In this document: piece after piece, positions 1 to 64,000 of the stretch | How positions within the stretch are numbered: position 1 is the stretch's first letter | Layout of the letters: each line of letters starts with the position of its first letter | Assembly: GCA_044892525.1 (NCBI GenBank) | Contig: CM097887.1 | Coordinates: forward strand, 93,846,397-93,910,396 | Direction: 5' to 3' | DNA: 64,000 nt | Origin: Schmidtea polychroa | Lineage: Eukaryota | Position numbers and translations under genes: made by a program | Notes under the pieces: model-generated | The model's database searches: none | Told to the model about the DNA's origin: nothing | Seen by the model: the letters and a program-made list of their open reading frames with translations, nothing else

Positions 1-109
1 TCCAGAATATTTCGTACAGCTGCATTTTTCAAATCTGGAGACTGATTATAAACAAAATATTTAAAATGAAATTAATTAATGTTAAAATACTTTTTGACTG
101 CGATCCCAT

Positions 110-520
110 TTGGAAGTGACAAATTTCAATGTGGCCTATGGAAATCAAAAGATTCTACACCCCTGGCCTAAACCATCATTCAGAAAAAGTATGAGGATTG
201 CAGATGATCTCATTGCAGCTTTATTAAATCCTGATGTTGAATGTTTGAATAGATCTAATTATATAGGACAATCACTTTTAGATTTGTCAAAACTTCAAAA
301 AAGTATCCTACGAGAATATCGTACTCAATTCAACTGCGAAATAACTATGGTTGCCGGTGACATAGACTTTTTTTCTGGAGTGGAAAAACATAAAACTTGA
401 AACATTATTGCCTGTAATGATTGAGGCGACCTTTTTTACACATCAAACTATGATCCTAATCATCCGCTATATTCCAGAAGATTAGATTCAGTAATTGCAA
501 AATTTTAAGACAAAAGTAAA
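110..520 (+). pseudogene. Degenerate protein-primed DNA polymerase B fragment (Polinton/adintovirus type)
   Basis: LNRSNYIGQSLLDLSK resembles LNKPIYVG-ILDLSK; the YTDTDS motif is decayed (AGDIDF); after stops, FYTSNYDPNHPLYS...VIAKF matches the C-terminal pPolB motif. Confidence 0.6.
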
Positions 521-1119
521 GGTATCAACTATAAAGAATGGTTTTTTTTCGTCTAAAATGTTATAGCCTTTTAAGCAAAGAAGTCAAATCAATAAGGCTA
601 ATGTAATAAGATTAAGTGACACAACAATAGATCACGAATGTTACATTAACTGTTATTTTGATGATCCTATACCAAAGGTTTCAGGATTTTGTATAGGGTC
701 CAAACATCACCAATTGTATGGATTTAAAACGATGAAAATTGTATTCACAAATAATGATGATAAAAGGATATGTATGGGTAGGACAAAAGAGTGACAGATT
801 GTCATTATTAGGCATTAATTAATGATAATCATTTGGCTCAAGACAACACAGAAAAGAAAACATCAAATGAATAATTGAGTTGATGATAATTATGACTATG
901 AATAATCTTGTTGGTAATTGTGACGAGTATATGTATTAATGAGTTTATTTTAGTTATCTTATATTATAATGATTTAGACAACGACAATAAACATTTATTA
1001 GTTATAATAATATTTACTAGATTGAAAATGACTAAACTAAACAATAATGTCCACAAGTAAATGTCATCGGATCTTGATATCTGATTCTATTAAACATAAT
1101 TGGTTTCGATAATTTCATT

Positions 1120-1380
1120 AGCTTTCACATTAACAAAGACGGATAATAGTAACCCATAGGATCAAATACATGAGTTTTTTGAGGTTTGTTGTAAATAGCT
1201 AGTCAATGTTCTACTGGAAGACTTGAGGATTGTGTATTAACTATTATGACATTATTGACTGTCATAAATTCCTGTCCTACTAATTTTGAAGTAATTTTGG
1301 TAATCTGCAAGGAACTAATCAAATAAATTAATAATAATACTAAATAAGCTTACTTCATATCAACTTTTAAGTTTCTACGA
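1120..1380 (-). pseudogene. Degenerate adenain-like cysteine protease (Polinton)
   Basis: Minus-strand translation IIVNTQSSSLPVEH*LAIYNKPQKTHVFDPMGYYYP parallels the intact copy at 17901-18398; internal stop; directly downstream of a capsid fragment. Confidence 0.65.
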
Positions 1381-1386
1381 CTTCGT

Positions 1387-1626
1387 TTAAACTAAAATGG
1401 TTCGATTTGAAGATATCTGAATCTCACTTTCAAACACACCGTAAACTATTACAAATAAAGAAGCAAGAGCTTTGTCGAATTTAATATCTATTCTCAAATT
1501 ATTATTTTGAGGTAATAAAATTCGATTCAAATCAAAGTCAGGAGCTAAGACAAATGTAAAGAAGTGGTATTTATTCTTAAATTCTTGTTTAACACTAGAT
1601 TTATGGACTGAGCCAATTTGACTCAT
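1387..1626 (-). pseudogene. C-terminal fragment of Polinton/adintovirus major capsid protein
   Basis: FTFVLAPDFDLN...LPQNNNLRIDIKF...YGVFESEIQISSNRTILV is near-identical to the C-terminus of ORF 16898-17956; truncated next to a Penelope-like insertion. Confidence 0.85.
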
Positions 1627-1698
1627 TTAAAATTCTATTGCTACATATACTGATTTATTAGTTTTTGAATACGTATGTTGGTTTTTAGATACGTCATG

Positions 1699-2860
1699 AA
1701 ATTATGTGCGAAGATTGAAAGTTTATACTTTCATATACTTTGGTCGATGAAGGATATTAATACTAATTATGTGAAGAGTGTGTTGAGTTCGAGTACGATG
1801 GAGTATATTGATAAAAATAAAAAGCAGAATATTAAAGATTTTACTGTATTAAAAAATTTAGCTAAAAATATTTTCATTCCATAACAAGCAACATAATTCA
1901 ATTGTTTCAACTAATGGTACATTAGTAAACAGGCTACAAACATCAAACGAAACCATAATTTCATCCATACTCTGTCTATCATATTGTGCAATGCAGGAAA
2001 CAAATTCAAAACTATCTTTACATCCAAATTCTGATCGTATTAATGGTTTCAATAATCCATCCAAAAATTTGGCTATTTTATACTGGGCAGTGCCAATCAT
2101 GGATAAAACAGGTCTCATAGGCACGCCATCTTTATGGATTTTTGGAAGCCCATACATTTTTGCTAGTTGTGATCCCATTGGGCGAATAGATTTAAACAAC
2201 ATTTCATCAATTTGCTTATTTTTTATTAATTTATTCAGTATTTCTTTTAACAAATTCTCATCCTTAAGAGGAGGCTGTATTCCATTTTTTGGAGAAATCT
2301 CTATTTTCACAAACTGGGGAGCATTCAAAACATCATTAAGCTTATTCACATATACATCGTGGTCGAGAATTACCAATCCATTTCCTTTGTCAAACTTGCA
2401 TATATTAATGTCTTTTTTAGCTAAATTTTTTAATACAGTAAAATCTTTAATATTCTGCTTTGTATTTTTATCAATATACTCCATCGTACTCGAACTCAAC
2501 ACACTCTTCACATAATTAGTATTAATATCCTTCATCGATCAAAGTATATGAAAGTATAAACTTTCAATCTTCGCACATAATTTTGTTTCGTCAATTCTTT
2601 TCTTAATGGAATGATTAGGACCAAATTTCAAAATACGCTCCTCCTCTTCGGATAAAAATGAAACAGAGATTTATAGAAAACCAACTGATACTGGTGTCTA
2701 TACTTCTTCCGAAAGTTTTTGTGAATTCAAGTATGAAAGAAATATGGTGAAGGGGTTAATTTATCGTGCATGGTCTTTGTCTTCTACTTTTAAAAATTCA
2801 GTAAAAAGTGTTGACATATTGGTTGAATTGTTAATGAAGAACGGTTATTCAAAATCCTTT
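1699..2860. mobile_element. Rearranged Penelope-like retroelement RT fragment
   Basis: Minus ORF 1858-2535 has DKG, YGLPKIHK-PMRP and SFDVCSLFTNVP motifs; plus-strand 2630-2860 encodes the thumb motif IYRKPTDTG...LIYRAW; ~169-bp inverted duplication at 1699-1867 and 2414-2583. Confidence 0.8.
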
Positions 2861-3469
2861 TTAGTAATTATGGTGATTATGGTAATTATTTAAAATTCAT
2901 TACCAAAATCTGTTTAAAAATGGTCAGGATATCCATCAACAAATAAAGTTTTGATGGCTTGAGCTATTTCATTTGCGGATTTTTTTAACAGATAAAGGTT
3001 AGCAAATCGACTAAATACATCAATACAATTTAAAATATATTTGTAACTTTTTTTGATTTTTGAGTATGGAATCATTTCTATCAAATATAATTGCTATAAA
3101 TCACAATACTTCATGTTTTATTTTTTTCGGGAATATTTTTAACTTTGGCTTGTTCAAACTGTATGCCGATTGGTTCGAATAATAAAAAGTACATAAAATA
3201 TAAAAATAATTATTCATTTAACTACGTTTTTTAGGTAAGTACTAGTAAATTAGGGATTTCAATAATCACGTACGAGTTTAATATAAGAATTTCGGAATTG
3301 AGAATTTTCAACGCGGTGATTTCGGGAGTTTTGTTTTGAGAGAGAATGCCCTATATTGTGTTTCTTTAAATATATTAAAAAGGGAATTGCTTTTAATAAG
3401 CAATCACGATAAGAGATGCTGTTTATATTTAATTAAATAATATAACATAAACACCTTCATTTTTAATTT

Positions 3470-3990
3470 TAAAACTTCAAAAAACATCATTCATTGAAAG
3501 TTTTATTGTTCAACCTATTCCTAATTTTAGTACATAGAATACCAGCTGCGGAAACGGCACGTTCTGATTCAATATCTGCAGACTTTATGGTCATCCAATG
3601 AGTATATGTTGTTTCTAAATAATTTAAAGGGAACCCTTATTTTAAAATAAGCTCATTTCTTTTTGATTCTTGAATGAAAGCGTTTTTTCAGTGTATATTG
3701 CTGTAGGTGGTTTATTCATTCGTGTACGTTTACGTTCTCTGATTCTGGAGTTTATTGTATGTATCGCAAATGAATGTCCATGTAATCCCTTGGTGAAACC
3801 GTCCCGATACTTTATTTTTACACTTTATTTTTGTACAATGTTATTTTATCATTTTCGTTAGGTAAAAATACTTACATATAGCATTACTGCTGTTATACTA
3901 AATCTATTTAGTCTCTTTGCAAGGGTTCCGTTTCCACTTACACTAGAAGCAAATTTCACTGAATCTGTTCAAAAGAAAACATTGAGAAAA
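3470..3990 (-). mobile_element. hAT transposase relic (C-terminal dimerisation region)
   Basis: Minus translation ESERAVSAAGILCTKIRNRLNNKTFNE*CFL near 3480-3585; remainder broken by stops. Confidence 0.5.
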
Positions 3991-4178
3991 ACAATTATTT
4001 GCTGTCATATTTTAGATTACATGGCAATTTTTAGTTTTAATTTTTTGCAATTTTTGCTTATGAAGATCATATGGGGTTTTTATCCGGATCAGCCGTATGC
4101 AATATTTGATTTTCCTCTTAATGTTTTTCAAATCTCTTATTTGGTTTTTTAATAATTAAATTAGTTTGGTAATTTTAG

Positions 4179-4593
4179 GTTAATTTGGGAGCCCTGGAGT
4201 TATTGCACTGTCACATGTGGAATGGGTTGGAAAATTCGAAGAAGATTATGCAGAACCGGTGATTCTGAGGATTGTTCTGGAAATGATAGAGATCTTATTC
4301 CATGTAATCGAGAATGTAGAAAGTTTTCTGATCGGTACAAACCTTCTTTAAAAATGATAGTTTTAGTCCAATCATCTATCCTGATAATTGTATTCTTATT
4401 TTTGATATCGTATGCTCGCCTGAAGGTTGAAATGAGTAATTTGACGAAAAATATTGTCGATGTTAAGGGAGATATGGTTGAAACAAGAAAGGTTGCTCAG
4501 TGGTTTGAAAATCGCAATTTATTAATTAGGCAAAGAATATCAACTTTACACAGCATTCGATCTCAGCATCAAAAGAAATCTACCAAATTTTAG
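4179..4593 (+). CDS. Last exon of a thrombospondin type-1 repeat, single-TM host protein
   Basis: Acceptor ttttag at 4178; WEPWSYCTVTCGMGWKIRRRLC...C...C TSP1 motif, hydrophobic segment MIVLVQSSILIIVFLFLISY, stop, AATAAA at ~4609. Confidence 0.75.
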
Positions 4594-6625
4594 TCAACAT
4601 TTTTATGTAAATAAAATACATAATTTATTGCATTTGAGTTAAATAAATAAAATGAAGAATGAAATAATAATTAAAACACTAATATTTAAAGTATAAATAA
4701 TAATTAATAGTTTTGAAGAAATTAAATAAATTAGAAATAAATTAATTAATTATTAAGTAAAGTAATAAATAAATAAATAATAAATAAAATAAATAATTAT
4801 TTACAATTTTGAACTAATTGAATATTAATTAATAATTATATAATAAATTAAATTAACACTTTTAAAATAAGTAGAGATTTGGAGCCAGAATGTCGTTTTG
4901 GTAGTTCATTATTGCTATGATATGAACTAATTTTGTAAAGAATACAGTCTTGAATATTTTTCGTATCTTGATATATTAGTTAATTTTTAGACAATTTTAT
5001 TTTATATTAATATCTAAATTTATTTAAACAGAAAATATCATCTAGGTCATATAAATAATGGTACTTGGCTCGAGTAAGAAATAAGACCTTTTAATGAAAT
5101 ATTGTGCTTGAATTAAATTGAATTAGTTGTCCAACTGTACCATAAAGTGCCATAAATATTTAGTCTGTCTATGCTAATTATGAGGAAGTTGAAAGATTCT
5201 TAAAGATTAATTAGAAATTTTGTTAAATTTAAAATATATTTTTATTGAAAAATATTTTAAAAAGAAGACCGAAATTTATCATTTTTAAAAAATATTTTTA
5301 TCAGAATATTTTAAAAGAAAAATTGAAATTTGTTTAAATAACAAAAATAAGAAGAGACAAGTTTTTAAGTTATAATTTATTAAATAAAATTTATGGAAAC
5401 ATACACATGCACCGCACAAAATAGATTTAAAATCCGTGAAAACATGTTAGTTAAAACAAAGTAATTAACACAATTTGAGACAAAATAAAGCCCAATTACA
5501 TAAAATGGGAAACAAAAGTTACAAATATTTACATAAAATAAGCAAGATTAATAAAAGTATCTTAGTAGTAAGATCTACCACGTTGGACTCTAAATCTACG
5601 AAGGTACAATAAAGAAAGAAATGCAAACAATTATCGCTGTGTTGGGGCCTAGGAGTTGTCATGTCGAAGAAAAGCAGGGTATATAGGGAATGGATTGTGG
5701 AAATTTGTTTGCTCTTTATGACTAGTTAATGGTCGACATCCTTTGTGTAATAATAATTAGAATTACGAGGTCGTTTACACAAATTCTAAGACAGAACGCT
5801 GCGCAAAAATCTGAAATTGGACTAATGATAAATTATTAAAGTGATAAATAAGATCAAATCTCTACTCAAATCTCTACTCAAATTTTTGAAGGATGGGGAC
5901 ATAGATTAACATCCAATAATGAGGACCATGTGAAGACGAGGTTTAAAAGAACAGTAATGTCACTAATGAATATGAAATGATAAATCGCCGTCAAGGTGGA
6001 TATTACCAGCATAGTTGTTGCCGTGGGTGCACAAATGCTAGAAAGTAAAATAGTAAGATAGGTGGGCAACACTAGTAAATTTAAACAAGACACCCTCTTG
6101 GCGCCAACATATGTATTTAATATATGTACAATCTTCGTGTAATTATTTTTTGTCTCTTGTTAAATAGAACTCGTTACAGCAATGTCTCATTACTTTCTTT
6201 ATCCTTTTCTGTCTACCTTCTACGTTCCAAAATAATTTATCCCGCATTGCTTTCTAAGAAAAATTAACACCTTAGTTAAATCTGATATTTGAGTTGATTT
6301 TAAATAAATTATTCTCGATTTATTAGATCTCCCTAGCTATGCTAAACTTTTACTTAAAAAAAATAAGAACTTGTTTTTTGATATCGTTACTGATTCATAG
6401 TCATTTTTTTTATAAATACAATGCCAATTGAAAAGAAATCAGGTGTGAAAATCGAAAGAAGTTCTTATAAAGATTATATGTGTTCCCACACTTAGAAACC
6501 CAACGTCAGTATATTAGGATTATACTATAATCATTATAGTTATACTCACTACTTCTCTACAACTTCGATAGAATTCATAATTTAGAGTTTAAAATAAATA
6601 TCATGGCAAGATAAATTGTTCTTAC

Positions 6626-7001
6626 TTGACAATGAAATTATGTTGTATTTTTTTCAGCATTTTAGATTCTCTTCTTTCAATCATCCACGAGCTATTGCTT
6701 TTATTATCGCGAAGTTTCATTTTCAAAGCAAAATGTCGACTATTTTTCGTATCAAAGACCCAAAAAACAACACCTTGACCACCTTGTATGCAAGTATTTG
6801 GATTTTCTAGTTTAAATGAATCCAATGATGTTGGTTCACTTTTGAATTTGTGCCATTCGTAAACAACATCAGTCGACTGGTGGTGCAATAATTGCTCAGT
6901 GTTAATGCAAATGCAAGGTTCATCCGTTTTTACATTTGAATGACGACCAGTCGGACAGTCGTAATACTTTTTAGATTTATCGCTCTGTGATCTTGAAGTA
7001 G
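6626..7001 (-). CDS. Internal exon of a host protein kinase (N-lobe, subdomains I-IV)
   Basis: GGQGVVFWV...FALKMK...ERRESKMLKKIQHNFIV; flanked by a ttttag acceptor and a GTAAG donor on the minus strand. Confidence 0.65.
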
Positions 7002-10000
7002 CTAAAATATATATTTAGTAAAAATCAATTTTTTTATGTTTATTAAACTTATTAATCGTTTTGTTGACCTTTGATTTGTTTTTTTTTCATTTAGAATTTC
7101 ATTTATTTACATTTATCTATAGTCAAAAACTAAATGAAGATTTATGCTTAGTAGACATTCGGGTTTTTAATTATTGCATTACCTGTAAACAATGCATGTT
7201 TATGTTATTAGATGGCAAAGATCAATAAGATTCTTAAGGACAGTCACAAACTTTTGTGAGAAAATTATAATTTAGCAGCAAGACTTAGAGCATCATCAAT
7301 TTTGTAATCTTTTGAAAATAAAAACCATAATCATTTATAATTTGTTCTTTGCATTAATCATGAATATAACTTGTAAAGTTTATCTACAGAAATTTGGTTC
7401 GAATAAATTGAACAATGTAACAACAATTTTGTTTTAGTCAATGTTTTTAGATTTTTTTTTAATTTTTTTTTTGTTTGTCTAGTACAAGTGAAATGCATTT
7501 TTCGATTTTATTTGAACTGAAAAGATAATTTATTAAGTATTCTTTTTTCTTGTATTTGTGAGACAATTGAAGTTCAAATAAATGGTTTTTTTTAGAATAC
7601 TCAACCTGGATTGACCAAACTATTTGTATCATAATTTAAAGAGATGTAATCAATGTTTTCCAAGCTTTCAGTGAACAAACGTATGACTTTTGTGCTCATT
7701 GAGACACATGTAAACATGGTTGCCACTTGTATGCAATAATGTACTCTCAAAGACTTACCAAACATAGTTTTATAATATCAATCAAATTCAAACAAAAATA
7801 TTAAAATAATTATATCCTACTAAAATATTGATGCGGCAACATAAAAAATACGTCAAAGTTAGGATAAATAATAAATATACTTTCAAAAATTAGAATATAT
7901 TTAATACTAGCTGGGCTACCCGGCGCTATTTGGAAGACAAAAAATATTACAAGCGGCACCATGCAGTGATGTTAAACTAACAAAGAAAAGATAATTACAT
8001 AAAAATTTATTTATTTTCGTCATTTCTGTAGAAAAATCACACAATCCCACCTTACCTCACCCTATTCAGCCATATCATACCCATCAAAATATACCGTACC
8101 GAAAAAAGTAAAATAATAAAAAGAGACCCAAAGGAAAATGTGAAAAAAATAAATGTAATAAATTTGCGTAAAAGGCAAATATTCATGTTATTTTTTCAGA
8201 TAAAAATTTTCACATTTTTTTAGAATTAGAAGTTAATTCGGTCTTCTACGTTTTTAACTTGAAAAATTGAATACGTTTGTCTAGCTTTAATCCCACAATT
8301 TGAAGTTTATTTATCAAAACATACAAACACACATAATTTAATTTTTATATTGTTGGGTTTTATTAATTCAAGTCGGAAACCTCTGACTCCACGTGTCTTT
8401 TTAATCGTATATAACAAAACAATAAACTATCAAACGTATATTTAATTCACAATCCAACGATACAACCAACGACAGAGTTTTATCAGTTTAATCGGTTTCC
8501 CACCCGGCGCTGATGCTTTGTCAAAATCTTTATCAAGATTCACCTTTTAATCGAACTTTTCCTATTTGATCTGGCCCGCTTCCAATTCAATTTCCTTCTC
8601 TCGTCTCAATTATTTCCTAACTCTATCCATTTGTTTCCCTAACTTCCTGATTAACCTAAGCTCAGTTTCTTCTCGTCCCTAGCTGAGGTAAAATGCCGGT
8701 TTGCTCTGATTTTCCCATTCCTTATATACTCTTCGAAATCGGGATGACGAATGGTTATTGCCGAGCCAATCTCTCTCTTGACATTTGACTCCACATATCT
8801 GCATTGGCTGTCATCCAGAATTGTCCAACGAAGAAAGATAACTAATGGCCCGCCCGGGCCTTTCTGCACGCACTTTCTTTTTCTTGGTCTTCTCCCATTA
8901 ATCATTGTGACACGATAATGGGCCCAAATCTTCCTTCTGTTTACTTTTCTCTTTGTTTACACAACTCGAAATTTCTTTCTACTAGCTAATTAATTAATTA
9001 ATTAATTTCATTTTCTTGTTTTTTCTCTTTTACGCACCTTTTGGCACTCTTCCTAGCACTTTCTGAAAATTCCGTTATCGTCATGTTATTCCCCGCTATC
9101 TGTTCCCCCATGACCAATTTTCAGACTTGAATTCGAATTTATGAATCTTTTATCGATTTTCTCAATTTACCCTTTTTGTGCTTTTCCCATATACTGATGC
9201 ACCTTCTCGCGCCTTTCTAAACATTTTATTTCAACACATTGTCAATTTTCTCCTTGACCAGTCTTACCCTTCTCTCATTCCTTTAATAACAAATATAATT
9301 CAATTTAAATTTTAATTATTTTATAATTGTCATCTGAAATTTTGTTAATCACAATGTTCAAAATAATCCCGTCAGCAATAGCTTTAACGAAAATTATTCT
9401 AATTCTTTCTCATCTATCAAAAGTTTACAATATGTTGGACCGCAAAGTTTAAATAGAAATTATGTAGTGTTATCTAATGCTAACACTAGTGGTTCTGCAA
9501 ATCTTTCTCAATGTTCAGATAATTCCATAACTCTCAATTCATCGAATTCAGATTTCTCTTCGAAATCAAGTTATATAAATTTTCAAGGAATAAACAGTGA
9601 TTCTATTCAAAGCACTTCTCAATTCGATGATTCATATATGTCTCAAATGGATAATTCTAAACCTCTAGAGTGCAAAGAAATCGTGAATTTAATTTAATAA
9701 ATGATACTATTGCAAGATTCACAACTTTAAACTATTTTTCAAATTTTTCATGTGATGATTTAGCTTTTGAAAGAAAATAGACAACTGACGAAGAAATTAG
9801 AAAATGATGATTTAAAGCAGAGGTTCTTTCTTTGGCCGACCCACTAATTCCGCGTCCCTCTATAGGAAAGATGTTTATATACATAGCACAGGTCGATTTC
9901 TATGAAAATCAATTTAAATGAGATCATAGGTAAAAATGTAAAATTAACAATACCCATTTAAAATTAACAATACAAAGGGTTATTAAGCAAAAGTTAAATA

Positions 10001-13000
10001 AAAAATGCAATATAAAAGAAAGATCTCACAATCCATGGTTTAGGAACCTTTGATCTGAAGGATTGATTGAAACTGTCATTGATTAAATGCGAGTGAAAAC
10101 ACAGTTAATAAGTGCCTAAAATAGACGGGAAAAGTGAAAAATTCGAAAATATACGAAAAATACCTATGATACAATTAATACACAAATTAAATATTTTTAA
10201 TTCTCTTTTCTGCTTTTTACTTGAAAAATTTATTTAAATTTTGACAATAAATCAATGTTGTTTTCTTATTTAGAAAAAATTTCCGGCACCGCCTTTTTCA
10301 AGAGTAAAATAATATTTCTGACATCTTTCTTCCTAATATTAATATAAATTCAATTTATTTCTAGTGATACTATTTGATACGAAATCGTCCCATGGAGACA
10401 CTATTTGGAGATATCCGTTAATATACAGAATTCGTTTAAAATTCATTATAATTTTTTGACCAATCATAACATTTTCATCATTAAAACCATTGCAGTTAAT
10501 GAAGGCATTACTATGTTTCAAGTGATACGTATATATTTTGAACTAATTTATTTTCTCGTAATTAGGTTTGAAACTCAAGTTATGATTAGAAATAAGTATA
10601 TTCTTAAAAACATTAATCACTTAATAAGAGTTGAAAAAAAACAAATGAATTTTAATTATTCTACAAAGTATTATGAAATAAAAATTTGATATTCAGCCCG
10701 AGACTAAATATTTTCCAAGTGAATAATATAAAATATATATTAATTGAAAATAAAATCAAGTTTGTCGTCTAATTTATCTATATAATTTTAAGGTGAAAGA
10801 TTTTAATTAACAAAATTTTGAGCCCAATGATAATATAGTAAAAAATAATATAGTAATTCGTCTATTTATAGTCTCGGGTACTTTAATTGTGAAAACTTAA
10901 TGGTGATTGCTAAATTTTCAGGAAATTTATATAACAGAAAAATATGTCATTTGACCATTTTTATTTTGCCACAATAACATTTACAGTTACAGTGCCAATC
11001 ACTAAATATCGCATATAAAAGATGTTTTAAAGAAAACCAGTTAATAGTTGGTCTTTGAGCTTTCAATCAATAATTAATAACAAAGAAATAAAATTTTAAA
11101 TTTCCAAAATATAAGGCTAAAAGGGTTAAATGCAAAAATAAAATTATTTTTTGTTATTAAATTTGTCTTATCACTAAATCAAATGATACATAAATTTCTT
11201 GCATCGTTTCACTATCAATAAAATCATTGTTTATGGAAAACAATCGAATAATATCAAATGATGGACGATTTTTGAGAAAATAAACGATTGTAACGTTTAA
11301 TGTGCATTTTATGTTATTGTTTTGCATATTGAAAAATTGCAGTCTATTTTGCTTATGTTTTCGAATTCATTATAATGTTCATTTATTTGTATTATAAACT
11401 CCATTGAAGCACAGGCTTCGCGTTAATTATAAAGTTTAAATGTCAAAATTTTCTTCATTTAGAAATTCTTTCATCAACATTTATACCTAATCCTTAAATT
11501 ATGTAAGAATAAATTAAACATGATTTTTTAATAATATTTTTTTACATTATACCTCGTAATTAAATTAAAAAGTTTACACGCTGCTAATATTGAAGATTAC
11601 CGTTAATCTCTAATCGATTTAATAGTTTAAGTATTTAGTTATTGAATAAATGAAAGCATGCTTTAGTACAAATAGAGCCTTAATTGTGTGCAAATAAGCC
11701 ATATGAATGTATATCTAACTGTTTTAAGTACTTTTTACTCTTAAAGTAAATCAACAAAACAATCATGACTTAAATATTTTCCTAAAGAACATACAACTTT
11801 TTCGCTTTTAAATTTCAAATAATTTTTGAAGGTTTTTCATCAATTTTTTTCAATGAAATTTTTTTTGATTAATACTTAAATAATTTAGTCTTTCTTTTAA
11901 TCTCAAGATAAATAAATGAACGAAATTTAGAAATAATTACACTAGTTATATTTTAATCGCAAAAGCCTTATTAGTAGTTAAATTTCTTATCTACTGAATA
12001 ATTCGGGATTAAGCTAAATACTTTTTAACATGAATTATTTATTCATATTAAATATTTACCTCTGTTTTATTTTTAAATTATTGATTTTATTATTATTATA
12101 CTTATTGGAAGTTTTTATTTATAAGCCATTTTTTTAAGAAATCCATTTTTATTAATAATGCAGATATATGGCCATTTTAGTTTTATTGGTTAACGGTTTA
12201 TTTCCACCAATTCCTTATTATTTCACATTTCAAATTCTCGAACTTAAAAGTGGTTAGTTAAAGGAAAGGACGAAATAAAATAATTTTTATGTTGCCATCT
12301 CGTTAGGATATGTTGTAGAAATTACTTTTTTCGTCTCGGAAAAACAAATTTTGTATTCTTTGAAACATGAATCTGATTGAAATTTATAACCCTCTTTTTC
12401 GGTATTACCTGATTTTTAAAGAACGTGAATTTTCGAAGTACTCAATTTTGAAAAGAAGTTGATATTAATAACCAAAGAAAAAAACTGGATTTTTAAAAGT
12501 ATATTTTTGCAATTTATTTCGGCAACGCTGCACAACTTCAATAAAAATGAGTATACTAATTACTATTATTAACGGATTATGCCATCAATCACATTCAGTT
12601 TATTAACACATTTCCCAACAATTTTATACGCCATTCGTTTCGCAAGACTTTATATATTCACTTTTTATCACATCGTATTGATCCGTTTAATTCCCTTGAG
12701 ATAGTTCCTTTGATTAGTACAAAACTATTGTTCAACTGAATAACAATAATAGCAAAAATACTAACTTTGATAAAATAAGTGATTTGTTTGCTTCTGTTTT
12801 ACCGTTTTCTGAGTGATTTTAAAATTTAACATTTTTAGAAAGTGTCAATCTTAAAATAATTTCCTGTAAAGTTTCTGAAATGTTCAGTAGTAAATCTGTG
12901 ACACTGTTTTTCTAATGTTCTTTTATTAAGTGTAGCGCCACAAACATTTGAAAGACCGTCCTCTAAAAAACACGAGTTCGAAAGCATGCCCGGTTGAGTG

Positions 13001-14379
13001 GAGACAGAAATATTATTGAATATAATAAAATCCCAGTTGAAAATAAGCATTTACAATTTTAAAGTGTTATCTAATGTTTTCAAAAGCTATTAGGAACGTA
13101 TTACTTGTGAGGGTTGATTATAAAATCATTTAACCCTAGGATCAACATACAAAATGCACTAACCACGCGTATTTTGAATGTTCAATTTTATTAGGATTAA
13201 TAGATTTTATATGATTCTTCACATATAATTATCTAATTACGAATTAACATATAAGTATAATCGTCTTTATTGAAATTGTGTTGCTCCTGATGATGACAAC
13301 CAGGCTGTCGAAACATATTTAAAAAAATGGCGCTTTTATTTAAAATTCCAATATTGATTATGTAGTAAAACATTTAAATGGCGTTACAAAATATCACATT
13401 TCTTATCCCAAAAGCTGACATAATATAATCCGTAAAAACAATTGAAATATACAACCAGGTTCTGATCAAATAAATTTATTATTTTCGCTATTCCAATATT
13501 CAAAGTTAAATCATTTATCATACCGGGTTCGTTTTAAATATATTTTTCTGTTAATTTAATCATCAAATCTTTCATATTTTCTATTCCTTACAAAAAATAT
13601 AAATTTTTTCATTCTTTAAAGCATTATTTTGATAAATCTTTCATTGAATCGATTTTAAATATTTTAATCAATATATTTTGAATATTCTTATATTTTTCCT
13701 TGTACCTAAAATATAATGGTTCAGAAATATTATATTTAATTAACATGCACTCTCCATACTCTCACCACTCTCCATTTCCTTCGTTATACTCATTTCTATC
13801 TTTGAATCATAGATTGGTCATTTCATTGCCAATTTAAACGTTTAGAAAACTCACATAAAATTCATATTTCGAATAAAATAGCTAGAATTTAAACAATTGA
13901 AAACTGTCAATTAATTAATTCAAGATAAATTGAAATTTTTGATGATTAGTGCAATAAATCAATTTAAAAATTAATATTTATTAAATGGTAATAATTAAAT
14001 ATTAATAAAAAGTTTCAATGGAAATATAAACGAGACCGAGTATTAATCTTATTTTACTATTTGAATTAATATCGAAATATACTAGTGAGAATTCAATTGC
14101 AAAATTAATTTGTTAAATGTTTCAAATAAATTGTTTTTATTACGGAAGATTTTTTGACATTTTCATGTCACTGAGTAAATTATTTCTTTTTTAGGTAATA
14201 ATTTTGAAACAGCTCAAACAATTAAGTATTAGGTTTTATTAAGAGATAATAGGTTTGTATTGTAATGAGATAATTATATTACTTTCTATTAATAAGCTTT
14301 ACAATAAAAGCAAATTGATTAATTTGAAAACAATTTATTACTTAATATAGATGATATTACATTTTTTAACCGTTTTTAG

Positions 14380-27142: not shown

Positions 27143-27895
27143 CTATTGTTTCTCCCATTCAGCGTCGGCGAATAATTCGTCGAGGTTAAAAAACTCGGAA
27201 GCGTTCTCTTCCCACGTTACGCCAGCGGCTGATATGATTCGTGCTGAGGGTCCCGTTGTTAGGTCGATGGACACGTGAGAGTTACCACCGTTGGTTGAAT
27301 CCTCTATTGATGGGATGTTTGGCTTTGTAGTGGCGCGTTCGCGCTGTCTCTTCTTGCGCTCTGCACGAGAGAGTTGTTTGCGCTTGGGTTTGCTTGAAGA
27401 TGCCACTTGCAGAGGGGTGACTGATACAGATGGACTAGCAGTGGGGGGCTTACTGGTACCCGTGACGACAACATCTGGTCGCTTGGGGGACAATTCGTTT
27501 TCGACGCAGTCTTGGCACGGTCTCTTGAACGGTGGAGATGGATTCGAGGAAAGGTTGTGATGAGGCGGAAAGATGTCATCGGCCTCTCGGATGGGAATCT
27601 GCACTATTTTTCGGGTTGTAGCCGCCTGCACGTAAACCTTATGCAGTGCCTCGGATTGTTCTCTGATTAGACTTCTTTGGGCACGGCTCTCAGATATTAG
27701 CGCGTCCCGGCAATGCTCGCTACGATCGAGCTTCTTTTGGATCTCCTTCATCCGAGCGGGACTAAACCATGTCCCTTCCAGCTCGTCGATTTTTCGTTTA
27801 TATCGACCGATCTGGGCTTGAAGATCTTTAATCACTGCATTTTTATCTGAGCAGGAGAAGCAGGGACGTAGAGCTGATTTGTTGTTTGGTAACAT
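27143..27895 (-). CDS. LTR-encoded 250-aa protein (3' LTR copy), putative nuclear regulator
   Basis: Coiled coil, PCQDC, KPKRKQLSRAERKKRQRER basic patch, acidic aromatic tail; conserved in the sister LTR. Confidence 0.75.
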   Translation of the reverse strand: MLPNNKSALRPCFSCSDKNAVIKDLQAQIGRYKRKIDELEGTWFSPARMKEIQKKLDRSEHCRDALISESRAQRSLIREQSEALHKVYVQAATTRKIVQIPIREADDIFPPHHNLSSNPSPPFKRPCQDCVENELSPKRPDVVVTGTSKPPTASPSVSVTPLQVASSSKPKRKQLSRAERKKRQRERATTKPNIPSIEDSTNGGNSHVSIDLTTGPSARIISAAGVTWEENASEFFNLDELFADAEWEKQ

Positions 27896-30350
27896 AATGG
27901 ATGGCTAAAGAAGAAAACTATGGTGACTATATCTAAAAATTTCGGATCAGATATACGGTTTATCCGCTATTGGATACTTAGTGCTGGAAGAAAACAAGAC
28001 GAGTCGACGAAACAGGATCCCTCCCTTCACCCTTGATTACTAATATTTTACGTATCCTTTACAGAAAATTATTCCCCAACGCCCTGATTGCTTCCCTGAC
28101 GAATGCAAATTATTTGTAAAAATTTTAATTTTCGTCTATCGCGTTCGAGTTGGATTTCTATCTATCGCACATAAAGGCAATTTACGGATTTATTCATGCC
28201 GGAGCGAATAAACCTATTTCATTACAAATACACTATACTACACTTCGTTTAAATTTCGCTGATTATTTGTTGTTATTCTAATGCAAAATAAGGTTTTTGG
28301 ACCAGATGCAACTAGTAAAAACTTGCACCCTTACCTCAAGTAGCGGAATAAGTAATAACTCGTAATTTCGTATAAACTATACGTCACTATTTTATGATTA
28401 CCCCTTATCCATACCATACGGTGATATCGTCGTAGAAATATAGCATCGTAAAAATATTGTAATTACATAATAATTTGTTATCGGATTTAGTTTTCTATTA
28501 CAATACGTCATTTACAGGGAATATGAGAAATTTAACTACAATATTACTAGCTATTTTATAACCCAAAAATTCCTGTAGATGCTTTAGTTAATTTAAATTT
28601 GGCTCAAAGGCTACTACTATTATTTGTAACATCTAATTAGAATTACGATAAACCTCTACAACACTTAGGTGAAACTTCCTATGGTTTAGTTATAAAGTTT
28701 GGTTTGAATTTTCGGTTATTAATTAAAATACCCCTTCAACAATTTCGATTTTTATTTAGAATATTTAATTTAAGCAAAATTATCTTTAATGAGTGCACTT
28801 TAGAGAGTCTCTTATCTTAGTAGTCGGTTACTGGTTATTTTGGCTTATCTTTTTAGTGGTACGAATGACCTTCATCAGTAGTGAAATTTAAGAGTCAGTC
28901 ATCTGGAAGTCACATCTCATGTCAGCATTATCTAATATGACCACTGATTACTACTCACACACTAAGAATCCTAGAGAGGGTGACACATGGCGGCATTCCC
29001 TGCGGTGAGAGGCACTCGGAATGATTCTGCTGTTTCTCATGCATATTTCTGACCGGATGACGCTACTCATAGTTATGTTAGCAGTATGTCTGTATGTATG
29101 GGTGCCTGTTCGATGGAAATTTTATCGGTAACTATCAACCGTACTGAGCGAACTGCAAATGTTACATCGCGTGTCGATTCCCATCTGAGCTTATGATGTT
29201 GGATTTATTTACTACGACTCGTAATTTCCTCAATATTGGATGTTTTTGAACGATGGGAGATCTCTACGAACCAGCCAACTAGACTCTATGAAGCATATTT
29301 CAGTAGTGGATATTTCGACGCAACAGCATGAAAATTATTCAATGGGTATTACCAGATTTTGTTAATATATGTGATTGAATACAGTATTATTGTGGTTTTA
29401 TGTTTTACTTTTCCTTTATTGTAAATTCCTCATCATATGCTAAGATTTGGATGTCGCATCTGAAAGAGATGACCTAAATTAGATTTACTTTTTCAAAAAT
29501 CTACCGAATGCAATTTCAACTTCTCGATATGTTAGAAAAACCAGCGATGGATGTTTAATGGTATTTTCCCCCACATGGTAAGTTCGGATTTATAGACAGA
29601 AGTGGCATGAATGTCTTATAAGACGACTCTGGACAATACAGAGTTAATATGAGAACTCCCTCAGTCGCTGTGAAGCACATATCCTATTTTCGAAAATTTC
29701 ATAAGGTTTCCTTTCGGTCTATATTTCGGTACTCCGACAGATTTTAAGTCCTTCAGCAATTGGACCCGTGAAGAAGCCTTCACATTTCGGCCCAATCTAG
29801 CTGCGTGATTGAAATACTCCATGTCCACCGGCTGAGCTCCCGAAGGCACCTCGCACCATGACATGGAGTATCTCAACGCCACGTTTCTCGTTAATATTAG
29901 AAATCATAAAACTATCACTTCAAAATAAATATCCATAAAAGTTATGTAAGAGTTCACCTGTTACCAATAAATACTTTTAAACATTTAAATTATTTACTTT
30001 ATCAAAATCGTTATTCAGGATCAAATGAAAAGAGAGTCTGGTTAAATTTAAAAGTTTAATTGCTCATTAAATATACATATTTACTATTAACTTCGAAAAA
30101 CAATATCATAAATAAAAATCCCTTACTATGGAATTAGGCTGAATCGGAAAATTAACGTTAGTCGTTCCAAATTAGTCTGATGATGGTTCGTCGAATGTCG
30201 ATTGCTGTGACTGATTTCGAATTGCTGTGAAGTTTTTCGAATTAACTGTTGCTCTACTTGTATTGCTGATCCTTGAAATAAGTCTCCGTGAGTTGTAGAT
30301 GTCTATGAAATGCTCGGGGTTAACAGTAAAAACAGTAAACATTTTTTCTT

Positions 30351-30434
30351 ACCTATGAAATGCTCGGGGTTAACAGTAAATTTAATGTTTTTGGTAGTTG
30401 TATATATATCAAATTCTTATTTGTGCGGACCAAT
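30351..30434 (-). promoter_or_regulatory. LTR promoter module: CCAAT box, TATA-like run, then splice donor AG/GTAAG (copies at 56662-56745 and solo LTR 25324-25458)
   Basis: GCGGACCAATCAGA-TTGAGTACCGC conserved between diverged LTR families; TATATAA in the solo LTR; donor ~50 nt downstream of the TATA in both. Confidence 0.65.
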
Positions 30435-30996
30435 CAGAGTTGAGTACCGCTTATTTCTATTAATTTAATATAATTTTCTTGTTTTTAGGTTGTTTTCTCC
30501 TTATTTTCTTTATTTTTAATATGTTTTTCTATTTATTTCCTTAATTTCCTTATTATTTCTTGAATTCCTCTTTATTTATTTGTCAACTTGTTCTATTTTA
30601 ATCTTTTCTTAATTTTATTTTTTGTTTTAATTCTTATGTCTTACTTATTATTTTCCTTATATCTTATTCTATTTTATTTCTGATTTTATTTGTTTTATTA
30701 TTATTTTTCTTAATGTTCTACTTCCCTACTTTCCTATTTTTCAACGATTAAATTTTCGACTCAGCCCAACAAATCACTCGGGGACCCATCAAAATTGCGT
30801 CCCGCAATTGCATAATTAACTTAATTCATTCATTCAAAAAAAATATAACACGAACACGGAAAATTATACAACAATGATAAAAATTTTATTGTAAGATCAA
30901 GGTCAAAGCAAGACCAAGCAAGTATCACTTAAGGTGATAGTTTGTACATACAATAAAAGTTTCCACATATAACAACACAAATGTTTGAATTAGAGT

Positions 30997-31638
30997 TTAT
31001 GAACTGTTAACCATTGATGCTTCTGCTGGCGGCTGTTGGTTGGTTTGGGTATTGATGTTGAGATAGGTCTGACTATTAGATTTCGGCTGGATTGGTTGAT
31101 TACTCGGGGTTCGAGGTCGGTTAAGATTTGTCAGGGGCACTTCTTGAGGATTTTGGTTCGAGGTTACTCTTATTGATGTCGAGACTCTACATCTATTTCG
31201 AACTTCGTAAATTTTCATGAATATTGGTAGACATAGGAGGAGGGTTTCTGCGATCACCACATATATGAGATAATGGGTGTCATTGATTTCGGGAGGTATT
31301 TTTGGCTTTTCTACCAGATTTCCAAAATTCTCTTGTTGCATTTGTTGTTCCAACTGGTCGAATTGTTGAATTTGTTCGAGGATTTGTTTGTTTATCATTT
31401 TACAAATGGGATTCTTTTTACACATTGTTTGGATGTTGTTGATGTGTGATCGGGTTGATTGAATGGTTTGGATGATATGGGTTTTTACGGTCATCGGGTA
31501 TGTGCATTGACTGGATTCTTGTTTAGGTTCTTGATTTTGATTTCGGTAATCTCGTACGATTTTCGGTTGGGCGTCTATTTGTTTGCTCTCCATCAGAATC
31601 ATCAATACCATCATTGTTATCATCATCTCGCCTCGCAT
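30997..31638 (-). CDS. Accessory type I membrane protein (signal peptide, helical ectodomain, TM, tail)
   Basis: MMITMMVLMILM signal, TM YLIYVVIAETLLLCLPIFM; likely start MRGEM after an acceptor. Confidence 0.7.
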   Translation of the reverse strand: MRGEMMITMMVLMILMESKQIDAQPKIVRDYRNQNQEPKQESSQCTYPMTVKTHIIQTIQSTRSHINNIQTMCKKNPICKMINKQILEQIQQFDQLEQQMQQENFGNLVEKPKIPPEINDTHYLIYVVIAETLLLCLPIFMKIYEVRNRCRVSTSIRVTSNQNPQEVPLTNLNRPRTPSNQPIQPKSNSQTYLNINTQTNQQPPAEASMVNSS

Positions 31639-31693
31639 GATACTATTATACATTCATTATGTTTATTTACAATTGGTTTTAATGACCCTTAAT

Positions 31694-32392
31694 TTAATGG
31701 TTCTGATTTGGATTATTTTCGCCGATTCTCATCAAGGTGGACTCTGCTTTAATTACCCTGTGTCTTAACTCGGGCAGCATTTCCAATTGTCGGTCTTTTT
31801 CACGGGCTTCTCTCTTTAGATGTCTAATTTCTTTTTCCAAGCGTCTAATTTCTTCCCTTTTCTTTTCAAGGTTTCTTTTTAGCTCGATTTGTAGGAGATC
31901 TTGTTCGTTTTCTTGCAGGTAATTTTGTTGTTGATGTTTTCTTTCTATTTCTCTATATTTGCGGACCCACTTCCTCATTTCTTTACTTTCCCGTTGGTTT
32001 TCTTCTAGTTGTCGTTTTAATTTATTTATAGCTGTTTGGCGCTCCTTCGCCTCAGTTTTCCAGTAGTCTTGGATTACCTCCTTTGCTTTGAAGCTTGCCC
32101 TTTCTTTCCATAGTTCTTCCGCTATCTTTTCCCAGTTTTTCCCTCGCTTCCTTTGTTCGTGTAGCCATTCATTTTCCTCTTCCGTTTCTCTTTTTATTTC
32201 CCCCAACGCTTCGCACTCTTTCTTTAACACCTTTATCATTTTCCGGTCCTCCAGGTATTTGTTTATTAATCTCCCGTTTTCGTATTTCTCTTCCCGTAAC
32301 TCGGCCTTTAGCGTTTGGGTTTCTGTTGTTTCTGCCTCAATCTCTCCCTCTTCTACGTCGCTCATAATTTCTATCATTTCCTCGATTTTCAT
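31694..32392 (-). CDS. Accessory coiled-coil protein (likely start MKIEEM)
   Basis: Long E/K/R heptad-rich ORF with element-like codon usage; acceptor 2 nt before the ATG. Confidence 0.7.
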   Translation of the reverse strand: MKIEEMIEIMSDVEEGEIEAETTETQTLKAELREEKYENGRLINKYLEDRKMIKVLKKECEALGEIKRETEEENEWLHEQRKRGKNWEKIAEELWKERASFKAKEVIQDYWKTEAKERQTAINKLKRQLEENQRESKEMRKWVRKYREIERKHQQQNYLQENEQDLLQIELKRNLEKKREEIRRLEKEIRHLKREAREKDRQLEMLPELRHRVIKAESTLMRIGENNPNQNH

Positions 32393-32560
32393 ATCTATAA
32401 TATGTACAGTTAATGGTGCGCTATAGTGCGACTTATACGTATACATTGATATAAAATTTAATAGTTTGGGTTACAGTCCCTTGAATACTTTTACAATACT
32501 TTAATTTTTTTGTTTGGGATATACGTCCCGGTTTTTAGTTTTTCATCTTTTCATCCACCC

Positions 32561-33616
32561 TCATACGAAGGTTTCCTCCTGGCCTACATAACCTTCATCA
32601 CTATCGACCGCGGAATGTAACTGTATCGCAATAGGGTCGTATGGTAGGTAATATTGGGGAATTTGAGCTCTCAATTCACTAACTTCGTCTCTTAGAGCTC
32701 GAGTGATATTCAATTCCTCGTCGAGCAGATAGGTGAGATACCTTGTCTCTTCATCTTTTGCCTCTATCTGTTTGTCTAGGGCTTTGATTTTCTCGTCGCC
32801 CTTCCATTTTTCAATTTCTATTTCTAAGTTTTTAATATTTTCGGTGTACATTTTCCTTTCGTTTTCTAATTTTCTGTTTTTTCCCGCTAGGACCATGTTT
32901 CTTTGTTCCAGCGATCCTTGTAATCCATTAAGGTCTCTTTTCATCTCTTCTACCTGATTTACTAATTCCACAACCCGTCCCGCTTGTTGGGTTATCATCT
33001 CTTCCATTGCGGCATTCTCGTGCTCTCTTATGTCGCACTTCATTGCCAAATGTCGCTCAAACTCCATAGCCTTTGTTTGCCAGGTTTGGCTTCGGGCGGC
33101 GACCTTTCTCAACCTTTTCAATTCTTCCTTTATTATTAAATTCTCCTCCCATTTACCTTGTTCGCTTTCGTATCCGAGTCTCATGGGCAATTCTTTCATC
33201 TCTTTTTTCATTTCTCTGTTTTGTCTTTTCCATTTTCTCGCTTCTGCCACTAAGTGCATCATTTTCCTGTCTTCTATTTGCTTTTCCGCTTCGCGCTTGG
33301 TGTTCTCATCGGTAAGTCTCTTTCTCGCTTCCTGCACTAGCTGCTTTAAGTAGTGGCTGTGTGCTTCTTGGCGGGTATTTTCCAGTGACGCCCATTTTGA
33401 TGCTCTTTTGCATGCTTCTGCTTCCGCTCTTAAGTTGTGTATTAACCATTGGTATTGACCATTCTCATCTTCTCTAGTTTCTTCGATGTGATTTCGGGTG
33501 AGATTAGTTAGTTGGAACATTACTTTGTTCCATTTTTTGTTATGTTCTCGGGGAATTTGTGTCTTGTTGACCTTGGTTGGGTCTATCGCAGTTTCGGTTA
33601 TTTTCTCTTGTGTCAT
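32561..33616 (-). CDS. Accessory coiled-coil protein, 351 aa
   Basis: Uninterrupted heptad-rich ORF; acceptor 2 nt before the ATG. Confidence 0.72.
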   Translation of the reverse strand: MTQEKITETAIDPTKVNKTQIPREHNKKWNKVMFQLTNLTRNHIEETREDENGQYQWLIHNLRAEAEACKRASKWASLENTRQEAHSHYLKQLVQEARKRLTDENTKREAEKQIEDRKMMHLVAEARKWKRQNREMKKEMKELPMRLGYESEQGKWEENLIIKEELKRLRKVAARSQTWQTKAMEFERHLAMKCDIREHENAAMEEMITQQAGRVVELVNQVEEMKRDLNGLQGSLEQRNMVLAGKNRKLENERKMYTENIKNLEIEIEKWKGDEKIKALDKQIEAKDEETRYLTYLLDEELNITRALRDEVSELRAQIPQYYLPYDPIAIQLHSAVDSDEGYVGQEETFV

Positions 33617-33809
33617 CTCTAAATCATAGACATCGATTAATCTTTTTATTATGAAAAAGGAATTTATTCATTATTTACTGTTTCTTGGGGAATTTTCGCA
33701 TCATTTTTGGGTTTTCGTATTTAGGGTTTTCATACTATTATTATATAATATTTTATTGGTTATATACACCGATATATACAGATTATTATATACAACATTA
33801 TTCGATTGG

Positions 33810-35198
33810 TTACTCCGTTCTACCCTTCTCCTCTTTCCTCACGGTCATCTTGATATATATGGTATCATTTCTCGCCATATCTTCTACTCTTTGTTGTGAG
33901 ATGAACGTAGGTGCTCCTGTTGCTGATCCTTCTTCGTTGAGGGGCCTCTGGTAAGCTATTTGATTCCCCGTTGTTTTGAAGCTTTGCTCATGTATACTTT
34001 GGTTGCTCATCAGAGTAATATCGATTTTTGCCTGGAACGGCCATTCTAATATTTCGTCGTATTCTCCTTTACATAACAGAAAGAAAATCGAAAAGTGCGT
34101 ATCCAATCCGGTTCCGTCCCCGTTGGGATATATCTTCATTTTCATTTTGTACCCATTTTTCCAAGAATGGAATGTAGGACTTGTTATTCTTGTCTCTTCT
34201 CCGGTTTTTGCTTTTCGTATTCTTTCTTTTACTCCCGTTATTTTCCATATGTAGGGTGCTGTTGGGGTTATCTCATTTAGATTTATTTCCCGTATTTTCT
34301 GATGTAGCTCCTTGGCCTGATTATTACTAATTTCTGTTCGGTTTATTTGCATCTTTATGTTTGTTCGGGCTTCTTCGAACGCTTCCCTTTCTTCTAGTAG
34401 TTCTTTGACTAACACTTTCAACGATGTTATCTCTATCTCCATTTGTTTTACTTTCTCTTCGCTTTCTTGTAACGCAGTCGACCACATTTCTGCGTGAGTT
34501 GAAGCATTTTCTACTAAATGATGTGGTAACTCACCTCGGTGTAGTAGTTTCTGACAACCCCATCTACCTAGTACACATGTCATTCTTTTCTTTTCGCATT
34601 CCCTTAGATGCTGTGCCACCTTCATTATTTCCCCTTGGTTACATCCGTTTGGGCATTCCCCACTGAACTCCGCACATACTCTCTCCTCTTGGACATTGTG
34701 ATGTTTGAGGGTGAGATTTATCCTCGTATCTATTTCTCCACAGTGTTCACATCTTTCGAATCTCTCTTCACACTGCCTTTGATGCTCTTTTTCTTCGCTT
34801 GCTCGAATGGTTTTATGGCACCTTTCACACTGGCCAATTCTGTACATACATTCTCCCATATGTTGTACTACCTTCCATATTACTCCTTTCCATTCGCATG
34901 GGGCATTTTTGCATCCCAGGTTGGTGTTTAACATGTCTTTCACTGCGGCTTTATCCTCGTTAGTGTCTTCTAAACTCGATATTAGTGTCTCTTTACACAC
35001 CGGGCACCTCTGTGGTCTATTCTTTATTGCTTCACTGATACATTCTTTACATACTCTGCATCCACATTGCGTTTGGTGAGGTTCCTTTAACAACTTTTCA
35101 CATATTCCGCACATAACATGTTTGTGTATTCTGATCGTTGTAGATTTTCGGACTTGCTCGACAATCTCTCTGAACTCTTCTCTTTGTCGTTTATCCAT
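33810..35198 (-). CDS. TRAF-family protein (RING, TRAF zinc fingers, coiled coil, MATH), intronless
   Basis: CGICEKLLKEPHQTQCGCRVCKEC...CPVC; CKNAPCEWKG; CPNGC; MATH YIWKI...GYKM...YPNGDGTG...HFSIFF...GEYDEILEWPF. Confidence 0.93.
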   Translation of the reverse strand: MDKRQREEFREIVEQVRKSTTIRIHKHVMCGICEKLLKEPHQTQCGCRVCKECISEAIKNRPQRCPVCKETLISSLEDTNEDKAAVKDMLNTNLGCKNAPCEWKGVIWKVVQHMGECMYRIGQCERCHKTIRASEEKEHQRQCEERFERCEHCGEIDTRINLTLKHHNVQEERVCAEFSGECPNGCNQGEIMKVAQHLRECEKKRMTCVLGRWGCQKLLHRGELPHHLVENASTHAEMWSTALQESEEKVKQMEIEITSLKVLVKELLEEREAFEEARTNIKMQINRTEISNNQAKELHQKIREINLNEITPTAPYIWKITGVKERIRKAKTGEETRITSPTFHSWKNGYKMKMKIYPNGDGTGLDTHFSIFFLLCKGEYDEILEWPFQAKIDITLMSNQSIHEQSFKTTGNQIAYQRPLNEEGSATGAPTFISQQRVEDMARNDTIYIKMTVRKEEKGRTE

Positions 35199-35283
35199 TC
35201 TATAATTATATGTACAAATAGTTCTTATCGATACAGGTTCGATATTTTATTTACAATTATTTACATTTTAAGCTAGGTTTGGT

Positions 35284-35643
35284 TTAGGGTTCGGAAGAGT
35301 CGGCTTCGTGTCCGCTCTCCTCTCTATTCATTAGCCATTCCGACCAGTCTTCTATTTCTGTCTGTTCTGCTTCCTCCCTCATTCGGTCTATTTCAATTTC
35401 CTGCCGACGGCTATATTGGGTTATCCTCTCTATCTCTCTTTGCATTTGTTCTATTTTTAACCTCTGGTCTTCAATTATCTTCAAATAACTAAATCCTCTG
35501 TTCATACTCTCGATCAGGTTTCTGTGCATCGTCAGTCCTTGTTCTTGCAAATTGGACACTAATTGTGCTAATACGGCACATTGTTGCTTCCATAATTCTT
35601 CAGTTACTGTATTGTGGTTTATTTCGTTATTTCCTTGATCCAT
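35284..35643 (-). CDS. Small accessory coiled-coil protein (likely start MDQGNN)
   Basis: Heptad-rich with an acidic end; acceptor 2 nt before the ATG. Confidence 0.6.
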   Translation of the reverse strand: MDQGNNEINHNTVTEELWKQQCAVLAQLVSNLQEQGLTMHRNLIESMNRGFSYLKIIEDQRLKIEQMQREIERITQYSRRQEIEIDRMREEAEQTEIEDWSEWLMNREESGHEADSSEP

Positions 35644-35803
35644 TCCTAATTTATATACACTTTTCAACTCTTATGTAAATTTAATTTTATTTTATGATTC
35701 CCGTTATCGTATAATATTGATACCGCGCTTATATAAAGATATAGTACTGTTATATACATAAGATATACTTACTTTTTACAATTATATACAGTCATATTCC
35801 TTT

Positions 35804-37270
35804 CTATATACGTGAGTTTGGAGGGCGCTGAGCGTTCCAGGCCTCCACCCACTGTCCTTGTTTGATATCACTTGGTCGTTTCACTCGATGTTGGAAGTTT
35901 CTGATTCGGGTCATTTCTAGTTCTCCGCGATGTCGTTTATCCTTAATTATTTTTATTGTTCCCCCCGTTATGATTAGGAATGCCCCTGTTATTATTATCC
36001 CACTGATCCACATCATCTGCTTCACGCTTATACTCTCTGGTTTTTCCTTGTTTGTTAATGTTGATATCGCTTCTGTACTTTTCTCGTTTCCTCTTTTGCC
36101 ATTTCCTTTCATCATTTCCCGTATTCTTGCTATTTCCTCGTTCATACCCTCCTTTGCCATCTTTTGTATTTTTTCCATCTCTTCCTCCGAAACATAGTTG
36201 TCCTGAGCTTCCTCACCAGTTTTCTTGTGCTTTCCTCCTTCGTTCTTTTCGTCGTGGTTTTTTCTTTTCTTTCCTCTTTTCCCCGGGTATCGTCGGCATT
36301 CTCTTTTTGATTCATTTCTCCAGATACAAACCGTATATTCCTTCGGAGGCTGCTGCTGCGTCACATATTGATGGCATCTCTCACCCGGTCCTAATCTTGA
36401 AATACAGACTTTGTGCTCTTTTCTTGGTTGGAGCTGCGTTATTACTACTTCGCCACCTTTTCCTAGGTGTACCTCTTTTCCTTTGACGTTCGTTATTCTC
36501 TTCCCGTCTCGATTTCGGTATGCTTCTTGTATTCTTACTTCTGTTATTGGTTCTGTGGCCTCATTTATCAGTACTAGTTTCTGATACGCTCTAGACATGC
36601 ATCTTCCTAGTATGCACCTTTCCTTTAAGTCCCATTCTTCCTTTAAATCCCACTGCTGCTCTTGTGCTTGCTTTTTCTTTTCTTGCTTTAGTTCATCCTC
36701 TTTGCTATCTTGATTCTCCGCTTCTTTGGTTTCTTTTATCGTCCTCGTCCCTCCAGGAGCTGTTACTAACTCTATCATGGTAAGCATAATTATCATTAAT
36801 ATCATATTTGTCTCTATTTCTTTGTTAGTGAAAGGTAGGCATACCCTCTGTTTTCCATTATTCGGTTTTTCCTCCTCTTTGGTCTTAGTTCCCGGGCTGT
36901 TTCCCTCTCTTTTCGTATCCGAATCCTTGTTTTCCGGTTTACCCTCCTCCGGTTCTCTTTCCTCTTTATCCTCCTTTCGGCCTTTTCCGTTATTGTCATC
37001 GTGTTTATCTCCCCCGCTGTCGTTTAAAATGTCGTCCTCGACATTTATATCGTTCAATAATCTGCGATATGCTGTTAGCACTCTGTTTCTTGCTAATTTC
37101 GCTTCGAATTCAAACTCTTTTCTACCCGTTGCAGCATGTCTCTTTCTATTCCATTCTTTAACTAACTCTCTCAATTGCATACGACGATGTTTCCCAATTC
37201 GTTGTTGCTCGTTCTGATTTTGCGTGAATTTTAGGTCTTCTCTATTTAATACTATTAAAATAATTTTAGG
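35804..37270 (-). CDS. Membrane protein (ankyrin end, internal signal, FN3-like domain, TM); probable -1-frame continuation of the polyprotein
   Basis: Frame is open upstream of the ATG at 37180 and overlaps the polyprotein end; VITQLQPRKEHKVCI is FN3-like; two hydrophobic segments. Confidence 0.65.
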   Translation of the reverse strand, partial: PKIILIVLNREDLKFTQNQNEQQRIGKHRRMQLRELVKEWNRKRHAATGRKEFEFEAKLARNRVLTAYRRLLNDINVEDDILNDSGGDKHDDNNGKGRKEDKEEREPEEGKPENKDSDTKREGNSPGTKTKEEEKPNNGKQRVCLPFTNKEIETNMILMIIMLTMIELVTAPGGTRTIKETKEAENQDSKEDELKQEKKKQAQEQQWDLKEEWDLKERCILGRCMSRAYQKLVLINEATEPITEVRIQEAYRNRDGKRITNVKGKEVHLGKGGEVVITQLQPRKEHKVCISRLGPGERCHQYVTQQQPPKEYTVCIWRNESKRECRRYPGKRGKKRKNHDEKNEGGKHKKTGEEAQDNYVSEEEMEKIQKMAKEGMNEEIARIREMMKGNGKRGNEKSTEAISTLTNKEKPESISVKQMMWISGIIITGAFLIITGGTIKIIKDKRHRGELEMTRIRNFQHRVKRPSDIKQGQWVEAWNAQRPPNSRI

Positions 37271-38950
37271 CGTCCCCCCCTTAGTTGGGTATTCTTTACC
37301 ATCGCATTTTCTCCGTTTTCGTAGAATTCGTTTACATTTATCGCATATTTATTATTTTGTGGTACTCTCCAGGTTAATAATAATTTCATTGCTTCTAGAT
37401 TTTTCCGTACCGTATTCCATTGAAACTGAGATGTGTTTTTGCACATATTTTCAACTTCTTCTTTTGTCGCATTTTTGCAAATAAATCTGATCATTTCTAG
37501 GTTTGGCTGTATGGTTGCCCAGTCCAAGGTGGAATTTCCTTCATTGGACCTTTCGTCTAGTTTCGATCCTGATTGATGTAGGATGTGGAGTGTTTTTGGG
37601 TGTATTTTTGTTATAGCTGCATACATCATGGCGGTTTCGCCTTGTTCATTTTTCGTGTTGGTTTCCTCGCCCATATCTCCAAGGATTCTCACGATCGTTA
37701 TTGCTCTATTTTCTTTCGCTGCTAGTATTGCTTGTTGTAGGGGTGTTCGGGAATCCTTCGTTACCATCGTAAATGCTCGAGGCAAGAAGGTTTTGATTTT
37801 CCCGATATCTAAACCCGTGGTTTGATCTCTTGCGTATGTATGTACAGCTTTTATTATTTTTGACAATATTATTTCGTCTGACAACTCTAGCATTTCCTCA
37901 AAGAATACCTCTTTCGCTTTGCGTATTATTGCCTCCTGATCTATACTCATTGATTTGGTTTCGATGACGTTGTTTATGACCGTTTGGTTCGTTGTTGACT
38001 TTGATTCCCTGGATTTCTCATACCTTATTTTCGTTTTCTTTCCGTTTGGATTATTGATTCGTTCCTCTGCTGTAAGTATTTGGATAATATCCAGGTAATT
38101 CTCGCGGATGTTATTCATTGTGTCCATCATATATAACACACTTACCGTTTCCCAATATTTATTTCGTACTTGGTTAGTAAATTGGAATAGTGATTTTTCG
38201 AATGTGTCGATTCGCTTTTTTGTTAACTGTTCGTCTTTGTGATTTGTGAATTTTATCCCTCGTTCTAGTAATTGATTCGGGATTTCGAATAAATGATGTC
38301 CTTTCATAGCTTCTCTCATCAGCGTGTTCTCTCCTCTCGTGAACGCTTCGTTTACGTTGATCATATAATCGTTTCGAATTGGATTTCTCCATGTAATTAA
38401 TATTCCGGTAATTGTCGTCAGTTTTTCTTTGATCGCTGTTAGCAATCCATCATACATGTTTCCGACTTCCCGATTGTCCTCATATGATAGTAGTTCCATC
38501 AATGACGTGAACGCCTCGGTACTTCTCCCTCTGATAGCATGATGTAGAGCGTTTTTCCGCTCGTGGTCTTGTGTAGTTATTTTCGATCCGGTATCGAGTA
38601 ATGCGGTTATAATGTCTTTTGTTTTTCCTCTGTTTGCTGCTATCATTAATGGTGTGTAACCTTGGTTGTTTGTTTGTTCTGTTGATCGCTTGCAGTCGTG
38701 AAATGCTTCTATTGTTTCTAGTATTTGCTCGTTGTTACCTACTTTCATGAGTTTGTGTAATGGTGTGTCTCCGTAATGATCTGTTATTGTAAATAATATT
38801 GGCCATTGGCTTTTGACTACTCGCAATAATGGGTGTGTCCTTTCTCTATTTGCATAGTTCTCGATCATCGTCAATAATCCTCCTAATATTTCGAAATCTA
38901 ATCGATCTTTTGCCCATCCAGGTATTTTAATTTTTACCTCTTTTACAATC
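37255..38950 (-). other. Ankyrin-repeat region C-terminal to integrase
   Basis: GDTPLH, GYTPLMIAANRG, KNALHHA, SRTPLQQA, GETAMMYAA, GNSTLDWA. Confidence 0.88.
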
Positions 38951-41900
38951 TTTTCCGCTTCTGATGGTTGGATACCCAATCGTCCGGTGATCGGTTCTGC
39001 GAGTTGTTGCATCATGTTCATTCGGTAGGTTTGCGAACGTGTGGTTAATGTACGGCCTTCTGGTTGACTAGTGGCTGTTTTTGGAATTGATTTGCATCGT
39101 GCCACGTTTACGTATATTGGTCTGGTAAAGGGGTTATTTACCAATTTCACTCTTACATTAGTTTCGCCTACGAATAAGATCTCATATGGTCCTTTTCCGT
39201 TGCGTTGCAACTTTTTTGTGGTTCCTGGAATTAATTCCGGGGTTTCTATCATTACCCAATCACCTGTTTGGAACGTATGTTGCTTCACGTTTTTCTTTCG
39301 ATCGTGTAAATCTTTATAACTTTCCTGGTAGAACTTGATATTTAATCCCGCAGTTTCCCAAATTTCTTGCATTCTTTCCTTGAATTTCGTAACATAATCA
39401 TCGATCTCCATATACTGCGATATCGGTGGTTGGTATTCCAGGTCCATTGGCATATTACATTCTCTTCCGTACATTAATTTGAATGGGCTCATTTTCGTTG
39501 ATGCGTGAATCGACATTCTGTACGCCATAAGACATAGGTTTATATATTCATCCCAATCTCGTTGGTGACGGTCAACGTAGTTTGATAACATTTGTATAAG
39601 TGTTCCATTAAATCTTTCCGTCATCCCATTGGTTTGAGGGTGGTATGGAGATGTTCTTAGTTTTGCTATTTTGAAGTAATTTGTTACTTCGCTCATTATC
39701 TCACTCATAAAATTAGTTCCCTGATCGGTTAAGATTTGTTTTGGTGTTCCATATCGGCAACATATCTCTTCTACCAAAATTTTTGCGATTGTTTTAGCTT
39801 TTTGGTCTGGCATCGCGAATGCTTCTGGGAATTTCGTAAGAAAGTCTGTGATCACTAGAATGTAAACGTTTCCTTTATCTGACTCTGGTAGTGGACCAAC
39901 TACGTCCATGGATATCATTGTCATTGGTTCTATTGGTACTGGCATTGGTGTTAAAGGTGCTTTCCATTTCGATCCAGTATTCTTCCTGGTTGCACAAGTT
40001 AGACAATTTTTTACCCATTCAGTTACATCTTCAGTTAACGTAGGCCAAAAATATTTCTGTTTCATTCTTGCTAACGTCTTTTTCGATGACATATGTCCTC
40101 CCAATCTCCCATCGTGATATTGCGTTAGTAACTCTTTTCGTCGGTTTTCCGGTATACACATTAATCGTTTTTCCCCATCCATTATCAGCAACCAATCTTT
40201 CTCTATAATATATCGGTGTCGGTGTTTATCCATATGTTCTTTTAATTTTTGGTCTTTCGCATATACCTCTGTCTTTCCGGTTTTTACATAATCGATAATT
40301 TGTTTTAATTCCGCGTCCTCTTGTTGGTCCTTTCGTAATTGACAGAAATCCAAATCTTCCGCTACTATTAAGCATATGCGTTGCATTTCTGAATCCACCA
40401 AATCTGGGAAAATAAATCTTGACATACAATCGGCGTTGGCATTTGCTCTTCCCGCTTTGAATTTTATAAATGGGGAGTATTCTTGCAATTGCATGGCCCA
40501 TCGCATCAGTCTACTGGACGCTTCTTTATGTTGCCCTAACCACACTAATGGTTGATGATCCGTGGTTATGCATATCTCATGTCCCCATAGTAAATATCGG
40601 AAGTGTTTGATAGCTTGTATTATAGCCAATGCTTCTCGTTCTGTTACCGAATAGTTCTTTTCGTGCTTTTTGAATGTTCGACTGTAATACCCGATTACTC
40701 TCTCTTTTCCCTCATCGTCTAATTGTCCCAAAATCGCGCCTGCCGCGTACCCGCTTGCATCCGTTGCCAATAGAAATGGCTTCTTAAAATCTGGGTGTAC
40801 GAGGATAGGTGCTTCGATTAGCTTATCTCTCAGCGTTTCGAACGCCTGTTGTTGTTCTTTTTCCCAAATGAACGAAATATCCTTCTTTACTAATTCCTGG
40901 ATTGGTTTTGCAATTCCTGCATAATTTTTGATAAATTTGCGATAGTATCCGCATAATCCTAGAAATTCCTGAACTTGGGTGACCGTTTTCGGTGCGGGAC
41001 ATGTTTTTATTTTCTCAATGTTCCTTGGATCTGGCTCCTTTCCTTTAGCTGACACTATGTGTCCTAAAAACGTGACTTTTTCCTTTGCCCAATCGCATTT
41101 TGATGGTTTGAGTTTGAGTTTCCACTGTCTTAATCTAATAAATACGTTTCGGATATCTTCCAGATGTTGTTCAAATGTCGCTGAATAGATTAGTAAATCA
41201 TCAATATATACCATACATTGTTTGATTCCATGGGTGACAAAGTTCATACACCGTTGAAATGATGCTGGTGCGTTGGTCAGTCCAAATGGCATTTTCCTGA
41301 ATTGATATAGATCTCGTCCCAACGTGAAAGCTGTTTTCTCTTTGTCCTCATCTTTGACTTTAATCTGCCAGTATCCACTTTTTAGATCTAAAGAAGTAAA
41401 ATATGCTGCCCCTTGCAACATCAATAACATCTCATTGATGTCCGGCAATGGATAGGTATCTCTCTTGGTCACTACGTTTAACTTCCGATAATCGATACAG
41501 AATCGTTGGGTGCCATCTTTCTTTTTTACCATGACCACTGGGAATTGCCAGGGTGAGCAACTTGGTTCGATTACTTTTGCGTCCAGCATCTTTTGTACTT
41601 CTGCTTCGGCTATTTCTTTTTGCATTTCTGCTAGCTTGTATGGTCTTAATGCAATTGGAGTTTCATCTATGAGGGGTATTGCATGTAGGGTAACATCGCA
41701 TGTACCCAAGTCTAAGTCTGAGATGGCGAATATATCTTTATATTCTACCAACAATCGGTGTAATTTTTTCTTTTCATCATTCGTCAACAACATACTATCT
41801 ATTGTCCATAATTCATCATCTTTGATCATCTCGTTGGTCACTTTCGGTAATTCTATGTCCATCATTGGGGTCAATCTTCCCAATTTTTCGTTCTCATAAA

Positions 41901-44900
41901 TGATTTTGTCTTCTTCTTCGAAATTCGTGATGTTGAGCGGTATCACTCCTTCTTGGTTTATTGTTATTATTTCTCTTGCGAGTGGTAATTCTCGTCGCTT
42001 TTCGAATGACTTGCTTGGTTCAAAGATAACTTCTCCTTCCATACCCGTATCCACTTTTATCTGACAAATCATCTGCGATTTTGCTGGTACTATTATTTTT
42101 TCTGGACATCTGATGACTGCATTCACTTTGCATATTCTACCGGTTTTGTCTTTTAAACACATGGTTGTTAAGTCAATTACGACTTCTTTTAACAATTCTG
42201 GCATCAAATCCGTTCCGATTATGCATGGTACGCTAAGTTTTGGTATTACTGCCAAATACGTTTCAATTTCGTTGTCCTGGTATCTCAATGTAGTCCACCA
42301 TCTTCCGACCACGTCCACTGTTTCTTTACTACATGCTATGATGTGAATTGTTGTTGATTCGATATCCTTCCAGTGTTTACTGGGAATTTGATTAATCGCT
42401 ATCGCCGATACATTAGCTCCTGTGTCTATCATAGCATTGGTTTCTTGACCATTGATTTGGATCATGACTGTCACTGCTGGACCTCCAGGTAGACTCATTG
42501 CTGCGATTGTTCTTACGTCATCTGCTTGATCTACACTTTTGGTACGTCGTGTTGGCATATAATGCATACCGGGTTGACTCGGTAATTGCGGATACATATT
42601 TTGGGTCATGGTCAAAGCTGCTTGTGGTCCCACGATATCCGGTGGTATATAGCTTCCATTGGCGATCCAGGTGTTTGTCTTTTCCTTTTCCCAATATGGT
42701 GCCGTTTCCATTGGTTTTTCGTTTGGGTTTCTGTTTGGATAAAGACATTTATCGTTCCCGTTATCATCGTCGTCACTATCGCTGTTAGATGATTGGCTTC
42801 TAAATCGGTCCAAGAATTTTGGCTTATTCTTTTTCAATTGTCGTCTTGTTGCTTCATCGTACATTACTTTCCGGAATCGTCTGCCTACTTCTTCGTCGGT
42901 TCCTTTAATCTTTGTTAATATTTTAATCAATCGCTTTATCCGATGAATGTCTTTTGAGTGACCATGTAATACCATGGTTTTAGCTAAAAATGGTAAGAAG
43001 CCTACTATCATTTTCCAGTTAACTTTCTTTTCCCGCTTGTATATATCGAAACAAGCTAACATTTGTGTTAGTATTACTCTGACTATCTGAATTATGAGTA
43101 TGATCCCTAATATCCCGGCCATCATTTGTCCAAAAACTAAGAATCTTCCCCACATTGCTTTCATCATGTTTGACGTAGCTTGTTGAAAATGGTCTGGCGA
43201 TAATAGCAGCTCGTAATTCGGGCCTGATTGATAGTTTGTGCCCCCAGTTATTGTTACCATATTTGACAAAATGGATTCTCGTCTGGCTGGGAAGAGTACG
43301 TTAAGTCGTGCTGTTTCTAGATCTTCTGGGGAATACATACCACCGTTTGACACGTCTATAGGTTTGAAATCCAGCTCTGTGGCGAGTTCTATTAATCCAA
43401 ATTTCTTGGGTTCCTCGGATATGGTTTTTCCCGGTAACATCATCCATTTCCCATCGGGTCTTTCATACAAAGGTCCGTATGCATTAGAACAGTTAAAGAG
43501 ATTTGGGTAGAAACCCACTGGATTCATAATTCTAGTGACTGGTTGGACGAATCGATTTTGTCCTTTATAACGAATTTCTAATTCATTTGCACATCTCTTT
43601 TCGGGTAGTATGGATTTTTCTGGCATTCGTGCATACGTCTTGGTACACTGGTATGTGTACATCACTTCTCCTACCATTCTACCAAAGTGTCCATCTGGTA
43701 ATGGGAGTGATGGCATCGTGTTATCGGGGTGCGTTATCGCAATAGCTAGCTTTGTTTTCAATATTTCTTTATTCAATGAACAATCGTTTTGTATCAGATC
43801 GTAATATACTTTTTGCAAGGTCGTTTGTCCGCGATGAAATAGAAAATCCATTTTATTATTTGCATATAAGTACAGTTTTACGTCCTCCGTTGCTATCTTT
43901 CCCACTGCTCTATCGATTATTTGTCTCGACATATAGATACCTGCGTAATTGGTTTTATATACTATACTGTCACATTTGGTGGTTTCTTTTTCTTTGATAA
44001 ATCTCATACCTAGATCTGGATCGTCTGTGATTAATGCTGTTGGTGTCTTCTGCGTTGAAAGTCTCTTTTCTCTGGGAGATGGTGGCATTGGTTTTCCATT
44101 TCGCATTCTCACTCTGTCGTTTCCATCCTCGTCGTTCTCGTTCTCATATATTTCTCCTTTTACTTCATTGAACAAAGCACTTTTTAACAGTTGGAGTCGG
44201 CATTTTTGGGTATTAGCTTCATAGATTATAGTTGATACTCCTGTCCTGCATACGTTTTCTGTAGCTCTACACGCTGGGTTGGTCTTCATTTGGTAATTAT
44301 TTGCGTCAAATTGCGCTTCGTATTCTTTTAATTCGACCGTGTAAGACTCGATCACTACAACTCCCGATATTACCTCGCCTCGGATCGTATACGTACCTCC
44401 GTTACATGACCCATCTGATGATTTTACTTTTCCGGATACGTAAACACTTTCGGTTTTAATCATTCCAGTTTGTCCGTGAATTGTCACTCCGTTATGCATT
44501 TTTAGCGCTCCGGTTCTAAATAGCTCTTTACAATCCTCTCGTTGTATTGATACGATTTCTTTATCCAGACCGGGTAGTATAAGAGTCGAATACGAATATT
44601 GTCCACAGTAATATGCGAGTACCTTTTTTGATACTACGCATTCCCTTGCTTGCGTTCTGATGAAATCTGATTCTTGATATACATGGTAAGTAACTTTTGT
44701 TCTCACGATGTCCAATTTGTTGGGTGAGGCTTGTCTGCATTCTTCTATATCTCTCAATGAGTATTTATCTCTCATTATCATATTATCACAATCGTAGATG
44801 GTGAAACCTGTTGCTCCACTTGTGCACAACATCCATATCATCATAGTCATCATTAACGAATTTATTGATGCTTTTCTGCTTGCGGGATCTTTCATCGGTA

Positions 44901-47900
44901 GTTCCCATTCTAGTTCATTTAACAGTTTTTTCAATCTAACTTGCATCGACCTTTCTTGCTCATTTTTCCGTGGCGCTTGTATCAGTCTTTTCCATCCTCC
45001 TGCACGAATAATATGTGGTTCAATAGTATTCTCTATGATTGAAACGGTCATTTCCACATGATTTGCGAACTGTTTATTTGGTATTTTCCTCGCAGCTAGT
45101 CCCATCAAATTATACATCAAATACGTGATTACCACTAGGTGATGTTCGTCATCATTTGCATTTGTCGTGAGCTGCTCAATCACTCTCTTTGTTTCGTCCC
45201 AATCCGTTTTGGTGGTTTTCGTTTTCTCTTTGATTAACTTTGGGATTATCCCCGAAATGGTGTGCCATAATTGTCTAGCTTCCGTACTGGCTACTTTCCG
45301 TTGCCACAAACGTCTAAGTTGTGGGTTTGTTATTATTAACATATCTTTTAACAATTCTCGTATCCATTTTTCTCCTCTTTCGATCGTTGGTTGGGCTTCC
45401 TTTAGATCCCATACTATTTTATCCAATTTTTCTAATCGAACTTGCCCTTGTTCTTGCTTTAATTGTTCTTTGGTTTTGAACTCAGACTTTTCTCCTTGTT
45501 TCTTAGGTCTTCCTTTTGCCCGTTTTTCCATCATCGTTCCGGCTTCTCTGGTATTTTCGTAATTCGGATTTTTTTCGTTATCCGTTCTGGGTAATGAGCT
45601 ATCGTTATTTCTTAGCCACTCATTCCATTCGTCTATTATTTTGTCGGTTTGACTTTCTGGTGTGACTTTCGTTGGTTCTCTTTGCTTCTGGAATTGTTCA
45701 TCCGTTTCGGTTTCCGTAGTATTGTCGATGATTTCTTTGATGTTCAGTTTCGTTGGTTGTTGATAACTCGTTGATGGCTGGTTATTAGTCCACATTTCGG
45801 CTCCTGTCGGCCATCTCACTAATAGCGGTGATCTTTCTCCTGGTTCATCGTCACTATCTTCCAGGATTATCTCTTCGACTTCTTCAGTTTCATTAGATTT
45901 ACTTGGTGCTTTGTTCGGACTTGGAGTACTCAAACTGCCTTTTGTTGGTTTAATAATTTTACTTTTCCTTTTTAACGGTTTCCCCAACGTTTCTGCCATT
46001 GTTAACACATTTGTCTCTTCCAATCTCATGGGTGTTATCCCGACGTCTGCATTATCGTCTAGTGATTTTCCGAACAGTTGCAGATGGAATGGAGTTTCAT
46101 ATGCTAATTTCTTTTTTAATTCTCTAATTTTTGTTGTTGGATGCACCTCTAGTTCCTCGATGCTCTTGTCCGGATACTTGATTCGGATGTGATACCTCTC
46201 CTGGGTGTCTTGTGCCCATTCCTGATTTCTCCATTTTCGAATAATTTGTTCTAGCTGTTCTGGATACCATTCATTATATTGCCGGTATTCCTCTATTGCC
46301 TTTGCCATTCCTCTCAGATTGTGGATATTCTCTGATGTTTTTAAGATGATATTAGCCAACGCTACTACCTGGCGTTTTTGATTTTTCGCTCCCATTGCTA
46401 AAATATCGCCTAATTGTTTATATCTTTCTTTCTCTTCTCGTTCTCTTGCTTCCGTCGCTTCCTCGCCGTCCATATCAGCATATTCACGCTCCTTTTTCCT
46501 CATTGCATGAATATGTCTCGCTTCATTTTCGCTTTCTGATGTGACATCCGTCTCGCTTTCGTCATCTGATGTCTGTTCCCTTGCTTCCTCTTCATATTCT
46601 GGAGGTTCCTCTTCTTCTTCCTCCGATTCACTTTCTGTCTCACCAATGTCTGTTTCTACGAAGATTCCTTTCCGGATTTCCCATTCCTTATTTTCTGCAT
46701 TCCACACTCTTTCCCATGGGGTTCGTCTGCAGGATCTGGTATTTAATTTCGTGATTTTTCCTTGTAGCTCTTTTTCTTTTAACCATTGTTGGTGGATTTC
46801 AATTATTTCTGTAGATTTCTGATATAACGTTTTCATCCGGTCTCGTATTTCTTTTTGATAGGTTACATCTCTTGTTCGAAATTCATCCATTGGTACTATC
46901 CTGATTATCTGGTGATTGTCCCACATACCCATTTCGCTTAACGAGGTGTCGTCCTCCGCTCGTAATATTATCTTATCGTACATCATGACTACATCATCCA
47001 CCATACCATCACTACTTTCGCTACGTACCTTTTCCGTTATCTCTAGGTTTATTTTTGATACCAAGTCATCCACTGTACTCTGATTGCTCATTTTTATTCG
47101 TCGTTTTTCTTCGTTCGGTAACCATATGGTTATTTCCAACCTCTGTGGCTGGGTTTCTTTTAACCTTCCATATTTGTGGATCAAATTTATGGTTCTCCAA
47201 TCACTCATTCGGAGCATTTCTGTATCTCGCAACCGGCTCATTAGTTCGTACATGGCTGGGGCTCGTCTGGTGATGAGTAAATCCCAGTTGTCTTCTACTT
47301 GTTCTTGAATTTGTTTGATCAGCTTATCCAGGTTTCGTCTCAGAGTACATTGTTTTATTTGTTCTAATTTCAATTTGATATTAAAATCATATTCTGCCTT
47401 GGCATCTTTAGCCCAGTCGTAAAGGTTGGCTGGTTGTTTTTCTTTATGCAACTTCAGTATTTGCGTTTCTCCTGGCCATATTAGTGCATCTACTAAGTGC
47501 ATATCTGGTTTGATCTGTTCTCCTTGGTATTGATACAGATATTCTTTCTTTCTCGAACTTCCCAAATGTTCTCGTATCCAATCGAAAAGTTCGTCGGTGA
47601 CTGTATTTTTTATCCACATTCTTTCAAGTCCTCTACTCGTTCCAATTTTTATTACATACCGCGTGGTATCGGCCTGCTTCATTTTTTCCATATAGTTTTT
47701 TATAATTGGTTTTTCCTCGTTTGGTATTAGATCTTTCTCGTTTCTTTCCAATTTCATCACTTTTTGCACGAATCGCCTGAATGGTATTACGTCGATGAAC
47801 TCTTGGTTCCTCACTACTACTGGGAGTATTTCGGCTACCTGTTTTATCGCTTCCTCCCTTGCTTTTCTCAACTTTATTTCGATATCTTCGTCTTCACTTT

Positions 47901-49656
47901 CACTGGTTATCTCGTTTCCGCTTTCTTCCTCTTTGATTTCCCCTTTTGAGGGTTCGCTTATTTCATTCGGCTGTAGTATTTCTCCACCCAAACTACTTAC
48001 ATAATCTTCTTCTTCGTCTGACGATGCTACATCTTTTGTCCTTTTCATCATATTGATTTGCAAGTTTCTCATCCTTGGTACTCTCTTTAGTTTCTTTCTT
48101 TCGAATATTGTTGTTTCTTCTGATTCTGATTCTTGTAGCATTTGGTGATTTAGTTGACTGGTTTGTTCCCCGCTCTTGTTATTTTCATCTTCTGTCTCGG
48201 TTTTCGCTTTATTATGTTCTTTTTCGATTTTATCCTTTATCTTTTTCCAGAATATTTTCTGAATTCTCTGGTTTCCTTTTGAAATCGTGGTTGAATTCTC
48301 TGTTTTCATTTCCGTTGTTATTTCCTTTACTTTTTCTGGTTCAGTCATGGGTACTACCCTTGGGCTTTTCCCGTAATTGTAGCAATACTGGCTCTTCATG
48401 TCTTTTACTAACTTCATCATATTTATTCGCAATGGTTGTTCTTGTCGTTGTTGGTTGCGTTCTTGTTTTATCCTCTCTTCCTCGGCCTGTAGCCTTTGCC
48501 ATTCTTGTACATGTTGATGCACTTCATAATTGTTGAGATTTTCGGTACTCCTCATCATACGTATATTCTGGGTTTGTTGTGGTGCTGATTCTTGTCTTGG
48601 TCTCATCATTTGTTGCATCATCTGTTTCATCTGCGAAATTTCCTGCATAACGTTCATTTGTTTTCCTTCGTTAGGGTTACTTTGTCGTTGCGGATTCGCT
48701 ATATAATTATTATTTCGCTGTGGTGGTCGTTGTTGTTGGCCCCTTTCTCGGCAATCTCTGGAGATGTGACCTGGCTGACCACAGTTAAAACAACCTCGCA
48801 ATTGGCATACATTTTCGGTATGTCCACGCCGTCCGCAACGATTACAATTTGAATTTCTATAACAATCTCTGTCCCAGTGTCCTGGTTTACCGCATGTTCG
48901 GCACTGCTTGTTATCGTTCATATTTCGCCGATTATTGAAATTGTTCTCATTATTCGGGTTGTTACGATTACCATTATTCCCGTTTGATCGTCCTTGTGGT
49001 GGTTTGAAAATTTGGTGCGCTCCTGGTATAAATTGATTCATTTTCGGTTCTTGATTGTTGTTATCTCCGTTATCCGCTTTCGCTATTGCTGTCGCTATCC
49101 TTCCCTCCTCTTGCATAATATTCATTTGAGCTGGAAGGTGGAGCTCGCATCTTGTAGCCCAATCTATGGCTTCCTCTAATGTTTTGCACATTTGACAACC
49201 TACTGAGGCTCTTACTTCTTCTCGGCGTAATCCCTCTATGAAATAACCGATCAGATTTTCTTCGGGTAATTTTCCATTCATTGCTTTCTTCGCTAATCTC
49301 CGCAATTCACTGGCATATAATGTTATCGATTCGTTTGCTCTTTGTTTCCTATTTGCTAGTTCGCCCAACGCCTGGTTGATTGGCTTACTGGCTCCGAAGG
49401 TTTTCTTCAGGAATGTTTTAATATCTTCCCACTTTTCTAATTTCGTGTCTCTCTCTTTAGCTTCTAAATATACCTCTAATGCACTATCGCACAAAAACAA
49501 CGGCATCCTTTTACTAATTGCTTCGGGTGTCCATCCACACACAGTGATATAAACTTCAAAATTAGTTATGAACGTTGCTAGCTTGTTTGCATTTCCGTTG
49601 AACGGTTCTCCTCTGAACTTCTCTTTATACTCGTCGGTTTTTACGACATTCGTCAT
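37255..49656 (-). CDS. 4133-aa Gag-accessory-Env-Pol-ankyrin polyprotein
   Basis: Single stop-free ORF containing all canonical retrotransposon domains plus inserted domains. Confidence 0.96.
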   Translation of the reverse strand: MTNVVKTDEYKEKFRGEPFNGNANKLATFITNFEVYITVCGWTPEAISKRMPLFLCDSALEVYLEAKERDTKLEKWEDIKTFLKKTFGASKPINQALGELANRKQRANESITLYASELRRLAKKAMNGKLPEENLIGYFIEGLRREEVRASVGCQMCKTLEEAIDWATRCELHLPAQMNIMQEEGRIATAIAKADNGDNNNQEPKMNQFIPGAHQIFKPPQGRSNGNNGNRNNPNNENNFNNRRNMNDNKQCRTCGKPGHWDRDCYRNSNCNRCGRRGHTENVCQLRGCFNCGQPGHISRDCRERGQQQRPPQRNNNYIANPQRQSNPNEGKQMNVMQEISQMKQMMQQMMRPRQESAPQQTQNIRMMRSTENLNNYEVHQHVQEWQRLQAEEERIKQERNQQRQEQPLRINMMKLVKDMKSQYCYNYGKSPRVVPMTEPEKVKEITTEMKTENSTTISKGNQRIQKIFWKKIKDKIEKEHNKAKTETEDENNKSGEQTSQLNHQMLQESESEETTIFERKKLKRVPRMRNLQINMMKRTKDVASSDEEEDYVSSLGGEILQPNEISEPSKGEIKEEESGNEITSESEDEDIEIKLRKAREEAIKQVAEILPVVVRNQEFIDVIPFRRFVQKVMKLERNEKDLIPNEEKPIIKNYMEKMKQADTTRYVIKIGTSRGLERMWIKNTVTDELFDWIREHLGSSRKKEYLYQYQGEQIKPDMHLVDALIWPGETQILKLHKEKQPANLYDWAKDAKAEYDFNIKLKLEQIKQCTLRRNLDKLIKQIQEQVEDNWDLLITRRAPAMYELMSRLRDTEMLRMSDWRTINLIHKYGRLKETQPQRLEITIWLPNEEKRRIKMSNQSTVDDLVSKINLEITEKVRSESSDGMVDDVVMMYDKIILRAEDDTSLSEMGMWDNHQIIRIVPMDEFRTRDVTYQKEIRDRMKTLYQKSTEIIEIHQQWLKEKELQGKITKLNTRSCRRTPWERVWNAENKEWEIRKGIFVETDIGETESESEEEEEEPPEYEEEAREQTSDDESETDVTSESENEARHIHAMRKKEREYADMDGEEATEAREREEKERYKQLGDILAMGAKNQKRQVVALANIILKTSENIHNLRGMAKAIEEYRQYNEWYPEQLEQIIRKWRNQEWAQDTQERYHIRIKYPDKSIEELEVHPTTKIRELKKKLAYETPFHLQLFGKSLDDNADVGITPMRLEETNVLTMAETLGKPLKRKSKIIKPTKGSLSTPSPNKAPSKSNETEEVEEIILEDSDDEPGERSPLLVRWPTGAEMWTNNQPSTSYQQPTKLNIKEIIDNTTETETDEQFQKQREPTKVTPESQTDKIIDEWNEWLRNNDSSLPRTDNEKNPNYENTREAGTMMEKRAKGRPKKQGEKSEFKTKEQLKQEQGQVRLEKLDKIVWDLKEAQPTIERGEKWIRELLKDMLIITNPQLRRLWQRKVASTEARQLWHTISGIIPKLIKEKTKTTKTDWDETKRVIEQLTTNANDDEHHLVVITYLMYNLMGLAARKIPNKQFANHVEMTVSIIENTIEPHIIRAGGWKRLIQAPRKNEQERSMQVRLKKLLNELEWELPMKDPASRKASINSLMMTMMIWMLCTSGATGFTIYDCDNMIMRDKYSLRDIEECRQASPNKLDIVRTKVTYHVYQESDFIRTQARECVVSKKVLAYYCGQYSYSTLILPGLDKEIVSIQREDCKELFRTGALKMHNGVTIHGQTGMIKTESVYVSGKVKSSDGSCNGGTYTIRGEVISGVVVIESYTVELKEYEAQFDANNYQMKTNPACRATENVCRTGVSTIIYEANTQKCRLQLLKSALFNEVKGEIYENENDEDGNDRVRMRNGKPMPPSPREKRLSTQKTPTALITDDPDLGMRFIKEKETTKCDSIVYKTNYAGIYMSRQIIDRAVGKIATEDVKLYLYANNKMDFLFHRGQTTLQKVYYDLIQNDCSLNKEILKTKLAIAITHPDNTMPSLPLPDGHFGRMVGEVMYTYQCTKTYARMPEKSILPEKRCANELEIRYKGQNRFVQPVTRIMNPVGFYPNLFNCSNAYGPLYERPDGKWMMLPGKTISEEPKKFGLIELATELDFKPIDVSNGGMYSPEDLETARLNVLFPARRESILSNMVTITGGTNYQSGPNYELLLSPDHFQQATSNMMKAMWGRFLVFGQMMAGILGIILIIQIVRVILTQMLACFDIYKREKKVNWKMIVGFLPFLAKTMVLHGHSKDIHRIKRLIKILTKIKGTDEEVGRRFRKVMYDEATRRQLKKNKPKFLDRFRSQSSNSDSDDDDNGNDKCLYPNRNPNEKPMETAPYWEKEKTNTWIANGSYIPPDIVGPQAALTMTQNMYPQLPSQPGMHYMPTRRTKSVDQADDVRTIAAMSLPGGPAVTVMIQINGQETNAMIDTGANVSAIAINQIPSKHWKDIESTTIHIIACSKETVDVVGRWWTTLRYQDNEIETYLAVIPKLSVPCIIGTDLMPELLKEVVIDLTTMCLKDKTGRICKVNAVIRCPEKIIVPAKSQMICQIKVDTGMEGEVIFEPSKSFEKRRELPLAREIITINQEGVIPLNITNFEEEDKIIYENEKLGRLTPMMDIELPKVTNEMIKDDELWTIDSMLLTNDEKKKLHRLLVEYKDIFAISDLDLGTCDVTLHAIPLIDETPIALRPYKLAEMQKEIAEAEVQKMLDAKVIEPSCSPWQFPVVMVKKKDGTQRFCIDYRKLNVVTKRDTYPLPDINEMLLMLQGAAYFTSLDLKSGYWQIKVKDEDKEKTAFTLGRDLYQFRKMPFGLTNAPASFQRCMNFVTHGIKQCMVYIDDLLIYSATFEQHLEDIRNVFIRLRQWKLKLKPSKCDWAKEKVTFLGHIVSAKGKEPDPRNIEKIKTCPAPKTVTQVQEFLGLCGYYRKFIKNYAGIAKPIQELVKKDISFIWEKEQQQAFETLRDKLIEAPILVHPDFKKPFLLATDASGYAAGAILGQLDDEGKERVIGYYSRTFKKHEKNYSVTEREALAIIQAIKHFRYLLWGHEICITTDHQPLVWLGQHKEASSRLMRWAMQLQEYSPFIKFKAGRANANADCMSRFIFPDLVDSEMQRICLIVAEDLDFCQLRKDQQEDAELKQIIDYVKTGKTEVYAKDQKLKEHMDKHRHRYIIEKDWLLIMDGEKRLMCIPENRRKELLTQYHDGRLGGHMSSKKTLARMKQKYFWPTLTEDVTEWVKNCLTCATRKNTGSKWKAPLTPMPVPIEPMTMISMDVVGPLPESDKGNVYILVITDFLTKFPEAFAMPDQKAKTIAKILVEEICCRYGTPKQILTDQGTNFMSEIMSEVTNYFKIAKLRTSPYHPQTNGMTERFNGTLIQMLSNYVDRHQRDWDEYINLCLMAYRMSIHASTKMSPFKLMYGRECNMPMDLEYQPPISQYMEIDDYVTKFKERMQEIWETAGLNIKFYQESYKDLHDRKKNVKQHTFQTGDWVMIETPELIPGTTKKLQRNGKGPYEILFVGETNVRVKLVNNPFTRPIYVNVARCKSIPKTATSQPEGRTLTTRSQTYRMNMMQQLAEPITGRLGIQPSEAEKIVKEVKIKIPGWAKDRLDFEILGGLLTMIENYANRERTHPLLRVVKSQWPILFTITDHYGDTPLHKLMKVGNNEQILETIEAFHDCKRSTEQTNNQGYTPLMIAANRGKTKDIITALLDTGSKITTQDHERKNALHHAIRGRSTEAFTSLMELLSYEDNREVGNMYDGLLTAIKEKLTTITGILITWRNPIRNDYMINVNEAFTRGENTLMREAMKGHHLFEIPNQLLERGIKFTNHKDEQLTKKRIDTFEKSLFQFTNQVRNKYWETVSVLYMMDTMNNIRENYLDIIQILTAEERINNPNGKKTKIRYEKSRESKSTTNQTVINNVIETKSMSIDQEAIIRKAKEVFFEEMLELSDEIILSKIIKAVHTYARDQTTGLDIGKIKTFLPRAFTMVTKDSRTPLQQAILAAKENRAITIVRILGDMGEETNTKNEQGETAMMYAAITKIHPKTLHILHQSGSKLDERSNEGNSTLDWATIQPNLEMIRFICKNATKEEVENMCKNTSQFQWNTVRKNLEAMKLLLTWRVPQNNKYAINVNEFYENGENAMVKNTQLRGGRLKLF
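39040..40370 (-). other. Integrase (HHCC, DDE, GPY/F)
   Basis: YHDGRLGGH...CLTC; SMDVVGP; LTDQGTNF; TERFNG; GPYEI. Confidence 0.95.
40400..41720 (-). other. Reverse transcriptase and RNase H
   Basis: LDLKSGYWQ, YIDDLLIYS, LATDASG, ELEA-like EREALA, TDHQPL, ADCMSR. Confidence 0.96.
42130..42480 (-). other. Retropepsin aspartic protease (followed by a dUTPase-like spacer to ~41875)
   Basis: AMIDTGANVSAI and IIGTDLM. Confidence 0.93.
42960..44853 (-). other. Envelope-like glycoprotein, chuvirus/class III fusion type, with internal signal peptide and TM
   Basis: Signal MMTMMIWMLCTSGATG, then FTIYDC, YYCGQYSYS, REDCKELFRTG, DGSCNGGTY; furin site REKR at 44062-44073; WGRFLVFGQMMAGILGIILII TM. 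Confidence 0.82.
44975..45440 (-). other. Bcl-2-like domain
   Basis: ENTIEPHIIRAGGW matches BH2 (Bcl-xL NDHLEPWIQENGGW); helix spacing from KRVIEQL to GGW is within one residue of Bcl-xL; BH1 NWGR not conserved. Confidence 0.7.
45998..47660 (-). other. Three ubiquitin-like domains (~47445-47660, ~46890-47143, ~45998-46198)
   Basis: LEVHPTTKIRELKKKL...LQLFGKSLDD; STVDDLVSKI...DDTSLSEMGM; YLYQYQGEQIKPD. Confidence 0.65.
48750..49656 (-). other. Gag: capsid plus three CCHC zinc knuckles
   Basis: Retrotransposon capsid-like N-terminus; CRTCGKPGHWDRDC, CNRCGRRGHTENVC, CFNCGQPGHISRDC. Confidence 0.95.
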
Positions 49657-50967
49657 GATTGGTGTTCTAGGTTCGTCTGTTTCTTTTAAATTGTCTAACG
49701 ATGTGACTAAACTTTGGGCTGATAATTCTTCGGTTGACGTTGCTAAACTATTAGTGATATCGGACAGACTTTCTCTACTTCGAGATCGACTAGGGGTATA
49801 TCCGAGATTTTCTTGGTCAAATATGGGTACTTGATTGGTTCTTCTGGATCCTTGTGATATTCCTCTTTGATGTTTAATGGATCGTCCTCTTTTGAGTTGT
49901 TGTAATTCGTCTCCTGAAAATAATACGTCTCCTGGCTTACTTGAAGATCTAAGATTGGGTTTATCCGTGATTCCTTTCTTACGCTTCTTGGTAATTAGCG
50001 GCTATTGAATTGGACGCGTTCGGTTCTGATTGTGTTTCCTTCGATAAATATTCTGTATGAATCTGCTACTGAGATCCTGAGGAGATTTACTAATCCTTGG
50101 CAGATGGCTGCTAATACTTCTTCCGTTCTGGAGTCTTCCGGTTGCTGTGTCTCTCGGTGCGGGTTCTGAATGGATTTATCCTTGGTTGATTGTCGATTTC
50201 TTCGAATTCCTTTTGTGCAGGTTCTGGATTGTCTTGGTTGGCTGGATTGGCTTGATATCTAAAATGAAAAAATGATCTCGTGTTGCATTTGCTTACACGA
50301 CTTCATCATTCTTTCTACAACATTCAAAAACAGACACCTTTTAGGTTTCTGTTTGTGCTTCCCCTATCTTTTGTGAAATCCTTTCTGCGGGTTATAATAT
50401 CCCATCAGCCCGTATTTTCCGTCGATTTTAAATTATCTATATGGGGTAGTAACAATTATCTATAAAGTCGTAATAATTATCTATTCGTTATCAATTATAG
50501 TAAAAATAGGTCGTTGTCGGTCTCTGCTTATTACCCCCCTTTCATTTTCCTAATCCTTTTGCGCTGTTGTCGCTATTTTACTTTTCATATTCACTATTAT
50601 TACGCTCGGTTCTACTCTGGAACCAATAAAATGCATTTTCCCGGTTTAACCAACAAAAAAAATATTCCGTAGAGTTTCTCTACTTCACTGGGATCCCTTT
50701 AATTAGTTAGTTACTTTCCTCTTTACTCATTATCATCGTTTCATCTATTCTTTATTTTCTATTATCTCTTTAATTCGTTTCCTTCTTCCCTTTCCTTTTT
50801 CATTATAATCCTATTTTCTTTTCCACGAGCTCGTTTATTTCCTCTCTAAACTCGAATTTTCAAAATTACATTCAATTTGTTCTAGCTAGCTTTAATATTC
50901 CATATCACTAGTAATTTAAATATTATCTCATTGTAGCTTAACTGCTATCTCTCGTTTTTCTAGGCCT

Positions 50968-51520
50968 TTACGACTGGCTGGCACTATTCAACAGCTCAAT
51001 CTTCTTCCTTCTGATCGGTTAGACTATTCAACAACTCGATCTTACGACTGGCTGGCATTATTCAACAGCTCAATCTTCCTCCTTCCTGATCGGTTGGACT
51101 TTTCACAACTCGACCTTACGACTGGCTGGCACTATTCAACAGCTCAATCTTCTTCCTTCTGATCGGTTGGACTTTTCACAACTCGACCTTACGACTGGCT
51201 GGCACTATTCAACAGCTCAGTCTTCCTCCTTCCTGATCGGTTGGACTTTTCACAACTCGACCTTACGACTGGCTGGCACTATTCAACAGCTCAATCTTCT
51301 TCCTTCTGATCGGTTGGACTATTCAACAACTCGATCTTACGACTGGCTGGCACTATTCAACAGCTCAATCTTCCTCCTTCCTGATCGGTTGGACTTTTCA
51401 CAACTCGACCTTACGACTGGCTGGCACTATTCAACAGCTCAATCTTCTTCCTTCTGATCGGTTGGACTTTTCACAACTCGACCTTACGACTGGCTGGCAC
51501 TATTCAACAGCTCAATCTTC
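50968..51520. repeat. Tandem array, 8 copies of a 73-74 bp unit in the element leader
   Basis: Unit starts at 50968, 51042, 51116, 51189, 51263, 51337, 51411, 51484; internal ctattcaaca sub-repeat. Confidence 0.95.
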
Positions 51521-52095
51521 AATATTCCTCGCTCTGCATGCTTCTATTTCTCTTTTCTTCTTTTACTCTAGTTTACCATTTTCTCTGTCTACTTTTAATT
51601 TGTCGACTTAATCTTTACCGCTTGGGAGTGTTTCCCCTTTCCCCCCTTGCTCAAAACGCACGACGATCGCGATGATCCATTTCTACCTTGGCATGGTGAT
51701 CAGTCATGTCGCAAAAACTTCTCATCATATGCGATGGTACCCCGCCCTACGCTTCTTACTTGGGTTGATCAGTTATCCCCTCCCAACGGGTTCTTGCAAT
51801 AAGACGTACCGCCCGAAGGTGGCTCGGTTTGTACCCCTGCAGTCTATATTGGGACTAATTCCACGTTATTCAACCCTCTCTTCATTTGATTCCGAAGAAA
51901 AAGAATAAAACAAAACAAACACGCAAATATTCATTCGTCATGCAAATTTTATTAGTCCTAATCATCAAAACTTTTTAAAGACGAATTTATTTATCATAAA
52001 CATAAAGATTGAATCATTAACAGTACGTGTTACTTCAACAATTTCATGCATTCTTGTTCAAACATCGTATACTTGCTGTTACATCGCCGGCCGTT

Positions 52096-52581
52096 TCATT
52101 CGCCATAATAGACCATATGGGTCTCTTTTATTTCATATTTGCACATCGTGCATCTTTTTAGGTCTTTTACACACTCTTCACAGTGACTGAGGTGTCCACA
52201 CGGTAAGAATAATACGCGAATAGGACGGAGTTTGCAGGCTATACAAGTTCGTAATTGGTTAACTTTTTCCTGTATTTTTTGTTCGATTGCATCTGGTATT
52301 GTATTTAGTGAGTCTTTTAGACGCTGATAATCTAGATTTAATGTTGGGTGGTTCAATCTCTCTTGATACCACTGATATACGGTTTCGGGGTTTATTTTTC
52401 CATCTGGGCGACTTAGGCCTGTGGCTAATATCATATGATTAGGTACGACTGGTGTTTGTCCGATTGCTTGTAGTAATATCGCGTTGATTTTTTCTCTTTT
52501 ATGCGTCAGTGTTGTTAGGGAGTCGTTTTCTATATCGATAAACTTGAGCAGTTGTTGCATTTGGTTCGCGAATTCTGTCAT
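52096..52581 (-). CDS. Accessory ORF with IAP-type C-terminal RING, no BIR visible
   Basis: CIACKLRPIRVLFLPCGHLSHCEEC...CTMCKYEI; acceptor ttttccaacag 2 nt before the ATG. Confidence 0.82.
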   Translation of the reverse strand: MTEFANQMQQLLKFIDIENDSLTTLTHKREKINAILLQAIGQTPVVPNHMILATGLSRPDGKINPETVYQWYQERLNHPTLNLDYQRLKDSLNTIPDAIEQKIQEKVNQLRTCIACKLRPIRVLFLPCGHLSHCEECVKDLKRCTMCKYEIKETHMVYYGE

Positions 52582-52894
52582 AGCTGTTGGAAAAGTAATG
52601 TTTTAATAATATGTAGTAAATTAATAGTTAATTCGTTAATTGGTTTCTTTAACCATTGTTAATTATTTAATTTGACTACTTTATCTCCTTTATTTATATC
52701 CTTAATTTTTCTATTATCTACATTTTGATTTTCTCTACTTAGTTCCTAATATAATTTAATAATCAATAGTTAATTGGCATTCGTCAAGCAATGGTCGGTC
52801 GAAAACAGAAAATCGATGTGATAAATCCCTTTAATTTTTTATGAAAATCCCGGTGAATTTCGCATTCGTTAATAGAAATTTCGATCGATTGTAG

Positions 52895-52912
52895 ATCCCG
52901 GCTGAGCCCCCA
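52895..52912 (-). promoter_or_regulatory. Primer binding site, tRNA-Pro type
   Basis: Sense TGGGGGCTCAGCCGGGAT vs the MLV tRNA-Pro PBS TGGGGGCTCGTCCGGGAT (16/18); 7 nt from the 5' LTR. Confidence 0.85.
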
Positions 52913-52919
52913 ATAATCA

Positions 52920-55900
52920 TGTTGGGGTTACACCTCGGCTGACTACCCTACCAAATTGACGGGTCTAAGGGTTGATTGTCCATCTCGAATAAAAGGTGCC
53001 ATCGATTTGTCAACCTGGGGTGAAACCCCACATAACTTTCTTCCAACATAGTGCCCGTGAATCACTTCACGTTGGTACTGCACTATGCAGGCGAGACGCC
53101 AGCAAGCAGGTGAGCTTCTGCCTTAAAACTACTCCTTGCTGAGGCCTCGACTTCCCACTTACGACTGCCGTTAGAAGGGCTTACGTCCATTTCCTTACAC
53201 AACCACTTATCAGGATTCGCTGAATGCAAATTGGGAATTTCTCACTAGATCTTGCGGGTTCTCTACTCAACCCACTTAATTAAAATCTAATTATTCATGA
53301 ACGAAAACGTGTAAGACAACAAGATTTATTAATTTCAACGTTATGACACAAGGATTCAGCTGTACACTTTACTAATGTTTGTCGAAAGAAGAGAAAACAT
53401 CATAATCAACATAGATCGGATCCTTGTTCTTCATCCTGACCGCCACTGGGGTTCTATTGTTTCTCCCATTCAGCGTCGGCGAATAATTCGTCGAGGTTAA
53501 AAAACTCGGAAGCGTTCTCTTCCCACGTTACGCCAGCGGCTGATATGATTCGTGCTGAGGGTCCCGTTGTTAGGTCGATGGACACGTGAGAGTTACCACC
53601 GTTGGTTGAATCCTCTATTGATGGGATGTTTGGCTTTGTAGTGGCGCGTTCGCGCTGTCTCTTCTTGCGCTCTGCACGAGAGAGTTGTTTGCGCTTGGGT
53701 TTGCTTGAAGATGCCACTTGCAGAGGGGTGACTGATACAGATGGACTAGCAGTGGGGGGCTTACTGGTACCCGTGACGACAACATCTGGTCGCTTGGGGG
53801 ACAATTCGTTTTCGACGCAGTCTTGGCACGGTCTCTTGAACGGTGGAGATGGATTCGAGGAAAGGTTGTGATGAGGCGGAAAGATGTCATCGGCCTCTCG
53901 GATGGGAATCTGCACTATTTTTCGGGTTGTAGCCGCCTGCACGTAAACCTTATGCAGTGCCTCGGATTGTTCTCTGATTAGACTTCTTTGGGCACGGCTC
54001 TCAGATATTAGCGCGTCCCGGCAATGCTCGCTACGATCGAGCTTCTTTTGGATCTCCTTCATCCGAGCGGGACTAAACCATGTCCCTTCCAGCTCGTCGA
54101 TTTTTCGTTTATATCGACCGATCTGGGCTTGAAGATCTTTAATCACTGCATTTTTATCTGAGCAGGAGAAGCAGGGACGTAGAGCTGATTTGTTGTTTGG
54201 TAACATAATGGATGGCTAAAGAAGAAAACTATGGTGACTATATCTAAAAATTTCGGATCAGATATACGGTTTATCCGCTATTGGATACTTAGTGCTGGAA
54301 GAAAACAAGACGAGTCGACGAAACAGGATCCCTCCCTTCACCCTTGATTACTAATATTTTACGTATCCTTTACAGAAAATTATTCCCCAACGCCCTGATT
54401 GCTTCCCTGACGAATGCAAATTATTTGTAAAAATTTTAATTTTCGTCTATCGCGTTCGAGTTGGATTTCTATCTATCGCACATAAAGGCAATTTACGGAT
54501 TTATTCATGCCGGAGCGAATAAACCTATTTCATTACAAATACACTATACTACACTTCGTTTAAATTTCGCTGATTATTTGTTGTTATTCTAATGCAAAAT
54601 AAGGTTTTTGGACCAGATGCAACTAGTAAAAACTTGCACCCTTACCTCAAGTAGCGGAATAAGTAATAACTCGTAATTTCGTATAAACTATACGTCACTA
54701 TTTTATGATTACCCCTTATCCATACCATACGGTGATATCGTCGTAGAAATATAGCATCGTAAAAATATTGTAATTACATAATAATTTGTTATCGGATTTA
54801 GTTTTCTATTACAATACGTCATTTACAGGGAATATGAGAAATTTAACTACAATATTACTAGCTATTTTATAACCCAAAAATTCCTGTAGATGCTTTAGTT
54901 AATTTAAATTTGGCTCAAAGGCTACTACTATTATTTGTAACATCTAATTAGAATTACGATAAACCTCTACAACACTTAGGTGAAACTTCCTATGGTTTAG
55001 TTATAAAGTTTGGTTTGAATTTTCGGTTATTAATTAAAATACCCCTTCAACAATTTCGATTTTTATTTAGAATATTTAATTTAAGCAAAATTATCTTTAA
55101 TGAGTGCACTTTAGAGAGTCTCTTATCTTAGTAGTCGGTTACTGGTTATTTTGGCTTATCTTTTTAGTGGTACGAATGACCTTCATCAGTAGTGAAATTT
55201 AAGAGTCAGTCATCTGGAAGTCACATCTCATGTCAGCATTATCTAATATGACCACTGATTACTACTCACACACTAAGAATCCTAGAGAGGGTGACACATG
55301 GCGGCATTCCCTGCGGTGAGAGGCACTCGGAATGATTCTGCTGTTTCTCATGCATATTTCTGACCGGATGACGCTACTCATAGTTATGTTAGCAGTATGT
55401 CTGTATGTATGGGTGCCTGTTCGATGGAAATTTTATCGGTAACTATCAACCGTACTGAGCGAACTGCAAATGTTACATCGCGTGTCGATTCCCATCTGAG
55501 CTTATGATGTTGGATTTATTTACTACGACTCGTAATTTCCTCAATATTGGATGTTTTTGAACGATGGGAGATCTCTACGAACCAGCCAACTAGACTCTAT
55601 GAAGCATATTTCAGTAGTGGATATTTCGACGCAACAGCATGAAAATTATTCAATGGGTATTACCAGATTTTGTTAATATATGTGATTGAATACAGTATTA
55701 TTGTGGTTTTATGTTTTACTTTTCCTTTATTGTAAATTCCTCATCATATGCTAAGATTTGGATGTCGCATCTGAAAGAGATGACCTAAATTAGATTTACT
55801 TTTTCAAAAATCTACCGAATGCAATTTCAACTTCTCGATATGTTAGAAAAACCAGCGATGGATGTTTAATGGTATTTTCCCCCACATGGTAAGTTCGGAT

Positions 55901-57081
55901 TTATAGACAGAAGTGGCATGAATGTCTTATAAGACGACTCTGGACAATACAGAGTTAATATGAGAACTCCCTCAGTCGCTGTGAAGCACATATCCTATTT
56001 TCGAAAATTTCATAAGGTTTCCTTTCGGTCTATATTTCGGTACTCCGACAGATTTTAAGTCCTTCAGCAATTGGACCCGTGAAGAAGCCTTCACATTTCG
56101 GCCCAATCTAGCTGCGTGATTGAAATACTCCATGTCCACCGGCTGAGCTCCCGAAGGCACCTCGCACCATGACATGGAGTATCTCAACGCCACGTTTCTC
56201 GTTAATATTAGAAATCATAAAACTATCACTTCAAAATAAATATCCATAAAAGTTATGTAAGAGTTCACCTGTTACCAATAAATACTTTTAAACATTTAAA
56301 TTATTTACTTTATCAAAATCGTTATTCAGGATCAAATGAAAAGAGAGTCTGGTTAAATTTAAAAGTTTAATTGCTCATTAAATATACATATTTACTATTA
56401 ACTTCGAAAAACAATATCATAAATAAAAATCCCTTACTATGGAATTAGGCTGAATCGGAAAATTAACGTTAGTCGTTCCAAATTAGTCTGATGATGGTTC
56501 GTCGAATGTCGATTGCTGTGACTGATTTCGAATTGCTGTGAAGTTTTTCGAATTAACTGTTGCTCTACTTGTATTGCTGATCCTTGAAATAAGTCTCCGT
56601 GAGTTGTAGATGTCTATGAAATGCTCGGGGTTAACAGTAAAAACAGTAAACATTTTTTCTTACCTATGAAATGCTCGGGGTTAACAGTAAATTTAATGTT
56701 TTTGGTAGTTGTATATATATCAAATTCTTATTTGTGCGGACCAATCAGAGTTGAGTACCGCTTATTTCTATTAATTTAATATAATTTTCTTGTTTTTAGG
56801 TTGTTTTCTCCTTATTTTCTTTATTTTTAATATGTTTTTCTATTTATTTCCTTAATTTCCTTATTATTTCTTGAATTCCTCTTTATTTATTTGTCAACTT
56901 GTTCTATTTTAATCTTTTCTTAATTTTATTTTTTGTTTTAATTCTTATGTCTTACTTATTATTTTCCTTATATCTTATTCTATTTTATTTCTGATTTTAT
57001 TTGTTTTATTATTATTTTTCTTAATGTTCTACTTCCCTACTTTCCTATTTTTCAACGATTAAATTTTCGACTCAGCCCAAC

Positions 57082-57082
<1 letters not shown>
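52920..57082 (-). repeat. 5' LTR (4163 bp)
   Basis: Same termini and length as the 3' LTR; adjacent to the PBS. Confidence 0.96.
53454..54206 (-). CDS. LTR-encoded 250-aa protein (5' LTR copy)
   Basis: Translation identical to 27143-27895. Confidence 0.75.
   Translation of the reverse strand: MLPNNKSALRPCFSCSDKNAVIKDLQAQIGRYKRKIDELEGTWFSPARMKEIQKKLDRSEHCRDALISESRAQRSLIREQSEALHKVYVQAATTRKIVQIPIREADDIFPPHHNLSSNPSPPFKRPCQDCVENELSPKRPDVVVTGTSKPPTASPSVSVTPLQVASSSKPKRKQLSRAERKKRQRERATTKPNIPSIEDSTNGGNSHVSIDLTTGPSARIISAAGVTWEENASEFFNLDELFADAEWEKQ

Positions 57083-57135
<53 letters not shown>
57083..57135. repeat. (AAT)n microsatellite, right half of the target site
   Basis: Pure AAT run abutting the LTR CA. 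Confidence 0.95.
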
Positions 57136-57770
57136 TGATGAGTCATAGTATGAGTCATATGACCTTGAAATTTTTTGATGAGTCATAGTATGAGTCATAT
57201 GACCTTGAGAATGACCTTGAATGAGTCACATGACCTTGAGAATGACCTTGAATGAGTCATATGACCTTGAGAATGACCTTGAATGAGCCATATGACCTTG
57301 AAAATGACCTTGAATGAGTCACATGACCTTGAAAATGACCTTGAATGAGCCATATGACCTTGAATGAGTCATATGACCTTGAAAATGACCTTGAATGAGT
57401 CATATGATCTTGAAAATGACCTTGAATGAGTCATGGTCTTTGTTTAAATGACCTTGAAAATTTTTATGACTCATCGGATGAGTCATATGACCTTGAAAAT
57501 GACCTTGCTGAGTCATAGTATGAGGCATACGACCTTGAGAATGACCTTGATGAGTCATGGGCTTTGTTTAAATGAGCTTGAAAATTTTTTGGACCTTGAT
57601 GAGTCATATTATGAGTCATATGACCTTGAGCATGACCTTGATGAGTCATAGGATGAGTCATGGTCTTTGTTTAAATGACCTTGAGAAATTTGATGAGTCA
57701 TAGGATGAGTCATGGTCTTTGTTTCAATGACCTTGATGAGTCATGTCTTTGTTTAAATTTGACCTTGAAA
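57136..57770. repeat. Subterminal tandem array built from TGAGTCA and TGACCTTG motifs
   Basis: Repeating tgagtcatatgaccttgaaaatgaccttgaa-type units. Confidence 0.92.
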
Positions 57771-57864
57771 AAAATGTACTTTAGAATTTTTTAAAATTTT
57801 ACGACCGGGGGGGGGGGTACTGTGCTAGCGGTGCCCTGTGCCAGCGGTGCCCAATCCATCTACT
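57771..57864. repeat. Putative Polinton terminal inverted repeat end
   Basis: Reverse complement begins AGTAGATGG, followed by a duplicated GGCACCGCT(G/A)GCACAG, a C-run and an AT tract. Confidence 0.6.
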
Positions 57865-58299
57865 AGGGGGATATGAGAAAGTTGAAAGATTCTTAAAGAT
57901 TAATTAGAAATTTTGTTAAATTTAAAATATATTTTTATTGAAAAATGTTTTAAAAGAAAAACTGAAATTTGTTTAAATAACAAAAATAAGAAGAGACAAG
58001 TTTTTAACTGTATAATTTATTAAATAGAATTTATGGAATTATTTAGTGATTTGAAAACGGATATTAATATTCTAACGGATGAAAATGATGTAATTAAAAG
58101 AAAAAATTTCTAGTACCGCAGATCAGCAAAAACAGAAAACGTTTTGTTTTTTACTATAAGAGTACCAAAATAATGATACTGGAATTTGGTCAGTATTTGG
58201 TCAGTATTTGGTCAGATATTAGTATATTTTTATTTCTTTGGTCAAATAAATATTTGTAAGGATTATTAATATTAAATCAATTATTAAATAAATTAAAAA

Positions 58300-59500
58300 A
58301 TCAATAATAAAAACTATGTAGGTAATTTCATGCAGTAATAAAATCATATATATTTGTTTCAGCCATGTTTCAGAAAATACCCAAAGTCGTCAAAATTAAA
58401 GTTATTTGAATATTCGATTGAACAGTTGGCAGATTTTTTGAAAAATAAATTTAAAATGTCGACTTAGAATTTTTACAATATTACATTCCAAATATTGTAT
58501 GTGAAGCTTTTGGAGCTCTTCAAAATGTTTCATTTAAAAAATGTAAATTGTAAATACAATGTTGCCATCTGTTCGGGCTTTACCCGCATAGTTCGGGTTT
58601 TGAAACGTTAGTCCGGGTGTCCATGTGAAACCCAAAAATGTCCGGGTTGTATCTGAATTTGATTGCCTCTTCGATTTGTCGTCAACTGAATAATTTATTT
58701 GTAACAAGATATTTTAAATCGGGTTAACTATAATAATTTATTTCGCGGTTAATTTAAAATCATTTCAAATTAACCTCGAAATTATTGTAGGTATTACCAC
58801 ATCTCTTCTTGATTTTGTTCTGCACAACGCGTTTTGTTTTTGCTTCGGTTAGCACAAAGTTTATAATTGTTTCGTTGTGGTTGGATAAAAGGAACCGTTT
58901 AACGCCTTATTATGTCAAAGCCGAATTATTAATCTGTAACAATTAAAAAATAAATTGCACACAAATTTTGGGCTACGGCATCAGGAAATAAAAGCTTTGA
59001 GAAGCAGCACGACTTTAGACCTTTCTTTAAGGTTGCCAAAATAAAATAGTATCCAAACAATACTTTTATTTTGAGTGTAAAATATAAAAAAATTTAATAT
59101 AAAAAATGGATTTGATAAAATTTTGAGAGATAAGATATCAAAAATACTATTATCTATAGTTCTAGTTTAATTTCCATATTTGATTCTCATAAAATTCCAA
59201 ATGAAAGATACACTCGTTTGCTTCGTAAATGTTCTTTGAAACGAACGTTTAAATTTATTTTAGTCCAAAAATCGATAAGTTTCTATCTAGTTTTAAAGCC
59301 ATTCTTAGTTTGAAAGCGTTTTAACTTTTTATAATCGAAAACATGGAATTTCGAGTGCTTAAATTTCTTCTTCCTAATCTCTTGAATTATTTAGTTATTT
59401 TAGCTTAACCTTTATCTGAGTCACTCTCTGGCTGAATTGACAGCTGTTTGCACATTATTTTTCAAAAGAAATTTAATTTGAAGATTGCCGATAGGCTATG
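58300..59500 (-). mobile_element. Highly degenerate hAT-like transposase remnants
   Basis: Fragments SKLLFPDAVAQNL and LCRTKS in different frames with many stops. Confidence 0.35.
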
Positions 59501-61170
59501 CTATACTATATATCACCGATCTGCCTAAATTTGAGTCGGATAGCACGAAATTGAAAAATCAAATAAGCTTGTACTGCAGTTTACACATATCTCTGCAACA
59601 CTACCTGTACTTGCTAAATTACTCAAACTAACAACAGAATTTTACTCATTTTGACGAAAAAAAATTTATTATTATTAATTATATAACAATACCATGATAT
59701 TCCGATAGGAAATTTGTATATGTGTAAGTGAGAAAGTCTTACAGTAAAAACAAATTTTAAAAACTTGTAAACCTTTAATAAAATCATTTATGATGACTAT
59801 ACTATAAAATATAAATTTCTAAATCTTTAATTATTTCATTTGACTTCAATTGAGAAAGCTCAAGTTTGACAAAAAACATTTTTATTAATCAGTGAGTCCA
59901 TTCTGTCCTTATAGTAATGTGATATTCAGAGTCAACATCCACGCAACAATATCATTTTGCAAATGGACAAATAAATTAAATGCACAATTTATAAAACAAA
60001 ATTTTAAATTATAAAAATTTAAGAATCAAACCATATTAAATCATTATTAATAGGATAACTCCATCACAACAAAGAGATTGTTCAGAAAATATTTTAAATA
60101 ATGAAATTTATAACAAAACAATTTCATATTTTCGATAAAAATCTTTTATTTTCTAATTACATCATGTTCTGTACAGACGCACAATAAGACTAACAATTAC
60201 ATCCGTTCAAAATGTAAAAAATGTTATTTCGCAACTTTAAGCAGTAGGATTTAAAAAACTACAATCAGTGTTGTATTTCTAAACATAACAATACTTAATA
60301 GTTCATCATATACAATAATAAAAATTTATTTAAACAAATTTGAATTATACAATACACAAACTTTACAAGTTCAAATATTCTAGAATCACCAACAATTTNN
60401 NNNNNNNNNNNNNNNNNNNNNNNNNNNNNNNNNNNNNNNNNNNNNNNNNNNNNNNNNNNNNNNNNNNNNNNNNNNNNNNNNNNNNNNNNNNNNNNNNNNN
60501 NNNNNNNNNNNNNNNNNNNNNNNNNNNNNNNTCCGCTATGAAAAACTGAAAGAAAATTGGTGCTAGTCATTATTAAATTCATGCGCATAAATACTTCATT
60601 ATTATTAGTAGTAATTATTAATATATTATATACTATGTACAAACTAGAAATTTTAGGCAGTTGATTAATTGATAATAAAATAAAAAATGAATTACAAGTT
60701 TCGTTCAGTGTTATAAAATACAATAAGCTGTGAATTACCAAAAAAGTGGATGTTCAACTGAAATAATAATAACAATAAAGTGATTAAATAATTTATAATA
60801 AACAATGCGCACGCATACACACATCTCTTCTACCAGAAAAATGCTTCATATTTTTGAAAATGTAAATGCTAGAAAATGTTATATAGTCGATATATCTCAA
60901 ACATATAAGTACATAATTATGTACAACTACTCAGTAGTCACAGCTCTAGAAAAATTCAAGGGATGATTGATAATAATAATGAATGATGATTATGATGTCG
61001 TAATCATGATAAATCTTAATAAAAAATCATTCGACAACACTTCATTAAATAATAAAAAGAAAGGATATTTTTATATAAATAATCCGTAATAATAAACGCA
61101 CATACATATGTGATTTATCTTCTGCTTTATTTTGTATTGATACAACGCGATATGAGTTGATTGATTTTCC

Positions 61171-62049
61171 CTATTGGAAACCTTTGTCTTGTCGATTCTG
61201 TGATGATTGCTGTGTCTGAGGTACGACTGTCATTATCACACGTCCACCACTGGAGAGATTATGTTGCTGACTTTGATTGATGATGATATTTTGATTGTTT
61301 TGGGTTAGCGTATTTTGTGCTGCTACATTTGGCAAAACGACTTGGCTTTGAGGCACGATGAAAGTCTGTGGAATCATTTGTGCGACCATCGATTTTTTCA
61401 CTGTGACAGCGGAGTTGGAATTGATAGAAATTAGGTTCGGTTGAGAGACCTGTCGAGAGATGTAATTCAATTGATTGGGTTGTTGAGATTTTGAGTTGAT
61501 TCTTAATATTGACTGGCTCAGTTGAAAATTATTGGAGAAATTGCTGTTCGACTGATTCATGTTGGATGTGTAAAGGTTATTGTTGATTCTCATTGCATAC
61601 TGCTGGGTGTTGGTGTTGGGAATCTGTCTGATTTGCGGATTGACAGCAATTGTCATTTGTCGAGGCTGTTGTTGAACAATTAATGAATTGCTGTTGTTGT
61701 TATTATTGATATTATTATTGTTGTTGTTATTTGTCGATGATCGCTGATTGGCTGATGGGTTATTTATTATTTGATTGGATGAAATTCCGCCAACCCTTAA
61801 CTGTGGATTACTGATGACTGATTGATTAATAGTCGACGGGATACGATTGAGATTTTGAGAACTTTGTAATTGTTGCTGCTGTTGCTGCTGTTGATGTTGT
61901 TGTTGTTGCTGCTGCTGTTGCTGTTGTTGTTGCTGTTGTTGCTGTTGTTGCTGCAATTGCTGAGCTTTTTGTTGCTGTGCGGTTTGAGCTCTTTTAGAGC
62001 GAATATAGTTAAACGTTGCTTTATATGAAGGATTATTTTTCAACCACTC
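61171..62049 (-). CDS. Q/N-rich host exon, N-terminus resembling the CBP/p300 NCBD helix
   Basis: Acceptor cttttccttagtttacag; EWLKNNPSYKATFNYIRSKR vs CBP NILKSNPQLMAAFIKQR, followed by polyQ. Confidence 0.55.
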   Translation of the reverse strand, partial: EWLKNNPSYKATFNYIRSKRAQTAQQQKAQQLQQQQQQQQQQQQQQQQQQQHQQQQQQQQLQSSQNLNRIPSTINQSVISNPQLRVGGISSNQIINNPSANQRSSTNNNNNNNINNNNNSNSLIVQQQPRQMTIAVNPQIRQIPNTNTQQYAMRINNNLYTSNMNQSNSNFSNNFQLSQSILRINSKSQQPNQLNYISRQVSQPNLISINSNSAVTVKKSMVAQMIPQTFIVPQSQVVLPNVAAQNTLTQNNQNIIINQSQQHNLSSGGRVIMTVVPQTQQSSQNRQDKGFQ

Positions 62050-62772
62050 TGTAAACTAAGGAAAAGTATGCGTATTATCACAATTTCATAAAATATCAAA
62101 AAATTATAAATTATAAATAAATTCAATCTAAATATAGTAAAAAATTTTTAGTTAATAAGATAATCAGGAAATAATGAAGCACTAGGGAAATATTGAAAGT
62201 CTCGATGTGTCGTGTTTGTAGAACTTTCTTGTATTACAGTTTTTTAAATTAGCATTGGTATGGCGACAAACACGAGTTTTGCAAAAATGGTTAACATTAT
62301 TTGAATTCCAATATTTTATACTTCATAGCTAGAAATTGGGGTTTGAGAAAAAAAATTGATATACTGTTTTGAAATTTATGCAATTGTGAAAAATAATAGA
62401 TTTTTACTAAATTAAGTTTTCACCCTTAAAATGTCAGATATTTTTTTGAGAAACCCTGTATAATACACTAATTACATGTCTCAAGTGTCAGGCGTCATTC
62501 AGTGTTATTTATTATTCCGTCATGCATTTTTACGTTACCCATTATAACTTGAATTATCTTTCTTGTGCATGAAGGCATAAACGACTCGTATCATATGTGA
62601 TATAAGCAGCCGCCTAAGGCGCCAAATTTTAGAAATAAAATACAGATTTTTTAAAGCTAAAAGATAATGATAATACAAGATTATTTTTTAAAAACTGTAT
62701 AGCTAAACTGAACTAAAGTTTATGTTTCATGCTAATTCAAAATCTATACAACAATTGTAAATCTTATAATAC

Positions 62773-63100
62773 ATGGATATATACTGGTTATATACTTGAT
62801 ATATACTTGATATATACTTGATATATACTTGATATATACTGGATATATACTGGATATATACGGGATATATACGGGATATATACGGGATATATACGGGATA
62901 TATACTGGTTATATACGGGATATATACGGGATATATACTGGTTATATACTGATTATATACTGGATATATACGGGATATATACGGGATATATACTGGTTAT
63001 ATACTGGTTATATACTGGATATATACTGGATATATACTGGTTATGTACTGGATATATACTGGATATATACTGGATATATACTGGATATATACTGGATATA
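62773..63100. repeat. 11-bp minisatellite (GGATATATACT variants)
   Basis: Tandem gatatatactg/gatatatacgg units. Confidence 0.95.
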
Positions 63101-63119
63101 TTTGGAAATCTAGAATAAC

Positions 63120-63620
63120 TGACGGAAATTTTGAAATGTTTCCGCTTGTTCCAACAAAAATTTATCAAAGAAATGGTATATCTGATATATGATCACCTCA
63201 ACACTCTTGGAGAAAGAATTGACCATTACTTTTCTTCACTGTCATCTGAACACTATGATTGGGTAAGAGACCCATTTTCTCTAACTGCAAGAAAAACAAA
63301 CATATTAACCTTGAAAGAGGAAGAAGAACTTGCTGGGTTGAGCTCTGATCGAAGTTTAAAACTTAAGCATGTCGAAAGGTTTTTAGACGCATTCTGGGTA
63401 ATGACAGAAAAGGAACATCCAAATATTGCTAAAAGGCTTTGCAAATTTATTTGCAGTTCTCAACATTCAACCTGTGTGAACTCGGATTTTCAACTCTAAC
63501 AAATATAAAATACAAAAAGAGAGAAAAGTTAAAATGTGTTGAAGAAGAAATGAGAGTTTGTTTATCTGAAATTCGTCCAAGAATTGAGGAAATATGCAGA
63601 AACCATCTCAAATTGACAAA
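63120..63620 (+). mobile_element. hAT Buster/Charlie (ZBED5/SCAND3-like) transposase C-terminal relic with frameshift
   Basis: WVRDPF...EEEELAGLSSDRSLK...FW...HPNIAK, then STFNLCELGFSTL...K...R...EEEMRVCLS in another frame. Confidence 0.85.
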
Positions 63621-64000
63621 TTCGAAATTTATAAATGTTTTTTTATTGATTACTTTATTTTAAAAATTACTAAAAGTAAAAATTTAAATTGTGCCTAATC
63701 AAATGTAACACCCTAATTGGGCCAACATAAGCATTCTTGAATACTTACTTTCAGCATTCAATTATTTAAATTGTATCCTGTATTGTGATAATGAGATGTT
63801 TTTTTACAGAAATAGACTGATAAAAACACTTTAAAATGACATTTCAAAACTGCTCAAAATTCAGTATTACAGAGTGCATTAATACAGTTTTACTACAATG
63901 GGGTGACGCCTAACTTTTGTATACTTAAATTGTCCCTTGAGAATCACTGCTGTAAGGATTAATCTGATCAAAAGTCACCCACGAGACTTGAAAGTTTTGC

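Follow-up and report, generated by a model that had tools for sequence, protein, structure and literature searches.

The window, by which we mean the whole 64,000-nucleotide stretch of Schmidtea polychroa DNA analyzed here, holds a full LTR retroelement of 30.5 kb that occupies 26609-57082 on the minus strand, is flanked by a 4-bp target duplication and sits in a TAA microsatellite (26570-26608 and 57083 onward). Its 3′ LTR (26609..30771, minus strand; 4163 bp) and 5′ LTR (52920..57082, minus strand) have the same sequence, with zero mismatches between the two 4,163-bp repeats over the stretch compared, and each wholly contains the 250-aa gene that is the subject of this analysis (27143..27895 in the 3′ LTR and an identical copy at 53454..54206 in the 5′ LTR, both on the minus strand). 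The orientation of the element is fixed by a primer-binding site (52895..52912, minus strand), presumably for tRNA-Pro, which adjoins the 5′ LTR just internal to this right-hand repeat. A purine-rich tract is absent ahead of the 3′ LTR (30772-30800), and the LTR of a distant lineage, family E, is preceded by a similar non-purine motif; plus-strand priming of the element looks atypical from these motifs.

The interior is dominated by a single 4133-aa polyprotein frame of the order gag-env-pol-ankyrin (37255..49656, minus strand), in which gag is followed by a weak Bcl-2-like match, a viral fusion glycoprotein, protease, RT, RNase H and integrase domains and ankyrin repeats. TRAF/MATH and RING ORFs adjoin this frame, and the element carries at least five further accessory ORFs besides the LTR gene. 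The layout is that of the giant gypsy-like Burro/GYPSM1 LTR elements of planarians as given in the excerpted text of PMC6431247: a length of ~30 kb with multi-kb LTRs, a single gag-env-PR-RT-RH-IN polyprotein with env in frame between gag and pol and with ankyrin repeats, and MATH/TRAF, RING and Bcl-2-like cargo. We classify the element, by layout, as Burro-type Ty3/gypsy, as marked by its polyprotein. In the same excerpts (PMC6431247), the domains of the polyprotein and the accessory ORFs are listed, but a gene within the LTR does not appear. Burro elements as such have been described before, and SMEDWI-2 is reported to silence them (PMC8532177).

Next to the full element lies a solo LTR of another family, B (21735..25789, minus strand), with a 4-bp target duplication of its own and a relative of the LTR gene wholly within it. 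Between the two, on the plus strand, is a RING-type cysteine-rich frame (26090-26403), a close relative of which flanks one element of family D (see below). Further out in the window are a Polinton-like cassette (17135-18398), with a 273-aa ORF beside an adenovirus-type protease (Pfam Peptidase_C5), and a segment (14351-15241) that we take, from its translation, to be an exon of a CBP/p300-like host gene.

A gene under purifying selection in the LTR

As originally predicted, both LTR families in the window keep an ORF of ~240-250 aa: 250 aa in the LTRs of the full element (family A), and a 64%-identical relative in the solo LTR (ORF 22301-23077). Translation of the solo-LTR copy most likely begins with the ATG at 23014, behind the predicted acceptor; the protein is then 237 aa long (22301..23014, minus strand), lacks the first CxxC motif through an in-frame deletion and leaves 21 leading codons in the predicted intron end. 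Relatives that are 21-94% identical occupy the same LTR position in four Burro lineages (A, B, C and E), with family C proteins at 35-37% and the most distant lineage, E, at 21-26%. Searches of the animal's own genome (781 Mb, four main contigs) with the proteins of these families returned at least 150 matches each for A, B and E and at least 149 for C; internal stops among the matches listed number 2 for A, 17 for B and 14 for C, in match sets that are biased toward intact copies. A less biased sample, the first 30 of 704 primer-site matches in the genome, comprises three copies of family A, four of B, seven of the distant C and 16 of the non-coding D, and the frame is fully open in 10 of its 14 coding-type (A/B/C) copies. 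Family E was reached by following BIR domains: four of its six LTR stretches give profile matches (domain E 2.6e-8 to 4.3e-5), and a fifth has a near-identical ORF that the profile filter missed.

The LTR gene is a real gene under purifying selection. With 5 of the 24 distinct ORFs removed beforehand as truncated, read-through or frameshifted, the unsaturated pairs, 8 of the 16 compared, yield dN/dS values of 0.087-0.145 (one bootstrap interval, 0.089-0.212) and of 0.04-0.06 over residues 10-104; at 0.09-0.15 overall, the ratio is clearly removed from the value near 1 that the original prediction had named as the mark of an unselected frame. Between A and B, four-fold sites are 72-74% different and synonymous sites are saturated, yet pN is only ~0.20, which puts the conservation of the protein well beyond chance. 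Two further proposals were dropped. Synonymous sites have not diverged beyond chance, given that four-fold sites at 72-80% represent ordinary saturation; and host domestication of solo-LTR copies is unsupported, with pN/pS, in a set chosen for open frames, at 0.31-0.46 in young copies versus 0.17-0.33 in more distant pairs. We consider it highly improbable that the frame is open by chance or is retained solely for an overlapping cis signal. Such a frame would agree with the mobile family D elements that are devoid of it and with the want of a relative in any protein collection searched, but it is refuted by dN/dS, by amino acids that are kept although synonymous sites are saturated, and by the recurrence of the gene in four lineages, always at one and the same place in the LTR, even at the low identity seen in E. 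The accompanying claim that the flanking LTR DNA has diverged applies to the intron, which stands at 28-57% per 100 nt outside its structured element, but not to three conserved non-coding islands, namely the promoter region (72-79%), the structured element (89%) and a U5 element (80%).

Family D consists of pol-less derivatives of ~15-17 kb, whose LTRs of 1.5-1.65 kb are without both the acceptor and the ORF. Four D elements followed over 20 kb have no RT, integrase or LTR-gene ORF matches, with a piece of gag in two of the four, and three of them display LTR pairs that are 99.87-99.94% identical together with target duplications. Since these recently mobile elements are devoid of the ORF, it is no cis requirement; the LTR gene is dispensable in cis.

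The predicted transcription unit

Each coding LTR displays the parts of a predicted transcription unit, which in the 3′ LTR of the full element are all on the minus strand. The CCAAT and TATA boxes of a predicted promoter (30401..30435) precede the ATG of their LTR by 2.5 kb, with an inferred start site near 30380. They are followed by a predicted exon 1 (30353..30380) that is an exact repeat of the last 28 nt of the micro-intron, a predicted 50-nt micro-intron (30303..30352), a predicted ATG-free exon 2 (30127..30302) and a predicted 2.2-kb intron (27905..30126), whose acceptor is 9 nt ahead of the ATG. An AATAAA that is the predicted poly(A) signal (27014..27019) stands ~125 nt past the stop. 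The CCAAT and TATA boxes, a donor ~55 nt past TATA, a micro-intron of 45-51 nt, the ATG-free exon 2 and a second donor are found in 11/11 full coding LTRs examined, and AATAAA is found 125-140 nt past the stop in the window's A and B copies, with no canonical form in C. ATGs are absent from exon 2 in all 11 coding LTRs, where 1.6-3.2 are expected in each (the copies are not independent), and occur in exon 1 of one of them, two or three bases from the predicted start; the non-coding D LTRs have ATGs upstream of the donor in five of five cases. A YAG is present 0-10 nt upstream of the ATG in all 24 distinct ORFs, and a YAG with at least 10/14 pyrimidines in 21 of them versus 19 of 492 background ATGs. 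The acceptor-to-ATG offset varies (0, 1, 5, 8, 9 and 10 nt), and translation in families A, B and C therefore starts at the ORF's own ATG; an in-frame fusion to an upstream exon was rejected for these families because the offsets are not multiples of three.

Exon 1 of family E has an ATG in phase with both of the downstream acceptors in four of the five copies that could be read, even with a length difference of 9 nt. In the remaining readable copy it is out of phase with a stop, and a sixth copy carries an insertion. Behind an acceptor of its own, the family E LTR features a second gene of 121-152 aa with an AT-hook-like end (Pfam E 0.16-0.17, below the cut-off), past which AATAAA is seen in one copy. 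We predict that this gene shares the exon-1 start codon with the coiled-coil gene. A remnant of it in A, B, C or D LTRs was sought and rejected (best tblastn E 0.12 or worse).

The conserved sequence makes it very probable that the promoter, the two leader exons, the intron, the acceptor and the poly(A) signal co-reside in one LTR, so that a single LTR, solo LTRs included, is predicted to be the whole gene; the earlier suggestion that a solo LTR could express the ORF is thereby upheld as a prediction. Among four read runs guessed to be RNA, one covers parts of the ORF, none covers 27940-29479 and none has a joint at the predicted splice sites, which counts neither for nor against the predicted splicing. 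We infer an R region of ~3.4 kb, and predict that the LTR gene sits in R, not in U3. MMTV sag, HIV nef, foamy virus tas/bel and HTLV tax are accessory genes in or near the LTRs of complex retroviruses, of which sag and nef are located in U3 or overlap it, their expression coming from the 3′ end of longer RNAs; the gene described here is instead downstream of the LTR's own predicted start and has its poly(A) signal in the same LTR. The original analogy to sag and nef hence captures an accessory gene housed in an LTR but is inexact as to its place.

Genome RNA probably starts at the same LTR promoter and, if so, has to retain the 2.2-kb intron and escape polyadenylation at the signal in the 5′ LTR. 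No promoter other than this one is seen in the D elements, whose movement likewise requires transcription. A genome pattern search for LTR copies without the large intron gave one match, which by its letters is not an LTR-gene ORF; the absence of intron-lost copies fits the packaging of intron-keeping RNA and proves nothing.

In 10 of 11 LTRs, the last 25-28 nt of the micro-intron duplicate predicted exon 1 exactly, and this repeat begins 28-31 nt past TATA (28-32 nt when further copies are counted, with micro-introns of 45-52 nt), although the units of different copies average 62% identity. Twenty further copies divide into eight with an exact repeat, two with an imperfect one, four with a single unit and six that are not assessable. 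We posit that a spliced 5′ R landing on an unspliced 3′ R at minus-strand transfer would generate the exon-1 repeat, which would then mark the start site. Ordinary tandem-repeat slippage or homogenization could keep the exon-1 units alike, but it leaves the fixed start of the repeat unexplained. Close by, the end of predicted exon 2 (30136-30147) has ~10 nt complementary to the first bases of the LTR (30756-30771) in families A and B, and a long-range pairing of the two in genome RNA is possible.

Two of the conserved islands are candidate structured RNA elements. Element 1, inside the predicted intron (29755..29885, minus strand), folds with a z of −6.85 in A and −4.54 in B, and 6 of its 49 pairs show change on both sides in 6 sequences, more than in 499 of 500 shuffles for a structure derived from the same sequences. 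Its motifs are found in four of nine D stretches, a D element whose two LTRs are almost identical is without it, and no A/B form of it turned up in C. Element 2, in the predicted U5 (26710..26880, minus strand), has three stems, with 20 of 42 pairs changed on both sides in 7 sequences, and opens with a donor-like site in families A-D, not E. Rfam gave no match over 21700-31000 at E up to 1, so the elements are not known ribozymes at that sensitivity. In foamy virus, 5′ LTR polyadenylation is controlled by U1 at an LTR-internal donor, with no dedicated protein (PMC3694450). The elements described here resemble it in having an LTR-internal donor and a need to silence the 5′ poly(A) site; however, the foamy-virus donor is upstream of the poly(A) signal and involves no LTR gene, whereas the donor-like site of element 2 is downstream of it.

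Anatomy and affinities of the LTR protein

Residues 12-98 of the LTR protein (27602..27862, minus strand) comprise a CxxC motif (C12/C15), a helix (13-40), a turn with invariant T42-W43-F44 and P46, and a second helix (46-98). They are followed on the same strand by a second CxxC (C127/C130; 27506..27517), a basic segment with an NLS-like start and a predicted helix at 177-189 (residues 169-188; 27332..27391) and an acidic aromatic tail (residues 228-250; 27146..27214). AlphaFold2 recovers the helices at 13-40 and 46-98, the short helix at 177-189 and a low-confidence C-terminal helix, with a mean pLDDT of 61-62 and a pTM of 0.34 for the whole model and pLDDT of ~80-96 per 10-residue block over residues 21-90; the remainder of the protein is modeled at low confidence and is likely disordered. 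Across 20 proteins of the four families, the invariant columns include D17, K33, T42, W43, F44, P46, K50, E69, R71 and K171, and the common core consists of the coiled coil, the W/F turn and the basic helix. The family E proteins, of 146-152 aa, have neither CxxC nor acidic tail and display the basic helix ~20 residues past the coiled coil. The conserved coiled coil and NLS-like patch of the original prediction are thus borne out, the latter with a counterpart in all four families. Its shared CxxC is not: C127/C130, common to both window copies, is confined to A and B and absent in C and E, and it is C12/C15 that is more widely kept (A/B/C), despite its loss from the window's solo LTR through a 27-nt in-frame deletion not seen in that LTR's closest relatives. 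The predicted tail, in turn, is full in A/B and reduced to a short motif in C, but its absence in E places it outside the conserved core. We rejected the notion that the first CxxC is merely a translated pyrimidine tract, as its codons carry synonymous changes in A, B and C while the motif persists. A bZIP or bHLH basic region was likewise rejected, the invariant spacings of these not being kept, and no leucine-rich export-signal pattern common to all families was found.

A two-copy model of residues 5-115 takes the form of a parallel coiled coil whose chains are in register and whose interface contains C12 and C15, and scores 0.58 versus 0.01 for the best control, with runs that agree in at least 69% of contacts and pLDDT of at least 80. 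In microbes, 21 of 30 solved pairs but none of 23 single chains attain the dimer mark used; the corresponding figures for eukaryotes are 17 of 29 and 0 of 30, and eukaryotic proteins without older relatives seldom pass it (1/7). The model was made without an alignment of the protein's own family and, unlike the calibration, contained zinc. It supports a parallel homodimeric coiled coil, and the protein as a whole has what is supported as a nuclear-regulator anatomy.

Outside its own genome, we found no relative of the LTR protein by sequence, profile, language-model features or fold. A search of 5.8 billion proteins (with a single protein and with two alignments, one of them on shorter proteins only) gave none, the word-index protein search covering proteins up to ~445 aa, and a two-sequence alignment run against 1.84 billion representatives gave one repetitive 557-aa match, judged to be a chance match. 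Pfam returned weak coiled-coil matches and nothing else, PDB sequences and viral contigs returned no match, and Foldseek against PDB and viral models returned none at E 0.001 or better. The best Atlas scores were 0.84 and 0.87, and delta antigen (0.77) and bZIP_2 (0.83) are leads only. The LTR gene is not described in the literature searched and is not mentioned in the available portions of PMC10558129, PMC11410931 and PMC7264820; the original Burro paper (Grohme 2018), its supplement and a review figure may draw the ORF. We conclude that the LTR gene is a real gene that encodes a new protein family in an unusual LTR design, and its function is a matter of prediction.

Candidate roles of the LTR protein

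The role that we tentatively prefer is that of a dimeric nucleic-acid-binding protein that acts in trans at the RNA level, in the manner of Rev or CERV, and enables the production or export of full-length genome RNA. The LTR gene would be expressed through a short spliced mRNA confined to the LTR, and genome RNA from the same promoter would keep the 2.2-kb intron and pass the 5′ poly(A) signal. The parallel coiled-coil dimer would present two basic helices, and their target would be the element's own RNA, for example, candidate structured element 1, which lies in the intron and would be lost from the gene's own mRNA. The predicted layout pits a short, fully spliced RNA against a long, intron-keeping one, which is the problem that Rev, Rex and CERV solve. 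The predicted dimer and basic helices in every coding family fit an RNA-binding switch, to which an activator-like tail would be an add-on in some lineages.

Lentiviral Rev and deltaretroviral Rex combine oligomerizing helices with a basic helix. The LTR protein would resemble them in its predicted dimer and basic helix, and in the candidate structured element inside the removed intron, but differs in being without a family-wide export-signal pattern and in being encoded inside the LTR. Rev is also the product of a fully spliced mRNA, in the excerpts of PMC10309623 and PMC7264820; here the splicing is predicted. CERV of the C. elegans gypsy element Cer1, which groups with a flatworm env-carrying element (PMC13524379, in part), is produced from a spliced mRNA and is needed for genome RNA export, and its clade must export intron-containing genome RNA (both from the available sections of PMC10309623). 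By comparison of descriptions, CERV is likewise gypsy-encoded, with a leucine-zipper/helical domain, an NLS and a cysteine cluster, but it has 517 aa, exons shared with gag, and M and G domains (same sections of PMC10309623), whereas the LTR proteins have 146-254 aa, are encoded wholly in the LTR and are without M/G domains. Neither Pfam nor the PDB, searched by sequence and by fold, nor the viral folds gave a match that would indicate homology to Rev, Rex or CERV. The additional ORFs of plant LTR retrotransposons are similarly conserved, with function not assigned and some of their products nuclear (PMC7264820, in the excerpted text).

Several points speak against an RNA-level switch: the want of a family-wide export-signal pattern; the absence of the CERV M and G domains from the models of the LTR protein; and the fact that some D copies do without element 1, along with its A/B form not being found in C. 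Element 1 could also be a cis transport or packaging signal that needs no element-encoded protein, and any of the five or more other accessory ORFs could do the job. Finally, the acidic aromatic tail, the strongest A/B-specific feature, would fit an activation domain.

This last point leads to a close rival, a transcriptional activator of the LTR promoter, which we consider possible, if somewhat doubtful. In it, the dimer would bring its basic helices to the LTR and the acidic tail would recruit co-activators, with a Tas/Tax-like protein if recruitment is via DNA and a Tat-like one if it is via nascent RNA. The dimer, basic helix and acidic tail together amount to transcription-factor anatomy; the tail has a low dN/dS (0.04-0.17 in most pairs), with a short acidic-hydrophobic motif kept in C; and families A and B share a conserved, AT-rich U3 (82.6% over 298 nt). 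Under the Kotha-Staller rule (charge −13 to −8, W+F+L at least 6; PMC10550315, in part), applied to the C-terminal 39-aa window, 13 of 16 A/B proteins qualify but 0 of 3 C proteins do, and the precision of the rule is 0.19-0.73 even on human transcription factors, according to the same partial source. Family E dispenses with both tail and CxxC, and its separate second gene bears the AT-hook-like motif, so DNA binding may belong there; nor did the profile, sequence and fold searches find a DNA-binding fold or family match or homology to a known transactivator. The Tax/Tas-like regulator first proposed accordingly survives as a selected gene with nuclear-regulator anatomy, but is weakened as an activator by the tail's failure in C and absence in E.

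We regard as unlikely a host-directed effector or chromatin tether that would blunt PIWI/H3K9me3 silencing, alter host signaling or help the integration complex to reach chromatin. The element does bear other host-modulating cargo (TRAF/MATH, RING and the weak Bcl-2 match), and the predicted short LTR-only mRNA would come first and from many copies; however, the core is strongly constrained by purifying selection and does not change fast, no motif or fold ties the protein to a silencing pathway, and what we take to be a SUMO-interaction-like stretch is seen only in the A/B proteins. Mixed roles of the LTR protein are possible.

Returning to the RNA-level switch, a fuller scenario can be drawn, which we offer as speculative in its entirety. 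Burro LTRs, solo LTRs included, would be complete early-gene cassettes, with spliced and polyadenylated units in a ~3.4-kb R that encode a new family of dimeric regulators. In one lineage, an AT-hook-like protein and a coiled-coil/basic protein would be paired on alternative last exons as an independently arisen counterpart of tat/rev or tax/rex. The protein would switch output from short spliced RNA to genome RNA and serve the pol-less derivatives in trans, and reverse transcription would rewrite the micro-intron end as a copy of exon 1.

Complex retroviruses are marked by regulatory proteins translated from spliced RNA, and among gypsy elements CERV is the one proven example in the literature searched. 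The very long predicted R and the exon-1 repeat bear on how reverse transcription handles LTR introns. If the prediction is true, every solo LTR would be a potential expression cassette in a genome with at least 149-150 scored copies per family, and the LTR gene would be a direct handle on how giant elements under PIWI silencing become active in an animal used as a stem-cell model.

Follow-up and report, generated by a model that had tools for sequence, protein, structure and literature searches.

How does one giant retroelement express its polyprotein together with the accessory ORFs that surround it? The question is raised by a 64,000-nt stretch of Schmidtea polychroa DNA (the window), which holds a minus-strand Burro-type Gypsy element of 30,475 nt (30.5 kb; Table 1). 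A sequence-only reading of the window had proposed one promoter and one splice donor serving an acceptor before nearly every ORF. We consider it probable that a single long RNA from the LTR promoter is processed by splicing a two-exon leader of ~200 nt to the acceptor of each ORF, with a separate poly(A) signal behind each.

Judged by described features, the element is a giant retrovirus-like Gypsy retrotransposon of a known flatworm kind. Specifically, i) its size with LTRs exceeds the 30 kb that characterizes Burro / GYPSM1; ii) PR, RT, RH, and IN follow in Gypsy / Burro order in one polyprotein with Gag; and iii) an Env-like mononegavirus fusion protein (PF24664, amino acids 1868-2207, E 5e-70) lies in frame between Gag and PR. 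Of the described cargo domains, Pfam identifies MATH/TRAF, RING, and ankyrin. The account of Burro / GYPSM1 in PMC6431247 likewise has elements of ~30 kb in which Gag and protease flank an in-frame env-like fusion protein, with accessory ORFs and RING, MATH/TRAF, and ankyrin cargo; unlike the members described there, ours has TRAF as a separate downstream ORF, and BIR, BCL2, and dUTPase, which are cargo in those members, are without a Pfam match at E 0.01. The two LTRs match over 4,172 nt with a single mismatch that falls beyond the CA end, and many LTR pairs ~26.3 kb apart occur among the 40 genomic matches listed. Protein searches found no planarian relative, and no relatives of the LTR ORF or 351-aa ORF; the TRAF ORF has one rotifer TRAF relative at 26%. 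An Rfam scan gave one chance match only, on the TAA tract.

Table 1. Features of the element and its neighboring solo LTR (window coordinates). Counts across copies are not independent because the internal regions of the compared copies are close kin.
Feature	Coordinates	Strand	Remarks
Burro-type giant Gypsy element	26609..57083	-	TG..CA ends; insertion site a (TAA)n tract
5' LTR	52920..57083	-	4,164 nt, identical to 3' LTR
LTR promoter: CCAAT box (reverse) and TATA box	56712..56748	-	504 genomic matches
Exon 1	56664..56688	-	25 nt; start put at edge of block copied at intron end
Intron 1	56614..56663	-	50 nt, GTAAG..TAG; D1 is the donor of the sequence-only reading; acceptor 56615-14
Exon 2	56438..56613	-	176 nt, AUG-free
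Candidate LTR poly(A) site	56325..56371	-	ATTAAA 66 nt after D2, conserved U-rich box
Intron 2	54216..56437	-	D2 to LTR-ORF acceptor (54217-16); homologous intron precisely gone in L102
LTR ORF	53454..54206	-	250 aa, of no known family; 15/15 copies have YAG 0-10 nt upstream
RING ORF	52096..52585	-	161 aa; acceptor 2 nt before ATG in 13/13 copies
gag acceptor and 602-nt AUG-free stretch	49657..50260	-	acceptor 50259-60 in 16/16 copies
Polyprotein ORF Gag-Env-PR-RT-RH-IN-ankyrin	37255..49656	-	4,133 aa
458-codon frame	35804..37180	-	out-of-frame tail of polyprotein in this copy
119-aa ORF and weak acceptor	35284..35647	-	YAG in 5/16 copies, AAG in 11/16
TRAF-like RING-MATH ORF	33810..35201	-	462 aa; YAG 1-2 nt before ATG in 16/16
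351-aa ORF	32561..33620	-	TTTAG 2-3 nt before ATG in 16/16
232-aa ORF (second ATG; 250 aa from first)	31694..32396	-	TATAG 2 nt before second ATG, 17/17
218-aa membrane-type ORF	30997..31653	-	acceptor position shifts between alleles; lost in L081
3' LTR	26609..30772	-	both donors copied (GT 30352-51, 30126-25), and LTR-ORF acceptor (27906-05)
Diverged solo LTR	21735..25789	-	same promoter; D2 at 25052; acceptor 23025-24

The single LTR promoter proposed earlier is supported by a genome search for the promoter box followed by AG/GTAAG at a spacing of 61-90 nt, which gave 504 matches and none in the control. The donor itself (D1, AG/GTAAG with GT at 56663-62) lies where it had been placed, 72 nt past the CCAAT box, and in all 42 LTR variants scored an acceptor follows it at a distance of 45-54 nt. 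The last 25-28 nt of the short intron between them repeat exon 1: exon 1 and its own intron tail are 0.96 identical over 25 nt, compared with 0.52 across 22 types, and the likeness falls to background (0.37 vs 0.37) beyond position -26. In 35 of 42 variants the copied block begins 28-31 nt past TATA. From this block we infer a transcription start at 56688, ~30 nt after TATA, and the LTR sequences point strongly to splicing from D1 over 50 nt to 56613. Intron 1 is missing in 12 of the 63 LTRs of the element's subfamily; a tree of such copies requires 4 changes and recovers a single origin in 0 of 200 bootstrap trees, although its 11 rows represent 6 elements and its well-supported branches are compatible with one origin. 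Loss of intron 1 could also come from deletion between the repeats.

Downstream of exon 2 lies a second conserved donor, D2 (GTAAGG, GT at 56437-36), which a fixed rule recovers in 37 of 47 variants. Exon 2 has been purged of start codons, with 2 ATG against 69.9 expected in 5,159 nt over 32 LTR variants, while the same length after D2 contains 139. The 3' portion of exon 2 and the 5' end of the LTR are complementary. Use of D2 is recorded in L102, a solo LTR of a sister family in which exon 2 is fused exactly to the LTR-ORF exon. All 8 intact L102 siblings read GT..YAG at the place of the joint, and what was removed is GT..AG, with no microhomology and no shared base. We read L102 as a DNA fossil of splicing from D2 to the LTR ORF: a single case (n=1), in a sister family, and to the nearest acceptor. 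L102 is also without intron 1, a lack that may be inherited, since 5 of the 8 siblings are without it too. The other two of the three matches in the spliced-copy search, L101 and L103, are not splice joints, and the large deletions in L084 and L076 were rejected as splice fossils because their ends are not GT..AG. The sequence-only reading mentions neither the acceptor at 56615-14 nor the second donor at 56437-36.

The common leader is thus likely to be ~200 nt long, in two exons, AUG-free, and served by D2 as long-range donor. The ~25-nt leader proposed earlier survives as exon 1 but not as the whole leader, and the idea of a single donor has to be given up, D1 being paired with an acceptor 50 nt away and D2 being the donor used in L102. 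Could D1 nevertheless join the 25-nt exon alone to every distal acceptor? D1 is a perfect and conserved AG/GTAAG, and skipping of exon 2 is conceivable in principle; we regard this as highly improbable given the nearby acceptor in every variant scored, the purging of AUG from exon 2, the use of D2 in L102, and the finding of no genomic D1-to-distal joint in the element's subfamily.

Candidate acceptors lie where they had been reported beside the start codons: all AG and donor coordinates are correct on the minus strand, with AG-ATG distances of 1-9 nt. The LTR ORF keeps 9 nt in both LTRs and, as claimed, in the solo LTR; the distances are 2 nt for RING, 2 nt for the 119-aa ORF, 1 nt for TRAF, and 2 nt for the 351-aa ORF and, measured to the second ATG, 2 nt for the 250-aa ORF and 4 nt for the 218-aa ORF. 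What had been called a 127-aa ORF does have an acceptor but encodes 119 aa (stop-to-stop length 128). A YAG lies 0-9 nt upstream of 178 of the 661 sense ATGs of the element (27%), and of the first ATG in 5 of 7 ORFs (P=0.006 by shuffles), the remaining 2 acquiring a near YAG only by the earlier choice of a later ATG. For most ORFs YAG is kept across copies, and while the bases between YAG and ATG vary, Y-A-G itself does not. RING and gag each have a strong, conserved acceptor, that of gag lying at 50259-60 as originally noted. Pyrimidines are scarce at the five 3' acceptors (0.29-0.53 vs 0.59-0.76 for the 5' ones), and those of the 119-aa and membrane ORFs are weak.

These five 3' sites invite other explanations. 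The 3' ORFs might have small promoters of their own, as TATATAA-like words in the spacers and the internal promoters described for foamy viruses in PMC12789967 could suggest, or be reached by reinitiation on a polycistronic RNA, the AG serving mainly to place a purine at -3, which an AG 1-2 nt before ATG does. We find this very unlikely: transcription beginning 30 nt past the TATA-like word closest to each ATG would already lie within the ORF; Y-A-G is kept next to variable bases; and upstream ATGs occur in the spacers at the background rate (27 vs 29.7 expected; 7 between TRAF and the 351-aa ORF), as expected if the spacers are spliced out.

Alternatively, the system may be mixed, with a cis-spliced leader for the LTR ORF, RING, and gag, and with the five 3' ORFs resolved as a flatworm operon by 3' cleavage and spliced-leader (SL) trans-splicing. 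SL trans-splicing occurs in planarians. Flatworm operons, as treated in PMC12582326 and PMC8629364, share with the 3' cluster short gaps (defined in PMC12582326 as ≤300 nt; 51-191 nt from stop to acceptor here, on the same strand), an acceptor beside ATG, and a poly(A) signal near the next acceptor, the hexamer and acceptor standing side by side in our cluster. The differing composition of the 5' and 3' acceptors also fits. However, all flatworm SLs reported in PMC12582326 end in ATG, which AG-ATG gaps of 2, 1, 2, 2, and 4 nt would put out of frame at all five sites; and an upstream cis donor is said in PMC4558846 to out-compete the SL, a strong donor of this kind being present here with use seen once, in L102. 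We think a mixed system unlikely, if distinctly less so than independent promoters.

A poly(A) hexamer (A[AT]TAAA) follows 8 of 8 ORFs, where "most" had been claimed; each is weak alone, with a per-ORF chance of 0.24-0.86 in shuffles, the product being ~0.005. TGTAnATA occurs 11 times in five spacers against 0.22 expected. Alternative polyadenylation into several 3' ends may occur. In the HIV-1 acceptor map one donor serves many acceptors, and complex retroviruses share a 3' LTR poly(A) site; each ORF of our element, in contrast, has its own signal. It counts against the leader model that 25 kb and as many as seven poly(A) signals would have to be bypassed for the last ORF.

Genomic copies of other spliced RNAs were sought in the element's subfamily, where D2 followed by a base other than G, and exon 1 next to ATG or followed by C or T, each gave 0 copies, and in no genomic copy found is either donor joined to RING or to any 3' ORF. 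The lack of RING and 3'-ORF joints is weak counter-evidence because such RNAs would be without a primer site. The end of exon 2 followed by a start codon had 44 matches, mostly reversed LTR ends; none of the 30 with loci was an ORF start, the remaining 14 being judged from the printed match only. For contigs of X1, X4, X5, and X6 (26700-46600), 15 of 35 joints were listed along with 24 of 924 loose ends, and for those of X1, X2, X3, and X6 (27700-35800) 15 of 17 joints along with 24 of 329 loose ends; no joint from either donor copy appeared among those listed, and both sets are uninformative. Joints starting at ORF starts (35199 in X3, 33616 in X4) were not counted, as letters between are unknown and the donor is not reached. 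Of 10 exact element proteins, 0 occur in a protein collection that offered a route to RNA contigs.

The gag leader contains 0 ATG against 7.9 expected, and the Gag frame is already coding for 104 codons before its first ATG; Gag is likely to begin at a predicted ACG codon at 49968. A donor-like GTAAGA at 49982 is kept in 15 of 16 copies. A 52-nt GT..AG deletion in this leader in 3 of 16 copies is ambiguous, the GT being absent in L074. The 458-codon ORF was rejected as a separate gene, since it is in one frame with the polyprotein in 13 of 17 other loci, the other 4 being uninformative.

To return to the leader model, we envisage that once D1 has been spliced, D2 would act as long-range donor to the LTR ORF (the one leader joint seen), and also to RING and gag, each with a strong, conserved acceptor; the five 3' ORFs, with less support, would receive D2 or a third exon ending at the donor-like 49982. 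RNA retaining intron 2 would keep U5 and the primer site, and would be the template for reverse transcription. The spliced 5' end of this genomic RNA may anneal to the exon-1 copy that closes intron 1 of the 3' LTR; if so, intron 1 would be rebuilt each cycle, its tail overwritten with exon 1. The complete program (a leader of 2-3 exons cis-spliced over ≤25 kb to eight acceptors with their own 3' ends, a packaged genome spliced at its 5' end, an intron rebuilt through the exon-1 copy, and an ACG start for Gag) we put forward tentatively, as a shade more doubtful than not.

Such a program would resemble the adenovirus major late transcription unit as outlined in PMC11304566 in its one promoter, its common non-coding multi-exon leader and, if acceptor conservation beyond the L102 joint and the poly(A) hexamers are a true guide, its alternative 3' exons and several 3' ends. 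Unlike adenovirus, the element is a retroelement and not a DNA virus; has two leader exons (a third is possible) inside the LTR; has one ORF per poly(A) signal in place of the L1-L5 families; and must let unspliced RNA survive as genome. Its D2, which in either LTR stands ~66 nt upstream of the candidate poly(A) signal, recalls the foamy virus LTR, where according to PMC3694450 the major splice donor lies upstream of the poly(A) signal, and D2 would serve many acceptors as one donor does in HIV-1-type splicing (PMC12789967). Masking of D2 by U3 pairing in the 3' LTR, in contrast to foamy virus, is unsupported by folding predictions, in which the presence of U3 lowers the accessibility of D2 in 9 of 22 variants (mean unpaired 0.41 versus 0.36), and a 50-nt intron with an exon-1-copying tail is absent from the cited foamy virus and HIV-1 descriptions. 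Splicing also yields a separate mRNA for an element gene in ATHILA env and copia GAG, as presented in PMC7197481, there as one subgenomic RNA, here as up to eight predicted.

Section 7 of PMC6431247 is silent on how accessory ORFs and cargo genes of Burro / GYPSM1 are expressed, and the leader and acceptor map makes this testable on long-read RNA from a planarian host, a standard model animal. According to PMC8532177, PIWI knockdown makes transposons rise. If the leader model is true, splicing and poly(A) control of complex-virus grade arose in a Gypsy lineage within a trans-splicing host, and one and the same site would allow cis to be set against trans splicing. The exon-1 copy would be a DNA record of both start site and splice, and would give an LTR a means of preserving its intron when it is reverse transcribed. 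In the neighboring solo LTR, three 51-nt exon 1/intron units stand at 25272-25424.

Judged from its sequence, the minus-strand element of the window matches the planarian Burro/GYPSM1 elements as PMC6431247 describes them, the likeness lying in the domain content of its 4,133-aa ORF: Gag, zinc knuckles, a Monjiviricetes-type fusion protein, protease, RT, RNase H, integrase, and ankyrin repeats. On the strength of this match the host is treated as planarian-type. A 458-codon frame was rejected as a gene of its own; it is the polyprotein tail, out of frame in the window copy, and the region reads through in 13 of 17 other loci (the other 4 are uninformative).

Features of the minus-strand element, its proposed leader and a neighbouring solo LTR (D1, donor at 56663 after exon 1; D2, donor at 56437 after exon 2)
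Feature	Position	Strand	Remarks
LTR element	26609-57083	-	LTRs identical, 4,164 nt each
5' LTR	52920-57083	-	
3' LTR	26609-30772	-	
Solo LTR	21735-25789	-	
Exon 1	56664-56688	-	
Intron 1	56614-56663	-	
Exon 2	56438-56613	-	176 nt
Intron 2	54216-56437	-	
Accessory ORF, 250 aa		-	inside LTR
Accessory ORF, 161-aa RING		-	ahead of gag
Five accessory ORFs (119 aa, 462-aa TRAF, 351 aa, 232/250 aa, 218 aa)		-	past pol
PBS-like sequence	52896-52912	-	7 nt past LTR end
~Seven 74-nt tandem repeats	50968-51520		separate RING ORF from gag acceptor; vary in number among elements

The pair of a CCAAT box and, 61-90 nt past it, AG/GTAAG has 504 genomic matches against a control of 0, spread over many diverged LTR types. 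In every type the 25 nt before D1 are repeated 45-54 nt downstream, the repeat ending in YAG; over these 25 nt exon 1 and its own copy share an identity of 0.96, compared with 0.52 across 22 types, and the likeness drops to background beyond -26. The copied block starts 28-31 nt past the TATA box in 35 of 42 variants, measures 23-33 nt (mode 25), and has a G at its junction in 13 of the 42 versus 0.15 expected, the variants being related. We propose that RNA would start at 56688; that D1 would be spliced over 50 nt; that the 5' end of the spliced RNA would overwrite the tail of intron 1 during strand transfer; and that the junctional G may be a copied cap. Of the 63 LTRs belonging to this subfamily, 12 lack intron 1 exactly, in both LTRs of 6 elements, but such losses alone prove nothing since a deletion between the repeats yields the same product. 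The solo LTR carries three exon 1/intron units, and a tandem array elsewhere (L113-L125; G000:C2, ~173.68-173.73 Mb) repeats an LTR start lacking intron 1 with a period of ~2.8 kb.

The sequence-only reading had joined a ~25-nt leader from D1 to alternative acceptors with alternative polyadenylation. The donor and all the AGs it named are present, and its interpretation stands in part, corrected by a second donor, D2, which follows an AUG-free exon 2 and is used in a spliced genomic copy, L102; that D1 itself is joined to distal acceptors now seems very improbable. Exon 2 varies from 113 to 222 nt, and under a fixed rule GTAAG/A follows it in 37 of 47 variants; the 10 misses comprise 3 at a locus edge, 2 running into unrelated sequence, 1 deletion, and 4 which the rule does not resolve. 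In 32 variants chosen for having D2, exon 2 contains 2 ATGs (both in a triplicated copy) versus 69.9 expected, and an equal length past D2 contains 139; the share of T is 0.26 before D2 and 0.46 after it. Exon 2 thus behaves as a 5' UTR, and D2 as its end. Within intron 2 of two diverged LTRs lies a ~87% conserved self-complementary block (56061-56222 and 24700-24860) with no match in Rfam.

Pattern searches for the end of exon 2 adjoining the LTR-ORF start gave three matches, one of them real: L102, a solo LTR of 1,875 nt that holds the promoter, both exons, and an open LTR ORF of 247 aa; its flanks, over ~9 kb upstream and ~8 kb downstream, contain no internal element sequence. All eight intact siblings (84-94% identical) hold a 1.7-1.9-kb GT..YAG segment exactly at the L102 joint, with no base shared at either side. 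L102 is, on this sequence comparison, the outcome that reverse transcription of a D2-spliced RNA would give, as a single event in a sister family; the D2-to-LTR-ORF splice retains the primer site. L102 also lacks intron 1, which may be inherited because 5 of the 8 siblings lack it too. Searches of the genome found no such joints to RING or any 3' ORF.

In the window element a YAG lies 0-9 nt upstream of 178 of 661 sense ATGs, and of 5 of 7 first ATGs (P=0.006 by shuffles); the remaining two ORFs fit only with a later ATG, which for the 250-aa ORF of the 3' cluster is the conserved one. The YAG precedes the LTR ORF by 0-10 nt in 15/15 copies, the sequence further upstream being otherwise unalike, and RING by 2 nt in 13/13. 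Among the 3' ORFs, counts are not independent because these internal regions are close kin: TRAF (1-2 nt, 16/16), 351 aa (2-3 nt, 16/16), 232 aa (2 nt, 17/17), and 119 aa (YAG in 5/16, AAG in 11/16); the membrane ORF has a YAG directly before its first ATG in 4/16 copies, the later TAG of the sequence-only reading in 11/16, and neither in 1/16. Spacers upstream of acceptors contain 27 ATGs versus 29.7 expected, a background rate which argues against ribosomes scanning through them; reinitiation, or internal promoters for the ORFs, we consider very improbable.

The 5' acceptors are pyrimidine-rich (0.59-0.76) whereas the 3' acceptors are not (0.29-0.53). Spliced-leader (SL) trans-splicing might serve the 3' cluster, as planarians possess it and SL resolves flatworm operons with gaps of ≤300 nt (PMC12582326); the cluster's gaps are 51-191 nt. 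Flatworm SLs end in an ATG (PMC12582326), however, and at each of the five 3' sites of the window copy this ATG would not be in frame; a cis donor, moreover, reportedly wins over SL (PMC4558846). For the 3' cluster we regard SL as unlikely and prefer splicing from D2 as the predicted route.

The gag acceptor is kept in 16/16 copies and followed by an AUG-free stretch in 15/16 (in the window, 0 ATG versus 7.9 expected). The 104 codons ahead of the first gag ATG (49657-49968, minus strand) contain no ATG; read in the Gag frame, they show purifying selection (pN/pS 0.2, p=8e-12, between element copies L074 and L084; pooled, 0.031 versus 0.188). The conserved stretch begins at an ACG at 49968 in a strong context (A at -3, G at +4), and Gag likely starts at this non-AUG codon. 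A donor-like GTAAGA (49981-49982, minus strand), present in 15/16 copies, lies 14 nt upstream of the ACG and 276 nt past the gag acceptor and could close a third leader exon. From the acceptor runs an ATG-less open frame (49995-50258, minus strand) of 87 codons in the window copy and 106 in most copies; it includes a hydrophobic stretch, and its pN/pS of ~0.5 is nonsignificant. The gag leaders of three loci (L023, L025, L029) share a 52-nt deletion with GT..AG ends that might stem from splicing.

Poly(A) hexamers, which the sequence-only reading had noted for most ORFs, follow them in 8 of 8 cases, the chance of each being 0.24-0.86. The five 3' spacers hold 11 TGTAnATA words versus 0.22 expected, a word that would fit CFIm and Pumilio sites. 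In the window element's family an A[AT]TAAA lies ~66 nt, and a conserved U-rich box ~98 nt, past D2, with similar placement in many other LTR families; a candidate LTR poly(A) site here would give an R of ~340 nt and a U5 of ~3.4 kb. This candidate layout resembles foamy virus in placing a donor before the poly(A) signal (PMC3694450). The end of exon 2 (56444-56470) is complementary to the LTR 5' end (57060-57083, minus strand), and the two co-vary between LTR types (permutation p=0.001, 22 related variants); such pairing could circularise genomic RNA, and folding did not show masking of D2 with U3 present (9/22 variants).

Already known are LTR elements that make spliced subgenomic RNAs (PMC7197481), the late unit of adenovirus (PMC11304566), and LTR polyadenylation under the control of a donor. 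Among open papers, judged by title, abstract opening, and selected passages, we found no description of this leader/acceptor system for Burro and splicing, of this system under flatworm gypsy, env, or accessory splicing or under introns and strong-stop DNA in LTRs, or of this case under non-AUG Gag in retrotransposons.

The window also contains CBP/p300-like host exons with KIX and bromodomain (14351-15437, plus strand); a 273-aa ORF and a 165-aa ORF with an adenovirus-type protease (PF00770; 17135-18398, plus strand), which we take to be probably a Polinton/Maverick fragment; between solo LTR and element, but on the other strand, a 108-aa RING ORF (26076-26402, plus strand); and a 225-aa ORF, by eye like a reverse transcriptase fragment, enclosed by a 170-nt inverted repeat (1699-2583).

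Follow-up and report, generated by a model that had tools for sequence, protein, structure and literature searches.

A full-length planarian-type TRAF gene kept intact by purifying selection in Burro-type Ty3/Gypsy elements of Schmidtea polychroa

The window analysed here is a stretch of 64,000 nucleotides from Schmidtea polychroa (assembly GCA_044892525.1, contig CM097887.1, positions 93,846,397 to 93,910,396). It holds a TRAF open reading frame (ORF) between two identical 4163-bp long terminal repeats (LTRs), which together delimit a 30.5-kb element on the minus strand (26609-57082). The features of this element, all on the minus strand and numbered from the first letter of the window, are as follows.

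26609..30771, minus strand: 3' LTR, identical to the 5' LTR
30997..31653, minus strand: 218-aa accessory ORF under weaker constraint (pN/pS about 0.5)
31694..32446, minus strand: 250-aa accessory ORF, with a weak homologue in a second Burro family
32561..33616, minus strand: 351-aa accessory ORF, charged, probably coiled coil, with a homologue in the second family
33810..35198, minus strand: full-length TRAF accessory ORF, 462 aa (ORF, Pfam, AlphaFold, structure matches)
33840..34253, minus strand: MATH/TRAF-C domain of the TRAF, aa 316-453
34287..34505, minus strand: coiled coil of the TRAF, predicted helix aa 232-304
34494..34913, minus strand: TRAF-type zinc-finger array, about aa 96-235, with a planarian-type insertion ahead of C175
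34995..35111, minus strand: C4C4-type RING of the TRAF, aa 30-68, the fourth ligand being Cys as in host planarian TRAFs
35284..35643, minus strand: 119-aa accessory ORF, with a homologue ahead of the second Burro family's TRAF
35804..37180, minus strand: 458-aa ORF
37255..49656, minus strand: 4133-aa polyprotein (ORF, Pfam)
52096..52581, minus strand: 161-aa RING ORF in the 5' leader, without BIR
52920..57082, minus strand: 5' LTR, 4163 bp, with TG...CA ends, next to a (TAA)n run

The TRAF ORF lies downstream of a polyprotein in which Pfam recognizes Gag, a CCHC motif, a mononegavirus-like fusion glycoprotein (env), protease, reverse transcriptase, RNase H, integrase and ankyrin repeats. A length of about 30 kb, multi-kilobase LTRs, and an env placed in frame between gag and PR-RT-RH-IN, with ankyrins thereafter, all agree with the published description of Burro (PMC6431247), and by this organization the carrier is a Burro-type, env-bearing Ty3/Gypsy LTR element. 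Set against Burro families 1 to 4 by description rather than by sequence, the family lacks the in-polyprotein MATH domain described for Burro1, and no MATH was found in the 4133-aa polyprotein. The polyprotein frame stops earlier in the window copy than in most copies, and the region of the 458-aa ORF is in one frame with the polyprotein ankyrin region in 77 of 95 other copies that hold both regions. The 161-aa leader RING ORF resembles the RING end of a BIR+RING (IAP-like) gene of the second family. Since the two LTRs are identical, this insertion must be very young; its target-site duplication is unreadable because both flanks are (TAA)n runs. Contigs assembled from presumed-RNA runs (a type that was guessed) cover parts of the TRAF and of the remaining element, and no credible splice joint shows in them.

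Several other features were observed in and around the element. Both LTRs contain a 250-aa ORF (27143-27895 and 53454-54206, minus strand) with no Pfam match, and a 74-bp tandem repeat occupies part of the 5' leader (50968-51520). Just past the 3' LTR lies an older, related LTR remnant (21849-25736), 67-84% identical to the element's LTR and with a 258-aa ORF of its own. Between this remnant and the 3' LTR, outside the element, a 108-aa ORF (26076-26402, plus strand) ends in an IAP-like RING (PF13920, E 6e-10). Farther away, a CBP/p300-like host exon with KIX and bromodomain (14351-15241, plus strand) is located about 11 kb from the insertion, and 1699-2583 holds an element whose 170-bp terminal inverted repeats are 99% complementary.

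The 462-aa frame reads from start to stop without interruption, and the original prediction that it encodes a full RING, zinc-finger, coiled-coil and MATH architecture is borne out by Pfam, solved structures, AlphaFold and Foldseek alike. Pfam places MATH at aa 316-453 (E 1e-26; PF21355 and PF22486 above cut-off) and RING at aa 29-68 (E 9e-5; one of four RING models above cut-off), while no zf-TRAF was detected at E<=0.01. Residues 22-154 match N-terminal structures of TRAF6, TRAF5 and TRAF2 that cover RING and zinc fingers (E 7e-15 to 2e-9), the Cys/His zinc ligands line up with those of other TRAFs, and the best PDB matches of the C-terminal half are TRAF2, TRAF3 and TRAF1. The AlphaFold model, computed from an alignment of 24 rows (mean pLDDT 88.9), shows a single continuous helix at aa 232-304, and its top Foldseek matches are TRAF3, TRAF2 and TRAF1. 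The protein therefore has the marks of the TRAF family: a C-terminal MATH domain, an eight-ligand RING, TRAF-type zinc fingers and, as predictions, a TRAF-N coiled coil and trimer. Modelled as three chains, aa 232-458 scored 0.75 against 0.38 for the best control, with at least 76% of contacts common to runs and pLDDT of at least 80. Among eukaryotes, the mark used is reached by 17 of 29 solved pairs (7 of 16 from animals) and by none of 30 single chains; because TRAF trimers have already been solved, the pass may reflect those known structures. The protein is thus predicted to form a homotrimer via its coiled coil and MATH domain. Its base and codon use also fit the element, as had been claimed from the A-rich codons: third-position T is 0.17, compared with 0.18 in the polyprotein and 0.30-0.44 in ten host TRAF frames, and codon usage correlates with the polyprotein at r = 0.79 as against 0.48 with pooled host TRAFs. 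A query of a large protein collection with the element TRAF returned a single match, rotifer TRAF4 at 26% identity, and a search of metagenome contigs returned none.

Within the S. polychroa genome, the gene is abundant. A protein search gave 1925 candidates, of which 92 were scored; all 92 match at 94-100%, and 91 have no stop. Since such a search favours intact genes, a second set of elements was chosen by the polyprotein ankyrin region. This yielded 150 matches, 84 with a TRAF already in the first listing and 66 without, and 60 of the 66 were examined. The TRAF is present in 54 of these extra elements (51 nearly whole, 3 partial) and absent from six, in which the alignment to the element stops before the TRAF region; the frame is open from RING to late MATH in 36 (33 by codon test), and 18 copies are broken. 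Overall, the TRAF is wholly or partly present in 138 of 144 ankyrin-picked elements and open in 116-119, and the genome holds at least 146 copies of this family's TRAF.

These copies carry a clear record of selection. In 50 usable copies of the ankyrin-picked set, pN/pS is 0.16 for shared variants and 0.40 for singletons (Fisher p 2e-9), and the shared-variant value departs from neutrality at p 6e-86 with sites treated as independent; because these counts ignore kinship among copies, the p-values are overstated, but the direction is firm. Pairwise dN/dS between the window TRAF and the 25 most diverged of 91 copies is 0.06-0.17, at dS of 0.36-1.48. Across 92 TRAF sequences, none of the 22 N-terminal Cys has a shared change, while 69 of 213 other sites do; variability is lowest in the RING (11 of 61 sites, versus 58 of 141 in MATH), whose zinc ligands are unchanged in 91-92 of the 92. 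No diversifying selection on the MATH groove was seen among element copies (variable at 7 of 19 groove sites and 51 of 122 others, p 0.8). The integrase is held more tightly (pN/pS 0.01 for shared variants), and the other accessory ORFs give 0.10-0.21 for variants in at least two copies, the 218-aa ORF aside, so that the TRAF is not exceptional within the element. It is kept intact by purifying selection in over 140 element copies, and the case on which the original prediction would founder, a TRAF in this copy only and decaying neutrally, is excluded. A neutral passenger copied along with a successful element would account for the 18 broken, 3 partial and 6 TRAF-less copies among the 60, as expected after insertion, but it is refuted by dN/dS of 0.06-0.17 over dS up to 1.5 and by the shared-variant ratio, and its probability is next to nil.

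A second Burro family carries a TRAF of its own. In a genome search for the TRAF MATH domain with Pfam, the top 150 of 1551 candidates were classed by eye from frame lengths. They fall into about 56 host-type loci, 13 matches in frames as long as a polyprotein (up to about 4790 codons), some 80 copies of a frame of 487 codons and a single copy of the window family. The 487-codon frame is a full TRAF, reached by Pfam zf-TRAF and carried by a Burro1-like family; all 88 scored matches lie at 95-100%, 12 of them with a stop. The order in this family is pol, a homologue of the 119-aa ORF, the TRAF, the BIR+RING gene, and homologues of the 351- and 250-aa ORFs. It thus has two MATH domains, one in the stand-alone TRAF and one inside the polyprotein (frame about 4790 codons), the latter consisting of MATH only, without the TRAF N-terminus. 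The polyprotein MATH was observed to retain a host-like binding loop, which is changed in both stand-alone element TRAFs, and a division of labour between the two forms is possible. Longer or fused forms, sought with the second family's TRAF, were absent from 5509 candidates, which is weak evidence, and among further, shorter env-bearing Ty3/Gypsy families (frames of about 3330 codons), a third family gave no TRAF match in five elements sampled in ten stretches.

Although the two element TRAFs are only 30% identical, they form one clade in full-length trees (support 99/95 with 36 rows and 97/95 with 20), and this clade sits within the planarian-type TRAF clade (100/99 and 98/97). Either one stays there with the other left out, forced grouping with non-planarian TRAF2/3/5 is rejected (AU p 0.007), and both share a zinc-finger insertion with planarian TRAFs. 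The phylogeny with host TRAFs thus upholds the proposed host origin: on these trees, the element TRAFs belong in the planarian-type clade, outside the conserved TRAF2A/2B group that spans the S. polychroa genome, Dugesia and Dendrocoelum. A MATH-only tree (42 rows; five non-planarian rows dropped) also joins them, more weakly, at 91/77, with the polyprotein MATH adjoining at 93/75. Of roughly 56 host frames seen, 12 went into the trees (22 into the MATH tree). Both element lineages are long branches of unusual amino-acid make-up, so that their joining may be an artefact. The shared position in a homologous accessory array provides an independent argument for one capture, and the capture was likely a single, old event. 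No host donor was found, the best host identity being 27-35%, which is not above that to vertebrate TRAFs.

The mode of capture is another matter. The original prediction took the intronless frame for the mark of a long-resident retrocopy. Selection, codon use and position in the planarian clade argue for long-resident, host-derived cargo, but in nine host TRAFs, too, one frame spans RING to MATH without a break, so an intronless frame cannot prove retroposition; no poly(A) tract was found in the 200 bases after the TRAF stop.

It had also been suggested that such elements inflate host TRAF counts. This holds for raw genomic domain counts, with about 94 of the top 150 MATH matches element-borne by eye, in three sequence types only. 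It does not hold for the host expansion itself, which has been reported in planarians (PMC6109357) and discussed in PMC7586133, and of which about 56 loci were seen among those 150 matches. When 15 host TRAF loci were compared with both Burro families, none was inside Burro DNA and three had Burro-like DNA some kilobases away; their flanks have a GC content of 0.22-0.35. No host TRAF among those sampled is nested within the element clade, and with none of the 15 loci enclosed, the host expansion is not an element artefact. Host TRAFs with two exons and variable MATH loops form large clusters on sequence C2, at about 105-124 Mb and 1-5 Mb. A stronger version, in which the planarian TRAF expansion was seeded by these elements or is explained by them, is very improbable. 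The number of element-borne MATH matches and the deep branching of element TRAFs within the planarian-type clade would suit it, but the large tandem host group has introns and its own starred clade in the MATH tree, host codon use is unlike the element's, and three element sequence types would largely be collapsed by transcriptome assemblies; the sampled tree and the flanks of the 15 loci speak against it as well. In practice, more than 200 element copies have to be masked before planarian TRAFs are counted from genomes or reads, or their expression is estimated, while the host expansion is real.

The RING deserves separate attention, as replacement of its His by Cys had been put forward as a sign of a signalling mimic or dominant negative. 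The motif is present as described (CGCRVC, aa 45-50), but it marks nothing special: Cys occupies the vertebrate His position in all 28 distinct host TRAF RINGs at the loci examined (29 matches, one gene twice), so that the change was inherited from the host lineage. Among 122 proteins compared, the motif was readable in 71, with His in 65 and Cys in six, including three planarian-type and two echinoderm proteins. C4C4 RINGs are a recognized class that includes the E2-binding RING of CNOT4 (PMC3166285). Relative to host TRAFs, the element RING is neither lost nor degraded, and across copies it is the least variable part. The receptor-binding loop, on the other hand, differs from that of conserved host TRAFs, and the groove is partly conserved and partly changed; the replaced positions are what we take to be the Pro-Asp and serine positions in TRAF2 numbering. 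With this loop, the element TRAF may not bind the partners of host TRAFs.

Taken as a whole, these data are best accommodated by a selected, planarian-type TRAF that acts as an active trimeric adaptor or ubiquitin ligase, bending stress and cell-death signalling so that element-making cells survive, a reading to which we assign a probability of about 0.5. Under this reading, a planarian TRAF would have been captured once, long ago, by a Burro-type element and would be expressed from a subgenomic RNA or an internal promoter. Its product would homotrimerise through coiled coil and MATH, its RING would have ubiquitin ligase activity, and it would cooperate with the element's IAP-like RING and ankyrin cargo. 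Against a ligase role, several vertebrate TRAF RINGs are not active ligases. Cell survival requires host planarian TRAFs (PMC7586133), and Burro cargo is rich in regulators of apoptosis and ubiquitination (PMC6431247). NF-kB, the target named originally, is doubtful, as a 2026 paper, in the part consulted, found no clear homologue in S. mediterranea (PMC13563047); the survival output would more likely pass through TBK1- or TAK1-type pathways than through canonical NF-kB. Against the survival reading, the one solved viral-TRAF precedent promotes apoptosis (PMC3352826). BURRO1 RNA is enriched in the intestine and repressed by PIWI (PMC8532177), and host TRAFs are likewise intestine-enriched (PMC7586133, PMC13563047); this overlap, which concerns the other family, is only suggestive of a role.

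The same trimer and groove could also serve a dominant-negative decoy, joining host trimers or occupying receptors and blocking signalling without ligase output. The intact coiled coil and MATH, predicted to trimerise (with the model perhaps reflecting known TRAF structures), the groove unlike the host's conserved TRAF2A/2B type, and the TBK1-dependent induction of host TRAFs upon wounding or in response to foreign DNA (PMC13563047) are all compatible with this alternative. We nevertheless consider it unlikely, given that all 28 host RINGs have Cys at the position in question, that C4C4 RINGs are a normal class (PMC3166285), that the RING and zinc ligands are the most conserved parts, and that a pure decoy would tend to shed its N-terminus, as seen in the MATH-only insert of the second family's polyprotein. 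Alternatively, the TRAF could serve the element's own cycle by ubiquitinating or trafficking Gag/Env particles, or by removing a restriction factor such as a PIWI-pathway protein. The env-like fusion protein, a MATH groove altered yet constrained, and the repression of BURRO1 by SMEDWI-2 (PMC8532177) would fit such a role, which is rather unlikely all the same: no partner is known, and the second family's BIR+RING neighbour, together with BCL2-like Burro cargo (PMC6431247), points to death control. It is tempting to extend the survival reading and to regard Burro elements as integrated env-bearing viruses in which one TRAF, taken early, was kept as an active ligase with a reshaped groove and counters a TBK1/TRAF defence alongside IAP-like cargo, its hundreds of open copies making it a dosage-level player in stem-cell-driven tissue turnover. 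This extension is speculative and probably does not hold in full. With a full TRAF kept in two families, what had been a published guess, Burro interference with apoptosis and ubiquitination, becomes a testable claim about a single gene.

The closest known systems are the Burro elements themselves. Burro1/GYPSM1 and Burro-2 to -4 are giant Ty3/Gypsy elements of Schmidtea mediterranea, and a Burro-like element exists in Dugesia tigrina (PMC6431247). Like the present element, they are about 30 kb long, with LTRs of several kilobases; a single huge polyprotein has env in frame between its gag and pol parts, ankyrin repeats are present, and the accessory ORFs bear RING/BIR and MATH_TRAF_C motifs. 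Burro1 has its MATH_TRAF_C in the polyprotein, whereas in D. tigrina the motif sits in an accessory ORF of its own (PMC6431247), so MATH_TRAF cargo in Burro, including in an accessory ORF, is already known, a precedent that the original prediction does not mention. That D. tigrina ORF is called upstream; here, the TRAF is downstream of pol, in the same place in two families. The consulted text of PMC6431247 names only a MATH_TRAF_C motif and contains no selection analysis or phylogeny of the MATH cargo, whereas a whole RING-zinc finger-coiled coil-MATH protein is described here. In searches of the literature for Burro with TRAF, or for a host TRAF captured by a retrotransposon, only PMC6431247 was relevant, although Grohme 2018 and Jurka 2007 may show more. 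New here are a copy census free of the bias towards intact genes, the data on selection and on the zinc ligands, the presence of the C4C4 state across the host TRAFs examined, and the synteny and tree covering both families.

The TRAFs of planarian hosts (Smed-TRAF-2A/B, Dugesia japonica TRAF2A and Dendrocoelum TRAF) have the same architecture as the element TRAF, with a C4C4 RING and an insertion in the third zinc finger, and fall in one clade with it; several host genes also have an uninterrupted coding frame. The element TRAF differs in being only about 30% identical to them, in its A/G-rich codon use, in a compact C-x2-C last RING pair and in its changed receptor-binding loop. A more distant parallel, drawn by description rather than by sequence, is ORF111L of the fish megalocytivirus ISKNV (PMC3352826), a viral TRAF that likewise represents a host TRAF within a parasitic genome, used on host death signalling; its carrier is a large DNA virus, and it binds TRADD and promotes apoptosis through caspase-8. 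Selective retention of whole host signalling genes, as practised by large DNA viruses, is rare among LTR retroelements; in two Burro families, a full TRAF has been retained across deep divergence.

What the first reader, a model, noticed from the sequence alone, without database searches (positions are those of the whole stretch)
37200..37345. Polyprotein probably continues past its stop via a -1 shift at a G7 run
Seen: adding one G to CTA AGG GGG GGA (run at 37274-37280) gives LRGGTPKIILIVLNREDLKFTQNQNEQ. This completes the ankyrin repeat (compare RGKTKDIITALLDT) and parallels the upstream duplicate ITWRNP...GENTLM...LLERGIKFTNHKDEQ. The -1 frame is open from ~37345 to 35804, and unlike the other accessory ORFs this one shows no adjacent acceptor. 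Inference: programmed frameshift, inactivating 1-nt deletion, or homopolymer assembly error; the full product would be ~4620 aa ending in a second membrane protein. The purine run could also act as a central PPT.
Basis: partly seen in the sequence, partly recalled or inferred. Interest (0 to 1): 0.7.

Follow-up and report, generated by a model that had tools for sequence, protein, structure and literature searches.

The report
Broken reading frame in giant retrotransposon
A giant, recently inserted virus-like retrotransposon has its long protein cut off mid-domain at a run of seven Gs, most likely an ordinary copying or sequencing slip, not a built-in ribosome switch.

Summary
The frame break is real in this sequence. 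A 30,474-bp minus-strand Ty3/gypsy element with identical 4,163-bp LTRs, built like planarian Burro elements, encodes a gag-env-pol-ankyrin polyprotein that stops at 37255, inside the last repeat of a duplicated ankyrin block. The -1 frame (37348-35804) carries a peptide resembling the missing half of that repeat, keeps weak coding periodicity, and ends in a signal-like segment, an ectodomain and a transmembrane helix. The two frames were therefore probably one ORF. The break region holds the only G run of 7 or more in 18.5 kb of coding sequence. Programmed frameshifting is poorly supported: the heptamer has G where eukaryotic sites usually have A or U, and the 3' RNA is unusually unstructured. 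A central PPT is unsupported. No sister copy or read was reachable, so an assembly error cannot be told from a real slip. Best reading: unprogrammed homopolymer indel (0.65). It would not inactivate the element, because all replication domains lie upstream.

The parts
52920..57082 (-). 5' LTR, 4,163 bp, TG...CA ends
   Evidence: identical to the 3' LTR, 0 differences
26609..30771 (-). 3' LTR, 4,163 bp; element inserted in a (TTA)n microsatellite
37255..49656 (-). polyprotein ORF from first Met, 4,133 aa: gag, CCHC knuckles, fusion glycoprotein, PR, RT, RH, IN, two ankyrin blocks
43036..44055 (-). core of the in-frame env (PF24664 Monjiviricetes_fusion, E 4.8e-70) between gag and PR
38248..38805 (-). 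ankyrin block A, uninterrupted duplicate; its last repeat is modelled as helix-loop-helix
   Evidence: (pLDDT 54-68 in that part)
37282..37785 (-). ankyrin block B, cut inside its last repeat
37274..37280 (-). G7 run, likeliest site of the frame break; part of the non-canonical heptamer 37279-37273
37255..37348 (-). overlap of the polyprotein frame and the -1 frame; the break lies within it
37181..37273 (-). 31 codons in the -1 frame before the first usable Met; resemble the second helix of the cut repeat
37240..37271 (-). acceptor-like AGs at 37252, 37242 and 37240, overlapping the polyprotein stop; candidate start of a separate spliced exon (inferred)
   Evidence: ranks 14, 17 and 43 of 1,848
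35804..37348 (-). -1-frame ORF, 514 codons; Met57 at 37180, Met182 at 36805; no Pfam family, no homologue found
36755..36817 (-). signal-peptide-like hydrophobic segment inside the -1-frame ORF (inferred)
35963..36016 (-). predicted transmembrane helix of the -1-frame ORF
30997..35670 (-). five downstream accessory ORFs (128, 478 TRAF-like RING-MATH, 368, 258, 218 codons), each with an AG 0-4 nt before an ATG

Best explanation
The element's polyprotein normally runs on through ankyrin block B into a C-terminal extension of about 490 aa. This copy carries an unprogrammed small frameshifting indel in or next to the G run. It arose either as real polymerase slippage, most simply during reverse transcription in this copy's lineage (about 0.37), or as a long-read consensus error in the longest G homopolymer (about 0.28). 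Shown: the frames, the duplicate, the homology switch, the absence of canonical signals. Inferred: that intact copies are continuous; that the extension is a type I membrane protein freed by an internal signal segment, as env appears to be; and the cause of the indel. If real, the lesion removes only the tail and leaves gag, env, PR, RT, RH and IN untouched, so the copy could still have transposed.
For: The polyprotein stops inside an ankyrin repeat whose duplicate continues as helix-loop-helix, and the continuation is found only in the -1 frame. The 93 nt between the run and Met57 have no stop in the -1 frame and score +2.4 bits as coding against non-coding, whereas 5 of 5 true spacers score -12 to -89 in every frame. 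This is the only frame break in 18,464 nt of coding sequence, and that sequence has just 2 runs of 7 or more; 63 of 18,040 53-nt windows (0.35%) hold such a run. No canonical heptamer, no 3' structure, and no Rfam frameshift element (1 match, unrelated, E 0.27). Described Burro ORF1s are single ORFs of 4,873 and 5,140 aa (PMC6431247), nearer to about 4,620 than to 4,133. Homopolymer length is the main error mode of HiFi reads (PMC7545148).
Against: No sister copy, read or transcript was seen: homologue searches gave nothing related. The homology across the break is modest: p 0.14 in the anchored test, no spanning HMM domain, and the element's own helix-2 segments score only -11.5 to +6.9 on the same profile. 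The +2.4-bit coding score is below the 5th percentile (3.5) of 131 training windows, and the best change point is the stop, not the run. The 0.35% figure uses a bracket and a run length chosen after seeing the data; with runs of 6 or more it is 5.5%. Identical LTRs leave little time for a post-insertion mutation. The LTR pair (31 runs of 5 or more each) and 21 other coding runs of 6 or more show no slip, so the assembly is otherwise accurate. A good acceptor-like site sits right at the stop.
Confidence: 0.65

Rival explanations
1. Fixed fission. The family split the tail off the polyprotein, and the downstream ORF is now a sixth 3' accessory gene, translated from Met57 (or Met182) on its own spliced mRNA through the acceptor at 37252 or 37242.
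For: These AGs rank 14 and 17 of 1,848; the six acceptors next to accessory ATGs rank 5-122 in leave-one-out; only 5 of 958 AGs inside the polyprotein ORF score as high as 37252; there is no ATG before Met57. Distance is no bar: the strong acceptor-like site at 50259 lies 603 nt before the first polyprotein Met with no ATG between. The codon change point peaks at the stop. Burro modules are described as alternating between polyprotein subdomains and accessory ORFs (PMC6431247).
Against: The 31 codons before Met57 still look like in-frame ankyrin coding sequence and not like the A/T-rich spacers. Ile/Leu/Val codons of a hydrophobic helix create T-rich, TAG-bearing sequence by themselves (inference). 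The other six accessory ORFs have the AG 0-4 nt from the ATG, against 60-71 nt here. The acceptor matrix rests on 9 sequences and no acceptor is shown to be used.
Confidence: 0.15
2. Programmed or tolerated recoding. All copies share the G7, and a minority of ribosomes (or of slipped transcripts) enter the -1 frame on the G string without an RNA structure, giving a short major and a long membrane-anchored minor polyprotein.
For: G_GGG_GGA is in phase and allows tandem re-pairing on paper. Very low-level frameshifting on a G run is documented for herpes thymidine kinase (PMC5009743). Structure-free, protein-stimulated sites exist (PMC7618472). A G run of 7 is uncommon in this A-rich ORF: 8.6% of 1,000 codon shuffles have one. 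Identical LTRs show a very recently mobile lineage.
Against: Y is G, whereas eukaryotic sites usually have A or U. The 3' RNA has MFE 0 over 40 and 60 nt and only 3-8% of 74 coding windows are as weak; z is +2.2 and +1.5 against shuffles for the two 3' windows and +0.5 for the window spanning the run. The -1 frame being open 25 codons upstream is a 30% event. The major product would end in half an ankyrin repeat. The herpes case is described as a very low-level compensation for an indel, not a programme. 27 other in-phase XXXYYY heptamers occur in the same ORF, 12 of them canonical.
Confidence: 0.12
3. The purine run is a central polypurine tract priming a second plus strand, and the frame break is a side effect.
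For: It is a 10-nt purine run inside an unusually long (22 kb) internal region.
Against: The internal region has 104 purine runs of 10 or more; no purine tract precedes the 3' LTR for it to copy; the run lies 65% along the element, downstream of integrase. That known cPPTs copy the 3' PPT is recalled, not from a call.
Confidence: 0.03
4. The frames were never joined: the resemblance after the run is chance, and the downstream ORF simply overlaps the polyprotein end.
For: Weak spanning statistics (p 0.14; no spanning HMM hit); 31 open codons arise in spacer-like DNA about 6% of the time.
Against: Three overlapping tests put the -1 peptide in the top 0.6-2.8% of windows at exactly the position predicted by the duplicate. 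The segment is unlike all 5 spacers.
Confidence: 0.05

Closest known systems
Burro / GYPSM1 giant gypsy-like elements of dugesiid planarians (PMC6431247, section 7 read in full; Grohme 2018 and Lee 2026 not held)
   Same: Over 30 kb, multi-kb LTRs, one huge ORF1 with gag, CCHC knuckles, env in frame between gag and PR, RT-RH-IN, ankyrin repeats, and a MATH/TRAF module; weak ubiquitin-like (E 0.004) and Bcl-2-like (E 0.03) hits in the expected order.
   Different: ORF1 is 4,133 aa as it stands, against 4,873 and 5,140. MATH/TRAF is a downstream accessory ORF here, and is in ORF1 or upstream in those described. No BIR or dUTPase hit. No frameshift inside an intact ORF1 is mentioned in the section read.
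Platyhelminth GAG-ENV-POL errantiviruses, Smed_errantivirus_1-6 (PMC13524379; passages and supplement rows seen)
   Same: Gene order and gB-type env; by eye the env is closest to Smed_errantivirus_5, with long shared stretches.
   Different: Identical to none of the 6 env fragments shown. The comparison was by eye only. The rows seen do not cover the region after integrase.
Canonical eukaryotic -1 programmed frameshift (PMC7618472, PMC5009743; passages)
   Same: Overlapping 0 and -1 frames; an in-phase heptamer of the form XXXYYYZ; a retroelement host.
   Different: Y is G, there is no 3' structure, and the site lies after integrase inside a folded repeat instead of at a gag-pol boundary.
Herpes simplex thymidine kinase G-string indels with compensatory frameshifting (PMC5009743 passage; primary paper not held)
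   Same: A run of about seven Gs in a coding region that is both an indel hot spot and a possible weak shift site.
   Different: Unrelated gene and host. There the wild-type frame is known; here it is only inferred and no leak was measured.

Membership tests
Canonical -1 PRF signal | Overlapping open -1 frame at the site | tested here: met
Canonical -1 PRF signal | X_XXY_YYZ with Y usually A or U and Z not G | tested here: not met
   G_GGG_GGA at 37279-37273, Y = G (definition)
Canonical -1 PRF signal | Stimulatory RNA structure 5-9 nt downstream | tested here: not met
   pseudoknots and long-range pairing are not modelled by these folds
Canonical -1 PRF signal | Conservation of site and overlap across copies and relatives | not testable with these tools
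   no related sequence found
Canonical -1 PRF signal | Trans-frame product | not testable with these tools
   needs experiment
G-string compensatory frameshift (herpes TK type) | G run of about 7 at an out-of-frame junction | tested here: met
G-string compensatory frameshift (herpes TK type) | Measurable low-level full-length product | not testable with these tools
   needs experiment
Central polypurine tract | Near-copy of the 3' PPT at about mid-genome (definition recalled) | tested here: not met
   no purine tract before the 3' LTR; 104 purine runs of 10 or more; position 0.65
Burro-type element | Total over 30 kb, internal region up to 25 kb | tested here: met
   30,474 bp, internal 22,148 bp (definition)
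Burro-type element | Single ORF1 with gag, CCHC knuckles, in-frame env before PR, then RT, RH, IN, ankyrins | tested here: met
Burro-type element | MATH/TRAF module in ORF1 or an accessory ORF | tested here: met
   33810-35246, PF21355 E 6.6e-27
Burro-type element | Ubiquitin/SUMO-like and BCL2-like domains between gag and env | tested here: inconclusive
   PF00240 E 0.0039 and PF00452 E 0.03, both under the curated cut-offs; no PDB sequence match for the Bcl-2-like part
Burro-type element | BIR domain and dUTPase-like domain | tested here: inconclusive
   no Pfam hit; a RING-only ORF lies in the leader; the dUTPase-like call in the paper came from HHpred, not available here
Burro-type element | Planarian host | tested here: inconclusive
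   A/T-rich flanks and env likeness by eye; the host gene search gave no usable taxon
Burro-type element | RT/IN phylogeny within the Burro clade | not tested

The most novel reading that the evidence does not exclude
The G7 is conserved in the family and acts as a structure-free shift site downstream of integrase. It would set the ratio between a short polyprotein and a long form ending in a second, family-less membrane protein, a kind of C-terminal recoding I did not find described for Ty3/gypsy elements.
Probability: 0.12. Interest if true: 0.7.

Novelty: new member of a known kind. Interest (0 to 1): 0.25.

Why it matters
On the likeliest reading this is an annotation point: the polyprotein of this Burro-type family is probably about 4,620 aa and ends in a second predicted membrane protein with no known relative, and this copy or assembly has a slip. 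That extension is a modestly interesting lead, because Burro elements are thought to be integrated proviruses and one Burro1 accessory gene is reported to protect planarian stem cells (second-hand, PMC13465017). If the G run were a conserved shift site, it would be an unusual recoding signal, testable cheaply from existing reads.

Tried and rejected
Homologues of the downstream ORF: none among 5,434 longer candidates or 8,000 similar-length candidates; no usable Atlas hit; 0 of 9 exact look-ups found; shorter proteins were not searched. Homologues of the ankyrin region: 9 hits and the best 150 of 23,306 were generic multi-ankyrin proteins; none of the 158 fetched matched the element's RT-IN, env or downstream ORF at E 1e-3. 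No second internal copy lies in the window. A fibronectin-III-like look of the ectodomain (my impression by eye) was not supported: no such Pfam hit at E 5, no PDB sequence match, single-sequence model pLDDT 41, not searched further. A short intron bridging the two frames: 10 GT-AG pairs of 40-150 nt fit the phase, none with an acceptor score above 2 (that run had two acceptor positions slightly off, corrected for the ranks; the bridging count was not rerun). cPPT rejected. The BLAST mismatch between the LTRs at 26607 lies outside the LTR. The host gene search gave no useful taxon. The prokaryotic genome scan and the complex prediction were not used, as neither bears on the question. Metagenome and viral contig collections stayed unchecked. 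Literature: searches showed no report of recoding in Burro ORF1, but Grohme 2018, Sacco 2022, Pan and Coen 2012 and Lee 2026 were not held; their text and supplements may bear on this.

Full report
Context. The finding lies in a minus-strand LTR element spanning 57082-26609 (30,474 bp) with two identical 4,163-bp LTRs, inserted in a (TTA)n microsatellite. One frame is open from 50001 to 37258. Pfam finds gag, CCHC knuckles, a Monjiviricetes-type fusion glycoprotein (E 4.8e-70), protease, RT, RNase H, integrase and ankyrin repeats in that order. Size and order match the Burro elements of planarians as described in PMC6431247 (section 7 read in full), where ORF1 is 4,873 or 5,140 aa with env in frame between gag and pol. 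By eye the env is closest to Smed_errantivirus_5 in the supplement of PMC13524379 and identical to none of the 6 shown. The host is inferred to be a planarian; this is not shown (one search gave no usable taxon).

The observation. The run of seven Gs is at 37280-37274, the polyprotein stops at 37257-37255, and the -1 frame is open from 37348 to 35804. The end of the polyprotein consists of two homologous ankyrin blocks, A and B (score 141 against a maximum of 55 in 500 shuffles). In a model of block A the last repeat is helix-loop-helix (pLDDT only 54-68 there, and the alignment of 25 ankyrin sequences biases the model; the fold search returns ankyrin proteins). In block B the frame ends a few residues after the first helix. 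The paired motifs are in phase in A and out of phase in B; the data do not fix the sign or size of the lesion.

Is the -1 peptide the missing half? Three overlapping tests say probably. Against the tail of A it scores 26, the other frames 9 and 11, and 0.6% of the element's windows do as well. On a helix-2 profile from 559 unrelated ankyrin repeats it scores 2.9 against -14.2 and -16.6, top 1.0%. Against the element's own 7 repeats, 5 of 2,000 shuffles and 2.8% of 3,013 stop-free windows reach it. Two tests fail: the anchored alignment with X at the break has p 0.14, and a local HMM finds no domain spanning the break. A three-periodic codon model rates the 93 nt between the run and Met57 at +2.4 bits as -1-frame coding, while all 5 true spacers score -12 to -89 in every frame; +2.4 is nevertheless below the 5th percentile of 131 coding windows. 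The same model brackets the frame change to about 37308-37255 and peaks at the stop, so it does not pin the break to the run. A start at Met182 alone is excluded as the whole story, since 156 open codons upstream would arise about once in a million in spacer-like DNA.

Why the run is the likely site. This is the only frame break in 18,464 nt of coding sequence. Only 2 runs of 7 or more lie in that sequence, and 0.35% of 53-nt windows contain one, or 5.5% for runs of 6 or more. The thresholds were chosen after seeing the data.

Programmed shift. The in-phase heptamer is G_GGG_GGA. In eukaryotes Y is usually A or U and a structure follows 5-9 nt downstream (PMC7618472, passages). Here the 3' RNA has MFE 0 over 40 and 60 nt and is weaker than 92-97% of 74 coding windows. 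Rfam finds nothing relevant. These folds do not model pseudoknots or protein stimulators. A precedent for leakage on G runs exists: indels in a run of 7 Gs in herpes thymidine kinase are partly compensated by very low-level frameshifting (PMC5009743, passages; only the first 300,000 of 449,034 characters are held). A G7 is also uncommon in this ORF (8.6% of 1,000 codon shuffles). I give recoding 0.12.

Separate transcript. Six accessory ORFs have an AG 0-4 nt before an ATG; Met57 does not. But with a matrix from 9 acceptor candidates, AGs at 37252 and 37242 rank 14 and 17 of 1,848, within the range of the six (5-122 in leave-one-out), and no ATG lies between 37252 and Met57. The strong site at 50259 is 603 nt from the first polyprotein Met, so distance is no bar. 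The T-rich tract can equally be a by-product of Ile, Leu and Val codons (inference). All acceptors are inferred from sequence. I give fixed fission 0.15.

Mutation or error. Identical LTRs mean a very young insertion and little time for mutation afterwards, but a slip during reverse transcription or in the parent lineage leaves the LTRs identical. It would be tolerated because every replication domain lies upstream (inference). An assembly error is plausible because homopolymer length is the main HiFi error mode (PMC7545148, passages); the technology behind this window is unknown. Against an error, the LTR pair and 21 other coding runs of 6 or more show no slip. Sister copies would decide, but none was reachable: searches found no relative of the junction or of the downstream ORF, and these searches are weak evidence of absence. 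Metagenome and viral contigs stayed unchecked.

The extension. After the repeat come a charged low-complexity stretch, a hydrophobic segment at 36817-36755, a Cys-bearing basic region and a transmembrane segment at 36016-35963. The first segment resembles by eye the Met-rich leader before env and the N-terminus of the last accessory ORF, although those two did not pass my hydropathy threshold. A type I membrane protein released by signal peptidase is my inference. Its fold is unknown.

Central PPT. No purine tract precedes the 3' LTR, 104 purine runs of 10 or more occur in the internal region, and the run lies 65% along the element. Not supported.

Literature. Seen: PMC6431247 (passages and section 7), PMC13524379 (abstract, passages, supplement rows), PMC11410931, PMC5009743, PMC7618472, PMC7545148, PMC8532177 and PMC13465017 (passages only). 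Not held: Sacco 2022, Grohme 2018, Pan and Coen 2012, Lee 2026. Searches showed no report of recoding in Burro ORF1; with the main Burro papers unread, that is a weak negative.

Verdict. The frame break is real in this sequence and the two frames were probably one ORF. An unprogrammed homopolymer indel is the best explanation (0.65), ahead of fission with a spliced transcript (0.15), recoding (0.12), chance overlap (0.05) and cPPT (0.03). The element is a new member of a known kind. Interest 0.25; 0.7 if the site proves to be conserved recoding.

Noticed in passing
window 30772-30830 (-): No polypurine tract precedes the 3' LTR; a short G+C-rich inverted motif lies there instead, although the identical LTRs imply recent replication.
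   Followed up: partly
window 52895-52919 (-): The putative primer-binding site starts 7 nt after the 5' LTR and resembles a tRNA-Pro site (recalled, not tested); the six S. mediterranea errantiviruses are listed with tRNA type 'none'.
   Followed up: no
window 52099-52581 (-) and 25854-26402 (+): A RING-finger ORF lies in the element's leader behind an acceptor-like site; a second RING ORF, 37% identical over 79 aa, lies just outside the 3' LTR on the other strand.
   Followed up: partly
window 50968-51520: Array of 74-bp tandem repeats in the leader.
   Followed up: no
window 27143-27904 and 53454-54215 (-): Each LTR carries a 253-codon ORF with no Pfam family; a 67%-identical relative lies at 22304-22993 in what looks like a diverged LTR of a related family (about 21849-25736).
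   Followed up: partly
window 33810-35246 (-): Complete TRAF-like ORF (RING, zinc-finger-like repeats, coiled coil, MATH) placed downstream of the polyprotein, unlike the Burro layouts described.
   Followed up: partly
window 30997-33667 and 35284-35670 (-): Four accessory ORFs with no family match at E below 0.001; three look coiled-coil-like by eye and the last has a leader-like N-terminus and a transmembrane segment.
   Followed up: no
window 14351-15600 (+): Host CBP/p300-like exons (KIX, bromodomain) with introns of about 50-70 nt.
   Followed up: partly
window 16865-18398 (+): Two overlapping intronless ORFs beside a gap; by eye they recall a Polinton-like capsid and cysteine protease pair (recalled; the first has no Pfam hit, the second was not scanned).
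   Followed up: no
window 1699-2583: 170-bp inverted repeats, 99% complementary, 545 nt apart; possibly a miniature DNA transposon.
   Followed up: no
window 18419-18611, 20272-20403, 20662-20790, 21277-21573, 60399-60531: Five N runs of irregular length, all outside the element.
   Followed up: no

Follow-up and report, generated by a model that had tools for sequence, protein, structure and literature searches.

A diverged Bcl-2-like domain preceding Env in the polyprotein of a Burro-type retroelement of Schmidtea polychroa

Genetic organization of the retroelement

The analysed window, a stretch of 64,000 nucleotides of the Schmidtea polychroa genome (GCA_044892525.1, contig CM097887.1), contains a complete giant LTR retroelement with the following components:

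26609..57082, minus strand: complete giant Ty3/gypsy LTR element of 30,474 bp, located within an (AAT)n tract
52920..57082, minus strand: 5' LTR, 4,163 bp, with TG...CA ends, identical to the 3' LTR
26609..30771, minus strand: 3' LTR, 4,163 bp
37255..50001, minus strand: one open frame of 4,248 codons, whose first Met lies at 49656
48748..49503, minus strand: Gag, consisting of Retrotrans_gag (PF03732, E 2.8e-9) and CCHC knuckles (PF00098, E 5.8e-10)
43036..44805, minus strand: Env fusion glycoprotein (Monjiviricetes_fusion, PF24664, E 7e-72), transmembrane segment at 43069-43125
39586..42468, minus strand: protease, reverse transcriptase, RNase H and integrase (Pfam)
37483..38733, minus strand: ankyrin-repeat modules downstream of the integrase (PF12796, E 1.4e-17)
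33813..35246, minus strand: accessory ORF for a TRAF-like RING and MATH protein (PF21355, E 6.6e-27; zf-C3HC4, E 1e-4)

The single open frame specifies, in this order, Gag, a Ubl-like region with a weak match (E 0.064), the Bcl-2-like domain, a signal peptide, Env, PR, RT, RH, IN and ankyrins. Since the two LTRs are identical over their 4,163 bp, the insertion is very young. The low GC content of the flanks, together with the element type, is in keeping with a planarian source. A search of the 781-Mb genome yielded 907 candidates for the Bcl-2-like domain, most of them on four large contigs; 150 of these were scored, and all are 94-100% identical. The commonest open frame among the scored copies comprises 4,732 codons, whereas that of the window copy stops earlier.

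With its length of 30,474 bp, LTRs of 4,163 bp and a single Gag-(Ubl)-BCL2-Env-PR-RT-RH-IN-ankyrin polyprotein, the element is of the Burro type, the assignment being made by architecture as described and to no numbered Burro family. Burro-1 to -4 and GYPSM1 of S. mediterranea and a relative from Dugesia tigrina are, according to PMC6431247 (citing Grohme et al. 2018 and Jurka 2007), likewise longer than 30 kb, bounded by LTRs, present in many copies and provided with MATH/TRAF cargo. The same source describes one huge polyprotein that includes Gag, Ubi/SUMO-like and BCL2-like regions, an in-frame env before the protease, PR-RT-RH-IN and ankyrins. Differences concern the RING and MATH domains, which are encoded by a separate downstream ORF in the window but within ORF1 in Burro1 and by an upstream accessory ORF in D. 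tigrina, and the length of the common frame (4,732 codons here versus 4,873 amino acids). A BIR domain was not matched among the nine proteins scanned with Pfam (ORFs of at least 200 aa). BURRO1 has been described as being under PIWI control (excerpts of PMC8532177).

Several minor features of the window were recorded as well. The accessory ORF at 33813-35246 (minus strand) combines a RING, a coiled coil and a TRAF/MATH region and has the appearance of a TRAF mimic inside the element. A 514-codon frame (35804-37348, minus strand) overlaps the end of the main frame, and three more accessory ORFs of 218, 258 and 368 codons without a clear Pfam family are found in 30772-33667 (minus strand), the longest of which opens with a signal-peptide-like stretch. 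A primer-binding-site-like sequence (52895-52912, minus strand), resembling tRNA-Pro, is non-adjacent to the LTR, at a distance of 7 nt from its end, and the 5' leader between LTR and gag contains a tandem array of units of approximately 74 bp (50968-51529). Each LTR harbours a 253-codon open frame (27146-27904 and 53457-54215, minus strand), and a diverged relative, perhaps an old solo LTR, occurs at about 21850-25740 (with 22304-23080, minus strand). On the plus strand, a host CBP/p300-like exon with KIX and bromodomain was detected at 14351-15238, and the open frames at 16865-17953 and 20978-21637 gave no Pfam match; the latter resembles by eye the start of a large ORF in locus L110, and a Maverick-like remnant may flank the retroelement on its left.

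Location of the Bcl-2-like domain and homology to the Bcl-2 family

A preliminary description of the locus, made from the sequence, had proposed a Bcl-2 homologue within the retrotransposon polyprotein at 44975..45440. This span contains the domain, whereas its uppermost 20 codons or so belong to a linker, the predicted helix 1 starting at about 45381. The domain and its motif slots are positioned as follows:

44977..45381, minus strand: Bcl-2-like domain
45334-45366, minus strand: helix 1, BH4 slot
45235-45279, minus strand: degenerate BH3 slot
45142-45153, minus strand: BH1 slot, DDEH
44992-45021, minus strand: BH2
45499..45516, minus strand: AT-hook-like GRP motif upstream of the domain

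All peptide motifs on which the proposal was founded are present in frame, namely TKRVIEQL (45169-45192), DDEHH (45139-45153), LVVITYL (45118-45138) and ENTIEPHIIRAGGW (44992-45033), although LVVITYL is shifted by one residue relative to the alignment register originally given. The single extra residue in comparison with Bcl-xL was recovered (61 residues from a conserved Val to GGW, versus 60), and the replacement of the BH1 motif NWGR was reproduced by the family alignment, in which it aligns with DDEH.

Direct comparisons of the window domain yielded little. The Pfam model PF00452 scored 14-16 bits with the domain alone, below the cut-off of 31.4; on the polyprotein it covered aa 1599-1670 with 14.1 bits (E 0.071), and another scan of the domain gave E 0.018. 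No match at E<=10 was obtained in a PDB sequence search, and none in direct searches of a protein collection (near and longer lengths) and of the ESM Atlas or in a profile search of the same protein collection. A weak match to Ribosomal_L17 (E 0.02-0.05) was rejected, because it was found in one of 22 family members, as opposed to 21 of 22 for Bcl-2. The GRP motif precedes BH2 by 148-167 residues in families A and B and in P0003 and P0008, and was not found in families C-F; it is followed by a short amphipathic helix that is BH3-like in family B.

The relatives of the domain were more informative. Searching the genome with PF00452 revealed cellular Bcl-2 genes along with a second element family, B, with frames of approximately 3,050 codons (about 29 bits), and families C, D, E and F came to light when the genome was searched with the Env family and with another domain. 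In all five sister families (B-F) a related domain occupies the same slot, immediately followed by a hydrophobic segment and Env, and relatives outside this genome have it there as well. The sister-family domains share 13-20% identity with that of the window, with L11, V68, L72, Y88, GGW and L134 being invariant; overall, the identity between families is 13-24%, at which the BH2 GGW and the Bcl-2-like core are still retained. From 1.84 billion proteins, 12 matches were obtained, six of them with gag or env context, three short fragments devoid of context and three ordinary-looking Bcl-2 proteins, one of which is named as camel Bcl-2.

PF00452 was matched by 21 of the 22 members of alignment A2 (best E 4.4e-7). 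A profile of the sister families (A3, 15 rows, window family excluded) detected Bcl-2/Bcl-xL in the PDB at E 3e-5, all 60 matches listed of a total of 132 being Bcl-2 or Bcl-xL, and the E-values of the profiles against these PDB entries ranged from 3e-5 to 5e-7. Aligned by hhalign, the window family and A3 matched at 93% (E 3e-7). Moreover, a 27-row profile trimmed to the domain, from which the family of the window had been left out, assigned 43.0 bits to aa 1546-1675 of the window polyprotein, versus at most 8.3 bits in the controls (500 block shuffles and the reversed polyprotein). The proposal of a Bcl-2 homologue was thereby borne out, with the PDB matches of A3 and the predicted fold in agreement, and judged from these profiles the window domain is almost certainly homologous to Bcl-2. 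Membership of the Bcl-2 family, as seen by sequence, is transitive in that it runs through the profiles, the window domain alone staying below the Pfam cut-off.

Predicted fold of the domain

For structure prediction with AF2 an alignment of 29 rows was used, which included the genomic context-less fragments P0002, P0005 and P0010 and left out the three ordinary Bcl-2 matches. The resulting model (pLDDT 68.7, pTM 0.66) comprises seven helices according to DSSP, and a Bcl-2-type helical bundle is predicted; a single-sequence AlphaFold model reached a pLDDT of 43 and was not used. When the model was compared with the PDB by Foldseek, as the preliminary description had suggested, all 38 matches listed belonged to the Bcl-2 family (TM 0.42-0.59), the best E-value being 0.031 and none reaching 0.001. 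The VIA comparison ranked BAK1 and Bcl-xL first, with BAK1 (2jcn) at the top (Z 9.5, rmsd 3.5, 123 aligned residues), a Z-score that is within the chance range for helical bundles; designed bundles occupied ranks 3 and 10. Of the 18 best rows 15 were Bcl-2-like structures, as were 21 of the 50 rows altogether, and these covered a larger part of the model than did most unrelated bundles. Viral matches included A179L (Z 8.2), KsBcl-2 (Z 7.5) and BHRF1 (Z 6.9), and the top three rows from a viral structure library were likewise Bcl-2 homologues with weak E-values. The scores are modest, yet sequence and fold agree.

The cellular Bcl-2 family (BAK1 2jcn, Bcl-xL, Bcl-2 and BOK) shares the predicted fold, the BH2 GGW and hydrophobic core positions with the window domain. 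In contrast to these proteins, to which its structural identity amounts to 7-15%, the domain displays DDEH instead of NWGR, is part of a polyprotein and has as its putative anchor a signal peptide, predicted to be cleavable, that lies 45 residues downstream. The viral Bcl-2 proteins (ASFV A179L, KSHV KsBcl-2, EBV BHRF1, herpesvirus saimiri ORF16 and poxvirus CNP058, DPV022 and ORFV125) similarly represent captured and diverged folds in mobile genomes. They are, however, encoded by stand-alone genes of DNA viruses, most with demonstrated BH3 binding, whereas the window domain is a portion of a retroelement polyprotein known from sequence.

Selection on the domain and composition of the BH motifs

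A comparison of the domain with three copies of a divergent subfamily (L085-L087) gave a dN of 0.042 at saturated dS (2.2-3.6), corresponding to a dN/dS ratio of approximately 0.02. In the same comparison the dN values were 0.041-0.042 for gag and 0.055 for env, the domain being no looser. The domain is accordingly under strong purifying selection, which indicates that it is in use, without specifying which use. A chance resemblance, or a functionless relic retained as a spacer, would be in keeping with the score below the Pfam cut-off, the competing weak match to Ribosomal_L17 and the empty direct searches; it is very improbable, being largely refuted by the 43 bits of the leave-out profile and the dN/dS of about 0.02 and contradicted also by profile homology and fold.

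Conservation of the BH2-like residues in related elements, an expectation of the preliminary description, was confirmed across the 29 rows: G130 is invariant, and G129 and W131 are retained in at least 90%. Of the BH2 signature W-x-x-x-x-GGW the window family possesses GGW; the first Trp, found in 13 of 16 family rows, is His there. The BH1 signature NWGR is absent from the window family, which has DDEH. Among the same 16 rows the Gly slot of NWGR is occupied by Gly once and by an acidic residue 11 times, and the Arg slot by Lys in nine, Arg in two and Val in four rows, with His in the window family. Family B keeps GVNRDKV, near BH1. The BH3 slot in helix 2 retains the hydrophobic spacing and lacks the small-residue/Asp pair; in family C it is BH3-like.

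In vertebrate Bcl-2 and Bcl-xL, loss of the BH1 Gly abolishes BH3 binding, as seen by mutagenesis. Since this Gly is lost in 15 of the 16 rows, binding of BH3 peptides in the classic groove appears doubtful, most so in the window family. This bears on an alternative reading, namely a classic viral Bcl-2 whose groove would bind the BH3 of host BAK/BOK-like proteins, or Beclin, and thereby block mitochondrial apoptosis or autophagy. The predicted full-length Bcl-2 fold, the BH3-binding viral proteins A179L, KsBcl-2 and BHRF1 among the structural matches, the near-BH1 sequence of family B, the basic residues in the Arg slot (Lys in 9/16, Arg in 2/16) and the presence of host Bcl-2 genes, some BAK-like by eye, are consistent with such a role. 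Nevertheless, it is unlikely in view of the Gly replacement, the changes of NWGR to DDEH and of the BH2 Trp to His in the window family and the incomplete BH3 slot of this family; the properties of the adjacent hydrophobic segment, described below, point in the same direction. A motif search of eight loci found no host BH3 exon.

The hydrophobic segment between the domain and Env

The preliminary description had assigned two functions, those of an Env signal peptide and of a Bcl-2 membrane anchor, to a hydrophobic segment following the domain. The segment is indeed present and has the anatomy of a signal peptide, although its hydrophobic part lies outside the span given there and, at a best 19-residue hydropathy of 1.27, is shorter than would be expected of a tail anchor. 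By its sequence pattern it can be divided as follows:

44806..44880, minus strand: predicted internal Env signal peptide
44866-44880, minus strand: basic n-region
44824-44856, minus strand: h-region of 11 residues, starting 45 residues past GGW
44806-44823, minus strand: polar c-region

Cleavage would occur before 44805. In all 13 env-bearing rows the segment (42-70 residues) ends directly before xxx[YF]DC, and position -1 relative to the predicted cut is occupied by G, A, S or C in 12 of the 13; the segment thus reads as an internal, cleavable signal peptide of Env. As to membrane tail anchor features, the h-region consists of 11 residues, lacks a basic C-terminal flank and runs on into Env. 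With a best 12-residue value of 1.82 and a best 19-residue value of 1.27, the hydropathy of the segment is the weakest among the families, the others attaining 1.9-2.4 over 19 residues. After the cut the segment would form the C-terminus of the Gag..Bcl-2 product, which renders a dual role as signal peptide and ER anchor plausible. Tail anchors without C-terminal basic residues are, as a general rule, directed to the ER rather than to mitochondria. The absence of such residues, together with the cleavable appearance, points to the ER as the membrane concerned, which also argues against the classic mitochondrial mode of action. The tether may not hold in the window family, as its h-region is short and weakly hydrophobic.

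Proposed function of the domain

Taken together, we favour, with a probability of about one in two, a diverged Bcl-2-like domain that is tethered to the ER through the cleaved Env signal peptide and is likely pro-survival without use of the classic BH3 groove. The internal signal peptide would direct Env into the ER while the Gag..Bcl-2 portion remains cytosolic; a subsequent cut by signal peptidase ahead of mature Env would leave the domain with the 11-residue h-region as its tether, and the protease of the element may release it from Gag. Some viral proteins with a Bcl-2 fold act through a surface other than the groove. In a comparable manner the domain could influence the death or stress signalling of the host by way of a surface outside the groove, beside the TRAF-like and ankyrin cargo of the element.

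In each of the families examined the domain has a fixed position, after Gag and ahead of the Env signal peptide, whereas other cargo varies. This would also suit a structural task, in which a membrane-bound, matrix-like module with no remaining role in cell death links Gag to Env at the ER. The restriction of invariance to core residues and a constraint equal to that of gag and env also speak for such a module. It is considered unlikely, as the BH2 GGW and the Bcl-2-like core persist at 13-24% interfamily identity, the spacer to the signal peptide varies between 42 and 70 residues and the TRAF-like and ankyrin cargo suggests a host-signalling theme. The idea of an NF-kB-binding factor, included in the preliminary description, found no support, and it is weakened by the report of no clear NF-kB homologue but only divergent RHD genes in S. 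mediterranea (excerpts of PMC13563047).

Relation to published elements and significance

That a BCL2-like motif precedes env in Burro elements is already known. PMC6431247 credits the motif in planarian Burro elements to Grohme et al. 2018; it locates env downstream of BCL2 and ahead of the protease, and asks for experimental work. The domain is therefore less hidden than first supposed, and the surprise is limited with respect to its existence and place. The present analysis adds support for the fold, data on selection, a candidate donor subfamily and the observation that loss of the BH1 Gly is shared. A literature search with few subscription papers found no functional test of the Burro-type BCL2 motif or of the signal-peptide/anchor idea. 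The HSV/gB-type errantiviruses of Platyhelminthes, Nematoda and Bryozoa (PMC13524379) exhibit a GAG-ENV-POL order, with Env likewise between gag and pol in a Ty3/gypsy context; the word Bcl is absent from the main text of that paper.

A retroelement with its own death regulator may, by sustaining the life of stem cells, secure its residence in them, as reported for Burro1, whose RING and BIR (IAP) module is stated to protect stem cells (excerpts of PMC13465017, citing a 2026 Dev Cell paper). Planarian TRAF-like proteins have been linked to cell survival (excerpts of PMC7586133). The Bcl-2 module is the more constant cargo, being found in one and the same slot in each of the six families examined.

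Origin of the domain and other Bcl-2 genes of the genome

In a tree of 28 rows and 80 columns the 16 element-type rows are located on one side of one branch (support 100/99); two of the 16 are context-less fragments, the rows did not include P0010 or the intron-bearing L036 type, and L029 and L031 gave no segment. Nearest to this branch are the host gene L032, P0012 and the Bcl-2 genes of multi-copy DNA elements (L043, L047), with long branches throughout. Because of these long branches, a single capture of a Bcl-2 gene by the retroelement lineage is a lead only.

A broader scenario would trace all Gag-Env-Pol retroelements of the lineage back to a single, ancient acquisition of a non-canonical Bcl-2 gene of flatworms, from a subfamily now also present on Maverick-like DNA elements of this genome, with the Env signal peptide replacing the tail anchor. 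Every Env would then be accompanied by an obligatory, ER-tethered and groove-dead Bcl-2 that either shields the stem cell in which it is made or forms the matrix layer of the particle. This scenario is tentative and, on balance, rather unlikely in its entirety.

Multi-copy stand-alone Bcl-2 genes were noticed at L110:6278-6733 (minus strand), in L043-L048 and in L036-L041, L049, L050, L111 and L112. They look like cargo of Maverick/Polinton-like elements because of their location beside TBP-like genes, A32-type packaging ATPase or PolB-like fragments. One type is intronless (152 aa, PF00452 32.5 bits) and adjoins the retroelement domains in the tree, and the other is apparently split by a short intron.
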